From contig CAXXLQ010000004.1 in NCBI GenBank assembly GCA_963668695.2, forward strand, positions 2,112,001-2,176,000: a stretch of DNA of 64,000 nucleotides, given 5' to 3'. The DNA comes from Vicinamibacteria bacterium (GTDB lineage: Bacteria > Acidobacteriota > Vicinamibacteria > Marinacidobacterales > Marinacidobacteraceae). The notes beneath the pieces were generated by a model, which saw nothing but the letters and a program-made list of their open reading frames with translations, had not been told where the DNA came from and searched no databases. The translations under genes were made by a program, and so were the position numbers. The number at the start of each line of letters is the position of its first letter. Within the stretch, counting starts at the first letter, position 1. Below are positions 1-64,000 of the stretch, piece by piece.

Positions 1-1113
1 GTCCGACAGGAACCTCGCCGATGGACAAGGCGGCCGAGGACGACGGCGCCACTTGGGACGACAACGCAGGCTATGGCGCCGGTATCCAGATCAACGTCAC
101 CGATGGATGATGGCGTGACACCGACCTACGCCTGGCGAGGCCGAGTCGTGTCCCGGAAGGCACCTACGGGACGAAACGATCGGTCTCCAAAGCCGGACAA
201 CTGTTTCCGGCTCTCCGCCGCTGGTGCGGTCAACTACCTCGACGGCTACGGCATCGAACTTGCGGCCAAGGGTTCCGCGGTCACCTGGGGCAGCAAGGTG
301 GACTGGGACGAGGATCCGTTCGAGGATCTCAAGTGCGATTCCATGACCTTCATGGCCACGGAGGCCATGGATGTGTGATCTGCGACATGTTCGAGAGGAA
401 GTGGATCAGGCTCTGGCCGGCGGCTGGGGCGGCCGTACAACGGCGCTGTGGGCGTCACGATCGCGAGCCGGCAGGCCAGCTCGAACGCGAACAATGTCGG
501 CAAGCTCGGCATGACGGACGGTGGGTGTCCCGGTGCTTCCGCCGATCGGTTCTCGACCCTCTGGTTCGACGACGACCTGGACGGCAAGATCCGAACAACA
601 GTGCGTGGCGTTCACCACGGCCCGGAATGGGCGGCCTGAACGACCTCTACGACCAACAACGGCGACGAGCGCAACATCGAGGTCGTCTGGCAGTTGCTTC
701 ACGACAAGGACGGCGACCCGAACCGCGGCGACTTCGGCAAGGTCGATCTTTGACGACCAGGCAACCAGCACAGCGGCCACGGACGAGGACGCATCCGGAC
801 GGCAAGGCCGACAACTATGCATCCACCGACGACGCGCGGGCCTGCAGCAACGCTGACGGCGACGGTTGCGACGCTGAGTGGTCCGAGACCTTCGAGGTTC
901 TGTTCGCGGACGGCGTCTTCGGTTGCACGACGAAGCGGGCCGTGACGGTCAGTTGCGAATGGGACGCCGACGGTGAGATGGGCCGCGCGTGGCCAGGACC
1001 ACGGCGACCACCTCGCTTCGACACCGCCGACTGGATTCTTTGCGGATGGACTCCACCGGAACCCCCGGACCCCTGGCTACATTGGCGCTTTCGCCAAGTG
1101 CACCGCGAAGTAA
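1..1113 (+). pseudogene. 3' part of Cys/Asp-rich surface lipoprotein (paralog of 11125-13050), frameshifted; 5' end outside window
   Basis: Across frames it reads YLDGYGIEL..VTWG..DPFEDLKCD, TLWFDDDLDGK, GDFGKVDL, FEVLFADGVFGCTT and ends FAKCTAK-TAA at 1113, matching 11125-13050. Frameshifts could be sequencing errors. Confidence 0.75.
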
Positions 1114-1157
1114 CTTCCTGAAAACGGCATCTGCGCTGAACCGTCGCTGAATCAAAC

Positions 1158-1198
1158 GGGAACCCCGGGGCCATCCGGCCCCGGGGTTCTTCCTTTGT
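1158..1198 (+). terminator. Intrinsic terminator shared by the lipoprotein family
   Basis: GAACCCCGGGGCC-atcc-GGCCCCGGGGTTC stem followed by TTCCTTTGTT. Confidence 0.8.
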
Positions 1199-1259
1199 TG
1201 TACGGCGCTGGCCGCTACCGGAACGGGACCCCCACCGCAGTGTTATGGGCGCCGAGGCA

Positions 1260-1460
1260 CGCGAGCGCTGGGCCGTTCTCCCGGTGGAGCCCTTCAGACC
1301 GGCACTGCGGCCCGCAGGGCCGCGAAACCGCGTACGGCCGAGCGAGAAGAAGCGCGGGGACGGCTTGGAACGCCGGCCTCCGGCCGGCACCGCGCGGGAG
1401 CGCGAAACCAGCGCCGATGACGCTGCCGCCTGCTGGCGTGAGAGCGCCTTCTCCAGCCCC
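1260..1460. repeat. Modular GC-rich intergenic repeat (family C). Other approximate patches: 4600-4960, 10010-10330, 17380-17470, 19980-20110, 23297-23520, 26526-26700, 34920-35120, 41420-41520, 48830-49040, 51900-52130
   Basis: Recurrent blocks CCCTTCAGACCGGCA, GCGAAACTCCC, AAGCGCGGGGACGGCTTGGAACGCCG and GCGCGGGAGCGCGAAACC in variable order and orientation. Confidence 0.75.
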
Positions 1461-2313
1461 AGCGGGTACGGCGCCCCTTCGAACCGCATACCGAAAATCC
1501 CTGGACTCCGGACGGACTCGTCGTCCGCTCGAACGTCAACACTCACGCACCCGACAGCTTCACGGGTTGATTTCCACCACGGGAACGACGACCAGGCTCC
1601 CCCAAAAATCGGCAGTGGAAAAGAGTCCAAATCGCCACTGTCAACACAAAACGCAACACCGGATTACAGGCCGTGTAACGTCGGCGTGTCACTTACGACA
1701 GTCACGCCGCCCAGCCCGGGGCGTGCCGCGGCGGGGTCCGTCACCCGACCCGGGGACGGCGTTGGCGCGCTCGGCTGAACACGTTGCGCATTGATCGCGA
1801 CGGCGGGTGACGCTGCCCTACCGGGCGATGAAAGCATGGCCGCCTCCAGGCCGCACTCGTCTCGCCGCTCTTCCCGGAGCTCTACGGGATCCTCTTCGCC
1901 CTCCTGGCGAAGACGGCCTGAGACGCCGGCCCGCGGCCGCTGACGGTGGCTGACTGCGGAAGCGACGACGCCACGCTCACCGGGGACACGGAGGCCCGCC
2001 GACACCGCACACCCCAACCCCTCGATTGTCGGGCGCGTTCCGCCCCGAGGCGGCTCCCGGCCGTCACCGCGCGCCCAGACGCGCCGATTCGTACTCGGGC
2101 CCGCGACGCGGCCCTCCGCGTGTTCCTGGGGCCGCTGAGAGCGGATCAGAGGGCCGGCGCTCCCGGGCCGCGAGAGAGCCGGGCGGAGCGGCACCGCAGG
2201 AAGGAACCGTTGCAATTGCCGCGGGAACCTACCTAGCCGCGCCGGCGTGCGGCGGGCTAGTTCTCGCCGGGACGAAGCTCGCCGGTTTCCTCGTTGTCCC
2301 CGGCGGCGTTGTC

Positions 2314-2655
2314 CTACCGGCGGCGGTTCTTCGCGGCGATGAACTCCTCGCGGCGCTTGTCAACCCGCGCCATGACTTCGGGAATTACATCGCCTTTTAG
2401 CTCCGACACGAAATGTCCAAGTCCTTGATCCGGCGTTTCGTTCGCTGGAGCGTTTTGGTTAACTGGCGCATTTCTTCCGGCGTAGCGCCCCGCATATCCA
2501 AGGGTTCTTGGCAGCGCTTCATGATTCTTTCTATCGCTTGATACGGCGTCGTAGATCAGGGTAGTCGCTACTAGCACTAGCAGGGATTCCCGGGCTTCGT
2601 ACGGCTCTTGGGTTGGATGTCCCTTTCTGCCTTTCCGTTTTGGGCGAATGGCCAT
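2314..2655 (-). CDS. Hypothetical protein (lower-GC patch)
   Basis: ATG at 2655, 113 aa, visibly lower GC than flanks; no family recognised. Confidence 0.35.
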   Translation of the reverse strand: MAIRPKRKGRKGHPTQEPYEARESLLVLVATTLIYDAVSSDRKNHEALPRTLGYAGRYAGRNAPVNQNAPANETPDQGLGHFVSELKGDVIPEVMARVDKRREEFIAAKNRRR

Positions 2656-2779
2656 TGGTGGTGTCCTCCTGCACAAGGTCAGCAACAGGGTAGTGGGCCC
2701 GCGCTCGGGCTGCGGCGGCGGTCCGCGGTCCGCCCCGCTTTGGGGCGCCATGCTAACTCCACGGGCTGGAGTTGGTCCA

Positions 2780-3485
2780 GCGTAAGGAGAAGGTGGTTTT
2801 CCTGGGCCCTCCGGAGGTGGGGAAGACGCACCTGGCGATCGACCCGGAGAATCGAACGACCGAGCGGGGCCGGCGGGTGGTTTCCGGACCGCTGAGGGAT
2901 TTGGTCGGGTCGCTCGAGGGGGCGGACACGAAGGGGGCAGTTGCTGCGCCGGCCGCGGATCCTTACCCACCTCGCCCTCCTGGTGGTGGACGAGAGCGGC
3001 TACCCGCCGGTGACCCGGAACGGGGCCACGCTCTTCTTCCAGCTCATCAACGAGCGTTACGAGCGGGCGTCCACGGTGCTGACTCGAGCAAGGGGTTCGA
3101 GGAGTGGGGGGCGATCCTCGGAGATGAGGTGATGGCGGCGGCGCTCTGGATCGGCTGCTCCACCACTGCCACCTCGTGAACATCCGGGGGAACAGTTACC
3201 GGATGGGTGACCGCCGCAACCTGGCGCGGGCACTGCATCAGGGCCCGGCGAGAAAGAACCCCGAACAAGGGCCGGCTACCCAAGCGGAGACGCCCCGGTA
3301 AAGCGGCACGCGCGTCGGGCGCGGATCTCCGGTCGCTCCGCTCCCTCCGTCCGCGCCCGACGCGCCTATCCCGGAACTCATCCTCCGCCGCCTATCCGAC
3401 CGAAACCCCTCCAGATCCCGTCAACCCACCCCTCCGCCGGCACCCAATCACCCCGAGTGGGACATTTTGGAAGCCCATTGACACA
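2780..3485 (+). mobile_element. istB: IS21-family remnant: degraded istB ATPase plus right end
   Basis: VVFLGPPEVGKTHLA (Walker A), LLVVDESGY..LFFQLINERYERAS, FEEWGAILGDEVMAAA in different frames; terminal sequence ..GGGACATTTTGGAAGCCCATTGACA. Confidence 0.85.
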
Positions 3486-3660
3486 AGGAGGTAGAGGCGA
3501 TCCGGCAGCCTCAACGCGGCGTTCGACCGGCGATGGCAGAGGGGCTGATCTTCATCGGGTTCTGCGTTGAGCCGACTTTCCCCACAGTGGGACGGCCGGG
3601 CGTGGGTTTCACCAAGAAGTCACCCCGGGTTCCGTCTGTATATGGTGGAGGAGTTCCCCA

Positions 3661-4093
3661 GTGACCGAACGAACCACTGAAATGCCGGAGACCGGAGACC
3701 GGGGTCCGATTGCCGCAGGGGCCGGACCGTTTCTATACTCCCTCAGGTGATCGACAGGGATACCCGATGACGGGTGCGCGGAGGGGGGAGTTCGCCGGGC
3801 GCAACGCACCGTCCAGGGAACCGCTCACCCGGACAGAGCGGCTCTTGGTCACGATGTTCGTCACCATGTTTGCGACGATGCTCGGGGCCGGCGCGCTCGG
3901 GTTCACGGCGATCAGCAGTCAACTTCTGGACATGCAGAAGCAGATCGGCGGCGTGCAGGCCGAAATCGGCAATCTCCGCACGGAGATGCACAAGGAGATC
4001 GGCGACCTCTCCAACCGCATCACCCGCGTCGAAACGTTGATCCAGGCGCACCTCGTTCCACGGTCGGGCGCGCCGCCCGCGGCGGGCCCCTGA
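3661..4093 (+). CDS. Small membrane-anchored coiled-coil protein; 5' end frameshifted by a 7-bp duplication (possible restart at ATG 3767)
   Basis: TM segment LLVTMFVTMFATMLGAGALGF plus heptad IGxLRTEMxxE repeats; paralog at 17564-17971; GGAGG RBS before GTG 3661. Confidence 0.7.
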
Positions 4094-4449
4094 ACCCTGC
4101 GCGCCTCGGTCAGGTCACACCGGAATCGTCCGCGCTCCCTCCAGGGTCCGCTCGTGTGCGACCGGGATGAGCAGTTCGCCAGCGGGACGCCTTGACCTAG
4201 CCCACCGACGGGGTCCTCCGCCTCATGGCGGGGCGCCCATGCCCATGACCCGCACCCCGGGGTTTCAATGGCCGGCTCGTCCGCGATGTCGACGAACCAG
4301 GGACGGTCCGGGCTCGCGAGGGGGCGGCGATCCTTCAGTCTGCGAAGCGCTGTTCTTACGGAATCGAGGGCGACTTCTTCGCAACTCAACTGTAGACCGG
4401 AAAAAAGTCGGCACGGATTCCGTCTCGGATCCGGATCGCCACGTTTGCG

Positions 4450-4502
4450 GGGTTGGTCACCATGTTCGCTGCGATGCTCGGGGCCGGCGCGCTTTGGGTC
4501 CG
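4450..4502 (+). pseudogene. Fragment of the same membrane coiled-coil family
   Basis: GTCACCATGTTCGCTGCGATGCTCGGGGCCGGCGCG matches 3860-3897. Confidence 0.5.
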
Positions 4503-5144
4503 TCGGCGGAACGCGGTTCCGCCCGCGTGCGGCGGGCTGCCGGCCCCCACCCGGAGAAACCCGCATGATCGGGTCCGCCCGTTCACCCCGCCCGCATGAA
4601 AAAGGTGATGCAGCACTCACGTTGGCCGGGCCCGGCGTCACCGAAGCAGGTTTCGCGCTCCCGCGCGATGCCGGCCAGAGGCCGGTGGCCAGTTCTCCCG
4701 GTGGGGGCCCGCTGTCGTGCACCGTCTTGGCCCCAGAGGTACGCGCCGAGAAGAGAGCCATCCCGGCGGTTGGGGTCTGCCGGTTGGGGTCTCTGCCGCC
4801 GCGGCCCTGCGGGCCGCTGTGCCGGCCCCCACCGGGAGAACTGGCCGGAGGTCGGCGTTCCAAGCCGTCCCCGCGCTTCGGCTCAGTCAGCTAGACGCGG
4901 TTCCGCCCGCCTGCGGCGGGCTGCGCCGGGCTGAAGGGCCCCACCGGGAGAACTGCCCAGCGTTCCCTGCCTCTGCACTGGCGTGCCGGTGTGAGGCCGG
5001 GGTTCCCAGCCTCTGCACTGCCAGACGAACTGAGCCGTACATAGAAAACACCCGCCGGGGCGGGTGTCACGGGGAGCGACGATTGCCGCTCCCCGTGGGG
5101 TTCCGGCCGATTTTGGCCGGGGTCAGGTGATCGTCAGGTAATCG

Positions 5145-5480
5145 TCAGCTTGAGGCGTTGATCGAGGTCACCGTGATCGTGTTGGTCGCCTCGTCGAGGG
5201 TGCCCATCACCGTGACTTCCATGCCCAGGTGCTCCAGCGCTGCCTCGTTGGTGATGTCGAGGAGGTGGAAGCCGTCCGGGCTCGCGAGGGCCACACTGTC
5301 GCCCCCGTTCAGGCAGGCGGTGGCGCAGCCCTTGTGGGCTTCGTTGCCGGCCTTGGCGAAGTCCTTCGCGCAGGCCTGATCGGCGACCCAACCGGTGAAG
5401 GTCATGTCCTCGGCGGCGGCCGAGGCGACGAAAGCGCCGCAGGCGAGCAGCGCGAGGGCGAGGATGAGGAGTTTCTTCAT
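5145..5480 (-). CDS. Small secreted Cys/His-containing protein
   Basis: Signal peptide MKKLLILALALL..AAA; GWVADQAC..HKGCATAC..G motif. Confidence 0.8.
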   Translation of the reverse strand: MKKLLILALALLACGAFVASAAAEDMTFTGWVADQACAKDFAKAGNEAHKGCATACLNGGDSVALASPDGFHLLDITNEAALEHLGMEVTVMGTLDEATNTITVTSINASS

Positions 5481-5599
5481 CTGGGTTGTCCTTGATGGCT
5501 GGGACGCCCCGCAGGGCGTGCCCGGAAAGTAAAGGGAGGCGCGCATTGTACCCGGATGGGGGCCAGGGCGACACGGGGTTCTGAGCGCCTCCGGGTACG

Positions 5600-5632
5600 A
5601 AAAAAGCGGGGGCGGCCGAAGCCGCCCCCGCC
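5600..5632 (-). terminator. Intrinsic terminator of FN3 lipoprotein gene
   Basis: AAAAAAG-CGGGGGCGGC-cgaa-GCCGCCCCCG (hairpin plus U tract on minus strand). Confidence 0.75.
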
Positions 5633-5654
5633 GGGTCTTGCTCGTCAGAAGGTG

Positions 5655-7613
5655 CTAGTTCGTCGTCGTCGCCGGGGTTGGATGGTATAGGCGGAACTGA
5701 AGGCCCACGGGCCAAACCGGGTCTCGTCTCAGCTTCGCCCGAACGCAGACGTTCATACTCGCTGGGTTCCGCACTCTGGGAGTGGTCCCCGTAATCGCTC
5801 GGTCGGGCCGAGGCTGGTCGCCGACCCGGATGATGATTCCGTCCGGGTCATTCGAAATGCTGTTCGGCGACCACATCCGCGATGGTCCACTGCATCTGAT
5901 CACCCTGCGAGCCGCTCTCCGAGAGATCGCAACCGCCGATGGTCGGAGCGGTCACGGTGTCGTCCTTGAGCTCGTCCGCGTCGTCGCCGTTCGTACCGGC
6001 TGGGATACTTGATGGACTTCACCGTGTAGTCATCGTCCATCCGGGGCACGTCCAGGTCGTTGCGAACCGACACGCTCCACACCGGTGAGGCCATGGTATC
6101 CGTCACGTTGGTAAGGGAAGTTGCGATCCGGGGTGTGTTCGGTCTGGCTGGCAGCGTGACTACGTCGGCATTGGAGGGCGGGACCACCCAGTTCGTCGCA
6201 CCGCCGTCGTTCATCAGTCGGAAACACAGCAGATACCCGGTGTAGGCCTGCAGGCTCCGGTCGAGCGTGATCTCGCCGAACATGATGTCGATGTCGGAAT
6301 CGCCGCTGTCCAACTGCGTGCCGGCGGTGCAGGCGTCCTGCACCTTGTCTGCCATCGTCATATCGGTGATCTTGTTGTCTCGGTGCGGATCGGCGGCTAC
6401 GCGGAAGTCGTAGTCGAATCCAGCCTTGATTGTGATCATGCTGATGCTCCAGGTAATGGCGGTGGTCTGGTCGCGCATCGCGTCGTCGCTGGGCACGCCC
6501 ACGGCGGGCTCGTCAGGCGGCATCGCCACGCCCTTCAGGAACGACATGTGCTCCTTGTCCTTCGTGCGAACGCACAGACTCCCAGCTTCTCCCGAGCCGA
6601 CCGTGAGTGGATGCCACGTCGCCAACGCTCCTGCCGTGGGTGAGTCGTACGTCGCAGTCTCACACGCTTTGGCGCTCGTGGCCGTCTGCAACCTCGTATT
6701 CCGTCCCGGAAATCTGATCCCAAGCGAAATTGATCATGGTTTCGCTATCACTGGTCCAGATGAGGTTCAGATCACCGGACCCCATGACGACGGCCGGGCC
6801 GGTGTCGTCCGCGGTCGTTGCGTCGGTCTCGCTCCAGGAACTCGCGGTATGAGCGTCATCGTCCGAAGCGGGCACGGCGCGGACGCGGAACTCGTAGTCG
6901 GTCTCCGGAGTAAGGCCGGTCGCGACGCAGGAGGTGTCCTCCGTCGAACCGCTGCCGCCCTCGCCGCAGGTCGCGTCGCTCCACGAGCCGGTGCCGTCAA
7001 CACGCTGCTCCACCTCGTAGGTTGCGGCGTTCCTCACGTCGTCCCAACTGAGGTTCACCGTGGTCTCACCGGGATTCGATGCGCCCAGGTCGCCCGGAGC
7101 GGAGAGTGGGGCGGCCGGTGGCGGGGCGCTGGTCGTCCCCTGGCGTCCGTCGCTCCAGTCGCTGAAGGTCAGATCGGTCAGGGAAGTCCCGGTGCCGGAA
7201 CGCACCCGGAAATGCCCGGTCATGTTGCCGGGCAGGTTCTCCAACCGGTGGGAGGTCTTTGGGGCGACGGATCAGACACGTCCGGTCGGCTGTCCGTGAA
7301 GGTGGTGTCGTGCTGAACTGGCCCTGGTAGCCGAGCACGCCCTCAACCGCATCCCACGTCCAGGTTATGGAGTTGGAGGTAGCCGCTGACACCCGAACAT
7401 TGCTCGGGCGTTGCGGGACCCGTCGGCTCAGGCTCCGGCTCCGGCTCCGGTGGGTGTGGGGTGGGCGTCGGGGTTGGTGCCGAGCGCCGGGGTGGTCGGA
7501 GCCGGAACCTCTTCGTCCCCGCAGGCCGAAATCATGAGGCCGGCGCCGAGCAGCAGCGCGAGCAACGGGGCCCACCCGCCGACGGATGTGAACTTGCCAG
7601 TGAGCGACTTCAT
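5655..7613 (-). pseudogene. Fibronectin type III-domain surface lipoprotein, split by several frameshifts
   Basis: Lipobox MISAC/GDEE; Pro linker; FN3 motifs (SITWTWDAVEG..GYQ, VNLSWDDV..YEVEQR, GLTPETDYEFRVRAV) spread over ORFs 7428-7694, 7066-7575, 6660-7244, 5900-6691 and 5655-5903. Confidence 0.75.
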
Positions 7614-7864
7614 GCGACCTACCTCCCGGTGCGGTGCGTGCGGACCAAGTTGAACAAGGTCCAGGCCGATATAGATATGCCCCCAGCCTACCACACTTTG
7701 GGGCCGTTCTTCTACCGCAACCCCGGCGCGCGCGGGGTGCCGGTGAGGGCGTAATTCATGCCCTCCAGATCCTGCAAGAAGCCCATTCTATGCGCTTTCG
7801 AGACGCATTTCCGCCACAACCGGGAGCCGCACCGGACCGGCGGCGGCATGGCATCCGATCCCCG

Positions 7865-8800
7865 TCAGGGGGTGTCGCCTCCGAGAGACGTACTGCAGAC
7901 GGGCCGTTCGGGTGGCGGGAGGGGTTCGCCCTCCGCGAAGACGCGGCAGGCGACGTTCGAGCAGAGTTGGGCCGGGCCGCGTCCCGGGTCGGGACACGGC
8001 CGGAACCGGAAGTCCCATTCGAGGCGGGTCAGCTTCCACCGGACGGTTAGCTCGTGCCGGAAGCCGGCGCCGGCAGGTTCGCTGCGGATGCTCAGGATCT
8101 GTGACGTCGGGTCCGGATCCAGGCGCAGGAAATCCGCCGTGTCCGACTCCACGGTGATGTCCGTCTCGTAGATTCCATGTTGGCAGGACGCCCCGCCTTG
8201 GGACCGGCGCGGCGTGGCGGTGGTCAATCGCACCCCCGAGCACCGGTCCGCCCCGTCGAGGATCACCACCTCGATCTCGGCTCTTCGGAAGGCCACCCGG
8301 ACCGGCCATCCGTAGCGAACGCTTTCCGCGGGGTCGGTTTCGGTGGAAAGGCGGAGCCGCAGGGTTTCCCGTTCTTCCGAGAGGCCGTCCTCCCGCGCCC
8401 GGACGGGGATCACCGCGATGTCGCTTACGGGTGGGGTCCTTCCCGCACCCCATCCATAGACAGCCACCCGCCTCGCCACCACGACATCCTCAGGGGATCC
8501 GCTCTCACCTTCGACGGTGACGCGCAGCGGAACCGTCAGTTGATGGAACCAGGCGCGGCTGAGATTGATGTCGGCGTCGAACCGCACCTCCAGCGGGATG
8601 GTCTGCCCTTCCCGGATCTCGACGCGCTCCTGCGCGAACCCGACCACGATGTCCCCTTCCGGATCGGGCGGCGGCTCCGGAGGCGGAGGCGGTGCGGGCG
8701 TCACCGGGGGCGGCGTGACGGCGGGGGGCGCGGACGGTCCGGAATCGCCGCACCCCCAGACGCAAACGGCGCCCACAACGAAGGCCAGGGCCCGTTTCAA
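7865..8800 (-). CDS. Lipoprotein: Pro linker, Calx-beta-like Ig domain and Cys-capped C-terminal domain
   Basis: Lipobox VWGC; VGFAQERVEIREG..AREDGLSE..ETLRLRL; C-terminal PC..LCSNVAC; paralog of 30806-31741. Confidence 0.8.
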   Translation of the reverse strand: MKRALAFVVGAVCVWGCGDSGPSAPPAVTPPPVTPAPPPPPEPPPDPEGDIVVGFAQERVEIREGQTIPLEVRFDADINLSRAWFHQLTVPLRVTVEGESGSPEDVVVARRVAVYGWGAGRTPPVSDIAVIPVRAREDGLSEERETLRLRLSTETDPAESVRYGWPVRVAFRRAEIEVVILDGADRCSGVRLTTATPRRSQGGASCQHGIYETDITVESDTADFLRLDPDPTSQILSIRSEPAGAGFRHELTVRWKLTRLEWDFRFRPCPDPGRGPAQLCSNVACRVFAEGEPLPPPERPVCSTSLGGDTP

Positions 8801-8801
8801 C

Positions 8802-9911
8802 TCAGTTCTCCTCGGGTCGCACGTGGATCGTGAGCGGCCCGCTCCGGCTTCCGGCGCGCACTTCGACCGCGCCGAGCACCGTGGTCTCCGGGAACTCCAG
8901 GGTGGCTTCCGGCAACAGGGACTGGTGGGCGCGGGGGATCAGGATGGGATGGACCTTGACGAGATATCGGCCCGGCTCGAGTCCCTCGATGGAAAAGGAA
9001 CCGAACGAGTCCGTGAAGGCGCTCACCCCGAACCGGGACGGCTCCCCGTTCTCGATCCGGCTGGCCAGCACGAGCGCGGAGCGCACCGAGCTTCCATCGT
9101 CCTGAAGGGCAATGCCCCAGAGGCTGCCCGTGGCCTCAAGCCACCCGGCGCGCGGCCGCAACAGGGAGACCCCCACCGCGTCGTCGGGAGTGATCAGGTC
9201 GAGACGACCGCTGCCGTAGCTCACCTCGAACCTCCGGGTGGGGTTCACGCCGTAGGACATCACCGGATCGAGGCCCAGTTGCACTTCGGAGAGCTGCTCG
9301 CGGAATCCGATGTCCGGATACGCCGCCGAATGGCTGAGGCCCAGGCAGTGCCCGAACTCGTGGACCAGGACATAGACCAGGTAGGCGCTGCCGAGACGGT
9401 TGGAGCCGGTCGGGTAGTGATCGGGAATCGTGACTTCGCAGCGGGAGAGGATGATGCGCTCACCGATTCGGCGGATCCGAGCTCCGCCTCTCGCCCGCCC
9501 CAGCGGTCCTTCGTCCGTCAGGGTCACGAACAGGCCGTTTTCAGCGCCCTCGTAGACATCGGGGCTGACCAGCCCGACGGTGAAATCGAGATCCGCGGTT
9601 TCGATTTCGGACCAGTATCCAAGGGCGTCCTCGGTCAGCCGCTTGACTCGCTCGAAGATGGCCGGACCCCAGGTCGGGTCCTCCACGATCCCGACCTCGA
9701 CCGTTTCTCCCAGCGGCCAGAAGTCCGAATCCCAGGTCACGAACGGGGGCCACGAGGAGGCAGTGACGACCGTGTTGTGGGGGCCGAAGCCGAGGAAGCG
9801 GTAGGCGGCCGCTTGATGGGGGAGCGAGCCAGCGGCCAGGAGGAGGGCCGCGAGGGCGGCCTGGAGGAGGATCCCGGAGAGACGGCGCGGCTTCTGTCGC
9901 GTGCGCTTCAC
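8802..9911 (-). CDS. Secreted matrixin-like (M10) zinc metalloprotease with C-terminal carboxypeptidase-regulatory-like domain
   Basis: Signal peptide ending AAA/YRF; HEFGHCLGLSH; Met-turn PVMSY; TDSFGSFSIEGLEPGRY. Start codon estimated. Confidence 0.85.
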   Translation of the reverse strand: MKRTRQKPRRLSGILLQAALAALLLAAGSLPHQAAAYRFLGFGPHNTVVTASSWPPFVTWDSDFWPLGETVEVGIVEDPTWGPAIFERVKRLTEDALGYWSEIETADLDFTVGLVSPDVYEGAENGLFVTLTDEGPLGRARGGARIRRIGERIILSRCEVTIPDHYPTGSNRLGSAYLVYVLVHEFGHCLGLSHSAAYPDIGFREQLSEVQLGLDPVMSYGVNPTRRFEVSYGSGRLDLITPDDAVGVSLLRPRAGWLEATGSLWGIALQDDGSSVRSALVLASRIENGEPSRFGVSAFTDSFGSFSIEGLEPGRYLVKVHPILIPRAHQSLLPEATLEFPETTVLGAVEVRAGSRSGPLTIHVRPEEN

Positions 9912-10339
9912 GGGGACCAACGATACGCCCTCGGAAGGCGCGGAGTGTTTCCGGCAGGGGGAGCCGTGAGCGGTTGCCGTCCAGCATCCGGAGAGCGTGC
10001 GGCACTGACGTTGGCAGAGGGCAGCGTCATCGGAGCTGGTTTCGCGCTCCCGCGCGATGCCGGTCGGAGGCCGGCGCTCCGCTGTCGCGCGCCGTGCGGG
10101 TGAGTGGCGGAGGGAGTTTCGCCCGCTGTGCGGGCGATGCCGGTCTGAAGGGCCCCACCGGGAGAACTGGCCAGCGCTCCTGACGTGCGCCGTGCGGGTG
10201 AGTGGCGGAGGGAGTTTCGCCCGCTGCGCGGGCGATGCCGGCGATGCCGGTCTGAAGGGCTCCACCGGGAGAACTGCCCAGCGCTCCAAGCCGTCCCCGC
10301 GCTTCTTCCCGGTCAGCGGTACGCGGCTTCACTACCCGC

Positions 10340-10385
10340 GTACATACAGAAGAACCCCGGGGCCGGATGGCCCCGGGGTTCCCGT
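10340..10385 (-). terminator. Family terminator, copy 2
   Basis: Same GAACCCCGGGGCC hairpin as 1158-1198, inverted. Confidence 0.75.
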
Positions 10386-10424
10386 TTGATTTCAGATCAG
10401 ACGGTTTTCAGGAGACGCAGATCC

Positions 10425-10934
10425 TTACTTCGCCGAGCACTTGATGTAGTTGCTTCTGTTGTTGTCGTCGTTGGCTGCGGCGCTGTCGAGGTCAGCGGCG
10501 TTCGGCAAAGCGTTGCGGCCCTGCGTCATTCCGCCATCGGCATCCCACTCACAGGTGACCGTGATGGCCCGGGTCGTGGAGCAACCGAAGGTGCCGTCCG
10601 CGAACAAGATCTCGATGTCGTTCTCCCAGGTCGCGTCGCACTCGGAGCCGTCAGCGTCGTCGCCGCCGTCGTCCTCGCTGCAACCGCGGAAGTCGTCAGC
10701 ACCCGCCAGGCCCGTCGGATAGTTATCCGCCTTGCCGTCAGGATTCAACGCCGTCCTGCCCGTTTGCTCCGTCGCTTCGGCGCCTTCGCATCCAGTATCA
10801 ATACCGGCGGCGTTTGTCGCCACCCAATCGACGCCCGAGGCGCACGCCTCGAGCACAATCGTGGTCTCGTTGTCGGCGGTCCTGGCGTTGTCCAAGTCGC
10901 TGATCATGTCGACCTTGCCGAGGTCGCCCGCCAT
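10425..10934 (-). CDS. Orphan C-terminal cassette of the Cys/Asp-rich lipoprotein family (no signal peptide)
   Basis: GDLGKVDM..NPDGKADN..ILFADGTFGCSTTR..CEWDADG..YIKCSAK in an intact frame; homology begins abruptly at a repeat junction. Confidence 0.7.
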   Translation of the reverse strand: MAGDLGKVDMISDLDNARTADNETTIVLEACASGVDWVATNAAGIDTGCEGAEATEQTGRTALNPDGKADNYPTGLAGADDFRGCSEDDGGDDADGSECDATWENDIEILFADGTFGCSTTRAITVTCEWDADGGMTQGRNALPNAADLDSAAANDDNNRSNYIKCSAK

Positions 10935-11049
10935 CCTGAAGGCCGGCGTTCCTTGGCTGCGCGCATTCTGTCCCGCGGGGGGACGTGCCGAGAGGGGCGC
11001 CATCCAGGAACAGGGCGGTACGCGGTTTTGCGGCGGTCACGACCCGCGT

Positions 11050-11090
11050 ACAAAGGAAGAACCCCGGGGCCGGCTGGCCCCGGGGTTCCG
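11050..11090 (-). terminator. Family terminator, copy 3
   Basis: GAACCCCGGGGCC..GGCCCCGGGGTTC preceded by AAAGGAA. Confidence 0.75.
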
Positions 11091-11124
11091 GTTGGGTTCA
11101 GCGAATCAGACGCAATGTCCAATC

Positions 11125-13050
11125 TTACTTAGCCGTGCACTTCGCGAAGCGCCCGATTCTGTCCTGCGCGAGTTGCCGCGTCCCTCATCGCTGCTCCGCA
11201 GCGCGTTGTCCTCTCACCACTCGCGTCCCACGTGCAACTGATCGTCACGCTGCGGGTCGTCGTGCAGCCGTAAAGGCCGTCCGCGAACAGAACATCGAAG
11301 GTCTCGGACCAGGAAGCGTCGCCTGTTCCGTCGGCGTCATCGCCGCCGTCGTCCTCGGTGCAGGCCCGGACATCACCCTGGGTGCTCGCGGCGGTAATGT
11401 TGTCCGCGTTGCCGTCCGGGTTCCCAGGCGTCGTCGTCTCGTCCGCGCCGGTTGCCAGGTTGTCGCGGTCGCTGACCAGATCAACCTTGCCGAAGTCGCC
11501 GCGCATCAGGTCGCCGTCCTTATCGAGCACGGACTGCCAGATCACCGTGACGTTGTCCGTCGGGCCGTCCACTGCGTCCTCGCTCTCGTCGTAGAGGTCG
11601 TTCAGCATTCCCCGGCCGTAGGTGAACGCAGGCGTCCCCTTCTTCGGGAGCTTGCCGTCCAGGTTGTCGTCAAACCACAGGGTCTTGAAGCGGTAGGACG
11701 AAGCGCTGCGCGCACCGGCCCGCCACTCTGTCACGGCGGCTTCGTCGCCGGTACCGGTCACGATGACGCTGGCCCTTGCCGCGATCACCGCGGTCGGTCG
11801 AATCCCCGTCACCGTTGGCATCGCCAACCCAACCCGCCTCAAGGGCCTGGTCCACTTCCATCTCGAACATCGAGCACATATCCGCCTGGTCCATGGCCGC
11901 GAAGGTCATCGCGTCGCAGGTCAGATCCTCAAACGGATCCTCTTCCCACTCGACTTCACCCCAGGTCACGGTGGAGCCCATGGCGCCAAGCTCGACCGAG
12001 TAACCATCGATGTACTTCGGACTTCCAGCTACCCGGAAACACGTATCGGGCTCGTCAATTCCACGGTCTCCCGCAGTTGGACTGGAGTCCGCCATGTAGT
12101 CCGAGCAGACGAGTGCGTTGGCGTCGTCGATCACGATGGCACCCTTGTAGTCGGTGTTGTCGGTGTTGGCGTTACGGTCAGGATCGTCCGCGGGGGCGGC
12201 GTCCGGAGCACCCTTGTCCATCGCCAGGAGCGAGATCGCTGCCCTTTCCGGCGCTCCGACCCGCGACGTTGAAGTTCGTGCCGCCCTCGACACCGGAGAA
12301 CTGGTGTTCGACGGTCATCCCGACGCTGGACGACGTCAGCCAACCCACGTCGACTCCGTCGTCGTCGACGCCGGGTGGGAGCACATCGTTGTCAACCCGC
12401 CCGACCTGCAGGGTGAGGGACGGATCCCAAGCGTTGCAGACCGCCGAGTTGGCGATCGAGATCTCCGGCGCGTCCATGCCCATGGCGCACTCGAAAGGAC
12501 CGCAGGTCACGAAGGCGGCGTCCCCGATCGGGATCGCAACCTGGTTCGCCCCGATTTCAACCGCCTGGACGGCGAAGGTGACGCCGCTGGTGACCACCAT
12601 GCTCTGCATGGCGTTCCAGCTCACGTAGGTGAACGGCGAGTTCGCGCCCGGAATCAGTCCGATCGGGCTGGCGCCCTCCACGAAGGTCGCCGACACGATG
12701 GCCGGCATGTTCACCGAAACCATCATGTCGCTGTTCACCATGGCCATGGCGGTTTCCTCGTCGTCGTCCCCATCCGGGACCAGCGGGGTTTCGCCGTCCG
12801 GAATCATGAACATCACCTCGAAAGGTGTCGCCTCGGGTTCCGGCTCGGGCTCGGGCTCGGGTTCGGGTTCGGGCTCGGGTTCCGGAGTTGGCGCTGGCGG
12901 CGGCGGCGGAGCCGGAGCCGGCGTGGTGGTGGTGTCGTCATCACCGCAGCCCGAGAGCACGAGACCGGCACCCAGGAACATGGCAAGAAGGAGAACCTTT
13001 CCGCCTCCCCCCCACGGGAATGCCACCTGACCAGCACCACGGTTTGCCCC
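11125..13050 (-). pseudogene. Full-length Cys/Asp-rich surface lipoprotein, frameshifted
   Basis: Lipobox LSGC/GDDD, (PE)n linker, continues through ORFs 12178-13026, 11670-12293 and 11129-11842, and ends FAKCTAK-TAA at 11125. Start uncertain. Confidence 0.75.
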
Positions 13051-13176
13051 ATATATTTGGCGGCCTGTGCGAATGCGAACTCCCCGTAGAAACTCCCTTT
13101 TCCCCGAGAGTTATGCCTCGGGTGCAGATCCCCAGGTTGATCGGGAGCAGGCTTCGCGCCGACCCGTCTTGGCAAC

Positions 13177-14436
13177 GTGACAACCACGTCGCGAAAGCGC
13201 GTCGCCAGGGTCAAGCTGACCCTGACCAAGCGAACGGTCGAGGCCCTGCAGCCCGCCGAGAAGCCCTGGATCGCTTGGGACGACAAGCTGACCGGCTTCG
13301 GGGTTCGCGTCCAGCCCTCCGGCACCAAAGCCTTCGTCGTCAACTACCGGGTCGGACCGGGAGGGCGGAGAGCTCCCAACAAACGCGTCGTCATCGGCCG
13401 TTACGGCCTGGTTGCGCCCGATCAGGCGCGGCGCCTCGCGCAGGAAATCCTGGGCCGGGTCGCCGGAGGCGCCGACCCCGCGCAGGAGCGCGCGAACCGC
13501 CGCGGCATGCCGACCCTCGCCGAGGCCTTCGACGATTACCTGGCCGCGAACCCCACGAGGAAGTCCAGCACCGAGACGCTCTACCGCGGCCAGATGCGCT
13601 ACTGCCTCGGCGACTGGCTCTCACGGCCGCTCGACACGATCACCCGCCGGGACGTGGAGGCGCGCTTCCACCGGATCTCCGAACGGCACGGCTGGGCGGT
13701 GGGGAACCACGCGACCTCCCTGCTGCGGTCGGTGTACCGGAGGCCGTGCGTGGATTTCGAGGGCCTTCGCAACCCCGTCGAGCTGTGGCTCGCCGGCGGC
13801 GGGCGCTACAACCGCACGGTGCGCCGGCGCATCGGGCCCCCGGCGGAGCTGCTGCCGCGCTGGCGCGCGGGCATCGAAGCCGAGGTGCTGGTTCCGGCGA
13901 CGCGGGACATCTTCTGGCTGGGGATGTACACCGGCATGCGCCGGGGCGAGATCCTGACCCTGCGCTGGGATCGGGTGAATCTCGCGGGGCGTATCCTGCG
14001 GGTCGAGGAAACCAAGACCGGAGAGCCGCTGGAACTTCCCGTTACGCGTCAGTTGGCGGCCATCTTCGAGCGGCGGCGGGTTGATGCCGCGGGGTCGAGA
14101 TCGCGGCCCCGGGGCTGGGTGTTTCCGTCCGCGAACAGCGCGTCCGGCCACATCGAGGAGCTTCAGCATCTCTATGACCGCATCGGAGCGGCGGCGGGAA
14201 CGAAGTTCTGGTTCCACGGCTTGCGGAACGCCTTCATCACGGTGGCGGAGCGCGACCTGATGCTGCCCCGCTCGCTCACCAAACGGCTCGTCAACCACGC
14301 GAGGCGGCGCGACGTGACGGAAAGTTACGCCGCCGAGTGGACCGTGGAACAGCTTCGCGAACCCGCCCAGCGGGTCGCGGACCGGATCGACGAGCTGATC
14401 CACGCCGCCGACGACGGGTCCGCGGCGCGCGGCTGA
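13177..14436 (+). CDS. Tyrosine integrase with N-terminal arm-DNA-binding domain (DUF4102/Arm-DNA-bind_3 type)
   Basis: LTKRTVEAL..WDDKLTGFGVRV..GTKAFVVNYR; catalytic R (TGMRRGE), K (ETKTG), HxxR (HGLR), H (VNH) and Y (TESY). Confidence 0.93.
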   Translation: MTTTSRKRVARVKLTLTKRTVEALQPAEKPWIAWDDKLTGFGVRVQPSGTKAFVVNYRVGPGGRRAPNKRVVIGRYGLVAPDQARRLAQEILGRVAGGADPAQERANRRGMPTLAEAFDDYLAANPTRKSSTETLYRGQMRYCLGDWLSRPLDTITRRDVEARFHRISERHGWAVGNHATSLLRSVYRRPCVDFEGLRNPVELWLAGGGRYNRTVRRRIGPPAELLPRWRAGIEAEVLVPATRDIFWLGMYTGMRRGEILTLRWDRVNLAGRILRVEETKTGEPLELPVTRQLAAIFERRRVDAAGSRSRPRGWVFPSANSASGHIEELQHLYDRIGAAAGTKFWFHGLRNAFITVAERDLMLPRSLTKRLVNHARRRDVTESYAAEWTVEQLREPAQRVADRIDELIHAADDGSAARG

Positions 14437-14899
14437 GCGTCCTTCGCGGGCGACCGGGCGCCGGAGGACGTTTGCCGCGAAATGGGGGCGCGAGGTTCCT
14501 GGCGGGTCAGGTCGACGCCCGCGAGCGGGACGGCGCGGGGGCGGAGGCGCACTCCCCGGCGAGCGCCGGCCGGGAATTTCGCGGCCGTTTTTCTGTTGCC
14601 ATCGTGTTGACTCGCCGGCTTTGGACGCCGACGTTACAGAAGGGCGTTACACGCGGAATTACAACGCGTTACAGTTGCCGGCACGGCAAGAAAAAGCGGC
14701 ATCCGCCGCGTCGCCGCGCCGTGCGCAGCGACGGCGGCCGGGAGGCCGGCGGTCCCTCCGGTCACTTTCCCTGGCGGCGCGGGCGGCAGGCCGGTTTGGG
14801 GCTGATCGGGCGGGCGCGGTGACCCCGGTCCACCAGCGGGCTAGCGGGGTCGGCTGGAGGGGAACTCCATCTCAAGCGAGATCCAGGACCGGGCCACCT

Positions 14900-15170
14900 G
14901 GCGACAGAACAAACTGGGCCACCCCCGCGGGCGCCAGGTGGAGGCGGGCGATGAGTCGGGGGGTCTGGACTTCCCTGCTGACGCCGGATCGAGGCGTGGG
15001 GAGCGAGGAGATGCGGACACCGGAGGATGTGTTGGAGATGCGGCAGCTCCCTGGACTCGGTTGGGGGGAAATCCGCCGTCCGGTTTGACCGGTGGCCCGC
15101 GGGTTTCGCGGCCGTGTCGGGCTGCGATGCCGGCCTGCGGGCGACGTTCCCGTGCCGGCGTGGCCCGACC
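14900..15170 (+). mobile_element. istA: IS21-family left end plus 5' fragment of istA
   Basis: AACAAACTGGGCCACC end-like motif; GAGGAG-ATG MRTPEDVLEMRQL..LGWG, typical IstA N-terminus, then degraded. Confidence 0.55.
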
Positions 15171-15200
15171 AGGATTCGACCGGCGTCGACCAAGAGGCTA

Positions 15201-15435
15201 ACAGCCTGTGGTGAAACCCACGTGAGCGCCGAGGCCGGGGAGGCCCAGTTCTCCCGGTGGGGCCAGTCCTCCCGGTGGGGGCCCGGCTGACAAGGCGCGT
15301 GAGGGAGGAATACCTGGTGTATTTCGACCGAAACGCAACGATGAGCGGCGCGCAGCGACGCGGTTCAGCCGGGATGGATCGCCGGCCGAGCCCCCACCGG
15401 GAGAACTGGGCCGCGTCGGTTTTGCCACAGGCTGT
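15201..15435. mobile_element. MITE (family A), copy 1
   Basis: Terminal IR ACAGCCTGTGG...CCACAGGCTGT, TA on both sides, no ORF. Confidence 0.85.
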
Positions 15436-15452
15436 TAAAGGCGGTCCCCCAC

Positions 15453-16667
15453 TTGAAGAGCATCCACAGCAAGAGCATCCACCGCATCCGCCTGGACGGC
15501 TTCCTTTCCTTCGCTCCGGGATCCCCGGCCCTGGAACTCGGGCCGCTCAATGTGCTGATCGGGCCGAACGCATCGGGCAAGTCCAATCTCATCGAAGCCT
15601 TCGAGCTTCTCCGGTCCACACCGACCGATTTCGCAGCCGCCATCCGGGATGGGGGTGGGCCGCGCGAATGGATCTGGAAGGGCCAGCCTCGCGTAGGTTC
15701 CGCGACCATGGAAACGGTCCTGGCCAAGGAAAATCCGGCCCGGGATCCGCTGCGCCATCGGTTGGAGTTCTCGACCGTCCAGAACCGCGTCGAAGTGCTC
15801 GACGAGGCCATTGAGGAACTCGAACCCCGTCCCGGGGAAAAGGAACCGTTCTTCTACTACCGGTTCCAGCACGGCAACCCGGTAATCAACATCCGCCAGT
15901 CCGAGGGCGATGATCGGCGGGCCGAACGTCGCCTGCGGCGTGAGGACTTTCGGTCCACTCAGTCGGTGCTGGCCCAAAGGAAGGATCCGGATCTATATCC
16001 GGAGGTGACCTGGGTTGGAAACCAATTCCGCGAGATGCAGCTCTTTCGGGAATGGACGTTCGGGAGGTTTGTGGCACTGAGGACCCCGCAGCCGGCGGAT
16101 CTCCCGGGGGATCGCCTGTTGCCAAATGCAAGCAACCTCGCTCTCGTCCTGAACGAGATCGAGCATCGGGATGGGACTCACTTCAACGCGGCGTTGCGGC
16201 GCTTCTTTCCCCGGTTCAAGCGGATGACAACGCGGGTGGCAGGCGGGACGGTCCAGTTCTACCTGCATGAATCGGATATTGACTCACCGATTCCAGCCAC
16301 CCGGCTCTCCGATGGAACGATCCGGTTCATCGCGATCCTGGCCATTCTGCTCGCGCCCGATCCCCCGTCCTTCGTGTGTATCGAGGAACCGGAACTCGGG
16401 CTCCATCCGGACGCCGTTGCGCAAATGGCCGAGCTTCTGGTTGAGGCGTCGTCGCGCATGCAACTCGTGGTGACGACGCACTCGGAATCTCTTGTCTCGG
16501 CGCTCACCGAATGTCCCGATGCAGTCATCACCTGTGAGCGGCCCGGCCCCGCGACCACGCTACATCGCCTGGATCCGGGCCTGGATCCGGAGCACCTCAA
16601 GGGCTGGCTCAACGACTACAGTCTCGGCGATCTTTGGGGGATGGGCGAACTCGGGGCCAATCCGTGA
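15453..16667 (+). CDS. ABC/SMC-like AAA ATPase (AAA_15/AAA_21 type)
   Basis: NVLIGPNASGKSN Walker A; LSDGT signature; IEEPELGLHP Walker B/D-loop; VTTHS H-loop. Confidence 0.92.
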   Translation: MKSIHSKSIHRIRLDGFLSFAPGSPALELGPLNVLIGPNASGKSNLIEAFELLRSTPTDFAAAIRDGGGPREWIWKGQPRVGSATMETVLAKENPARDPLRHRLEFSTVQNRVEVLDEAIEELEPRPGEKEPFFYYRFQHGNPVINIRQSEGDDRRAERRLRREDFRSTQSVLAQRKDPDLYPEVTWVGNQFREMQLFREWTFGRFVALRTPQPADLPGDRLLPNASNLALVLNEIEHRDGTHFNAALRRFFPRFKRMTTRVAGGTVQFYLHESDIDSPIPATRLSDGTIRFIAILAILLAPDPPSFVCIEEPELGLHPDAVAQMAELLVEASSRMQLVVTTHSESLVSALTECPDAVITCERPGPATTLHRLDPGLDPEHLKGWLNDYSLGDLWGMGELGANP

Positions 16668-17320
16668 GAGGAATCGCGATCTATCTGGAGGGTGGCGGGC
16701 AGCGCCGAGGAACGAGGCGGCGTCTTCGCGTCGGGATGGGCCGTTTCCTTGGGCAACTGAAGGAAAGAGCATGCAGGAAATCCATGTTCTGGAAGATCGT
16801 GGTGTGCGGAGGTCGGGACCGGGCCTTCCGCGATTGGACCAAGCAGCCACTAGATGCCCGATACCCGATTCGCATCCTGCTGGTTGATGCCGAGGGACCC
16901 GTTTCCGGTGGCGTTCGCGCCCATCTGGAGCTACGAGACTCGTGGATGATCCCGAAAGCGGAGGAAGAGAATGTCCATCTCATGGTGCAGACCATGGAAA
17001 CCTGGATCGGGAAACCTGGATCGGGAAACCTGGATCGGGAAACCTGGATCGCGGCTGATCGGCTGGCGCTCGCGGACTACTACGGCGATCGCTTCCTCGC
17101 TTCCGCACTGCCGGTAGCAGAAGACCTGGAAGCGATTCCCAAAGGCAGCATTCAGGCGGTGCTCACGAGGGCCACGAAGGCCACGCAGAAGCGGGCGTAC
17201 CACAAGACCCGTCATGCTCCCGATCTGTTGGAGAGAATTGATCCAGACTTGGTTCGGAGGCGCTGCCGGATGTGCGATCGCCTCTTCGAGGTGGTGGACG
17301 GCCTTATCCGAGCGGCCTGA
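16664..17320 (+). CDS. DUF4276-like (TOPRIM-like) protein coupled to ATPase
   Basis: GTGA overlap; IYLEGGG, CGGR, LLVDAEGPV, MVQTMETW..AD and YHKTRHA motifs. Confidence 0.8.
   Translation: MRGIAIYLEGGGQRRGTRRRLRVGMGRFLGQLKERACRKSMFWKIVVCGGRDRAFRDWTKQPLDARYPIRILLVDAEGPVSGGVRAHLELRDSWMIPKAEEENVHLMVQTMETWIGKPGSGNLDRETWIAADRLALADYYGDRFLASALPVAEDLEAIPKGSIQAVLTRATKATQKRAYHKTRHAPDLLERIDPDLVRRRCRMCDRLFEVVDGLIRAA
16996..17051 (+). repeat. Perfect 14-bp tandem repeat x4 (GGAAACCTGGATCG) in CDS
   Basis: Read directly from the sequence. Confidence 0.95.
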
Positions 17321-17563
17321 CGCGGCCAGGAAGGCCGGCGCCCGGGAGGATCGGGGGGGCGCCTCGAAGACGGGAGAACTGGGCGGCGCCGCGCGGCCCG
17401 GAGCGCTGCGAAACCGCGTGTCGCTGACTGAGCCGAAGCGCGGGGACGGCTTGAAACGCCGACCTCTCGCGGGCAACGACCGCCCAGGGGCGGTCGAAAC
17501 CGCGTACCGCTTCCCCGCCCGCGTGGGGAAGGCTCAGGAACCCGCCGGGGTCTGGACGGAGGT

Positions 17564-17971
17564 TTACGGGACCAAACGAGTCTCGATCAAGGTTTCGACG
17601 CGAGTCATTCTCTCGGAGAGCTCGCCGATCTGCTTGTGCATGTCCGTGCGGAGATCGCCGATCTCGGTCTGCATGTCCGTGCGGAATTCGCCGATCTGTT
17701 TCTGCATGTCCAGGAGTTGACCGCTGATCGCGGTGAACCCGAGCGCGCCGGCCCCGAGCATCGCGGCGAACATGGTGACGAACATCGTGACGAGGAGCCG
17801 CTCGGTGCGGGTGAGAGGTTCCCTTGACAGTGCGCTGCGGGCGGCGAACTCCTCCCTCGGCGCACCCTTCATCAAGACTCCCTTCCCATCACTTGGGGCA
17901 GTATAGGGACGGTCCGATTCCGGCGGCAATCCGGCCCCGGTTTCGGGGTTCTCGGTGGTTCGTTCGTCCAT
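17564..17971 (-). CDS. Small membrane-anchored coiled-coil protein (intact paralog of 3661-4093)
   Basis: MDERTTENP..TM..IGEFRTDMQTEIGDLRTDMHKQ; GGAGG RBS. Confidence 0.8.
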   Translation of the reverse strand: MDERTTENPETGAGLPPESDRPYTAPSDGKGVLMKGAPREEFAARSALSREPLTRTERLLVTMFVTMFAAMLGAGALGFTAISGQLLDMQKQIGEFRTDMQTEIGDLRTDMHKQIGELSERMTRVETLIETRLVP

Positions 17972-18090
17972 ACGGAAGTCCTCCACTACGTATAGACGGA
18001 AACCGGATCTTCCCGTGCCGCGGCTCGGTGTGGAAAAGTCGCCCGTAGTCCGGAGAACGGCGACTCCCGGGTTCAGGGATCACCAAACGG

Positions 18091-18190
18091 ATGCTCGCGA
18101 GCTCGGGCGGTTCCGACCTCTTCGACATCACGCGTGAGGCGGCGCGGGAGCACCTGGGCGTGGAGATCGCGGTGACGGGCGCCCTCCTCC
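18091..18190 (+). pseudogene. Fragment paralogous to 5145-5480
   Basis: LFDITREAAREHLGVEIAVTGAL vs LLDITNEAALEHLGMEVTVMGTL. Confidence 0.6.
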
Positions 18191-18252
18191 GGATGCCGGC
18201 GGCGCCGTCGAGAACGCGACGGGCTCGATCCTCCGGATGCCGGCGGCGGTCC

Positions 18253-19582
18253 TCAGTTCTTCGGCGGCCAGCGGTCCTTCCGGGTCTGATACGCCTGCCG
18301 GCGGCTGTTCGGACGGTCCGGGACTTTGAGTTTGAGCAGGTCCGCCTCCACAAGCGGACGGATATGGCGTGCGACCAGACTGGGCTGGTGCATGGAGACC
18401 CAGCCCGCCAGTTCGGCCGCCGTACTCCACTCCCGCAGGAGACAGATGTCCAGGATGAGGACGCGGAGCACCTCCCGGAGGGGCCGCTGGCTGAGGGCCA
18501 GGACTCGACGGTGCAGCACCTTCGGCAGGTCCGCCAGATCAGGTAGGGGCGGGCTCCGGGGGCGGAGACGGGGGCGCCGCCTTCCGAGACTCCACTGGGC
18601 GCGAGGTGGCGGGATCCGGGTCGGGCGCGGGTTCAGGGGGAAGCGGGTCTGCCGGCGGGTCTGGGGGCGCGGGCTCGGGCTGCGGTTCGGTCGGCGGGTC
18701 TGGGGGCGCGGGCTCAGGGGGAAGCGGTTCTGGCGACGGCTCCGGGGGTGCGGGCCCGGGCTGCGGTTCCGGGGGCGCTGGCTCGGGGGGCGATTCTGGG
18801 GGCGCTGGCTCGGGGGGTAGGGGTGCGGGCAACGGCTCCGGGGGTGCGGGCTCGGGCTGCGGTTCTGGGGGCGCTGGCTCGGGGGGTAGGGGTGCGGGCG
18901 ACGGCCGCGGTGCGGGCGACGGCTCCCGGGGTGCGGGTTCGGTCGGCGGTTCTGGCTGTGGCACTGGTGGTGGTTCCGGTTGTGGCACTGGCTGTGGTTC
19001 CGGCGACGGCAGCGGCCGTCGCGGCGACTCCGACTCCGCCGGCGGGGAAGGACGGGGCGGCGGGGTGTCGTCCGGGGTCTCGGCGGGCTTCGGTGGTTTC
19101 TCGGGGAGGACCGGCGCCGGCGCTTTGGGTTGAAGCAGCTTGCCGACCCCCTCCACGATGGCGAAAACCTTGTCCGCGACGCTGGCAATCGCGGCGATCG
19201 AACGGCCGAGCTGCCGGACGGCGTCAGCGCCTTCCGCGATTTTGGCCTCTGTCTCTCCTGGCTTGTTGGGCGGGTCCCGGAAGGCGGCCGCCGCTACTCG
19301 AGCGCTGGCGCCCAGCTCCACCAACATGCCGCCCAACCACGCCGCCCCCTTCGCCAGGGGTTCGCCTCGGGCCGCGACGCGCCGCAGCAGCTTGGCGGCC
19401 GGTGCGCGCTGCTTCTTGACGAAGTCCCGGGCCTGCGGGAGTCGGGAGAGGATGTGGGGGACCCAGTCCCACGCGCTCCGGAGGAGGGGACGCGGTTTGC
19501 GGATCCAGGCGCGGATGGTCTCGAGCCCCAGCGGCGGCTTTTCCGGTTTCTGAAACAGTCGGAACAGGTCGCGTTCGCTCAT
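18253..19582 (-). CDS. Helical N-domain, long Pro/Glu linker and C-terminal Fic-like winged HTH; one frameshift near 18546-18549
   Basis: C-terminus AELAGWV..HIRPLVEADLLKLKVPDRPNSRRQAY resembles the Fic-like C-terminal wHTH; removing one G from GGGG joins ORFs 18539-19582 and 18253-19188. Confidence 0.65.
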
Positions 19583-19774
19583 CGCCGGAATGGGTAGCGG
19601 CCCGCGTCAGGGTGGTCCGCCAGCGCGCCAAGAGTAAGAAATTCACGTGCGTTTTTGGAGCCGAATTCGGGGTGTTTTGGGCGGAAAATGCCCCCGCGGC
19701 CCAATTTATGCGGACCGTAAATTACAGATAAAACTTACACTTGAAGTATTGGGCGCCGCGGAGGTCGGTTGGCG

Positions 19775-19930
19775 GGGACTCCACGCGGTGGCGGGTGGAA
19801 CTCCACGCTGGAGCCGCTGGACTCCACGCTCTGGCGGGGTCTGTTGGTGGGGACTCCACGCTGGAGCGGGTTCCGCAGACGGGAACTCCACGCTCTGGCG
19901 GGATTTGTAGCCGCGGAACTCCACACTGGA
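19775..19930. repeat. Six phased direct repeats of core ACTCCAC(G/A)C
   Basis: Cores at 19778, 19800, 19821, 19853, 19885 and 19918. Confidence 0.85.
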
Positions 19931-20201
19931 GGAGAGCGCTTTGTCTTCCGACGCGCGCTTCACGGAAGGCAGCTGTACGCGTTTCGCGGTCTTCGGCCGC
20001 GGTGCTGGCCAGAAGGGCCCCACCGGGAGAACTGCCCGGCGCTTCAAGTCCCCGCGCTTCTTCTGGGTTAGCGATGGGAGTTTCGCGGCCTGCGGCCGCG
20101 ATGCTGGCCAGTTCTCCCGGTGCTGGCCAGAAGATCGGCGCTCCATCCCCGCGCTTCTTCGCGGGCGGCGTTCCCGTGCGTTACCCGCCCGGCATGCGGT
20201 A

Positions 20202-20760
20202 ACAGCCTGTGGTGAAACCCACGTGAGCGCCGATGCCGGCCAGTTCTCCCGGTGGGGGCGAGGCCCAGTTCTCCCGGTGGGGCCAGTCCTCCCGGTGGGG
20301 GCCCGGCTGACAAGGCGCGTGAGGGAGGAGCCCCCACCGGGAGAACTGGCCCGGGTGTATTTCGACCGAAGCGCAACGATGAGCGGCGCGCAGCGACGCG
20401 GTGAACAGCCGGTGGTGGAACCCGCGTGAGCGCCGAGGCCGGCGAGGCGCCCGCCTGACAAGGCGCGTGAGGGAGGAATACCTGGGTATTTCGACCGAAA
20501 CTGGGCCGCGTGGGTTTCGCACCGGCGGTTTGGCCGGGATGGATCGCCGCCGAACCCCCACCGGGAGAACTGGGCCGCGTGGGTTTCATCACCGGCTGTT
20601 TGGCCGGGATGGATCGCCGGCCGAGCCCCCACCGGGAGAACTGGGCCGCGTGGGTTTCATCACCGGCTGTTTGGCCGGGATGGATCGCCGGCCGAGCCCC
20701 CACCGGGAGAACTGGGCCGCGTGGGTTTTCGCGGTTGTTTGGCCGGGATGGATCGCCGGC
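20202..20760. mobile_element. Composite/nested MITE-A with internal ~70-bp tandem amplification
   Basis: Left end at 20202, second left end near 20404, units starting at 20501, 20570, 20641 and 20712. Confidence 0.8.
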
Positions 20761-20908
20761 CGAGTGAACCCCGGAACTGGGCGGCGCGTCCGGGCGAGGG
20801 GCGGTACGCGCTTTCGCGGCGCTGTCAGGCCGCGGCGCCGGCCAGTTCTCCCGGTGGGGGCGTGAACCCCGCCGTTCCCGTTCTTCGCGCAGTGCGTTAA
20901 CGTGGGGA

Positions 20909-23296
20909 TTGATGATCCGCCTCGCGTTTTCCTGTCTGATTGTCTTGCTCGCGCTCGGTGGGTGCTCGGCCGGGTCCGGGCCGTCCACCACGCCGCCTAC
21001 CCGGGCCGCGCCGTCGCCCCCGCCTGCTCCGGCTCCCGAGCCGCCCCCCTCGTCCGAGCCGGTCCCGGCGCCCCGCGACCTGCCGGCAGCGCCGGACGAC
21101 ACCTGCGTGACGATCCACACCGGCGAGTGCGTGCCGTCACCGCAGTTCAACGCCATGGCGACCGAGCTTGCCGAGGATTACGCCGCGGACCGCAATTTCG
21201 AGGCGCAGTGGGGTCTCCACGCGATCAACGCCCACGTCGCCTACGGGCACGTGAACCTGTTGGAGGGTCCGGACGTCGCGCCGGGAACCGGCGTGACCAT
21301 CGGGGTGATCGACACCGGGATTGACGCCGAACACCCGATCTTCGAGGGCAAGACGATCCACCAGGAGTTCCTGTTCGGCGCCGTCGGGGACACCGGGGAA
21401 GAGGGATCCCACGGCACCGCGGTGGCGAGCATCGCCGCGGGAGGACAAAACGACAATCCGAACGCCGCCCACGGGGTCGCCTGGGGCGCGGACCTCGCCG
21501 TGTGGGCGATCCCGCTCGGCAGTCCCGACAACGTCTACGACCCGATCACGATCGAAGAACTCGCCGAATCGGACGAGGGGTTCGCCGAGATCTTCAAGTC
21601 GGTCTTCGCCTGGCGCGATGCGGGAGGGGACCTCGACATCCTGAACCTGAGCTTCGGCTACGAGGGCATCATCGACCGCTACGCCGAGGAGGACCTCCGC
21701 GCGAGCTTCTCGGAGATGATCGCGACCCTGGCCCAGGCGGACGCCGCCGAGAAGACGATCCTCGTCTGGGCGGCGGGAAACCAGAACGGCGACCGCTGCG
21801 GGTTCGGCGTCGAACACTGCGTGGACGGCCGGGTCGAGGCCGTCTCGGTCGGCATCCTCCCGGGGCTCCTCGCCTACATGGAGGAACTCCAGGGGCACTC
21901 CATCGCGGTGGTGGCGCTGAGCCCGGACGGCGGCGGGATCGCGAGCTTCTCGAACCGTTGCGGCATCGCCTCCGACTTCTGCATCGCGGCGCCCGGCGAA
22001 GAAGTGAGGTTCGCCTACTACGGGCCCGACGACGAAGTGGACGGCGTCCGGGGCTACGGCGAGGGGGGCGGAACCTCGTTCGCCGCCCCAATGGTGTCCG
22101 GCGGGCTCGCGGTGATGAAGCACCTCTTCCGCGACCAGCTCGCGAACGAGGAGTTGGTCACCCGGCTCTTCCTGACCGCCGACAACACCGGCATCTACGC
22201 CGACCGCGACATCTACGGCAACGGCCGGATGGACCTCGGCGCCGCCACCTCGCCGGTGGGAGTGCTCGACGTGCCCATCACGACCGGGCTGGCCGCCATG
22301 GCGCACGCGTCGCTGAACTCCACCGGGCTGCGCTTCGGCGCCGCGTTCGGCGACGGATTCGGGGAGGCGTTCGGAGACGGCGAGCTGATGGCCCTTGACG
22401 ACTACGGGGCCCCGTTCTGGTACGGCCTGGACAACTTCACGGCGACCAGCGACGGCCCTGCGATGTCGGCGCGCCTGAGGACCTTCCTGGGGCCGGGGTC
22501 CACGCCCGGACTGGCGGTGGCCACCGGCGGCGGGGGCGCCTCGGGTTCGAGCGCCGGAACGCTCGGGATGACGGCGGGCCTTCTCCGGATGCCCACCGCG
22601 GCCGGGAACGGACACCTCGCGCTCGCCGAGGGTGCGGTCATGGTGAGCGCCTTCGAAGCGGGCGGCCTCTCGGCCACTGCCTTCACCACCGGGCCGCTTC
22701 GCCCCTTCATGCCGGCGACCGGCGCGGCGCTGGGCTGGCGGCCGGACGGGCTCCCGGTGGGCTTTACGGCGGGGTGGATCTCGGAGCGGGAGACGATGCT
22801 CGGCAGCATGGGGCTGGGGGCGTTCGGCAGCCTCTCGGCCGGGACCGCCTTCTTCGGCTTCGACGGGGGCTTGGATCTCGGCGGGTGGAACCTCGGGGCG
22901 AGCGGCGAGTTCGGGGTGGTGAACCCGGCAGCGCAGGGCGGAATGATCCAGGAGATCTCCGCGCTCGCGACCAGCACCTTCGCGGTTCACGCAAGCCGCG
23001 CCTTCCAGGGCCGGAGCGCGCTGCATTTCTCGCTGTCGCAGCCGCTCCGGGTGGAAAACGGCTGGGCTTCGCTGACGGTGCCGAATGCCCGGACGAAACG
23101 GGGCGAAGTGCTCCACCGCTCGCTCCGCGCCGACCTCGCGCCCGGGGAGCGCCAGCTCGACCTCGCGGCGCAGTGGAACCGGGCGCTGCCGCTCGGCGAG
23201 TTCCGCCTGGGGGCGATCTGGAGCCACCGGCCCGGCCACCGGGATGTGCTGGGGCCGCAATTCGCGCTGCTCTCCGGCTGGCGCTGGACCTTCTAA
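20909..23296 (+). CDS. Lipidated S8 subtilase with putative C-terminal beta-barrel (autotransporter-like), copy 1
   Basis: Lipobox LGGC; DTG, HGT, AAGN and GTSFAAP catalytic motifs; amphipathic C-terminus ending GWRWTF. Confidence 0.9.
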   Translation: MMIRLAFSCLIVLLALGGCSAGSGPSTTPPTRAAPSPPPAPAPEPPPSSEPVPAPRDLPAAPDDTCVTIHTGECVPSPQFNAMATELAEDYAADRNFEAQWGLHAINAHVAYGHVNLLEGPDVAPGTGVTIGVIDTGIDAEHPIFEGKTIHQEFLFGAVGDTGEEGSHGTAVASIAAGGQNDNPNAAHGVAWGADLAVWAIPLGSPDNVYDPITIEELAESDEGFAEIFKSVFAWRDAGGDLDILNLSFGYEGIIDRYAEEDLRASFSEMIATLAQADAAEKTILVWAAGNQNGDRCGFGVEHCVDGRVEAVSVGILPGLLAYMEELQGHSIAVVALSPDGGGIASFSNRCGIASDFCIAAPGEEVRFAYYGPDDEVDGVRGYGEGGGTSFAAPMVSGGLAVMKHLFRDQLANEELVTRLFLTADNTGIYADRDIYGNGRMDLGAATSPVGVLDVPITTGLAAMAHASLNSTGLRFGAAFGDGFGEAFGDGELMALDDYGAPFWYGLDNFTATSDGPAMSARLRTFLGPGSTPGLAVATGGGGASGSSAGTLGMTAGLLRMPTAAGNGHLALAEGAVMVSAFEAGGLSATAFTTGPLRPFMPATGAALGWRPDGLPVGFTAGWISERETMLGSMGLGAFGSLSAGTAFFGFDGGLDLGGWNLGASGEFGVVNPAAQGGMIQEISALATSTFAVHASRAFQGRSALHFSLSQPLRVENGWASLTVPNARTKRGEVLHRSLRADLAPGERQLDLAAQWNRALPLGEFRLGAIWSHRPGHRDVLGPQFALLSGWRWTF

Positions 23297-23737
23297 GGAG
23301 CACCGCAGGGCAAGGACCGCCGGCCAGTCCTCCCGGTGGGGCCCTGGGAGCGCCGGCCAGTCCTCCCGGTGGGGCCCTTCAGACCGGCATCGCTCCCCGC
23401 AGGGGAGCGAAACTCCCAAACTCAGCCACGCCCCTGGCGGGGACCCATCCGCAGGCCGCGAGACTCCCATCGCCAATCCCCGCATGGCGCCGCCGGGAAC
23501 AAGAACTCCCGCCGCCAATCGTCGAAAATGGCGCACCGCTTGGAAACGCCGTCTGGTGATCGGTCCGTTATACCGGGGCAAATGATTTCACCAGGACGGC
23601 TCTGCCGGTGGGGGCGTTCACACCGGCGCCGCGCGGTCCGTGACCCGCGGAACCGCGCATATTCCACCCGTTACTACGGCGCGTGACAGTGAGAAGAAGT
23701 CGCCAAACCGACGACGGAGTTGACACAATCCCGACTC

Positions 23738-26525
23738 GTGAGACCCCGTTACCGTGGACACTCCATTCTTGGGGTTCCTGCGGAGACCTCACCCCCTGCC
23801 GGGCAGCGCCTCCCGCAGCCCTGGTGGGCCATCCTCGCCGTCGCGCTGTTCGCGGTGTCCGGATGCGGCGCCTCTGCCGGCCGGGAGGCGTTGCCGCCGC
23901 CGCCCACGGTTCAGGCCCCACCGGCGCCGCCTCCCCCCGCGCCGGAGCCACCGCCGCTGACGCCCGAACCACCCCCGGCCCAGCCGGAGTCTCCCCCGCA
24001 ACCCGAGCAGCCGCCCCCGCCGCCAGAGCAGCCGGTGCCGCCGTCATCGGGTGGTGGTGGCGGCGGTGGTGGTAGTGGCGGCGGTGGTGGCGGAGGGGGA
24101 GGAGGGACCACGCCACCTCCACCCCCTCCTCCACCCCCTCCCCCTCCTCCACCCCCTCCTCCACCCCCTCCCCCTCCTCCACCCCCACCCCCTCCTCCAC
24201 CCCCTCCCCCTCCTCCACCGCCACCCCCTCCTCCACCCCCCTCCACCCCCACTCCCTCCTCCACCTCCACCCCCCCCACCCCCTCCTCCACCGCCACCTC
24301 CACCCCCACTCCCACCCCCTCCTCCACCACCGCCCCCTCCTCCGCCCGACCCCTGCATCGAGACCCACGCCGGCGACTGCCTGACGGCACCCCAGTTCGT
24401 GACCCAGGCGGACTTGCTCGCCCCGGCCTACGCCCAGCACGCAAACTTCCAGACCCAGTGGGGTCTGGCGAGCATCAATGCCGACCTCGCCTACGGCAAT
24501 GTGGAGCTGCTGAAGGGCGCGAGCGCCGCGCCGGGTGCCGGGGTGACCATCGGCTTCATCGATACCGGGATCGACGACCAGCACCCGGTGTTCGCCGGGA
24601 AGACCATCTACGAGCAACTACTGAGCGGCGCCTCCCAGGAGACCGGTGACACCGTCTCGCACGGCACCGCGGTGGCCAGCATCGCCGCCGGCGGGAGGAT
24701 CGGGGGCTCCGACGCGGCGCACGGGGTCGCCTGGGGCGCGGACATCGCCATGTTCGCCATCCCGGCCGGAACCGGCAACAACGTCTACAACCCGATCTCG
24801 CTCGCCAGCCTCATGGCATCGGACAGCGGCCGGGCCACCGAATTCGGGACCATACTGGGCTGGCGGGACGGAACCCGGAAAGTGGACGTCCTGAACCTGA
24901 GCGTCGGCTACAACGGGCTCATCGACGCTTACAGCGAAGCGGATTTGCGCGCGAACTTCGGGACCACGATCGCCGCCATCGCCCAGGCCGGCAGCACGGA
25001 CAAGGTGATCTTCGTCTGGTCGGCGGGGAACGCGAACGGGGATGACTGTGAACCCAGCCACGCGAACTGCGTGAACGGCAAGCTGAACGCCGTCTCCGTG
25101 GACATCCTGCCGGGGCTCGTGGCCCGCATCGCGGAACTTCAGGGGCATTCGGTAGCGGTGGCGGGGCTCAGCTCCAGTGGGGAAATCACCAGCTTCTCGA
25201 ACCGGTGCGGCATCGGTGCCGCCTACTGCATCGCGGCGCCCGGGGAGGACATGACGGTCGCCTACTTCGGGCCCGATTCCATGGGCGACCCGATTCGCGG
25301 CTACGGCACCGGCCGGGGCACCTCCTACGCCGCCCCGATGGTCGCCGGCGGCCTCGCGGTGATGCGCCAGCTCTTTCGCGACCAGCTCTCGAACCCGGAG
25401 CTCCTCACCCGGCTTTTCGCGACCGCCGACAAGACCGGCATCTACGCGACCAGCAGCATCTACGGCCAGGGGAAGATGGACCTCGGGGCCGCCACCTCGC
25501 CCGTGGGGGTGTTGGAGGTGCCGATCCTGTTCGGAACGACGACTGCGGCGTACGGCGCCCTGAACTCCACCGGCCTGCGCCTCGGGGCGGCGTTCGGGGA
25601 TGGGCTGGCGGAGGCGCTCGACGGCGGTGAACTCATGGCGCTCGACGACTTCGGCGCCCCGTTCTGGTACGGCCTGGGGAACTTCGCCGCGACCACCGAC
25701 GGCCCCGCGATATCCGCGCGCCTCAGGACCTTCCTCGGGCCGGGAACTTCCGCGGGGTGGCCGTCTGGCGGCGGCGCGGGTCGCTCCGCCCACGGGATCG
25801 CGGCCTCGGTGCTGCGGATGCCCACCGCGGCCGGGAACGGCCATCTCGCGCTCGCGGAGGGCGCGGTGATGGTGAGCGCGTTCGAAGCGGGGGGCTTGTC
25901 GGCAACCGCCTTTACGACCGGAGCGCTGCGGCCCATCATGCCGGCGACCGGCGCGGCGCTCGCGTGGCGGCCCGACGGGCTGGGGATGGGTTTCCGCGCC
26001 GGGTGGATCTCGGAGCGGGAGACCATGCTCGGGAGCCTGGGGCAGGGGGCCTTCGGCAACCTCTCGGCCGGGACGGCGTTCGTCGGCTTCGATGGGGGCG
26101 TGAACCTCGGGGGTTGGCGCTTCGGGGCGGACGGCGAGTTCGGGGTGGTGAACCCGGCGGCGCAGGGCGGCATGATCCAGGAGATCTCCGCGCTCGCGAC
26201 CAGCACCTTCGCGGTCCACGCGAGCCGGGCGTTCGAGAGCGCCGGGTCACTGAGTCTTTCGCTCTCGCAGCCGCTCCGGGTGGAAAACGGGTGGGCGTCG
26301 CTGACGGTGCCCGCCGCCCGCACGAAACAGGGAGAGGTGCTCCACCGCTCGCTCCGCGCCGACCTCGCGCCCGGGGAGCGGCAGCTCGACCTGGCGGCGC
26401 AGTGGAACCGGGCGCTGCCGCTCGGCGAGTTCCGCCTGGGAACGGTCTGGAGCCACCGGCCGGGACACCGGGACGTGCTCGGACCGCAATTCGCCCTCCT
26501 CTCCGGCTGGCGCTGGACCTTCTGA
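23738..26525 (+). CDS. Lipidated S8 subtilase, copy 2; frameshift inside poly-Pro tract
   Basis: Signal/lipobox VSGC in ORF 23720-24649; protease and barrel in ORF 24051-26525. Confidence 0.85.
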
Positions 26526-26771
26526 GGAGCACCGCAGGGCAAGGAGCGCCGGGCACTTCTCCCGGTGGGGGCTAGGAACGCTGGGCAGTCCTCCCGGTGG
26601 GGCCCTTCAGACCGGCATCGCTCCCCACAGGGGAGCGAAACTCCCAAACTCAGCCACACCCCTGGTTGGGACCCATCCGAGGGCCGCGAAACTCCCATCC
26701 CCAACACCCTCACGGCGCGCGACAGCGGAGCAAGTCGCTGTAACGGCCTTGCAATTGACACAATACCGACC

Positions 26772-29488
26772 ATGAGATCTTGCTACCCCGAACACTCCAT
26801 CGTTGGGGTTTCTGCGGAGGTCTCACCCCGGTCCGGACGGCGCCGGCCGCCCTCTCGGTGGGCCATCCTCGCCGCCGTACTATTCGCCGCGTCCGGATGC
26901 GGCGCCTCCGCCGGACGGGAGGCGTTGCCGCCGCCGCCCACGGTTCAGGCCCCACCGGCGCCGCCCCCTTCTGCACCGGAGCCACCGCCACCGGCGCCCG
27001 AACCACCCCCGGCCCAGCCGGAGTCTCCCCCGTCACCCGAACAGCCGCCCCCGCCGCCGGAGCAGCCGGTGCCTCCGTCATCAGGTGGCGGTGGTGGTGG
27101 CGGCGGCGGCTCCGGCGGTGGCGGCGGCGGTGGGGGTGGCGGTGGAACCACGCCACCCGCCACCTCCCCCCCCTCCACCACCTCCCCCTCCACCTCCACC
27201 TCCACCTCCCCCCTCCTCCACCACCACCTCCGCCACCTCCCCCTCCTCCACCACCACCACCACCACCACCTCCTCCTCCTCCTCCTCCTCCGCCCGACCC
27301 CTGCATCGAGACCCACGCCGGCGACTGCGTGACGGCACCCCAGTTCGTGACTCAGGCGGACTTGCTCGCCCCGGCCTACGCCCAGCACGCGAACTTCCAG
27401 ACCCAGTGGGGGCTCGCGACCATCAACGCCAGCCTCGCCTACGGCCACGTGGAGCTGCTGAAGGGCGCGAGCGCCGCGCCGGGCGCCGGAGTCACCATCG
27501 GATTCATCGACACCGGGATCGATGACCAACACCCGGTGTTCGCCGGGAAGACCATTACCGAGCGACTGCTGTCCGGCGCCTCCCAGGAGACCGGTGACAG
27601 GGTCTCGCACGGCACCGCGGTGGCCAGCATCGCCGCCGGCGGGAGGATCGGGGGCTCCGACGCCGCGCACGGGGTCGCCTGGGGCGCGGACATCGCCATG
27701 TTCGCCATTTCGGCCGGAACCGGCAACAACATCTACAACCCGATCTCGCTCGCCAGCCTCTTGGCATTGGACAGCGGCTGGGCCGCCCGATTCGGGACGG
27801 TGCTGGGCTGGCGGAGCGGCAGCCGGAAGGTGGACATCCTGAACCTGAGCGTCGGCTACAGCGGGCTCATCGACATCTACAGCGAAGCCGACCTCCGCGC
27901 GAACCTCGGGACCGTGATCGCCGCCATCGCCCAGGCCGGCAGCACCGACAAGACGATCTTCGTCTGGTCGGCGGGGAACGCGAACGGGGACGACTGCCAG
28001 CCCAGCCACGCCAACTGTGTGAACCGCAAGTTGAACGCCGTCTCCGTGAACATCCTCGCGGGGCTCGTCGCCCGCATCGCGGAGCTTCAGGGGCATTCGG
28101 TAGCAGTGGCGGCGCTCAACTCCGGCGGGGCAATCGCGAGCATTTCGAACCGCTGCGGCATTGCTGCCGCCTACTGCATCGCGGCGCCCGGGGAGGACAT
28201 GACGCTCGCCTACTTCGGGCCCGATTCCATGGGCGACCCGATTCGCGGCTACCGCACCAGCCGGGGCACCTCCTACGCCGCCCCGATGGTCGCCGGCGGC
28301 CTCGCGGTGATGCGCCAGCTCTTTCGGGACCAGCTCTCGAATCCGGAGCTCCTGAGCCGCCTCTTCGCCACCGCCGACAAGACCGGCATCTACGCGACCG
28401 GCAGCATCTACGGCCAGGGGAAGATGGACCTCGGGGCCGCCACCTCGCCGGTGGGGGTGCTGGACGTGCCGATCCTGTTCGGAACCACGACCGCGGCGCA
28501 CGCTTCCCTGAATTCGACCGGGTTGCGTCTCGGGGCGGCGTTCGGGGACGGGCTCGCGGAGGCGCTCGACGGCGGCGAGTTCATGGCGCTCGACGACTTC
28601 GGGGCGCCGTTCTGGTACGGCCTCGGGAACTTCGCGGCGACCACCGACGGGCCCTCGATGGCCGCCCGGCTGCGGAGCTTCCTCGGGCCCCGAACTTCCG
28701 CGGGGTGGCCGTCAGGAGCGGTCGGCGCCGGATCAGGTCCGGGCCCGGGGACCCTCGGGATGAGCGCCGGCGTCCTCCGGATGCCCACCGCGGCCGGGAA
28801 CGGCCACCTCGCGCTCGCCGAGGGCGCGGTGATGGTGAGCGCCTTCGAGCGGGGCGGCCTCTCGGCGACCGCCTTCACCACCGGACCGCTGCGGCCCTTC
28901 ATGCCGGCGACCGGAGCCGTGCTCGGTTGGCGGCCCGAGCGGCTCCCGGTGGGCTTCACCGCCGGTTGGATCGACGAGCGGGAGACCCTGCTCGGGAGCT
29001 TCGGGCAGGGGGCGTTCGGGGGCCTGTCGGCGGGGACGGCCTTCGTCGGCTTCGACGGGGGGGTGGACTTCGGAAGCTGGCGCTTCGGGGCGGGCGGCGA
29101 GTTCGGGGTGGCGAATCCGGGGGTCCAGGGCGGGATGATCCGGGAGATCTCCCCGCTCGCGACCAGCACCTTCGCGGTCCACGCGAGCCGGGCGTTCGCC
29201 CGCCAGGGAGCGTTCCACTTCTCCCTGTCGCAGCCGCTCCGGGTGGAAAACGGGTGGGCGTCGCTGACGGTGCCCGCGGCCCGCACGAAACAGGGAGAGG
29301 TGCTCCAAAGGTCGTTCCGGGCCGACCTCGCCCCCGGGGAGCGTCAGCTTGACGTCGCGGCGCAGTGGAACCGGCCGCTCCCGCTCGGGGAGCTGCGGCT
29401 GGGGGCGGTGTGGAGCCACTGGCCGGGCCACCGGGATATGGTGGGGCCACAATTGGCGGCGCTGGGGGGGTGGAGGTGGGTTTTCTGA
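26772..29488 (+). CDS. Lipidated S8 subtilase, copy 3; frameshift inside poly-Pro tract
   Basis: Lipobox ASGC in ORF 26565-27332; protease in ORF 26780-29488 ending GWRWVF. Confidence 0.85.
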
Positions 29489-29511
29489 GGCGCGGAGTCC
29501 CCGGAGAGAAC

Positions 29512-30804
29512 ATGATGAGTTTGTTTTGGGAACGGTTCCGGAGCCCCCGCTGGGGCCGGTTCCGCGGGCGCCGCTGGGCGGCGTTCCTCTTCCTTGCCGT
29601 TTTCGCGGGGTGGACCCCGGAGCGCGCCCAGGGCTACCGGTACGTTGACTTCCTGCAGACCCACGTCATCACCGAGTCTTCGTGGCCGCCGTTCCTCCGC
29701 TTCGACCGGAGCGTCTGGCCCCCCGGAGAAGCGATCGAGATTCGCATCGTCCGCGATTCCGCCTTCAGCGAGGCGCTCTACGATCGGTTCGCCCGCCTGG
29801 TCGAAACGGCCCTCGGGCATTGGTCCTCGGTGGCAACGGCGGACCTCCGGTTCACGGTCGCCTTCGCCGGCGCGGAGACCTACGAAGCCGACGAGGGCGG
29901 CTTTTAACAGCCTGTGGTGAAACCCACGCGGCGTTCGAGCGGCGATCCATCCCGCCTGAACCGCGCCGCTTTGCGGCGCTCTGCGTTGCGTTTCGGTCGA
30001 AATACACCAGGTATTCCTCCCTCACGCGCCTTGTCAGCCGGGCGCCTCCCCGCTCTCGGCGCTCACGCGAGTTCCACCACAGGCTGTTAAGTGCGCCTCG
30101 TTGACGAGGACAGGTCGTCGGTGGCGCGAGGAGGGGTGATTCGCCTCCATCTCGAGGACCAGGACCCGCCCGCCTGGGTGGGGTGTCGGGTGACGGTTCC
30201 CGCCCACGCGTTGAGTAGTCCCACCGCCTTCCGGCTCCAGGTCATGGTCCACGAGTTCGGCCACTGCCTGGGACTTGGCCATACGGCGTCGTATCCCGAT
30301 TTTCGATTCCGCGACCGGGTTCGCGCGGCCGAGTTCGGCGTGGATCCGGTCATGTCCTATGGGTGGTCCCTCCACCTGGATGAGATCGCCGAACAGACCC
30401 GCCCGGACCTGATCACCCCGGACGATGCGGCCGGGATCTCGCTCCTGAGGCCGCGGCCCGGATGGCTGGAAGAGACCGGCAGGATCTGGGGCGTGGTCCT
30501 TGGAGGCGACGGCGCCCCGGTCCGCTACGGGGTGGTCATCGCCTTCCGGGTGGAGGACGGACGCGCGGCGAGCGCGGGGGTGAGCGGCTTCACCGACAAC
30601 CAGGGGTTCTTCTCCATTGCGGGGCTCGGGCCGGGCAGCTACGCCGTCCAGGCGCACCCCCTCCAGACCGGGACGGCGCATCCCGACATCTTGCCGGAGG
30701 CGGTGACCGATTTCCGGTACACCACCGCGGTCGAAGCCATCGAGGTACGCGCCGGGGCGCGTACCGGCCCGCTCACCTTCGTGGTGCAGCCGAAGGAGAA
30801 CTGA
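29512..30804 (+). pseudogene. Matrixin-like metalloprotease interrupted by a MITE
   Basis: 5' half ends EGGF-TAA at 29907; 3' half resumes at 30091 with HEFGHCLGLGH; colinear with 8802-9911. Confidence 0.85.
29908..30086. mobile_element. MITE-A, minimal copy lacking the 18-bp inserts
   Basis: CAGCCTGTGGTG...CACCACAGGCTG flanked by TTAA on both sides. Confidence 0.92.
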
Positions 30805-30805
30805 C

Positions 30806-31741
30806 GTGCCGCGAACGCTCTGCTGCCTGTTCGGTTTGCTGGTCGCGGGAGGGTGCGGCGGATCCGGGACTTCCCCTTCGTCGCCGCCTCCGGCCGCCCC
30901 GGCGCCCCCGGCCACCCCGCCGCCGGATCCCACACCCCCGCCGAACGCTCATGTCGTGGCGGGGTTCGCGCGCGACCGCATCGAGATCCGGGAAGGGGAA
31001 ACGATCCATCTGGAGGTCCCCTTCGATGCCGTCGCCGACCTTCGGTTCTTCGTGTACGACGCCGTGACGATACGGGTTGGGGTCGAGATCCTGGAGGATG
31101 ACGCCTCCGCCGACGACCTGCTGGTGGCGCGCGAGATCGCGGTGTACGGCAACGGCCGCGGGAGGACACCGCCGGTCAGCGATGTCGCCCTCGTCACGAT
31201 CCGGGCGCGGGAGGATGGCCTGGCCGAGCCGCCGGAACGGTTGCGCCTGCGACTCAAGCCCGCCAGCGTGAGTCCGTGGTATCTTGCGGAGCCCTTGAAT
31301 GTCGGCTTGACCCGGCCGGAGATCGAAGTGGTGATCCTTGACGGCGCGAACGAATGTTCGGACATCCGGATCAGCGCCGCCGCGCCCCGGCGGGTCGACA
31401 GCGGGACGGCCTGCGAACGGGGGATCCACGAGACGGAGATCACCGTCGAGACCGGGGAACCCCAGACCGGGGAACACCAGCCGCTGCAAATGGGGTCCTC
31501 CGCCGTTTCCCGGGTCCTGGCGAGGCGCACCGAGCCGGCCGGGGCCGGTTTTCGGCACTCCCTGACGGTCCAGTGGCGGCTCGGACCCGGTCCGGAGCAG
31601 GAGTTCCGCTTTCAGCCGTGCCTGGACCCGGGGCGCGGCCCCACCCTGATCTGCTCGAACCGGGCCTGCGGGGTCTTCGCCGAGGGGGAAGAGGTCCCGC
31701 CGCCGCAGCCCCCGGTGTGCGGCCGCGCCCTCGGGGAGTGA
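30806..31741 (+). CDS. Lipoprotein with Calx-beta-like and Cys-capped domain (paralog of 7865-8800)
   Basis: Lipobox AGGC; REGETI..AREDGLAE; FRFQPCLDPGRGPTLICSNRAC. Confidence 0.85.
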   Translation: MPRTLCCLFGLLVAGGCGGSGTSPSSPPPAAPAPPATPPPDPTPPPNAHVVAGFARDRIEIREGETIHLEVPFDAVADLRFFVYDAVTIRVGVEILEDDASADDLLVAREIAVYGNGRGRTPPVSDVALVTIRAREDGLAEPPERLRLRLKPASVSPWYLAEPLNVGLTRPEIEVVILDGANECSDIRISAAAPRRVDSGTACERGIHETEITVETGEPQTGEHQPLQMGSSAVSRVLARRTEPAGAGFRHSLTVQWRLGPGPEQEFRFQPCLDPGRGPTLICSNRACGVFAEGEEVPPPQPPVCGRALGE

Positions 31742-31803
31742 GGAAACGCGGCAATGGATCGCCGGGGCCTGACGGAGCATGGGCGGCTGGCGGAGGCGCG
31801 AGG

Positions 31804-32859
31804 ATGACGTCCGGATCGCGGCGCGGCGTGGCCCACGGGGTTTCGGGGGTCCTCCTGCTGGCGGCGCTGCTCCTCCCCGCCCGGCCCGGCACCGCCTACC
31901 GGTTCTATCGGGCCGAGGGGTTCCACATCCCGCCGGCGGCCTACGCGGCCCGCTGGGACGCGGCGGCGTTCCCGCTGACGTTCCGTGTCCTGGACAACGA
32001 CTTGAGGCCGGGCTCGTGGTCATTACGGACCGTGCGAACTGCGATCCTGGAGGGACTTTCAGCCTGGAACGAGGTTCCGACCTCCACCGCACGCGCCGAG
32101 CTCTCACTGGAGGCCTTGGTCGCCGACCGGACCGGGGTCCACGGCGTGAATGAGATCGGCTTCTCGGCCGAACTCGACGGATTCCACCGTCCCGGCACCA
32201 CGCGCATCTTCGGTGATTGGAGCGGGGGGATCCACGAGTGCGATATCGCCCTGAATCCGAACGGCTGGGAGGGCGAGCGGACTGAGGTTCGTCCGTGGTT
32301 CGAGTACGTGCTGATGCACGAGATCGGACACTGCCTTGGCCTCCACCACAGCGAGCCGTACCCGTTGGCCGACTGGGAGGGAGCGGTGCCCAGCACGTGG
32401 TCGCCCCCGCCGCTGATGGCGCACTCCTGGACCGCGGTGCCCGAGCTCGCGGAAGATGACCGCACCGGCCTGACGCTGCTCTATCCGACCCTGTTCTCGA
32501 GTCTGTCGCACGGAGCGGTCGCGGGACGCGTAGTGCTGGAGGGGGCTCCCGTCCGCTTCGGCTACGTCCAGGCGTTCCGGACGGGAATCCCGACGGGCGC
32601 CGGGCCGGGAACGTTCACCGACGAGAACGGCGAGTTCCTGCTCGAGGGGCTGCTGCCCGGGTCGTGGCTGCTGTGGATGCACCCCCTGCTGATCACCCAT
32701 TCCAACCCGCATCCGCGGCTGGTGCTGCAGGCGCCGGCGGCGTCGCTCGGCCGGAACGCGATCCGCGACCAGTGGCGCTGGGTGACCGCCACCGCGGGAG
32801 ACACCCTGGTCATCTCGGACATCGAGGCGGTCCGGGGGCGGCGGGTGCCGCCGTCGTGA
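31804..32859 (+). CDS. Secreted matrixin-like metalloprotease
   Basis: Signal ending GTA/YRF; HEIGHCLGLHH; PLMAH; TDENGEFLLEGLLPG. Confidence 0.85.
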   Translation: MTSGSRRGVAHGVSGVLLLAALLLPARPGTAYRFYRAEGFHIPPAAYAARWDAAAFPLTFRVLDNDLRPGSWSLRTVRTAILEGLSAWNEVPTSTARAELSLEALVADRTGVHGVNEIGFSAELDGFHRPGTTRIFGDWSGGIHECDIALNPNGWEGERTEVRPWFEYVLMHEIGHCLGLHHSEPYPLADWEGAVPSTWSPPPLMAHSWTAVPELAEDDRTGLTLLYPTLFSSLSHGAVAGRVVLEGAPVRFGYVQAFRTGIPTGAGPGTFTDENGEFLLEGLLPGSWLLWMHPLLITHSNPHPRLVLQAPAASLGRNAIRDQWRWVTATAGDTLVISDIEAVRGRRVPPS

Positions 32860-34358
32860 GCGGGAGGGGAGGCGTCCGCCGGGCCGCCGCGCTGGTTCTG
32901 GCCCTCTCCTGGGCCCTGGCGTTCGCCGGCTGCGAGGGGGACGGCGGCGGCTCGCCGGCGGCCCCCACTCCGGCTTTGGCGGCCGAGGCTTCGGCGCCCG
33001 AGGCGCCGCCGCCCGAGGCGTCGCCGCCCCGGACCCCCGCTGCCCCGGTCACGCTCCGCGTGGCGCAGGCCGGCCCGTCCGGGGGGACCACCGGGGCGGA
33101 GCCCAACCAGGTGGTGGGCCCGGCGGATCCGGTCACGCTGGTGGACGGGGGTTCGGGACGGCATGTTCCCCTGGATCGGCTCTTCAGCGGCGGCGACCCG
33201 GGCACCGTGGAGGTGACGTCGGAAGACGAAACGGTGGTGACGGCGCAGTTCGTGAGCGACGCCGCGCCGCCTTACGTGAACATCGCGCCGGCCGGTCCCG
33301 GAGAGACGACGGTAGTGGTCACGGCGGCCACCGCGGCCGGGTCCGCGACGCAGCGGATCTCGGCGACCGTCGAGGCGGCCGAAGCCCCTCGCGTGATCGG
33401 CGAGATCCCGCCCGCCGTGCTGGTGGTCGGGGCGCGGGGCATCCACTGGAGCCTCGACGCCGTCTTCGAGCCGGCCGGGCTCCGGGTGGAGGTCGAGTCG
33501 CCGGACGATGACGTGGTACTCGCGGAGGGGGTGGACGGCTACGGCGGGAGCCTGACGCTGGCGCCGGTGGGGCCGGGAGAGACCTCCGTGGTGGTGACGG
33601 CGAGGAACGCCGCCGGCCACGCCGACGCCACGATGGCGGTGACCGTGCTCGACAAGCTGCGCATCGGGCTCGCGAGCCGGGTGGGGGCCGCCGGGGGCGG
33701 GATCCGGCTTGCCGAGGGAGCGCGGCTGCGCCTGGAGATCCGGCCGCAGGAACGGGCGCTGGCAGCCCACGCCCCGGGAGTGGTGACGTTTCGCGTCGTG
33801 AGCGAGGGCCCGGAGGGCCAGGTGGAGCTTCCCGAGACGGTCAGCGCCGGCCGGCTCGGGGACTTCAACGAACGGACCGCGTTTGCCGTCGAGGCGCTCC
33901 GCGACGAGACCGCCGGCGAAGAGGAGGCGGCCTATTCCATTTCCCTCGCGCCGGAGGCCGAGGGCCTGCCGTCCTGGATGGAGATCGTTCCGGACGAGAT
34001 CTCGCTGGTCGTCGTGGACTCGCCCGCCGCCGACTGCTCCCGGCTGGCGGTGGACGGCGCCATCCGCCAGGTAACGGGCGGCAGCGTTCGCGGGACCGTG
34101 ACCATCCAGGCGCCCCATCCGGATACGTCGCTGAATTTCATCTCGCCCTACGTGGAGCGGCCCCGGCAGGCCGCGGTCTGGCGTACCGCGGCCGCCTACG
34201 TGTTTCCCGAGGCGTTCCCGTATCAGGAGATGCCGGACGGGTTCGAGCAGATCGCGCGCCTCCGCTGGTGGGACGAAGAACTGCGCTTCACGGTCGAAGC
34301 CCCCGGCTGCGACCCGATCGAGATGGTCTGCGACGAGCTCGGCTGCGACGTGGAATAG
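32856..34358 (+). CDS. Lipoprotein with Ig-like repeats, Calx-beta-like and Cys-capped domain
   Basis: GTGA overlap; lipobox FAGC; GETSVVVTARNAAG repeat as in 53469-57086; C-terminal PGC..VC..GC. Confidence 0.8.
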   Translation: MSGRGGVRRAAALVLALSWALAFAGCEGDGGGSPAAPTPALAAEASAPEAPPPEASPPRTPAAPVTLRVAQAGPSGGTTGAEPNQVVGPADPVTLVDGGSGRHVPLDRLFSGGDPGTVEVTSEDETVVTAQFVSDAAPPYVNIAPAGPGETTVVVTAATAAGSATQRISATVEAAEAPRVIGEIPPAVLVVGARGIHWSLDAVFEPAGLRVEVESPDDDVVLAEGVDGYGGSLTLAPVGPGETSVVVTARNAAGHADATMAVTVLDKLRIGLASRVGAAGGGIRLAEGARLRLEIRPQERALAAHAPGVVTFRVVSEGPEGQVELPETVSAGRLGDFNERTAFAVEALRDETAGEEEAAYSISLAPEAEGLPSWMEIVPDEISLVVVDSPAADCSRLAVDGAIRQVTGGSVRGTVTIQAPHPDTSLNFISPYVERPRQAAVWRTAAAYVFPEAFPYQEMPDGFEQIARLRWWDEELRFTVEAPGCDPIEMVCDELGCDVE

Positions 34359-34399
34359 CGGGGCCGGAGCACCGGGCCCTTCCGTTCCCTGCGAGTCCG

Positions 34400-34912
34400 A
34401 GGCGCGCTGGCGATCCGCTCGGTTCGGCCTTCACCCCGATCTCCATTCCTGTCGTGGCGCCCACCGACGACGTTGCCGGCGAGCCCGACGCCTCCTACTC
34501 CATCTCCCTGGCCCCGGTGCCCGGACTCCCGTCGTGGGTCGAGTTGAGTGAGACGCCGGTTCGGGTGGTGGTCGTGGATTCTCCGGCCGCCGCCTGTGAG
34601 GACCTGGAGGTGCTGGCCACGGTGGATCGCGGCCCGGGCGCCGGCACGCTTGGAACCATCGTCATCCAATCGCCCCATCGGGACACCTCGGTGTCCATCG
34701 CGGCGCCGTACTTGGTGCGCCCGACAGGGCAATATCCACTGGCCACCCACTTGGTCCCGGAGCAACTTCCGTTGCGTGAGACAGCAGACGGGTTCGAGCA
34801 AACCGTCCGGCTGCGTTGGTGGGGCGGCGACCTGCGGTTGGCGGTTGAAGCCCCGGGCTGCGAGCCGGTCCAGGTTGTCTGCGACAGGTTCGCCTGCGAC
34901 GTGGAGGAGTAG
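34400..34912 (+). CDS. Orphan duplicate of the C-terminal part of 32856-34358
   Basis: YSISLAP..GLPSW..VVDSPAAAC..DGFEQTVRLRWW..EAPGCEPVQVVC; no clear start or signal peptide. Confidence 0.65.
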   Translation, partial: RRAGDPLGSAFTPISIPVVAPTDDVAGEPDASYSISLAPVPGLPSWVELSETPVRVVVVDSPAAACEDLEVLATVDRGPGAGTLGTIVIQSPHRDTSVSIAAPYLVRPTGQYPLATHLVPEQLPLRETADGFEQTVRLRWWGGDLRLAVEAPGCEPVQVVCDRFACDVEE

Positions 34913-35141
34913 GGCGGGGAGTCGGCAAGGAGCGCCGGCCAGTTCTCCCGGCGAGGGCCTTCAGACCGGCATCGCTCCCCGCAGGGAAGCGAAACTCCCG
35001 TCGTTGTTCCCTGTATGGCACCGCAGAGGCCAGGAGCCGCATGCCGCGAAACTCCCGTCGCTACGTTCGCCCATAGCTGGGACCCCCATCCGCAGGCCGC
35101 GAAACTCCCGTCGCCAGTCGCGTGAGAGACTCCCGGCAGCC

Positions 35142-36443
35142 GTGGTTTTTCGCGACGCTTTCCCGCTGATCGGCCGTGGGGTTCTCCTTGCCGCGGCCCT
35201 GAGCGCGGTTGGGGCGACTGCCGGCCCTGCCGCCGAGGTGACTGCCGGCCCCGCGGCCGCGCAGCCCGCCGCCGCCAACTCGGCGGACGAACTCGCCGCC
35301 GCCGAGACGGCGGGGTCCCAACTCCTCTTCGACTACGACTTCGACGAGGCCCTCGGGCACTACGCGCGGGTCAGCGAGCGGTTTCCGGAACATCCCACCG
35401 GTCCCTACAACCTCGCCACCACCATCTGGATCCGGCTCGCCCAGCGCAGTAACGGGATGCGGGGCTCGACCCTCCGGAACGACCGGTTCTTCTCGCAGCA
35501 GGGCCGCCCGGAAACCACCCCGGAAGAGGTGGCGGCCTTCCGCGAGCAGCTCGAGGAGGCATACCGCCGGGCCCAAGCCTTGCTGGAACGCGACCCGGAC
35601 GACGTGGAAGCGCTCTATTACCTCGGCGCCACCGAGGCGCTCGAATCCGGCTGGGCGATGATCGTGGACCGCGCCTGGTTGCGCGCCGCCCGCACGATCC
35701 GGCGCGGGGTGCGCCGCCATCGGCGGGTCCAGGAACTCGATCCCGACTTCCGGGACGCCTACGCCGTCCCGGGGGCCTACGAGTACGGGATCGCCGCCCT
35801 GCCGCGCCCGCTGCGGATGCTCGTTTTCCTTTTCGGGATGCGCGGCGACCGAGAGGGCGGCCTGCGGGGGGTGCAGATCACCGCGAACGAGGGCCGGCGG
35901 GCGCGCTGGGGCGGCCTTTGGACCCATGCGCTCCTGATGCAGCGCGAGGAGCGGGAGGACGAGGCGCTCGCGGCGGTGCGGCGGCTGCGGCGGCAGTTTC
36001 CCAAGAACCCGGACTTCGCGCTGGACGAGGTCAGCATCCTGACGGCGCGGGGCGAGTTCGGGAAGGCCCGCGCGTACGCCGAGGTCGTCCTTGAGCGCCG
36101 CGACGCCGGCTACGGGAACTACCGCCTCGCGCTGCCGGGTCTCGCGGAGGCGCGGCTCGGGGAGGCGCTCCTGTTCGCGGAGCGCTGGGAGGAGGCGGAG
36201 GCCGTCCTGACCCGCGGTCTCGAAGCCGGGCGGAACGATGCGGTCCGGGCGATCCTGGCCTTCCGGCGCGGCAACGCCCGGGACGGCGCCGGGAGACGGC
36301 CGCAAGCGCTGTCCGACTACGGCGAGGTCATCCGGATCGACGCGGATGACGTCCTGAGCGACTGGGCGAAGGACCTGCGGCGGGCTCCCTGGCCGGACGC
36401 CGCGCCCGACGGATCGCACCCGGGACGGCGCGCGGCCGAGTAG
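35142..36443 (+). CDS. Secreted tetratricopeptide-repeat protein
   Basis: Signal-like N-terminus; TPR helices (DPDDVEALYYLG, ELDPDFRDAY, FPKNP). Start estimated. Confidence 0.8.
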   Translation: MVFRDAFPLIGRGVLLAAALSAVGATAGPAAEVTAGPAAAQPAAANSADELAAAETAGSQLLFDYDFDEALGHYARVSERFPEHPTGPYNLATTIWIRLAQRSNGMRGSTLRNDRFFSQQGRPETTPEEVAAFREQLEEAYRRAQALLERDPDDVEALYYLGATEALESGWAMIVDRAWLRAARTIRRGVRRHRRVQELDPDFRDAYAVPGAYEYGIAALPRPLRMLVFLFGMRGDREGGLRGVQITANEGRRARWGGLWTHALLMQREEREDEALAAVRRLRRQFPKNPDFALDEVSILTARGEFGKARAYAEVVLERRDAGYGNYRLALPGLAEARLGEALLFAERWEEAEAVLTRGLEAGRNDAVRAILAFRRGNARDGAGRRPQALSDYGEVIRIDADDVLSDWAKDLRRAPWPDAAPDGSHPGRRAAE

Positions 36444-36464
36444 CTAGGGGGCGGGTTTCGCTCA

Positions 36465-36718
36465 GCAGCCCGTGGATGAAGTGACGTGAGCGCCGAGACC
36501 GGCCAGTTCTCCCGGTGGGGGCGAGGCGCCCGGCTGACAAGACGCGTGAGGGAGGAGCCCCCACCGGGAGAACTGGCCCGAGTGTATTCCGACCGAAACG
36601 CAACGCAGAGCGACGCGAAGCGCCAGTTCTCCCGGTGGGGGGGCGGTTCAGCCGGGATGCATCGCCGGTCGAGCCCCCACCGGGAGAACTGGGCCGCGTG
36701 ACTTTGTCCACAGGCTGC
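36465..36718. mobile_element. MITE-A copy
   Basis: GCAGCCCGTGGA...TCCACAGGCTGC; right end abuts the stop codon of 36718-37176. Confidence 0.85.
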
Positions 36719-37176
36719 TAGCTTGGCGGTCCTGACTGCGAGGGCTTACGAGTCGCCAGAAACGCCGTCGCCAATCCCACCACGGTAGTCGTTCCGACAG
36801 CGCCGGCTGCCAGGGCATGTCCCAAGTGTCCGAGCCAAACAGCGACCCCCAATGCCGACACCACGGAAATCAGCCCGACGATCTGGCCGCGCCGAGTTGC
36901 CAACGCGACGCTTCTGGCGGCTTCTTTCGCCAGCTCATGCGCAACCATCTGCTCTCGTTCCGCCATCTGAAGGATTCGTTCGGCGGCTCCCTCGACGATC
37001 CGTTCGTATTCCCGAAGGTCAGTCGGGGGCGGAAGCGGACCCCTGAATTCCTGGATCCGAACAGTCGTGGAGGCTGTTACTTCGGGTGGTTGGGGCGGAG
37101 CGTTAGTGAGCCGTCGGAGACTCTTTCCTTGCCCGGGTTTGCTTCCGGTGGCCGATCTCGGCATCGCGGTAACCAT
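36718..37176 (-). CDS. DUF2335-like membrane protein
   Basis: FRGPLPPP..L..YE.IV.GAAERILQMAEREQ followed by two TM helices. Confidence 0.85.
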   Translation of the reverse strand: MVTAMPRSATGSKPGQGKSLRRLTNAPPQPPEVTASTTVRIQEFRGPLPPPTDLREYERIVEGAAERILQMAEREQMVAHELAKEAARSVALATRRGQIVGLISVVSALGVAVWLGHLGHALAAGAVGTTTVVGLATAFLATRKPSQSGPPS

Positions 37177-37336
37177 CCATCGCGTTACGGAGGTGTCCCC
37201 CCACTCGTTGCCAATGTTCGGCGAGCCGGTCTTCCGCGCTCCCGGTCAGTAGAAGGTCCTCATAACGCTGCGGGCCAGGGTAGATGTTGAGGAGGCTGCC
37301 AACCCCCCGAAGCATTGCCCGCACTTTCTCGGCCAT
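37103..37336 (-). CDS. Small hypothetical protein upstream of DUF2335-like gene
   Basis: GVGSLLNIYP..LAEHWQRVGGHL; overlaps the downstream gene. Confidence 0.65.
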   Translation of the reverse strand: MAEKVRAMLRGVGSLLNIYPGPQRYEDLLLTGSAEDRLAEHWQRVGGHLRNAMDGYRDAEIGHRKQTRARKESPTAH

Positions 37337-37561
37337 GGGAGCCTCGATCCTAGCCTGCTTCAGGCGTGCCGGCGTCTTGCACACAGGGCGCGCTGGCGTT
37401 GCCGGCCGCCGCTGAACCAGTTGCCGCCTGATCCCGGTGCGGCCAATTGGCCGGGAGCCGCCCGGCAGGGGTCACAGCCGGGGCGACGGGCGGCCAACCA
37501 AGGGGCGGGCACGGCTCCGGCCTCGGCAGTAACATTGAGGAGCGCTTTGACAGCGAGACGC

Positions 37562-38011
37562 ATGGCACCGGCACTGGACGTTACCGAGGCACCCAAAGAG
37601 GTCCCCCCCCGTACCGGAATCGACATCCGCAGCCAGCTCGATTCGATGCGGACGATGAAGGACGGCTGGCTTGAAGGAGGCGGTGCCGCCCCGAGTCCCG
37701 GCGGACTCGACTGGCTCGCCCAAGTTTTTGCGACGTACTACCCGGACGATTGCCCGCGGCCGTACCTCTATCCGACTGAAGATGGGGGAGTGCAGGCGGA
37801 GTGGTCGCTGGAGCAATGGACTGTGTCCTGGGACATCAACCTTGAATCACGTTCGGGCGATTGGTTCGCCCTGAACCGGAAGACCGACCAAGCCGTCGAG
37901 AAGCCTCTCCGTTGTGACGAGGCCTCCGACTGGCGGTGGTTGGTCCAACAGATTCGGGAGTTGTCCCGGGGCCTTGAATGTCGGGTGCAACCCTCCTCTG
38001 GCGACAGGTAA
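37562..38011 (+). CDS. Conserved-looking hypothetical protein
   Basis: DGWLEGGGAAP..PYLYPTEDGGVQAEW globular motif; GAGGAG upstream. Confidence 0.65.
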   Translation: MAPALDVTEAPKEVPPRTGIDIRSQLDSMRTMKDGWLEGGGAAPSPGGLDWLAQVFATYYPDDCPRPYLYPTEDGGVQAEWSLEQWTVSWDINLESRSGDWFALNRKTDQAVEKPLRCDEASDWRWLVQQIRELSRGLECRVQPSSGDR

Positions 38012-38056
38012 ATCCCCACTGGGTCCGCGCCGGGAGGGTGACCTCCCAGGCGTGGA

Positions 38057-38276
38057 GCAGCCTGTGGTGAAACCCACGCGGCCCAGTTCTCCCGGTGGGG
38101 GCTCGGCCGGCGATCCACCACCGGCTGTTCACCGCGTCGCTTCGCGCCGCTCATCGTTGCGCTTCGGTCGAAATACACCCGGGCCAGTTCTCCCGGTGGG
38201 GGCTCCTCCCTCGCGCGCCTTGTCAGCCGGGCGCCTCCCCGGCCTCGGCGCTCACGCGGGTTCCACTACAGACTGC
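38057..38276. mobile_element. MITE-A copy
   Basis: GCAGCCTGTGGTG...CACTACAGACTGC. Confidence 0.85.
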
Positions 38277-38514
38277 TTAACCGACCAGGAAGGACAACAA
38301 CAAGTTGTCGGTGGACGACGGGGACCTGGTGTCGGCCCAACACGCGTATCGGACCTTCACCGAAGACTACCCGTCCGCGGGCGTCGCCGGCCGTCGCTGC
38401 TGAACCAGTGGCCGCTGAAAACGTTCCCCGGCTTGCGCTGACCGGATGCAGCTCAAGGCGGCGGGCGCGTCGGCAGGGCTCTCCTCTCGCGGTCCGCCTC
38501 GGGCCGAACCCCTC

Positions 38515-38766
38515 CTACAACTGCGGGATCCTGGCTTTCGCTTCGGACAGCTTGCCGAAGAACCCAAACATGTTCTTGACGTGGAACAGTGAGATCTCCG
38601 GGTTGGTGCGGCCGTGCGCCCCCTTGGGTAGCGCCACGAAGGCTCTGTCTCGCAGGGCCGGGCAGTAGATGTGGATCCCGTGTTCCTTTAGCTTCATCTC
38701 CCAGCCGGGCAGAAGCTCATCCATCCATCCTGTGAGCTGGTTCCAGCGGATCTGGCCGGAACCCAC
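38515..38766 (-). CDS. HicA-like small putative toxin
   Basis: 83 aa; GWEMKLKEHGIHIY..VALPKGAHG..EI pattern resembles the HicA dsRBD fold; GGAG RBS. Confidence 0.55.
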   Translation of the reverse strand: MGSGQIRWNQLTGWMDELLPGWEMKLKEHGIHIYCPALRDRAFVALPKGAHGRTNPEISLFHVKNMFGFFGKLSEAKARIPQL

Positions 38767-38785
38767 CGCCAGCTCTCCGCGGCGG

Positions 38786-39274
38786 CTAGGCCGCCATCGC
38801 CATTTCGAGTGCCTGGGCCGCGACCCTGGGCTCCGGATTCATGGCCGGCGAAGACGACGAGGGCAGCAGATTCTCAATGTTGATCTCGGCGGGAAGAGCT
38901 TCCGTTTCGCGCCTGAGGTCTACCCCTTCGGCAGGGGTCGTTCCCGCCCGGATTCCGGTGCGCGCGTTCTCCCACTCCCGCACGCTCTCGTCATCGGTCG
39001 CCGTGATGAAATCCTTCGCTGCTTCTTCGAACTGCTGGAACGTGCCGGCGTCCTTGGCGAGATCGAACAGAGTTGCGGCAAGCCCGGCTCGGAAATCCAG
39101 ATAGGCGGAGTGCATGTCTTCGCCGCCTGCCGCCAACCCTCCGGGATTGACGCCGTAGATACAGGTCGCGCCGTACTCCTCCATGCAGGTGATCCGGCCC
39201 CGGATGCGGACATCGGCCACAAAGCCCTGTCCGTACACAGGAGTTCGGAACTGGAAATAGAGAGGGATCGTCAT
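38786..39274 (-). CDS. HicB-like putative antitoxin
   Basis: GVNPGGLAAGGEDMHSAYLDFRAGL resembles the HicB PG..a.G.t.eeA motif. Confidence 0.55.
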   Translation of the reverse strand: MTIPLYFQFRTPVYGQGFVADVRIRGRITCMEEYGATCIYGVNPGGLAAGGEDMHSAYLDFRAGLAATLFDLAKDAGTFQQFEEAAKDFITATDDESVREWENARTGIRAGTTPAEGVDLRRETEALPAEINIENLLPSSSSPAMNPEPRVAAQALEMAMAA

Positions 39275-39371
39275 CGGGCCGTTATTGGGGGGTCGCTGTT
39301 TACCCGATTGTATTGCGCGAGTCCAAACCGGTGCCGCGAAAGGCAAACGCTCCGTAGCGCCCAGCGGTTCC

Positions 39372-39377
39372 TATAAT
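39372..39377 (+). promoter_or_regulatory. -10 box of gcvT (probably leaderless)
   Basis: Perfect TATAAT 7 nt before ATG, no SD. Confidence 0.65.
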
Positions 39378-39384
39378 CGCCCGG

Positions 39385-40518
39385 ATGTCGCTCCGCCGCA
39401 CTCCGCTCCACGGCCTCCACCAGGAACTCGGCGGCCGGCTCGTTCCGTTCGCCGGCTGGGAGATGCCGGTGCAGTTTTCGGGAGTGGTCGCCGAGCACTT
39501 CGCGGTGCGGCAGGCGGCCGGGCTCTTCGACGTGAGCCACATGGGCGAGTTGCGGGTCACCGGGCCGGGGGCGCTGCCGCTGCTGCAGTCGCTGACCCCG
39601 AACGACGTCTCCCGGCTGGTGCCGGGGCGGGCGCAGTACTCGGCGCTCACCACCGACTCCGGCGGCTTCGTGGACGACATCATCGTTTACCGGCGCGGGG
39701 CAGAGTCCTTCCTGCTGGTCACGAACGCGGCGAACACGCCGAAGGACCTCGCCTGGATCCGGGAGCGGGGCGGCGCCGCCGCCGAGGCGGTCGAGGACCT
39801 CAGCGACGAGACCGCGCTGCTCGCGCTCCAGGGGCCGCGCTCCCCGGCGATCCTCCAGAAGCTCACCGACCTCGACCTCGCGGCGATCCGCTACTACCGG
39901 TTCGCCGAGGGGCGGATCGCCGGCGTCCCCGGGACCGTCGCCCGCATGGGATACACCGGGGAGGACGGCTTCGAGATCATGGTGCCGGCCGGCGAGGCGG
40001 AGGGGCTCGCCCGGCGCCTCCTGGAAGCGGGCGCGCCCGAGGGGCTCGTGCCTACCGGGCTCGGCGCCCGGGACACCCTGCGCCTCGAGGCCAAGATGGC
40101 GCTCCACGGGAACGACATCGACGAGGACCACTCCGTCGAAGAGGCGGATCTCGGCTGGATCGTGAAGCCCGACAAGGGCGACTTCGTCGGCCGCGCCGCG
40201 CTCGTGGCCCAGCGGGAGGGAGGCCTCTCCCGGAAACTCGTCGGCTTCGAGCTGCGCGGGCGGGGCGTGCCGCGCCACGGCTATCCCATTCGCGTGAACG
40301 GCGAGCCGTTCGGCGAAGTGACGAGCGGCGGCCACGCTCCCTTCCTGAAGAAGAGCATCGGCCTCGCCTATCTTCCCGCCGACGCCTGCGATCCCGGCCA
40401 GGCGTTCGAGGTCGAGATCCGGGGCCGTGCGGTTCCCGCCGAAGTGGTGCCTACGCCGTTCTACGTGCGGCCGGGAAAGAAAAAGAAGAAGAAACGCGCA
40501 GCCGTGGCTGCCTCCTGA
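39385..40518 (+). CDS. gcvT: Glycine cleavage aminomethyltransferase T
   Basis: RTPLH..FAGWEMPVQ, LFDVSHMG, GYTGEDGFE, GLGARDTLRLEA. Confidence 0.97.
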   Translation: MSLRRTPLHGLHQELGGRLVPFAGWEMPVQFSGVVAEHFAVRQAAGLFDVSHMGELRVTGPGALPLLQSLTPNDVSRLVPGRAQYSALTTDSGGFVDDIIVYRRGAESFLLVTNAANTPKDLAWIRERGGAAAEAVEDLSDETALLALQGPRSPAILQKLTDLDLAAIRYYRFAEGRIAGVPGTVARMGYTGEDGFEIMVPAGEAEGLARRLLEAGAPEGLVPTGLGARDTLRLEAKMALHGNDIDEDHSVEEADLGWIVKPDKGDFVGRAALVAQREGGLSRKLVGFELRGRGVPRHGYPIRVNGEPFGEVTSGGHAPFLKKSIGLAYLPADACDPGQAFEVEIRGRAVPAEVVPTPFYVRPGKKKKKKRAAVAAS

Positions 40519-40523
40519 CCTAA

Positions 40524-40740
40524 ACAGCCTGTGAACAAAGTCACGCGGCCCAGTTCTCCCGGTGGGGGCTCGGCTGGCGATGCATCCCGGCTGAACCGCG
40601 CCTCTTCGAGGCGCTCATCGTTGCGCTTCGGTCGAAATACACTCGGGCCAGTTCTCCCGGTGGGGGCTCCTCCCTCGCGCGCCTTGTCAGCCGGGCGCCT
40701 AGCCAGCCTCGGCGCTCACGCTACCTTGTCCACAGGCTGT
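40524..40740. mobile_element. MITE-A copy between gcvT and gcvH
   Basis: TAA-ACAGCCTGTG...CACAGGCTGT-TAA. Confidence 0.9.
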
Positions 40741-40754
40741 TAACCGGAGACACG

Positions 40755-41144
40755 ATGATTCCTGACGATCTTTACTACAGCAAAGACCACGAGTGGCTGC
40801 GCCTCGAAGGGGACGGCATCGCCACCATCGGGATCACGGACCACGCCCAGCAGGAACTCGGCGACATCGTCTACGTGGAGCTTCCCGACTCGGACACGGC
40901 CCTCGAGGCCGACGAGGCCATGGGGAGCGTGGAGTCGGTGAAGGCCGTCTCCGAGATCTTCTGCCCGGTCGGCGGGACCGTGGCCGAAATCAACGACGCC
41001 CTCGAAGACGCCCCCGAGCAGGTCAACTCCGACCCCTACGGAGACGGCTGGCTCATCCGGCTGCGGCTGGAAGATCCGGGATCCCCGGCCGCGACCATGC
41101 TCTCCGCGGCCCAGTACGAGCAGCACGTCGCGAGCGACGACTGA
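40755..41144 (+). CDS. gcvH: Glycine cleavage H protein
   Basis: HEW, GITDHAQQELGDIVYVELP, lipoyl site ESVKA, NSDPYGDGW. Confidence 0.97.
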   Translation: MIPDDLYYSKDHEWLRLEGDGIATIGITDHAQQELGDIVYVELPDSDTALEADEAMGSVESVKAVSEIFCPVGGTVAEINDALEDAPEQVNSDPYGDGWLIRLRLEDPGSPAATMLSAAQYEQHVASDD

Positions 41145-41185
41145 GCGGGCCGGGAGGGGGGCACATTGCTGGCCTGGTTCGGGTG

Positions 41186-41386
41186 GTCAAGTGGGAGGAG
41201 AGATTGAGCCCCCCTCCCGAACCGCCCGGCGCTCCGCGCCGGAATCGAAACTCCCTCGCGCGCTAGCGCGCCCTTCGGCGAGTCCCGATTCGACGTCACT
41301 GATTGTGAAAGGGGGTGCCCCCCTTTCACACTTTCCCCCCGGTCATGCGGGCAGCGAACAGAGTTCGCTGCCGTTGGTTTCTGCTC
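41186..41386 (+). repeat. Structured repeat family B (5'-divergent copy)
   Basis: Shares GTGAAAGGGG..CCCCTTTCAC and GGCAGCGAAC-nnn-GTTCGCTGCC hairpins with the other copies. Confidence 0.8.
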
Positions 41387-42441
41387 AGTAGAGGCTGCGC
41401 CGTGCGCCTTCGCGGGACGCAGGGCAGGGAACGCAGGGCAGGGAACGCCGGGCAGTTCTCCCGGTGGGGCCCTTCAGACCGGCACCGCGGCCCGTCGGGC
41501 CGCGAGATCGCGTACGTCTGAGCTGCGTGAAGCGCGGCCGGGGCAGGGAACGCCAGCCATCGCATAGGGGGCCGGCACAGCCCGCCGCAGGCGGGCGGAA
41601 CCGCGTATCGCCGAGTTGCGGGATCTCCCGCACCGCCGTTCCTGCTGAGCTACGCGACGACGCACGCACCACCCCGATGTTTGGCGCTGTTCCCTTTTGC
41701 TGCGCTGTCGCGCAACGGTGCTGATCCCCTACACGCGCACAGGTACAGGGCCGCCACCAGCGGAACGAACGCCCGTTTCCCGGCTCGCGCCGGCGTTGCC
41801 ACCCGGAGGAAAACGGTCAACGGGACGCTCCAACTACGGCAGATTCATTCCGTTCTTGGGGCCCGACGCCTCGTCTCTTCCAAGATGCGGGATTGTGCTG
41901 TGAATTCCCAAGTGTACGGGTTGTGTCACTTGGGCGACCAATCGCGGTCTGGGGATGGGTTGGCGGTGCTCCGTTCCCGGTCCGACGCGTCGTTCTGTGC
42001 CGACTCCGGCGCGCCGGCGGTCTTTGGCGACACTTTTGTCGGCGGAAGGCTTCAGGACCAGGGCGACGGACCCAGTCGGGACCACATCCGACGAACCAGG
42101 TTTCGGCCTGGGGGACGGGAGGAAGCGGTTCTCGGGTGGCCGGCTGGCGGGAAACCCCCGTACCCGAAAGAGCCTTGTTTCCCGGTGCGCGCTCTTACGG
42201 AGAGCAACGATGCGCGTTTCGACTGCCGTCGGCGGTCGGTGAAGGCCCCCACCGGGAAGACTGGCCGGCGTTCCCCGAGATGCCGGTTTTGAGAGCGGAG
42301 CGCCCGCCCCCCTCCCTGATAAAATCCCGGGTCCGGCTGGATGGGCAATGGGCTGGACGATAGTCGGCGGTCAGCCCGGCGGGTCGGAGTTTCCCGGCGC
42401 CGTTCCGGCACTTTGCTGACCCCCACTTCCCCTCAAGTTCC

Positions 42442-45408
<2,967 letters not shown>

Positions 45409-45502
45409 CCCCGTGGAGAAAGCGCCCCGCACCGGCCACGGGACGGCAACTGCGCCGAAGCCGGCGGTTCTTCCGCGTGCGGGGCGCTTTCCCCACGGGC
45501 AA

Positions 45503-45683
45503 GCAGCCTGCAGACAAAGTCACGCGGCATTCGAGCGGCGATGCATCCCGTCTGAAACGCCCCGCTTCGCGTGGCTCATCGTTGCGCTTCGGTCGAAATA
45601 CACTCGGTATTCCTCCCTCGCGCGCCTTGTCAGCCGGGCGCCTCGACGCTCTCGGTGCTCACGCGACTCTGTCCACAGGCTGC
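45503..45683. mobile_element. MITE-A copy lacking the 18-bp inserts
   Basis: GCAGCCTGCAGAC...GTCCACAGGCTGC-TAG. Confidence 0.85.
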
Positions 45684-45812
45684 TAGTGGTGCAAATCGCT
45701 ACGCGATTCGCACCATCTTTTTCTGTGGGGAGGGGAATCCCCTCCCCACGCCCCTCCCCCGCGGCGCTTTGCGCCGCGAATGATGGGGTCAGAGTTTCAT
45801 CACCGGCTGCTA

Positions 45813-46228
45813 ACCGCCGGTGGAAAAACCCACGCGGCCCAGTTGCTGTGAAAATGCAGTTGCGCCGAGCCCCCAACAGGGCGGATGGCGCGCAGGCACG
45901 GGAACGCCGACCTCTGGCCAGTTCTCCCGGTGGGGGCCGGCACGCGCGGGAGCGCGAAACCTGCGCTGGTGACGCCGAGTTCTGCCGACGTGAGTGGCGC
46001 ACCACCTTTTCATGCCGGCGGGGTGAACGGGCCGACCCGATCATGTGGGCTTCTCCCGGTGGGGGCTCGGCCGGCGATCCATCCCGCCTCCGCTTCGCTC
46101 CGTTTCGGTCGAAATACACCCGGCCCAGTTCCCCCGGTGGGGGCTCCTCCCTCGCGCGCCTTGTCAGCCGGACCCCCAGCGGGAGAACTGGCGCTCTCGG
46201 CGCTCACGCGAGTTCCATCACCGGCTGC
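45813..46228. mobile_element. MITE-A copy interrupted by ~200 bp of other repeat DNA
   Basis: Left arm to ~45844, resumes ~46051, ends CACCGGCTGC-TA. Confidence 0.7.
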
Positions 46229-46267
46229 TAACCGCCCAACCGCGAGTACCCCTCAAGGGACCCAACA

Positions 46268-47647
46268 TTGACGAAGAAGAGAAGCTTCCGCGCCTGCGCG
46301 GCCCAGATCAGCCCCGTCTTCATGGACAAGAAGGCGAGCGTCGAAAAATACGCCGAGACGATCCGCGAGGCGGGGCGGCAGGGGGTGGACCTCATCGTGA
46401 CCCCGGAGACCGGGATCCCCGTCTATCCCTACTGGCGGAACAACTTCGGCTACACCGACCCCCAGTCGGCGCGCCTCTGGAAGGAGACCGTGGTCCGCTT
46501 CTACGACGAGGCGGTGCGCATCCCGGGGCCGGAGACCGACGAACTCGGACGCGCCGTCAAGGCCGCTGGACTCACGGCGGTGATCGGCCTCAACGAACAG
46601 GACGACCGGCCGGGCTCGCGCACGCTCTACAACACGATGCTCTTCATCGGTCCCGACGGCGAGATCCTGGGCCGGCACCGGAAGCTCATGCCGACCCACC
46701 AGGAGCGGATCTTCTGGGGCCGGGGGGACGCGAGCGATCTCCGGGTCTTCGACACCCCGTTCGGCGTGCTGGGCGGACTCATCTGCTTCGAGAACCACAT
46801 GACGCTGCTCAAGGCGGCGATGGCGGTGAAGGGCGAAGAGGTCCACGCCGCCTGCTGGCCGGGTTACTGGGCCTACGGCGGGCCCGGCAACACCGTCCGC
46901 GACATGAGCGGGACCCACTATCCGCTCCACCACTCGGACCAGGACTCCGCGGTGCGCGAGTACGCCTTCGAGACCCAGACGTTCGTGGTCTCGGCTTCGC
47001 TCTTCATGACCGAAGCTGACGTGCCGGACGACTTCCCCTACAAGAAGACGACGAACTGGAAGTGGGCGATGGGCGGCAGCGCCATCGCCACCCCCTTCGG
47101 GACCTACGCGGCGGAGCCGCTCTTCGGCAAGGAGGGGTTGGTGATCGCCGATCTCGACCTCGCCGACCGGATCGTCGCGAAGAACGTCTTCGACTGCATG
47201 GGTCACTACACCCGCTGGGACGTGGCCCAGTTGCGCCTCAAGCGCGAAGGTGTCGGCCCGGAGCCCGGGCGGGACGATTTTCGGGCCGACCTTCGGCCTG
47301 GGCGGGCTTCGCGGATCGTGGCAGTTCCCGCGCCGCCGATGGCTCCCGGACCGGAAGACGAGGAAGAGCGCGAGGAGGCGGCCGCCCCGCCGAAGGCCAT
47401 CATGGGCGCGCTCCCGGACAACCTGGCGAAACCGCTACTCGCCGCCCTCAGCGAGAAGTTCGGCCCCGGGACGTTCTCCGCCGCCCGCGCCGAGCTCGAC
47501 AGCGACGACCTCGACGAACTGGCCCGCTCGCACGGCCTCTCGCAAGACGAGGTGATTTCGTTCATCCACGACTTTATTGATCTCATCCGCCGCCGCAGCG
47601 AATTCGTGGTGCCGGATCTGGTCCTCGAAGAGCCCGCTGACGCCTGA
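46268..47647 (+). CDS. Nitrilase (carbon-nitrogen hydrolase) with C-terminal extension
   Basis: Triad E (TPETG), K (HRKLMPT), C (ICFEN); GHY.RWDV. Confidence 0.92.
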   Translation: MTKKRSFRACAAQISPVFMDKKASVEKYAETIREAGRQGVDLIVTPETGIPVYPYWRNNFGYTDPQSARLWKETVVRFYDEAVRIPGPETDELGRAVKAAGLTAVIGLNEQDDRPGSRTLYNTMLFIGPDGEILGRHRKLMPTHQERIFWGRGDASDLRVFDTPFGVLGGLICFENHMTLLKAAMAVKGEEVHAACWPGYWAYGGPGNTVRDMSGTHYPLHHSDQDSAVREYAFETQTFVVSASLFMTEADVPDDFPYKKTTNWKWAMGGSAIATPFGTYAAEPLFGKEGLVIADLDLADRIVAKNVFDCMGHYTRWDVAQLRLKREGVGPEPGRDDFRADLRPGRASRIVAVPAPPMAPGPEDEEEREEAAAPPKAIMGALPDNLAKPLLAALSEKFGPGTFSAARAELDSDDLDELARSHGLSQDEVISFIHDFIDLIRRRSEFVVPDLVLEEPADA

Positions 47648-47680
47648 ACCCGGCGTCCTCTTCGTAATTCCCGTTCCGCC

Positions 47681-48217
47681 ATGGTCCTCGGTCTCCTGAC
47701 CGTCCATCTGGCCGGGATCATCGTGTTCGCCTACACCTGCTTCGGGGTCGGCTCCGGGACGCTCGCCTTCCACATCGGCGCCGGACTCATTGCGGTGCTG
47801 CTGGTGGTGTTCGCCCACACCATGAGCTACTTCTACCTGGTCGCCATGACCAGCATGATGCGGAAGGCGCTCGCCGGGGAGAGCGGGCCGCCGGTGCTGG
47901 TGGACGACCCGCGGGGGCCGGAGCTGCTCGCGCGCAGCCGCCGGCTGAAGGCGAGCGCGATGCCGTGGGGGATGGGGGGCATGGTCCTGCCGATGGCCGC
48001 CTTCATCCTGGGGGGCGGCGCCCACACCCGGGCGTTCCCGGCCGTCATCCACACCGCCGCGGGATACCTGGTGTTCGCGTTCGCCGTCCTGGCGATGGTG
48101 ATGATCGGCTTGGCGCTCCTCCGCCAGAACCGCATCATCGAGGCTTTCCAGGCCTGTGCGGGGACATCGAGCGGTCCGGCAACGGGGGCACTGGACCAGG
48201 TTGGTGGTAGCCAATAG
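47681..48217 (+). CDS. Integral membrane protein (~4 TM, several His)
   Basis: Hydrophobic helices, probably operonic with the nitrilase. Confidence 0.75.
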   Translation: MVLGLLTVHLAGIIVFAYTCFGVGSGTLAFHIGAGLIAVLLVVFAHTMSYFYLVAMTSMMRKALAGESGPPVLVDDPRGPELLARSRRLKASAMPWGMGGMVLPMAAFILGGGAHTRAFPAVIHTAAGYLVFAFAVLAMVMIGLALLRQNRIIEAFQACAGTSSGPATGALDQVGGSQ

Positions 48218-48226
48218 GCTCGTCGT

Positions 48227-48485
48227 GGTCGAGCGGTCCGGAAGGGGGGCGTCGATCCCCGTAGGGGGTTGGTTATTCGTTTGTTTGAAGCTGAGCCCCC
48301 CTTCCGAACCGCCCGGCGCTACGGGCCGGCAATCGAAACTCCCTTGTGCGCCGTAGGCGCACTGTGGCGAGTTCCGATTGGTCGTTACCTTTTGTGAACG
48401 GGGGGCGGTAGCCCCCCGTTCACACTTTCCCCCCGGTCACGCGGGCAGCGAACGAAGTTCGCTGCCATCAGTTTTTTGCGCGCTC
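48227..48485 (+). repeat. Structured repeat family B
   Basis: ~255 bp multi-hairpin element. Confidence 0.85.
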
Positions 48486-48552
48486 AGGTGAGCGCCGCCA
48501 ACCGCAGGTGGCGCGTAGGGCACACAACGCCGGCCCTTCGGTCGGCACCCTA

Positions 48553-48803
48553 GGTCGAGCGGTCCGGAAGGGGGGCGTCGATCCCCGTAGGTGGTTGGTT
48601 ATTCGTTTGTTTGAAGGTGAGCCCCCCTTCCGGACCGCCCGGCGCTTCGCGCCGCGCATCGAAACTTCCTTGCGAGCCTCCGGCGCGCGGCGGCAAGTTC
48701 CGATGCGTCGTTACCTTTTTGTGAAAGGGGAGAATCCCCCCTTTCACACTTTCCCCCGATAACGCGGGCAGCGAACAGAGTTCGCTGCCGTTTGTTCCTG
48801 CTC
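48553..48803 (+). repeat. Structured repeat family B (tandem copy)
   Basis: Colinear with 48227-48485. Confidence 0.85.
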
Positions 48804-49285
48804 GGGTGACGGTGCGCCGCCTGGAGAACGTGGCGCACAGGCCCGGGAACGCTGGGCAGTTCTCCCGGTGGGGCCGTTCAGACCGGCACCGCTGCCCGCA
48901 GGGCAGCGAAAGGCGCAGAGCTCGACTCCGGAGTGGTGTCCTTCTCGGCACGGACTTCAAGCAGGGAAGGTGTCGCACCGGCCCGGGAACGCTGGGCAGT
49001 TCTCCCGGTGGGGCCGTTCACACCGGTACCGCCCCGCGCAGCGGGGCGAGACAGCGTATCCCTTCTGACCCGCGTTTGAGGACACCTCCGCACCACCATT
49101 CATACCGTAACGTCGCCCCGCGTATGTCGTTATTTCACAAACACCTAAGAGGTAATCTCAGGTAGGGAACCCCATCAATCGGAAGTCGTCCGACTGTCCA
49201 TTTCTGTAACCGGAATCGCTGCGCTCTTCCGTATAGTCATCCGCTGGCTCCGTCGCGCCGCGGCCGGTGCGGAGGTTTCTCTCTC

Positions 49286-51616
49286 ATGCATCGCCGAGCG
49301 CCGGTTCCCTGCCGTTTGCTGTTTCGGGGTCCGCTGGCGGCCGTCCTCATCCTCGGCGGAATGGTCCCGGCCAGCGTCGCCGCGCAGACGACGCTCTCGG
49401 GAACGGTCGTATTCGACGGGAACGACGAACCGGCCCACAACGCGGAGGTCGTTCTCCTCGGCACCGACCAAGTTACCCACACCGACGAAGAGGGCCGCTT
49501 CGAGTTCACCGTGGCAAAACCGCACGCCGCCTACGTGGTGCACGCGGACCTTGGCTTCCTGAGCGGCATCCTGACGGTCCTCGCGGACGAACACCCAACC
49601 GACTCGATCCGGCTCGAAGCGCCCGTCGTGCTCCGGGAGGATCACATTCACGAGCGGGTCATGGTGAATTCGCCCGCCGGGACGCTGTCTCTGTTCGAAA
49701 TGCACGGCTCGGTGCGTGTGCTGGAGGGCATGGATCTTCAGGAAAAAACGGCCTTCGATGTCGCCGGAGTGGTGGAGGGAACTCCGGGGGTGGCGCTCAG
49801 CAGCGCCGGCCCCGGCGCCACCCGCCCCATCGTGCGGGGACTCGACGGGGACCGGGTGGTCGTGCTGGAAGACGGCGTGCGCACGGGAGACCTGGGGAGC
49901 CAGTCCCCCGACCGCGGACTGCCGCTCGACCCGCTCCAGGCGGAACGGGTGGAAGTCATCCAGGGACCGGCGATCCTTCTCTACGGACCCTATGCGATCG
50001 GCGGCGCCGTGAATGTCATTTCGATGGGCGCCCACCTCGCGCACGGACCTCCGCGCGGCTTCCGGGGCGTGGGGAGGGGGGACCTCTCTTCCAACGGCCG
50101 GGGACGCCGGGGCGGAGCCCGGGTCATGGCCGCGGGCGCCGGCTGGTTCGCCTGGGGCGGGGCGACCACGGTCCGCAACGACGCGTATTCCAGTCCTGTC
50201 GGCCTGGTGCCGTTGGCCGAATCCTTGATGAACCGCGGCGAGGCCGGTTTCGGGCTCTTCAGCCAACGGACCTGGCTCTCCGGGAGCGTGCGTTTGGAGG
50301 AGAACGCCCGGCTGCTTCCCTTCACCAGCGAGTTCCTCGGGGATGACGTCGAGGAGTCGATCGATTTCACCGATGTGGTGGTGGACGCGGCGCGCCGGCA
50401 GGTTCGCGGCGATTTCGGGATCCGGGATCTGGATTTCGCGTTCCCGGAAGCGGAGTTCACGCTCCGTTTCAGCGATTTCGACATGGACGAGAGGGGACCG
50501 CCCGCTTCCGGCGGCATCCCGGGAATCTCCACCCACTTCGAGAACCGTTCGCTGGTGTTCCGGGGCGAGTTGAAGCGGCCGTCCGGCCGCTGGACCGGCA
50601 CGGTCGGACTGTGGGGCGACCGGCGCGACTACGACGGGTTCGGCCAGGACGCCCGAGCGCCGAGCACCCGCCAGAACGCGCTGGCGGCCTTCGCCTACAA
50701 CGAGATCCAGGCGACCAACCGGTTCGCGCTGCAGTTCGGCGCCCGGCTCGAACGAAACGCCTATGACGCGGGAAACCGCCCGGAATCCGCGGGGCGCGTG
50801 GCGAGCGGAGCATCGGCAAACACATACGAGGCCCGCGCGGTCGTGAACCGGGATTTCCTCGGGGCGTCGGGAAGTGCGCGCGGCCGCCTGACGCTGAACG
50901 AAACCACCGTCCTGACGGGAACGGCGAGCCTCGCCACGCGCAGTCCGTCCATCAAGGAGCTCTACGATTTCGCTCCCAGCATCGCGACCCGAGGCTTCCA
51001 GATCGGGAATCCGAACCTCGCTTCCGAACGTCCGTTTGGCCTTGAGTTGACGCTGAGCCGCACCGCGGAGCCTTTTTCGGGCACGGTCAGCGTCTTCCGC
51101 AACTCCATCGCCGACTTCATCTTCGCCGGGACCACCGGGGATGCGCTGGGCGTCTATCAGGTCATCGAGTTCCGGCAGTCGGACGCCCTCTATCAAGGGT
51201 TCGAAGTCGAGGCGCACCTGGAGGTCGGTTCCGCCGAGGTCGTGGCCGATGTTGCCTATGTGGATGCGCGGCTCACCACGACCGGGGAATACCTCCCGCG
51301 GATCCCCCCGCTCGGCGGCGCCTTGGAGCTCAAGATACCCGCCGGTGACTACCGGCTCTCCTCGCGGCTGCGCTGGGCTGCCCGCATGGATCGGGTGCAC
51401 GTCGGCGAAACGCCCACCGACGGGTACGGAGTGCTGAATCTCACCGCTTCCCGCGCCTTCGTCGGCCTCTTCGGGCACCACACGATCTCGAACGTCTCGC
51501 TCGAGCTGTTCAACGTCACGAATGCCGTGGCCCGCCCCCACACGCACCTGCTGAAGGCGTTGATGCCCGAGATCGGCCGGGGACTCCGGATCAGCTATTC
51601 GCTCGGGTTCTTCTAG
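49286..51616 (+). CDS. TonB-dependent receptor
   Basis: Signal peptide, carboxypeptidase-like N-domain, plug RPIVRGLDGDRV..EVIQGPAILLYG..AIGGAVNVI, GNPNL.SE, C-terminal Phe. Confidence 0.93.
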   Translation: MHRRAPVPCRLLFRGPLAAVLILGGMVPASVAAQTTLSGTVVFDGNDEPAHNAEVVLLGTDQVTHTDEEGRFEFTVAKPHAAYVVHADLGFLSGILTVLADEHPTDSIRLEAPVVLREDHIHERVMVNSPAGTLSLFEMHGSVRVLEGMDLQEKTAFDVAGVVEGTPGVALSSAGPGATRPIVRGLDGDRVVVLEDGVRTGDLGSQSPDRGLPLDPLQAERVEVIQGPAILLYGPYAIGGAVNVISMGAHLAHGPPRGFRGVGRGDLSSNGRGRRGGARVMAAGAGWFAWGGATTVRNDAYSSPVGLVPLAESLMNRGEAGFGLFSQRTWLSGSVRLEENARLLPFTSEFLGDDVEESIDFTDVVVDAARRQVRGDFGIRDLDFAFPEAEFTLRFSDFDMDERGPPASGGIPGISTHFENRSLVFRGELKRPSGRWTGTVGLWGDRRDYDGFGQDARAPSTRQNALAAFAYNEIQATNRFALQFGARLERNAYDAGNRPESAGRVASGASANTYEARAVVNRDFLGASGSARGRLTLNETTVLTGTASLATRSPSIKELYDFAPSIATRGFQIGNPNLASERPFGLELTLSRTAEPFSGTVSVFRNSIADFIFAGTTGDALGVYQVIEFRQSDALYQGFEVEAHLEVGSAEVVADVAYVDARLTTTGEYLPRIPPLGGALELKIPAGDYRLSSRLRWAARMDRVHVGETPTDGYGVLNLTASRAFVGLFGHHTISNVSLELFNVTNAVARPHTHLLKALMPEIGRGLRISYSLGFF

Positions 51617-51621
51617 CGCGG

Positions 51622-51879
51622 GGTCGAGCGTTCCGGAAGGGGGGCACCGACCCCCGCAGGTGTTCGTTATTGGTTTGTTTGAAGGTGAGCCCCCCTTCCG
51701 AACCGCCCGGCGCTTCGCGCCGCAATCGAAACTCCCTTGCGCGCCTTCGGCGCACAGCGGCGAGTTCCGATTGGTCGTTACCTTCTTGTGAAAGGGGGGC
51801 GGTAGCCCCCCTTTCACACTTTCCCCCCGAAAACGCGGGCAGCGAACGGAGTTCGCTGCCATCAGTTTTCTGCGCGCTC
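51622..51879 (+). repeat. Structured repeat family B
   Basis: Colinear with 48227-48485. Confidence 0.85.
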
Positions 51880-52148
51880 GGCTGAGCGCCGCCAACAGAA
51901 CGTGGTGCGCTCGGCAGGGAACGCCGACCTCCGGGCAGTCCTCCCGGTGGGGCCCGGCACCGCTGCCCGACAGGGCGGCGAAACTCCCGTCGCTATTCCC
52001 CGCGTGGCACCGCGATGAATAGGAGCGCCGGTCTTCAGACATCGCGGCCGAAGGCCGCGAGACTCCCATCGTTGTTCCCTATATGGCACCGCGGTGAATA
52101 GGAGCGCCGGTCTGAAGACCGGCGCTCCCGTTGTACGATCCGGCCGCC

Positions 52149-53003
52149 GTGCTCCGAGCCCTGACCCCCCTCATCCTCCTCCTCGCCGCGACCCTCCTCG
52201 CCCCCCCGGCAGCCCCCGCCCAGGACATCGTCCCCGCCCCCGCGGACGCCTCCACCGGCCCGGACACGGTGTTCGTCCAGGAACTCACCTGGACCGAGGT
52301 CGCGGCGCGGGTGCGCGCCGGCACCCGCTCGGTGATCGTGCCGACCGGCGGCACCGAGCAGAACGGGCCGCACATGGTGCTCGGGAAGCACAACTTCATC
52401 ATCCGGGAGGCGTCCGATCGGATCGCCCGCGAACTCGGCGACACGCTGGTGGCCCCGGTCGTCGCCTACGTCCCGGAGGGTGGAATCGATCCGCCGACCG
52501 GCCACATGCGTTACGCCGGCGCCATCACCCTCCCCCAGGAGCACTTCGAGGCGCTCCTCGAATACACGGCGCGCGGCTTCGCGCTCCACGGGTTCGACAA
52601 CATCATCTTTATAGGGGACAGCGGCGGGAACCAGCGGGGCATGGAGGCGGTGGCCACGAAGCTCAACCTCGAATGGCAAGACTCCGGCGGAAAGTCCCGG
52701 GTGCTCTACGTCCCCGAGTATTACCGCGGGAACGGCTTTCGCGAGTGGCTGCTGGAGCAGGGGGTCCCGGAGGACGCCATCGGGAGCCACGCCGGGGTGA
52801 CCGACACCTCGCAGCTCTGGTACGTCGCGCCGGAACAGATCCGGCCGGAGGCGCGAGTCAAGAACGGCGGCTTCGAGGGAAGCGGCGTCAGGGGCGACCC
52901 CACACTCGCCTCGCGGGAATTCGGCGAAAAGGGCATCGAGTTCAAGGTTCAGACGGCGGTCCGCCGGGTGCGCGAGATGCTCGCCGCGCGCTCCCGCGAA
53001 TGA
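52149..53003 (+). CDS. Creatininase-family amidohydrolase with signal peptide, copy 1
   Basis: ELTWTEV, PTGGTEQNGPH, GDSGGN, SHAG..DTS. Confidence 0.88.
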   Translation: MLRALTPLILLLAATLLAPPAAPAQDIVPAPADASTGPDTVFVQELTWTEVAARVRAGTRSVIVPTGGTEQNGPHMVLGKHNFIIREASDRIARELGDTLVAPVVAYVPEGGIDPPTGHMRYAGAITLPQEHFEALLEYTARGFALHGFDNIIFIGDSGGNQRGMEAVATKLNLEWQDSGGKSRVLYVPEYYRGNGFREWLLEQGVPEDAIGSHAGVTDTSQLWYVAPEQIRPEARVKNGGFEGSGVRGDPTLASREFGEKGIEFKVQTAVRRVREMLAARSRE

Positions 53004-53025
53004 CGGCGGCTTCCCGCCCCGCGCC

Positions 53026-53338
53026 GTGATCCCGTCCCAGCGGCATCTCTTCGACATCCCGCGGGACGTCGCCTACCTGAACTGCGCGTACATGTCGCCA
53101 ATGCTCAACAGCGTGGTGGAGGCGGGGACCGCCGGCCTCCGGCGGAAGGCGCACCCCTGGGAGATCACCGTCGGCGACTTTTTCGACGACTTGGAGGCGC
53201 TCCGCGCGACGTGAGCGGAGTTGCCGGGGGCCGGACCCAACGCGCTGGCCATCACCCCCTCGGTGGGCTACGGCCTCTCGCTCGCCGCGAACAACGGGGC
53301 GCTCGGGGCGGGACAGGTGGTCCTGCTCGCGAACGAGC
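53026..53338 (+). pseudogene. Truncated class-V aminotransferase
   Basis: Copy of the 63338 gene with TGG>TGA at 53212-53214 and loss of the 3' part. Confidence 0.88.
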
Positions 53339-53468
53339 GTCATCTTTCCGGTCTGCCGGGCACCGGTTACGACGGTTGGCGGAGCCGCCCCGAGATGGAT
53401 CGCGCGCTCCGATCCCTCTTGTCGCGGACAGTTGCGGTGGCCGGCGCTTCTCGCGGAGAATCGAGGGG

Positions 53469-56400
53469 GTGGAGCGCCCGACTTCCGTTCAGGCGGGCAG
53501 GCGCGCGCATCATCTGTTGGGCGTGATCGCGGTCCTGGCCCTCGGGAGTTGCGCGGACCCGGGAAGCACGCCGAGTCCGGCGCCCCCCACCGTGCCTCTG
53601 GTCCCGGCGCCGCGCGTCACGGGTGAGTTCCTGGATCTGGTGCTGACGGAGCAGGGGGACTCCTTCGCCGTGGACCTTTCCGCCGGGATTGCCGGCGAGG
53701 TCACCGAATGGTCGGCAACCTCGTCCGACCCAAACATCGTGACCGTAGCCGTCGCGAACGGGCGGTTGGAAATCGCGCCGGTGCGGGTGGGCACCGTCGA
53801 GGTCGCGGTCATCGCCCGCAATGCGGGAGGCCAGGTGGAAGCGACTTTCACGGTGCGTGTGATTTCGCGGCCGATAACGCCCCCGACCATGGCCGGCGAG
53901 TTGCGGCCGCTCGTGCTGGATGTTGGCGCCGGCTCGATCCTGGTGGATCTCGGCGGCGCCTTCTCGCCGCCGGGGTTCATCCTGACCGCGCGTTCCCTGG
54001 ACCCTGGGGTCGTCACGGCTTCCGTGTCGGGGACGGTCGTCGTTTTGACGGTAGTCGCCGCGGGCAGCACCACGCTGGAGATCGTCGCGCAGAATTCGGC
54101 CGGGTCGGCGGCCCGAACACTGTCGGTCACGGTGGTGCCGGCCCCGGACACGGTCGGGGACCTGGAGCCACTGGAGCTCATCGCCGGCGCTGCTCCGACC
54201 GTCGTGGATCTTTCGACCGTTTTCCGCCTCTCCACCGGGCTCTTCTTCGAGGCGCGATCGGACGATGACGAGATCGCCACCGCATCCGTCAGCGGGCACG
54301 AACTGACGGTAACCCCGGTCGCGCCTGGAAACACGGCCGTCACGATCACCGCGATCAATGCTGCGGGGAGCGCTAGCCGCATCATCCCGGTAGCCGTGGT
54401 TGCGGAGGGCCGGACAGCGGCTCCGACGCCGGTCGGAACGCTTCCGCCACTGACTCTCAGCGTGGGCGGCGGTTCGGCCGTCATCGACGTCAGCGCCTCC
54501 TTCTCGCCCGGCGGCTTCAGCCTGGAGGCCCAATCGCTCAACCCGAATGTTGCGAGAGTCTCGGTGCGCGAGGATGCGATACTGACCGTGAGGCCGGTGG
54601 GCGCCGGCAGGGCGTCGATCGAGTTGATCGCCCGCAATGCGGCTGGTTCCGCCGCGCGTTACCTCGAGGTGGAGGTCGCGGCGAGTCTGCGGCCGTCCGG
54701 CCAAATCCAGCCTCTCTCGCTAAGTGTCGGTGCGAGCCCTGCGGTCGTGGACCTACAGGACGCGTTCTCGCCCCCGGGATTCGAGGTGGAGGCACGGTCA
54801 TTGAACGAGCGCGTCGCCACGGTGTCGGTGGCGGAGGGGCTGTCGCTGGTGGTGACGCCGGTAGCCGCGGGCAGCACCTCGGTGGTGGTGACGGCGCGCA
54901 ACGCGCACGGAATGGCGACGCAAACGATTCCGGTGACCGTGGCCGCAGCGTTCCCTCGGGCGGTGGGAACGTTCGGGATGGTCTCCTTCGCGGCCGGCGG
55001 ACCGGGGTTCAGGTGGGATGCACAGGCCCACTTCACCCCGGCGGGCCTCCAAATCGAGGCCCGATCCGGAAATCCCCAGGTCGTGACGGCCACGATGAGC
55101 GGGATCTTCCTCACCCTCACGCCGGTGGGGGAGGGCAGCACGTCGGTGGTGGTGACGGCGCGCAACGCGAACGGAACGGCGACGCAAACGATTCCGGTAA
55201 CCGTGGCCGTAGCGGCCCCTCGGGCGGACGGAACGTTGGCGCCGGTCTCCCTCTCGGTCGGCGGACCGGCGGTTGCGGTGGATGTAGAGGCCGGCTTCAC
55301 CCCGGCGGGCCTCCAATTCGAGGCCCGATCCACGAATCCCCAGGTCGTGACGGCCACGATGAGCGGGACCTTCCTCACCCTCAGGCCGGTGGGGGAGGGC
55401 AGCACGTCGGTGGTGGTGACGGCGCGCAACGCGCACGGAACGGCGACGCAAACGATTCCGGTGACCGTGGAGGCACCGGCTCCTCGGACAGACGGAACGT
55501 TGCCGTCGGTCTCCCTGTCGGTCGGCGGACCAGCGGTTGCGTTGGATGTAGGGGCCGGCTTCACCCCGGCGGGCCTCCAAATCGAGGCCCGATCCGGAAA
55601 TCCCCGGGTCGTGACGGCCACGATGAGCGGGACCTTCGTCACCCTCACGCCGGCGGGGGAGGGCAGCACGTCGGTGGTGGTGACGGCGCGCAACGCGAGC
55701 GGGTCGGCGACGCAGACGATTTCGGTGACCGTGGCCGCAAGGTTCCCTCGGGCGGTGGGAACGTTCGCGCCGGTCTCCCTTTCGGCCGGCGGACTGGCGA
55801 TTGCGGTGGATGCAAGGGCCGGCTTCACCCTGGGGGGCCTCCAATTCGAGGCCCGGTCCGGAAATCCCCAGGTCGTGACGGCTACGGTGAACGGGCCCCT
55901 CGTCACCCTCACACCGGTAGCCGCGGGCAGCACGTCGGTGGTGGTGACGGCGCGCAACGCGAACGGATCGGCGACGCAGACGATATCGGTGACCGTGGCC
56001 GCAGCGCCCCCTCGGGCGGTGGGAACGTTCCCGCGGGTCTCCCTCTCGGCCGGCGGACCGGCGGTTGCGGTGGATGCAAGGGCCGGCTTCACCCCGGGGG
56101 GCCTCCAATTCGAGGCCCGGTCCGGAAATCCCCAGGTCGTGACGGCCACGGTGAACGGGCCCCTCGTCACCCTCACACCGGTAGCCGCGGGCAGCACGTC
56201 GGTGGTGGTGACGGCGCGCAACGCGAACGGATCGGCGACGCAGACGATATCGGTGACCGTGGAGGCAGCGGCCCCTCGGGCAGACGGAACGTTGGTGCCG
56301 GTCTCCCTCTCGGTCGGCGGACCGGCGGTTGCGGTGGATGTAGAGGCCGGCTTCACCCCGGCGGGCCTCCAATTCGAGGCCCGATCCACGAATCCCCAGG

Positions 56401-57086
56401 TCGTGACGGCCACGATGAGCGGGACCCTCGTCACCCTCACTCCGGCGGGGGAGGGCCGCACGTCGGTGGTGGTGACGGCGCGCAACGCGAGCGGATCGGC
56501 GACGCAGACGATTTCGGTGACCGTGAATCCTCCGGCGCCCGAGGCGGTCGGGACGCTGGCGCCGGTATCGCTCTCCGTCGGGGGGGCCACGGTGGAGATG
56601 GTCGTCTTCAGCGCCTTCAACGGGTGGCTTACGATGGAGGCCGAATCGGAAGACGGCGCAATCGTGACGGCCGGGATAGTCGACCGATACGTCGTCACCT
56701 TCACACCGGTGGGCGAGGGTGACACCTCGGTGGTCGTAACGGCGCGGAACGAAAGCGGCTCCGCGTCCCACATCGTTTCGGTCAACGTGGTGGCGGAGGC
56801 TCCGCAAGCGGTGGTAAGGCTCGGGGTGGGTCACGTCCAGCTTGACGGAAGTTACGTGCTTCTTTCCACCTCGAGGTACTTCACCCCGGCGGCCCTCATG
56901 ATCGAGGCGCGTTCCAACGACACGGGAGTGGTGACGGCGGAGGTCACGAGGGACGGCTACGAAAGAACTCCGGTGGTCAAGATCATCCCGGTGGGTCTCG
57001 GAACCACGACCGTGGAGATCACGGGAACAAATGCGAACGGTTCGGCGATGCACACCCTGTCCCTGACCGTCGTGGCGCCGCCGTAG
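53469..57086 (+). CDS. Large lipoprotein adhesin with ~13 Ig/cadherin-like ~88-aa repeats
   Basis: Lipobox LGSC; recurring S.nP.VvTA..LTLTPV..GSTSVVVTARNA.G.ATQTI.VTV. Start estimated. Confidence 0.85.
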   Translation: MERPTSVQAGRRAHHLLGVIAVLALGSCADPGSTPSPAPPTVPLVPAPRVTGEFLDLVLTEQGDSFAVDLSAGIAGEVTEWSATSSDPNIVTVAVANGRLEIAPVRVGTVEVAVIARNAGGQVEATFTVRVISRPITPPTMAGELRPLVLDVGAGSILVDLGGAFSPPGFILTARSLDPGVVTASVSGTVVVLTVVAAGSTTLEIVAQNSAGSAARTLSVTVVPAPDTVGDLEPLELIAGAAPTVVDLSTVFRLSTGLFFEARSDDDEIATASVSGHELTVTPVAPGNTAVTITAINAAGSASRIIPVAVVAEGRTAAPTPVGTLPPLTLSVGGGSAVIDVSASFSPGGFSLEAQSLNPNVARVSVREDAILTVRPVGAGRASIELIARNAAGSAARYLEVEVAASLRPSGQIQPLSLSVGASPAVVDLQDAFSPPGFEVEARSLNERVATVSVAEGLSLVVTPVAAGSTSVVVTARNAHGMATQTIPVTVAAAFPRAVGTFGMVSFAAGGPGFRWDAQAHFTPAGLQIEARSGNPQVVTATMSGIFLTLTPVGEGSTSVVVTARNANGTATQTIPVTVAVAAPRADGTLAPVSLSVGGPAVAVDVEAGFTPAGLQFEARSTNPQVVTATMSGTFLTLRPVGEGSTSVVVTARNAHGTATQTIPVTVEAPAPRTDGTLPSVSLSVGGPAVALDVGAGFTPAGLQIEARSGNPRVVTATMSGTFVTLTPAGEGSTSVVVTARNASGSATQTISVTVAARFPRAVGTFAPVSLSAGGLAIAVDARAGFTLGGLQFEARSGNPQVVTATVNGPLVTLTPVAAGSTSVVVTARNANGSATQTISVTVAAAPPRAVGTFPRVSLSAGGPAVAVDARAGFTPGGLQFEARSGNPQVVTATVNGPLVTLTPVAAGSTSVVVTARNANGSATQTISVTVEAAAPRADGTLVPVSLSVGGPAVAVDVEAGFTPAGLQFEARSTNPQVVTATMSGTLVTLTPAGEGRTSVVVTARNASGSATQTISVTVNPPAPEAVGTLAPVSLSVGGATVEMVVFSAFNGWLTMEAESEDGAIVTAGIVDRYVVTFTPVGEGDTSVVVTARNESGSASHIVSVNVVAEAPQAVVRLGVGHVQLDGSYVLLSTSRYFTPAALMIEARSNDTGVVTAEVTRDGYERTPVVKIIPVGLGTTTVEITGTNANGSAMHTLSLTVVAPP

Positions 57087-57364
57087 GGGCGGCCGGCGGG
57101 CTGGGGAGCCCGCCGGGAGACCGGGGCCCCGACCTCCGGCCGCCTGAGTACGAGACCGGGTCAGGGCCCTCGGCCCTCTTGCGGGACCTCGTCGAGGTGG
57201 GTCTACCCTGATTGCGACCGGCTACTTCTCAGAAATGCCATCTGGCAACTCGTGGCTCCGGGGACGCCCGCAACCATCCCGGCGGGGCCCGCCCGCCGCG
57301 CCGGCGACGGCGGTTCCCCTCGATCCGCGAGCAGATGGCTGCGCGATCCCAGCGGCGCGGCGAG

Positions 57365-60300
57365 TCACGGGTCGATGAGTCGGATCTGGATCTGGTTGGG
57401 AGACGTCGAGCACCCGGATGAGCCGGACACGCTCGTGCCCGGAACCAGTGAGATGTCGTACTGGACTTTCAGAATCTCATCCCCTTGGGAGAGAGCGTCC
57501 CGATCGGCCGAGAGTTGGAAATCCACCCTTCCCGTTCTGGGCGGGCCGGGGCGGATCTGCAGCGTCTGCCGCTCCGGCGTTCGATGCAGCGTTCTGCTAT
57601 GGGTGGACGTCAGGGGTTCGCCGAAACTCCCGGCGATGAAGGAGATGCGGATCTGGAAATCCGCGCTCAGGTCTTCCCTGGCGACTTCATAGTGGAGCGG
57701 GATCTCCAGGGTTTCCCCCTCGGCGAGTTCCCTGATGTCCGAATACCCCCAGGGAGCAGAGAACCGAAGTCTCAGATCGGGAAGCGTGACCGCCGGAACG
57801 CTTGCCTCATCGGGATAAACGCGACACTCCGAACCCGAGCATGCCAGCACCGATTCCGCCCCCCCGGCCGGACACGCCTGAATGATCATCGGCTGCATTG
57901 CCGTCGAAGATGCACGTCGGGCAAACTGTTCGTCGTAGGGATCCCAGAGGACCCGGACATCGTGCCGATAGCGGTTGTCCACCTCCTGGATGTTCCAGTC
58001 CAGGATGGGATACCCGCGATAGAGATCCATGATGGTCGAATCCGCCTTGTTGGTTTCAACGCGGAAGTCCACGATCTGCGCGTCGCAGATGTCATGGCGG
58101 CCGGCAGACATCGTCGTCCCGGAAATGCTGACCGCCTGACAAAGGACCGGCTCCGGCGGGGTGAAGCTGATGGCCACGGTGGGCGGGGGATTCAAGTTCC
58201 CCCCGGGGCCGTGAGCGTCCAACCGGTACCGGACGGACTTGGTCGGGCAGATTTCGCGGGATCCTTCGGGAGCCACGCTGCCGATCCCCGTCAGCCAAAC
58301 CTGGGTGGTCTCCTCGGTTGTCCAGGTCAAGGTCGAGCATTGGTCTCGATCGATTACGGGAGGATTCGCGATCAGCGTTCCGGCCGGCGCGCGCCACTCC
58401 CTTACGGAAACCGTGACGGTCGGCTCGGGATCGAGGATTGCGCCGTTTCCCGAGCCGGTGAGCGTGTAGGTGGTCGTCTCCGTCGGGCAGACCCGGCGGC
58501 TGCCGCTGGCCTCCACTACCCCGATCCCCGGATCGATGGACTGGGTGGTGGTGTTCGCGGTGATCCAGGCCAGGGTCGTGCACTCGCGCCGCCGAAGATG
58601 CTCCACGGTGGCGGTAAGGGTGCCGGTGGGGAGCGCGGAGCGGAGCCGCACCGCAACCGTGACGGTGGGCGGGGGGGCGAGCGACCCGCCGGGGCCGGTA
58701 GCGGTCAGCGAGTAGGTGGTGGTGGCGGACGGACAGACCTCCCGGGATCCGGTGCCCGCCACGTTCCCGATCCCGTGGTCGATCGAGACGCCGGTGGCGT
58801 CCACCGTGTTCCAGCTCAGCCGGGAACACTCTCCGGACTCGACCTCCAGTGGATCGGCGCTGATGCCCCCGCTCGGCGCCGGCACCGAAACCGCGACCGT
58901 GGCGGACGGCTCCGGGCTCAGAGTGCCGCCCGGCCCGGAGGCCGATAGCGTGTAGGTGGTGGTAGCGGTCGGACAGACCGCTCGGGACCCGTTGGGAGCC
59001 ACCGAACCGATCCCCTGATCAATGGACCGGGTCGTGGCGCCGCTGATCGCCCAGCTCAGGTCGGAACACTCACCTCGGGTGATCGCGGCGGGATGGGCGT
59101 CCAGATTGCCGACCGGGGGCGGTTGGGCGACGGTGATCGTGGCGCTTGGCTCGGGCGTGAGCGTCCCTCCCGGACCCGAGGCGGACAGGGTGTACGTCGT
59201 GGTGGCCGCCGGACATATCGAACGCGAGCCGCTGGCGCTCACGTTCCCGATTCCCTGGTCGATGGACCCACTGGTGGCGCCGGTTGTGTTCCAGCTCAGC
59301 CTCGAGCATTCGCCCGCCAGGACGGTAGGCGGATCGGCAGCCAGGGTTCCGGTCGGCGCCGCCTCGGAGGCCACCGAAACCGTCGCCTGGAGCACCGGGC
59401 TGAGCGAGCCTCCCGGCCCGGAGGCGGTCAACGCATAGGTGGTGGTCGCGCCCGGGCAGACCGACCGCGACCCGCTCGGGCTTACGCTCCCGATTCCCTG
59501 ATCGATCGACACACTGCTGGCGTCGTCGATGCGCCAGATCAAGTTGGAACAGGCGCCCGCGTCTATGGACGGCGGATCCGTTTCCAGACTTCCCGATGGC
59601 CGAGGATCGGTGACGGTGATCGTGACGCTGGGGCTTGGAGCCAGTGCTCCGCCCGGGCCCGATGCGATCAACAGGTAGGTCGTCGTCGTGCTCGGACAGA
59701 TCGAGGCGTGCGACCCGGCGGCCGCTACGTTCCCGAGTCCGGGTTCGATGGTGCGACTCGTCGTTCCGGTCGAGGTCCAGTGAATCGCGGTGCACTCCCC
59801 GCGTACGATCGTGGTCCGGGACGCGCTGAGTCTGCCGGTGGGCGCCGGGTCAGCGACCCGGACGCTCGCGGTAGGTCTTGGGTCCAGCGATCCATCCGGC
59901 CCGGTGGCGGACAGCGTATAGGTGGTGTCGGTCGCCGGGCACACCGAGCGCGAGCCGCCGGCCGCAACCGGGCCGATGCCGGGGTCAATGGACTGGCCGG
60001 TGGTATGCGCGGTGCTCCAGGTCAAAATGGCGCACTCGCCTCTGGCGATGATGCCGGGAATGACCCGCAGGGTCCCCGCAGGCCCCGACGGCGACTGCAC
60101 CAGGATCGCCACCGCCGGTGAGGGTTCAAGTGCACCGCCGGCGCCGGAGACCTCGAGGAAATACGTCGTGGCCTGCGCCGGACAGACCTCCCGGGATCCG
60201 GAGGCCGGTACCGGGCCCACGTTGGGGAATATGGACTGGCTCGTCGAATCATCCGTCCGCCAGGTCAGCGTCGAGCACTCACCCAGGACGATTTCGCGAG

Positions 60301-61078
60301 GACTGGCGGTGAGGCTCCCCGTCGGGGGCGCCCGGACCCTGACGGTGACCCGGGGCTGGGGGGAGAGGTCCCCTCCCGTTCCGGAAGCGGAGAGCGTGTA
60401 GGTGGTGGTCACGCGCGGCGACACGACGCGCGTGCCGGAAAGATCGACGGACCCCACCCCGGGGGTGATGGACGCGCTTTCGGCGCCGGTGATCGCCCAA
60501 CTGAGGACTGAGGAGGCGCCCCGGCGAATCGTCTCCGGGACCGCCGCAAGACTGCCGCTCGGCCGGTGCGACCGCGGTTCGGTGACGCTGCCCCCGCCGC
60601 CTCCACCTTCACCTTGCCCCCCGCCCTCACCGCCGCTGCCGCCTTGCCCCCCACCCTCACCGCCGCTGCCGCCGCCACCACCGCTCGGCGGCGGCTGGGA
60701 GGGATCCACCACAACCACCGTGACGGTGACGGGCGGGTCGAGTGTTCCACCCGAGCCGGAGGCGGTGAGCGTATAGGTCGTGGTGACGGCCGGACAGACA
60801 ACCGCGACCCCTCTCGCCGACACCTGATCGATGCCGTGATCAATCATGAGCGTCGTCGCGTCGGTGGTGGTCCAACGGAGGACGGCGCACGCCCCGGGGG
60901 AAATCTGCGACGGCTGAGCCTCGAAGCTCCCGGTCGGGGCCGACGGAGGGGTGGGCGCGGGGAGTGGCGCAGGGACAGCGCTCGGAAGCGGCGTCACCGT
61001 CGAATCGCAGCTGAGCCCGGCGGCCAGCACGACCGCTGCGGACCCGGGCAGAAGCCCGGAGGCCCGATTGATCCGCAT
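57365..61078 (-). CDS. Large lipoprotein with ~11 PKD/Ig-like ~81-aa repeats, Cys-capped domain and Calx-beta-like domain
   Basis: Lipobox GLSC; G.C..L.W...CP..TTTYTL.ASG.GG repeats; ACP..LACSGSEC; LAEGETLEIPL. Confidence 0.88.
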   Translation of the reverse strand: MRINRASGLLPGSAAVVLAAGLSCDSTVTPLPSAVPAPLPAPTPPSAPTGSFEAQPSQISPGACAVLRWTTTDATTLMIDHGIDQVSARGVAVVCPAVTTTYTLTASGSGGTLDPPVTVTVVVVDPSQPPPSGGGGGSGGEGGGQGGSGGEGGGQGEGGGGGGSVTEPRSHRPSGSLAAVPETIRRGASSVLSWAITGAESASITPGVGSVDLSGTRVVSPRVTTTYTLSASGTGGDLSPQPRVTVRVRAPPTGSLTASPREIVLGECSTLTWRTDDSTSQSIFPNVGPVPASGSREVCPAQATTYFLEVSGAGGALEPSPAVAILVQSPSGPAGTLRVIPGIIARGECAILTWSTAHTTGQSIDPGIGPVAAGGSRSVCPATDTTYTLSATGPDGSLDPRPTASVRVADPAPTGRLSASRTTIVRGECTAIHWTSTGTTSRTIEPGLGNVAAAGSHASICPSTTTTYLLIASGPGGALAPSPSVTITVTDPRPSGSLETDPPSIDAGACSNLIWRIDDASSVSIDQGIGSVSPSGSRSVCPGATTTYALTASGPGGSLSPVLQATVSVASEAAPTGTLAADPPTVLAGECSRLSWNTTGATSGSIDQGIGNVSASGSRSICPAATTTYTLSASGPGGTLTPEPSATITVAQPPPVGNLDAHPAAITRGECSDLSWAISGATTRSIDQGIGSVAPNGSRAVCPTATTTYTLSASGPGGTLSPEPSATVAVSVPAPSGGISADPLEVESGECSRLSWNTVDATGVSIDHGIGNVAGTGSREVCPSATTTYSLTATGPGGSLAPPPTVTVAVRLRSALPTGTLTATVEHLRRRECTTLAWITANTTTQSIDPGIGVVEASGSRRVCPTETTTYTLTGSGNGAILDPEPTVTVSVREWRAPAGTLIANPPVIDRDQCSTLTWTTEETTQVWLTGIGSVAPEGSREICPTKSVRYRLDAHGPGGNLNPPPTVAISFTPPEPVLCQAVSISGTTMSAGRHDICDAQIVDFRVETNKADSTIMDLYRGYPILDWNIQEVDNRYRHDVRVLWDPYDEQFARRASSTAMQPMIIQACPAGGAESVLACSGSECRVYPDEASVPAVTLPDLRLRFSAPWGYSDIRELAEGETLEIPLHYEVAREDLSADFQIRISFIAGSFGEPLTSTHSRTLHRTPERQTLQIRPGPPRTGRVDFQLSADRDALSQGDEILKVQYDISLVPGTSVSGSSGCSTSPNQIQIRLIDP

Positions 61079-61080
61079 GT

Positions 61081-62109
61081 TTACCAGCGGTAGTCGCCGC
61101 GTCTCACGGTGATCGCTACCGGGCCGGCAATGGTTCCGGCGCGGACAGCCACCGGCGCGGTCTGGAGCGTGTCGCGAATGTCGGCCTCGGCGCGGTACCG
61201 CAGCGCCCCATGGGCCCGCGGGATCGTGAGCGGACGCACGAGCAGGGAGTAGGCCCCCGGCGCCAGGCCACGGATGAGGAATTCCCCGTGGACATTGGTG
61301 AAGACGCCGACGCTCTCGACCATGTCGCCTTGGCCGTCGAGCCTGGTGGCGACGACGTGAACGGCTGCGGCCCCGCCTTCATCCTTGACGAGCACGCTCC
61401 CCCGGATGCTCCCCGTTGTCGCCTCCCAGCCGGCCGCGGGCCGAAGCAGCGACGCTCCGGCCCGATCGTCGGCCGTAATTGTTCCCCCCCGCAGATGGCC
61501 GTAGGACATCGCGGGATCGGCGCCCCAGGCCGTCGGCAACGCAACCCGGTATCGCAACACATCGCGAGTCCACAAGGCCCCGGCGTGATGCAGGCCGAGA
61601 CAATGACCCAACTCGTGGATCAAGGCGTTCCGGATGTCGTCCTTGGAACGCGTCACCTGACCCGGTGCAATGTAGATGTCGCAAACGTCGATCCGCACGC
61701 GGCCATCGGGGCCGTTCCTGGTACCGATCAGAGCCCCACCAGCTCCCGGCGCATACCCGTGTTCGAGATAGACCTCGCTGATGTCAGAGTCCCGTTCGGT
61801 CGCCGTCCCGCTGACGTTCCAGCGAATGTCCGCCGTGGAAATTCCGGACCAGCCGGACATTGCCTCCTCGATGAGTTCTTCCACGGCGCCAAGGCTCGAA
61901 AAGCCATCCAACCAGGTCGAGTCTTCCACCAACCGGAAGGAGAGGGTTTCTCCCGGGCCCCACACCTCGTCGCTCCACTGCACGGGCGTCGGCTCGGACC
62001 AGACATCGTGGTAGAGGAACCGGTATCCGGAGACCGGGAAGGGCCCCAGAACAATTCCGAGGAACGCAACAACCCCGAGAACCTGGGGGAATCTGGTTCT
62101 GATGGTCAC
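61081..62109 (-). CDS. Secreted matrixin-like metalloprotease
   Basis: Signal ending SG/YRF; HELGHCLGLHH; PAMSY; TNVHGEFLIRGLAPGAY. Confidence 0.85.
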   Translation of the reverse strand: MTIRTRFPQVLGVVAFLGIVLGPFPVSGYRFLYHDVWSEPTPVQWSDEVWGPGETLSFRLVEDSTWLDGFSSLGAVEELIEEAMSGWSGISTADIRWNVSGTATERDSDISEVYLEHGYAPGAGGALIGTRNGPDGRVRIDVCDIYIAPGQVTRSKDDIRNALIHELGHCLGLHHAGALWTRDVLRYRVALPTAWGADPAMSYGHLRGGTITADDRAGASLLRPAAGWEATTGSIRGSVLVKDEGGAAAVHVVATRLDGQGDMVESVGVFTNVHGEFLIRGLAPGAYSLLVRPLTIPRAHGALRYRAEADIRDTLQTAPVAVRAGTIAGPVAITVRRGDYRW

Positions 62110-62460
62110 CCGCTCGTCCGCTTCCAAGTCCTGTGCTCGAATCCGGAAGATGTTAACCGGGTGTACGAGACCCATGGGATTTGGCATTCGGGGACATCGA
62201 GCTGGCTTGGCAAGGGGTTGGAGTCGCTACGCGCGGATGGTGATCGGGGGCGCCGACACGGGAGTCGCCGGTGGAAACTGCCCCCCTGGGCAAATCGCCG
62301 CCCTCGCCCCCCGGCGTCGTCGGCCCGCTGTCCCGGGTCGAGCGATCTGCCCCCTGCGGTGGCGTGTGCCCGGGTTCGGGAAACAGACCAACGGCGCACC
62401 GCAGCGGGGCGAACCGCACCCTGCCGATCCGCCGGGATGGCGTTGTACGATCCGGCCGCC

Positions 62461-63315
62461 ATGCTCCGAGCCCTGACCCCCCTCATCCTCCTCCTCGCCG
62501 CGACCCTCCTCGCCCCCCCGGCAGCCCCCGCCCAGGACATCGTCCCCGCCCCCGCGGACGCCTCCACCGGCCCGGACACGGTGTTCGTCCAGGAACTCAC
62601 CTGGACCGAGGTGGCCGCCCGGGTGCGCGCCGGCACCCGCTCGGTGATCGTGCCGACCGGCGGCACCGAGCAGAACGGGCCGCACATGGTGCTCGGGAAG
62701 CACAACTTCATCATCCGGGAGGCGTCCGATCGGATCGCCCGCGAACTCGGCGACACGCTCGTCGCCCCGGTCGTCGCCTACGTCCCGGAGGGCGGGATTT
62801 CCCCGCCGACCGGCCACATGCGTTACGCCGGCGCCATCACCCTTCCCCAGGAGCACTTCGAGGCGCTCCTCGAATACACGGCGCGCGGCTTCGCGCTCCA
62901 CGGGTTCGACAACATCATCTTTATAGGCGACAGCGGCGGGAACCAGCGGGGCATGGAGGTGGTGGCCACGAAGCTCAACCTCGAATGGCAAGACTCCGGC
63001 GGGAAGTCCCGGGTGCTCTACGTTCCCGAGTATTACCGCGGCAACGGCTTTCGCGAGTGGCTGCTGGAGCAGGGGGTCCCGGAGGACGCCATCGGGAGCC
63101 ACGCCGGGGTGACCGACACCTCGCAGCTCTGGTACGTCGCGCCGGAACAGATCCGGCCGGAGGCGCGAGTTAAAAACGGCGGCTTCGAGGGAAGCGGCGT
63201 CAGGGGCGACCCCACGCTCGCCTCGCGGGAATTCGGCGAAAAGGGCATCGAGTTCAAGGTCGAGACCGCGGTCCGCCGGGTGCGCGAGATGCTCGCCGCG
63301 CGCGCCCGCGAATGA
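62461..63315 (+). CDS. Creatininase-family amidohydrolase, copy 2
   Basis: Near identical to 52149-53003. Confidence 0.88.
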   Translation: MLRALTPLILLLAATLLAPPAAPAQDIVPAPADASTGPDTVFVQELTWTEVAARVRAGTRSVIVPTGGTEQNGPHMVLGKHNFIIREASDRIARELGDTLVAPVVAYVPEGGISPPTGHMRYAGAITLPQEHFEALLEYTARGFALHGFDNIIFIGDSGGNQRGMEVVATKLNLEWQDSGGKSRVLYVPEYYRGNGFREWLLEQGVPEDAIGSHAGVTDTSQLWYVAPEQIRPEARVKNGGFEGSGVRGDPTLASREFGEKGIEFKVETAVRRVREMLAARARE

Positions 63316-63337
63316 CGGCGGCTTCCCGCCCCGCGCC

Positions 63338-64000
63338 GTGATCCCGTCCCAGCGGCATCTCTTCGACATCCCGCGGGACGTCGCCTACCTGAACTGCGCC
63401 TACATGTCGCCAATGCTCAACAGCGTGGTGGAGGCGGGGACCGCCGGCCTCCGGCGGAAGGCGCACCCCTGGGAGATCGCCGTCGACGACTTTTTCGAAG
63501 ACTCGGAGGCGCTCCGCGCCGCCTGGGCGGAACTGCTCGGGGCGGGGCCCGACGCCGTGGCCCTCACCCCCTCGGCGGGCTACGGCCTCTCGCTCGCCGC
63601 GAACAACGTGCCGCTCGCGGCGGGACAGGTGGTCCTGCTCGCCGCCGAGCAGTTCCCCTCGAACGTCTATCCCTGGACCGACAAGGCGCGGCGCGCGGGT
63701 GGCGAGGTCCGCTTCGTCTCGCGCCCCGAGGACGGCGACTGGACGCGGGCGGTGCTCGCCGAGCTCGACGAGCGGGTCGCGGTGGTCGCGCTGCCGAACG
63801 TCCACTGGACCGACGGCGGAATCTTCGACCTCGCGCGGATCGGCGCCCGGGCCCGCGAGGCGGGGGCGGCGCTGGTGGTGGACGCCACCCAGTCGCTCGG
63901 CGCGCTGCCGTTCGACGTGGGCGCCATCCAGCCGGACTTCGTGGCCGGCGCGGGCTACAAGTGGCTCATGGGCCCTTACTCGCTCGGCTACCTCTACGCC
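63338..64000 (+). CDS. Class-V PLP aminotransferase (cysteine desulfurase/epimerase-like), runs off window
   Basis: AYLNCAYMSP, EQFPSNVYPW, VVDATQSLGA, PLP lysine GYKW. Confidence 0.9.
   Translation, partial: MIPSQRHLFDIPRDVAYLNCAYMSPMLNSVVEAGTAGLRRKAHPWEIAVDDFFEDSEALRAAWAELLGAGPDAVALTPSAGYGLSLAANNVPLAAGQVVLLAAEQFPSNVYPWTDKARRAGGEVRFVSRPEDGDWTRAVLAELDERVAVVALPNVHWTDGGIFDLARIGARAREAGAALVVDATQSLGALPFDVGAIQPDFVAGAGYKWLMGPYSLGYLYA

Follow-up and report, generated by a model that had tools for sequence, protein, structure and literature searches.

A precisely inserted 18-nt unit dispersed through the repeats of a family of sponge-associated Acidobacteria

The 64,000-nt stretch of DNA analysed here (the window) raises the question of whether an oligonucleotide of only 18 nt may behave as a mobile insert. 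A sequence-only reading had described some 35–40 copies of an 18–19-bp unit in both orientations and had taken it for a minimal mobile insert or a recombination site. In agreement with that estimate, the unit CCAGTTCTCCCGGTGGGG was found 39 times on both strands of the window at no more than two mismatches (21 exact copies, 11 with one mismatch and seven with two), as against zero expected from shuffled window sequence (n=100); the copy at position 1272, with three mismatches to the unit, was left out of the 39. The genome-wide k-mer count that had been proposed as a check gave 1631 copies at ≤2 mismatches in 4.1 Mb, 1288 of which are exact, and these group into 1480 arrays with 140 doublets. 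The unit is non-palindromic, is inserted in either orientation, shows no replichore strand bias in the genome, and is among the shortest insert-like repeats seen in bacteria.

Two repeats act as hosts, namely a MITE of ∼190 nt (MITE-A) and a REP-like two-hairpin repeat, which is the second host repeat and the commonest home of the unit. Within MITE-A, exact units occupy site 1 at 15392–15409 (−), 38083–38100 (+) and 40550–40567 (+), and site 2 at 20332–20349 (−), 38184–38201 (+) and 40648–40665 (+), with a one-mismatch copy at site 2 at 46125–46142 (+). The tandem doublet that had been noticed at 15245–15280 (+) stands at site 3, a TT variant followed by a TC variant in the context GAGGC^GCCCGG. 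One MITE-A copy carries three units at 20240–20300 (+), the first at site 4 (20240) and a doublet at site 3 (20265 and 20283), another carries four exact units at 36503–36692 (36503 +, 36559 −, 36623 + and 36675 −), and three units 71 nt apart at 20556–20715 (−) form part of an array in which a MITE-A fragment and the unit are tandemly repeated. MITE-A copies with sites 1 and 2 empty lie at approximately 29905–30090 (+) and at 45500–45686 (+), the latter joined across the whole copy by contigs of three other samples. REP-like repeats harbour an exact unit at 10153–10170 (−), two TC-variant units (23324 and 23357) at 23324–23374 (+), two diverged units with two mismatches each at 26553–26602 (+), units with two mismatches at 34939–34956 (+) and 51935–51952 (+), and the GCAG form at 4939–4956 (−, one mismatch), 41452–41469 (+, in the first hairpin), 48856–48873 (+) and 48996–49013 (+); the REP-like repeat at 1375–1400 (+) has the empty site CCTCCGG^CCGGCAC. 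The other units of the window are exact at 4689–4706 (+), 4827–4844 (−) and 20842–20859 (+), have one mismatch at 20018–20035 (−) and 46174–46191 (−), and have two at 10260–10277 (−), 20108–20125 (+, with a decayed 3′ end) and 42247–42264 (−, upstream of gcvP).

Every filled/empty pair cited earlier was re-read in the sequence. Both sites that are filled in the MITE copies at 38057 and 40524 are empty in those at 29908 and 45503, and the site at 20428 is empty where 36503 is filled. Certain details required amendment: the pair of 1375 (empty) and 45918 (filled) was confirmed, but 45918 shows a net gain of 19 nt instead of 18; at MITE site 2 both states are real, yet TAT is exchanged for G+unit+GC, and at site 1 the base after the G that follows the unit is C in the filled allele and T in the empty one. 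Across the genome, an exact 12+12-nt empty site was found elsewhere for 183 of the 1480 arrays, and in the control, where the removed 18-nt frame was shifted by 3–9 nt, for only 0–1. Since the matches all but vanish on frame shift, the boundaries of the unit are exact, and its presence or absence concerns an exact 18-nt block. Neither target duplication nor terminal repeats, including the terminal inverted repeat whose lack had been claimed, appear in the flank logo or in the filled/empty pairs, and at the site GAGGC^GCCCGG there is no space for a target duplication around the unit.

The target consensus called for by the earlier reading is CGCCGG^..^GCC, with short G/C strings common to the copies. 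Insertion sites are G/C-rich and of the type S-G^G-C, the left flank being merely S-G-S, and the conserved block extends to about S-CCAGTTCTCCCGGTGGGG-G-C (19–21 nt). The flanks of the 1419 arrays of the main contig fall into 126 clusters, 72 of them singletons, and copies drawn from other genomes and from metagenome contigs (n=164) form 64 clusters. The earlier view of a precise insert is borne out, with many unrelated sites and no fewer than two families of host repeat, MITE and REP-like repeat. One site even holds the unit in both orientations, 2 nt apart. The 18-mer lacks self-complementary arms, and no hairpin was found in the unit alone; six contexts folded as DNA gave z-scores from −1.4 to +1.8, the sole recurring stem being formed between the CCGG of the target and the internal CCGG of the unit.

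Copies in the window genome are nearly all intergenic. Seven crude unit-bearing ORFs were scanned, of which four had no Pfam match, and in the three with a Pfam domain the unit, judged from its offset in the ORF, is placed upstream of the matched domain. As far as these ORFs go, the claim that intact coding sequences are spared holds for this genome, but not for two sister species. One copy lies inside CoaBC of genome G010, and mfd of G012 contains a clean in-frame insertion of 18 nt relative to its orthologue, the frame staying open and the UvrB_inter and CarD_TRCF_RID domains being present.

The MITE, with ∼600 genomic copies, carries the unit at four fixed sites (316, 304, 180 and 148 arrays). 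Site 1 contains exactly 18 nt in 303 of 607 copies and is empty in 282; the figures for site 2 are 295 and 282 of 598, and all four combinations of the two states occur (169, 149, 78 and 58 of 454 copies). The unrooted MITE tree needs at least 116 and at least 96 changes of state, and 35 independent pairs lie on its supported branches. The inverted doublet is the replicating form of REPINs; here, convergent pairs spaced 49, 56 and 52 nt apart (n=148, 63 and 28) result from the fixed positions within the MITE, and single units come and go independently. In the same MITE copies the per-base divergence is 0.002–0.004 in the unit and 0.03–0.11 in the adjoining 18 nt, the unit being 7–60 times better conserved than the surrounding MITE sequence.

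The state of a MITE site is almost completely linked to the bases adjoining the unit, which at two sites differ from those of the empty allele. Because switches between filled and empty always come with 1–3 adjoining base changes, among paralogues as well as co-assembled strains, they point to short-patch gene conversion. The suspected polymorphism between strains is borne out by alternate haplotigs (97.6–99.7% identity), in which ATA is exchanged for GC+unit+C at two tandem, otherwise nearly identical MITE copies, and 18 nt are gained at two further loci; every strain-level polymorphism seen lies at a standard MITE site and none at a new one. Direct unit copies serve as endpoints of deletions, both in the strain comparison and at locus L104, so the idea of a recombination site stands as far as a recombination substrate is concerned. 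Most of the ∼1600 copies are hence secondary, multiplied by the carrier MITE, and about 1000 of them represent hitch-hiking and gene conversion among MITE copies, not separate insertions. Paralogous MITE copies have exchanged filled and empty alleles together with the bases adjoining each, and so have strains, probably by short-patch gene conversion.

An adapter or assembly artefact had been named as a possible refutation, and it is dismissed because 21 of the 41 related genomes, all from other assemblies, contain the unit. The exact 18-mer is present in all 15 other genomes of the genus (15–747 copies each) and in four further genera, i.e. in five genera of one family, whereas none of 16 genomes of two neighbouring families contains it; in genus g6 it is absent from three of the four genomes searched. 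The five genera also have a minor TC variant in common, and the bases adjoining the unit vary by lineage (S..GC in the window genome, often A..GG in G010 and G012). The unit is native to this one family of uncultured, sponge-associated Acidobacteria. In two other genera, MITE homologues carry the unit at other sites, and the sites filled in the window genome are empty. Together with the more than 100 flank contexts and the 18 nt gained by mfd, these new MITE sites establish that primary insertion of the unit is real.

As to the agent, we give about an even chance to a reading in which the 18-mer forms the unchanging core of an ultra-short interspersed element, introduced by a trans-acting enzyme and subsequently spread by hitch-hiking and gene conversion. 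Primary insertion would be the work of a sequence-specific trans-acting enzyme with single-stranded or hairpin DNA as its substrate. The unit enters S-G^G-C sites as a precise block, in either orientation and without target duplication, its targets being mostly loops or stems of other repeats (REP-like, ∼190-nt MITE) and rarely genes; the MITE has multiplied resident units at its four fixed sites, and gene conversion would swap filled and empty alleles among MITE copies and strains. The window genome would since have lost the enzyme and retained the copies. A RAYT-type HUH transposase may be regarded as the leading candidate, because most sister species possess one and the REP belonging to it is where the unit is most often at home. 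However, known HUH transposases need a hairpin in cis, and a unit without a hairpin of its own speaks against RAYT. No enzyme was found tied to the unit, and the confinement of strain-level polymorphism to standard MITE sites and the lack of a replichore strand bias also count against this reading. Given the lineage-specific and allele-specific adjoining bases, copying of a donor with its flanks fits as well as cut-and-paste.

Of the 15 other genomes in the genus, 13 gave Y1_Tnp matches; the window genome gave no RAYT/Y1_Tnp match. The RAYT gene flanked by the motif that had been looked for is therefore lacking there, and in sister species RAYT is flanked by the REP-like repeat instead (on both sides in two of the four loci read), these repeats being without the unit in three of the four loci and with it only at L158. 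In low-copy species the unit occupies the first hairpin of the REP-like repeat at ∼10 of 30 loci. RAYT presence does not track unit number, because no Y1_Tnp match was obtained in G000 (1566 copies), G004 (776), G018 (259) and G019 (70). A more far-reaching version is offered only tentatively, namely that this family of Acidobacteria has an unrecognised means of writing a fixed 18–19-nt oligonucleotide into single-stranded or hairpin DNA at S-G^G-C sites, the insert involving neither hairpin nor terminal repeat nor target duplication; the agent would be either a RAYT with cargo between two of its cleavage sites or a novel enzyme. If true, the unit would be the smallest transposable unit known in bacteria.

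The window also provides the one lead for an excision footprint, which had been among the initial proposals. At 45839–46064 (+), exactly at MITE-A site 1, lies a 226-nt copy of element E (CCAGTT...TTCTCCCGGTGGGG) with a whole unit inside it (45918–45935). E has a length of 150–380 nt, and its tips, CCAGTT and CTCCCGGTGGGG, are both tips of the unit; on the main contig, about 21 5′ and 25 3′ ends of E have these tips in common with the unit and lie at the same types of site. In this genus, REP-bearing E elements of 190–360 nt split the unit. The unit might then be what excision or internal deletion leaves behind of E, the true mobile element. This seems improbable, as the 5′ end of E, which 13 of the 15 further genomes of the genus possess, was missing from all 12 genomes of six other genera, and the 3′ end from all five genomes of three other genera, so that E is limited to one genus and the unit is not. 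In each of those five, a 3′ part of the unit that does not belong to a complete unit turned up just 0–2 times, despite up to 259 units. Neither a series of intermediate sizes (apparent forms of 90–102 nt are the 5′ part of E followed by a whole unit) nor an autonomous E was found. A simpler reading is that the genus-specific E inserted into pre-existing units at CCAGTT^, splitting them. Nor is there much left of the suggestion that the unit is ancestral in its host repeats and was repeatedly deleted. The short G/C runs that bound it and the deletions between direct copies suit this explanation, and state counts on an unrooted tree cannot tell gain from loss; it is nevertheless largely refuted by the empty sites and differently placed units of MITE homologues in other genera, by the mfd insertion, by the same unit standing in unrelated repeats and at one site in both orientations, and by a divergence 7–60 times below that of the flanks.

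A less easily dismissed, though still unlikely, route is copying without a dedicated enzyme, by microhomology-mediated template switching or gene conversion where replication stalls at the hairpins of GC-rich repeats, with existing copies as template and abundance feeding itself. Sites in the hairpin loops and stems of REP-like repeats and MITEs, the G/C strings shared by the flanks, the lineage-specific bases that travel with the unit, the conversion-like flips among paralogues and strains, and the lack of a candidate enzyme in the window genome all agree with it. Exact boundaries across independent contexts do not, and none of 1092 abundant 16-mers exceeds the unit in two-sided flank diversity, albeit by a small margin; the identical 18-mer and the same TC variant in five genera, moreover, need a sequence-specific constraint. 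Another reading is a protein-binding or uptake-type signal under selection at its many loci, with the spread by insertion incidental. The invariance of the unit across genera, far beyond that of its surroundings, and its non-palindromic, mostly intergenic copies in both orientations are in keeping with a signal, but 15–747 copies within one genus and three g6 genomes of four without any are hard to fit to a housekeeping role, the copies arise as block insertions and not by point mutation, and we know of no protein that binds the unit, which makes a signal quite improbable. The templated writing proposed earlier, by a reverse transcriptase or an IS110 bridge-RNA recombinase encoded elsewhere, is hardly credible. 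The window genome (91.7% complete) has no RVT_1 match, and neither TnpB nor a serine recombinase was found in it. Its single IS110, like that of G004, does interrupt the first hairpin of a REP-like repeat; the IS ends, however, are unlike the unit, and 7 nt separate the insertion point from the usual place of the unit in the repeat. To our knowledge, an 18-bp duplex cannot serve as a circular donor, which also argues against the IS110 route.

Like MITEs, the unit is non-coding, multi-copy, nested and polymorphic in presence, but it lacks terminal inverted repeats and target duplication and has about one tenth of the usual MITE length. It also lacks the sub-terminal hairpins and fixed 4–5-nt left target of IS200/IS605-type non-autonomous elements, and no match to their Y1 TnpA was obtained in the window genome. 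Enterobacterial BIME-type mosaics combine short modules in several arrangements within intergenic clusters, whereas here a single invariant module is found in genes as well as at numerous positions in host repeats that are intact apart from it. Rickettsia palindromic elements (∼100–150 nt) sit in frame in conserved protein genes without breaking them; the mfd insertion of G012 resembles this, although the unit has 18 nt and is not palindromic. With the DNA uptake sequences of Neisseriaceae and Pasteurellaceae, which originate in point mutations and are frequent within genes, the unit shares an invariant oligomer common to a whole family in hundreds to thousands of copies and both orientations; it differs in arising by block insertion and in being nearly absent from genes. 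With REP/REPIN elements and their RAYT transposase (PMC3116915, PMC3337134, PMC5581495), there is a likeness in short, very abundant, mostly extragenic and lineage-specific repeats, in copy numbers varying widely among relatives, in inverted pairs at fixed spacing and in a single-copy Y1 transposase in most sister species. Those repeats, however, are imperfect palindromes with a hairpin, while the unit is not a palindrome, forms no hairpin of its own and comes or goes singly, as a block of 18 nt within other repeats; in this genus RAYT has a separate two-hairpin repeat at its flanks, and the window genome is without RAYT. ISPpu9, an IS110-family element inserted into REP (PMC8450116), resembles what is seen in the window genome and in G004, where IS110 interrupts the first hairpin of a REP-like repeat, but the likeness concerns the IS, whose ends are unlike the unit. 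Finally, the mobile GC clusters and hairpin elements of mitochondria (PMC4478555, PMC2800124) are likewise very short, G+C-rich, invasive and single or tandem, though they form hairpins and are organellar, whereas the unit is non-palindromic and bacterial.

Within the window, 39 copies of the 18-mer CCAGTTCTCCCGGTGGGG (the unit) were counted on both strands with up to two mismatches (21 exact, 11 with one and seven with two), and 100 dinucleotide-preserving shuffles of the window gave no match to it. The sequence-only reading had put roughly 35-40 copies between positions 1272 and 51955, an estimate which holds except that the copy at 1272, with three mismatches, falls outside the 39; the pairs of filled and empty sites which it cited were all confirmed when the window sequence was re-read. 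The whole host assembly, G000 (4.1 Mb, 67.5% G+C, four contigs), in which the window spans C4:2112001-2176000, contains 1631 copies with two or fewer mismatches, including 1288 exact ones and 156 of a single variant, CCAGTCCTCCCGGTGGGG. Merging head-to-tail copies leaves 1480 arrays, namely 1336 singles, 140 doublets and four longer ones. In a sequence logo of 1287 exact copies, the information falls steeply beyond the block G-G-S-[18-mer]-G-C, hence the conserved entity measures 18 nt, or 19-21 nt with its near-fixed neighbours. No hairpin of the unit's own was found, the sole recurrent stem being formed by a target-side CCGG and the unit-internal CCGG, and no replichore strand bias of the copies was detected. 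When 1092 abundant 16-mers were compared for the diversity of their flanks on both sides, the unit came out on top, narrowly ahead of the MITE ends, a result that is not decisive. Other abundant short repeats with diverse flanks on the main contig, C4, include 16-mers around CTCCAGCGTGGAGTTC, CCTTTCACACTTTCCC and ACATGTCGCTCTAGCG, with 60-100 copies each. Viral contigs yielded only one exact match to the 18-mer, in an unrelated low-GC context, which by a rough estimate corresponds to the chance level.

The unit is gained as a block, without target duplication, at G/C-rich sites. For the identification of empty sites, each array (tandem copies merged) was excised, the 12 flanking bases on either side were joined, and the product was looked up in an exact 24-mer index of G000. 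An identical joined 24-mer was present elsewhere in the genome for 183 of the 1480 arrays, representing 35 exact contexts. Shifting the removed frame by 3, 4, 6 or 9 bases reduced the matches to 0-1, and shifts of 1-2 bases gave 8-20, as expected from the ambiguity of the boundary. The context GAGGC^GCCCGG leaves no space for a target duplication, and one site holds the unit in both orientations, 2 nt apart. The 1419 arrays of the main contig fall into 126 flank clusters, including 72 singletons; with each cluster represented once, the consensus of the flanks is CGCCGG^..^GCC.

Two dominant host repeats carry the unit along with them. MITE-A measures ~190 nt and is bounded by terminal inverted repeats (AACAGCCTGTGGTGAAACCCACG...); of the 1419 main-contig arrays, 316, 304, 180 and 148 are located at its four main unit sites. 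The REP-like repeat has the structure GGGAACGCCGG - hairpin 1 - CCGGCAYCGC - hairpin 2 (with variable, compensated stems) - GAAAC, and the unit resides in hairpin 1. As to the movement of MITE-A, contigs of three other samples join window position 45499 to 45687 with TTGA between them; since this allele is devoid of the MITE-A copy at 45500-45686, the MITE itself must have moved recently. Tandem arrays with a 71-nt period, composed of a MITE-A fragment and one unit, were also observed (window 20556-20715; C3:12480-13000 versus C4:3517400-3517900), the latter differing in copy number between the two haplotypes described below.

Most unit copies in G000 are secondary. MITE-A copies were located by their flanks alone, and so free of ascertainment through the unit; site 1 contained exactly 18 nt in 303 of 607 copies and was empty in 282, and site 2 was filled in 295 of 598 and empty in 282. 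Among the 454 copies scored at both sites, 169 were empty at both, 149 were filled at both, and 78 and 58 were mixed. On a FastTree tree of these 454 copies, built after removal of the units and the adjoining columns, at least 116 state changes are required at site 1 (label shuffles: mean 148, minimum 132) and at least 96 at site 2 (mean 150, minimum 136), counts which do not separate gain from loss and which lean upwards because the tree rests on ~150 columns. Supported branches alone provide 35 independent pairs discordant at site 1. The state of a site is, in addition, tied almost completely to the neighbouring bases: site 1 reads GGC[unit]GCT in 203 of 207 filled copies and GGC-GTT in 238 of 247 empty ones, and site 2 reads GGG[unit]GCTC when filled and GGT-ATTC when empty. 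Since some 100 separate clean indels would not each alter the same neighbours, two ready-made alleles appear to be exchanged among paralogues, and the scatter of filled and empty states over MITE-A copies would accordingly reflect short-patch gene conversion. Hairpin-templated copying between the MITE arms was considered and rejected, the flanks of paired units not being complementary beyond GC.

Alleles of the unit are exchanged between strains as well as paralogues. Contig C1 (144 kb) is an alternative haplotype of C4:304184-421223 (98.1-99.9% identity), and contig C3 (31 kb) of C4:3505137-3538141 (97.6-99.7% identity); G000 is therefore an assembly of two or more strains, the probable reason for its 9.3% "contamination" figure. 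All unit differences between the haplotypes fall at standard MITE sites. In two tandem, otherwise near-identical MITE-A copies, both copies have ATA at site 2 in one haplotype and GC+unit+C in the other; two further loci show a net 18-nt difference at site 3, and one locus has a singlet versus a doublet. Deletion between direct unit copies also takes place, as one haplotype difference is a deletion of ~200 nt with its endpoints in two direct GAGC+unit copies. Logan contigs of public runs break at the repeats.

Primary insertion of the unit is nevertheless real, as distinct from its secondary spread. Four species of the genus with few copies (G007, G010, G012 and G015, with 8-16 listed) were read at 30 loci in all, where the same 18-mer occupies hairpin 1, hairpin 2 (loop or arm), several MITE positions and the middle of a mini-MITE made up of two termini around it. 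In G012, the mfd gene, whose product has UvrB_inter and CarD_TRCF_RID domains, bears a clean 18-nt addition relative to the G000 orthologue, with the frame kept open and six residues gained; in G010, the flavoprotein portion of CoaBC contains a copy, within sequence that varies too much to be aligned. The initial impression that intact coding sequences are spared applies, as far as examined, to G000, where none of the units in the seven crude ORFs checked (delineated by a GC3-based filter in place of a gene finder) falls within a Pfam-supported region, but not to these sister species. In two other genera the unit is found at MITE sites that are empty in G000, and vice versa. Altogether, 164 copies from relatives and metagenome contigs form 64 flank clusters, in whose representatives the unit is followed by G in 83% and never preceded by T.

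With up to one mismatch, the 18-mer was detected in every one of the genus's other 15 genomes (15 to 747 copies; 1566 in G000) and in four more genera of the family (1 to 259 copies), and in none of 16 genomes of the order's two other families; its minor TC variant also occurs in other genera. As for the host, the window GcvP shares 96% identity with its counterpart in a MAG labelled Candidatus Marinacidobacterium and 89-90% with those of sponge-type Acidobacteria MAGs, and the public runs holding the stretch include several labelled sponge metagenome. Per-base divergence from the consensus in MITE-A copies is 0.0018 for the unit at site 1 and 0.0036 at site 2, compared with 0.108 and 0.047 (site 1) and 0.053 and 0.027 (site 2) in the adjoining 18 nt. 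Within a genome, this contrast could arise from the spread of a young allele by conversion; the identity of the 18-mer across genera could not, and requires sequence-specific constraint. The cross-genus identity is the main argument for a putative enzyme or protein that recognises the unit.

The unit is itself interrupted by a second element, E, a non-coding sequence of 150-380 nt with fixed ends, which starts with CCAGTTGCTGTGAAAATGCAGT and ends with ...GATCATGNGGGTTTCTCCCGGTGGGG. The main contig harbours ~21 of its 5' ends and ~25 of its 3' ends. E comprises one or two REP modules and a 3' hairpin, many copies have an outward-facing AGGAGG...ATG just inside the 3' end, and the site types it occupies are those of the unit. 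The copy in the window (45839-46064) is placed precisely at MITE-A site 1, and its REP hairpin houses a complete unit. The sequence of the unit is that of E's two tips, as would be expected if the unit derived from E. However, the 5' end of E was found solely in the genus of the window, its 3' end was missing in five genomes from three other genera, and in those five genomes the 3' part of the unit occurs outside the whole unit only 0-2 times per genome. Because its ends are so confined, E is regarded as an element peculiar to the genus that entered units already in place, at CCAGTT^; the reverse derivation seems less likely. No autonomous form of E was found, and the long open frames downstream of its 5' ends proved to belong to an IS110 or to host genes, or to be spurious frames of high GC. 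E 5' ends in short-read assemblies of the genus are often 70-190 nt away from the end of a contig, suggesting that a multi-copy element is close by. An Rfam search of the window returned nothing at the gathering score, with a sub-threshold Chlorobi-1 match near E.

A survey of the G000 assembly (91.7% complete) revealed no Y1_Tnp match, no serine recombinase and no TnpB-type zinc ribbon above the cut-off. Of the enzymes proposed from the sequence alone, a reverse transcriptase is disfavoured by the lack of RVT_1 in this assembly, and IS110 by the finding that its sole G000 copy has ends unrelated to the unit. This copy (C4:~482000-484000) sits inside hairpin 1 of a REP-like repeat, 7 nt away from where the unit normally lies, and an IS110 copy of G004 is at the same position. 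Six tyrosine recombinases were detected, two of them strong Phage_integrase matches, perhaps Xer-type; the four weaker ones, all of the phage-integrase type on scanning and one of them with an arm-binding domain, were dismissed as ordinary island or phage integrases. In the window, a phage-type integrase gene with an arm-binding domain adjoins a gene for an AAA_21 (AbiEii-like) ATPase (13177-14436 and 15453-16667); a MITE-A with units lies between the two, and the pair may mark the edge of a defence island. Three successive large genes, each with a subtilase (Peptidase_S8) domain, occupy 20909-29488, with repeat-rich spacers between them.

Among 28 genomes of the family, Y1_Tnp is carried by 13 of the 15 that share the genus with G000, by the single genome of genus g2 and by one of three of genus g4; G000, G004, G015, G018 and G019 gave no match, and neither did genera g3, g6 and g7. 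Genomes that have this RAYT-type transposase, a Y1 HUH enzyme, carry one or two copies, and the genes at four loci read by eye display HVHVL and YIRNNPVKAGL motifs. At two sister-species loci (L158 and L162) the REP-like repeat stands on both sides of the RAYT gene in inverted orientation, at a third (L159, also from a sister species) it stands upstream only within the stretch read, and at the fourth (L161), from another genus, other repeats surround the gene. In G010, a long tandem array of the REP-like repeat follows the RAYT gene. This flanking indicates that the two-hairpin repeat is the REP of the RAYT system in the genus. The link between RAYT and the unit is circumstantial: the REP of the RAYT is the unit's commonest home. 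Only at L158, of the four loci, does the flanking repeat contain the unit, and the presence of RAYT does not track unit number.

Allele exchange, then, would proceed by gene conversion, and the primary insertions would require a sequence-specific agent, for which RAYT is the best candidate, albeit with modest odds. The main rival to such an agent is enzyme-free template switching at hairpin-stalled replication forks, which accounts for the donor-like bases next to the unit (S..GC in G000, often A..GG in G010 and G012), yet leaves both the exact boundaries and the conservation across genera unexplained. An insertion mechanism that is truly new seems rather unlikely to underlie the unit. If the unit is truly mobilised, it would lower the known minimum size of mobile sequences in bacteria and show that a cargo needs neither a hairpin nor a terminal repeat, which would point to domesticated HUH transposases having an activity as yet unexplored, or else to an unknown enzyme, the latter of possible use in writing short DNA tags. 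Even with an enzyme-free origin, it would be a clear example from nature of how gene conversion can sweep a short block through paralogous repeats in their hundreds. In either case the unit yields 6-residue in-frame insertions in housekeeping genes, supplies deletion endpoints and helps to explain the short-read assembly breaks in these symbiont genomes.

In the paper library searched, neither the 18-mer motif (in either orientation) nor the genus name was found, and among the papers listed nothing relevant on repeats of sponge Acidobacteria came up. In its population behaviour the unit resembles a REP or a MITE. Unlike a REP, however, it has no palindrome and no RAYT flanked by the unit, and unlike a MITE it possesses neither terminal repeats nor a target duplication. 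Among the papers listed, its nearest analogues are REPINs with their RAYTs, along with the mitochondrial GC clusters and hairpin elements.
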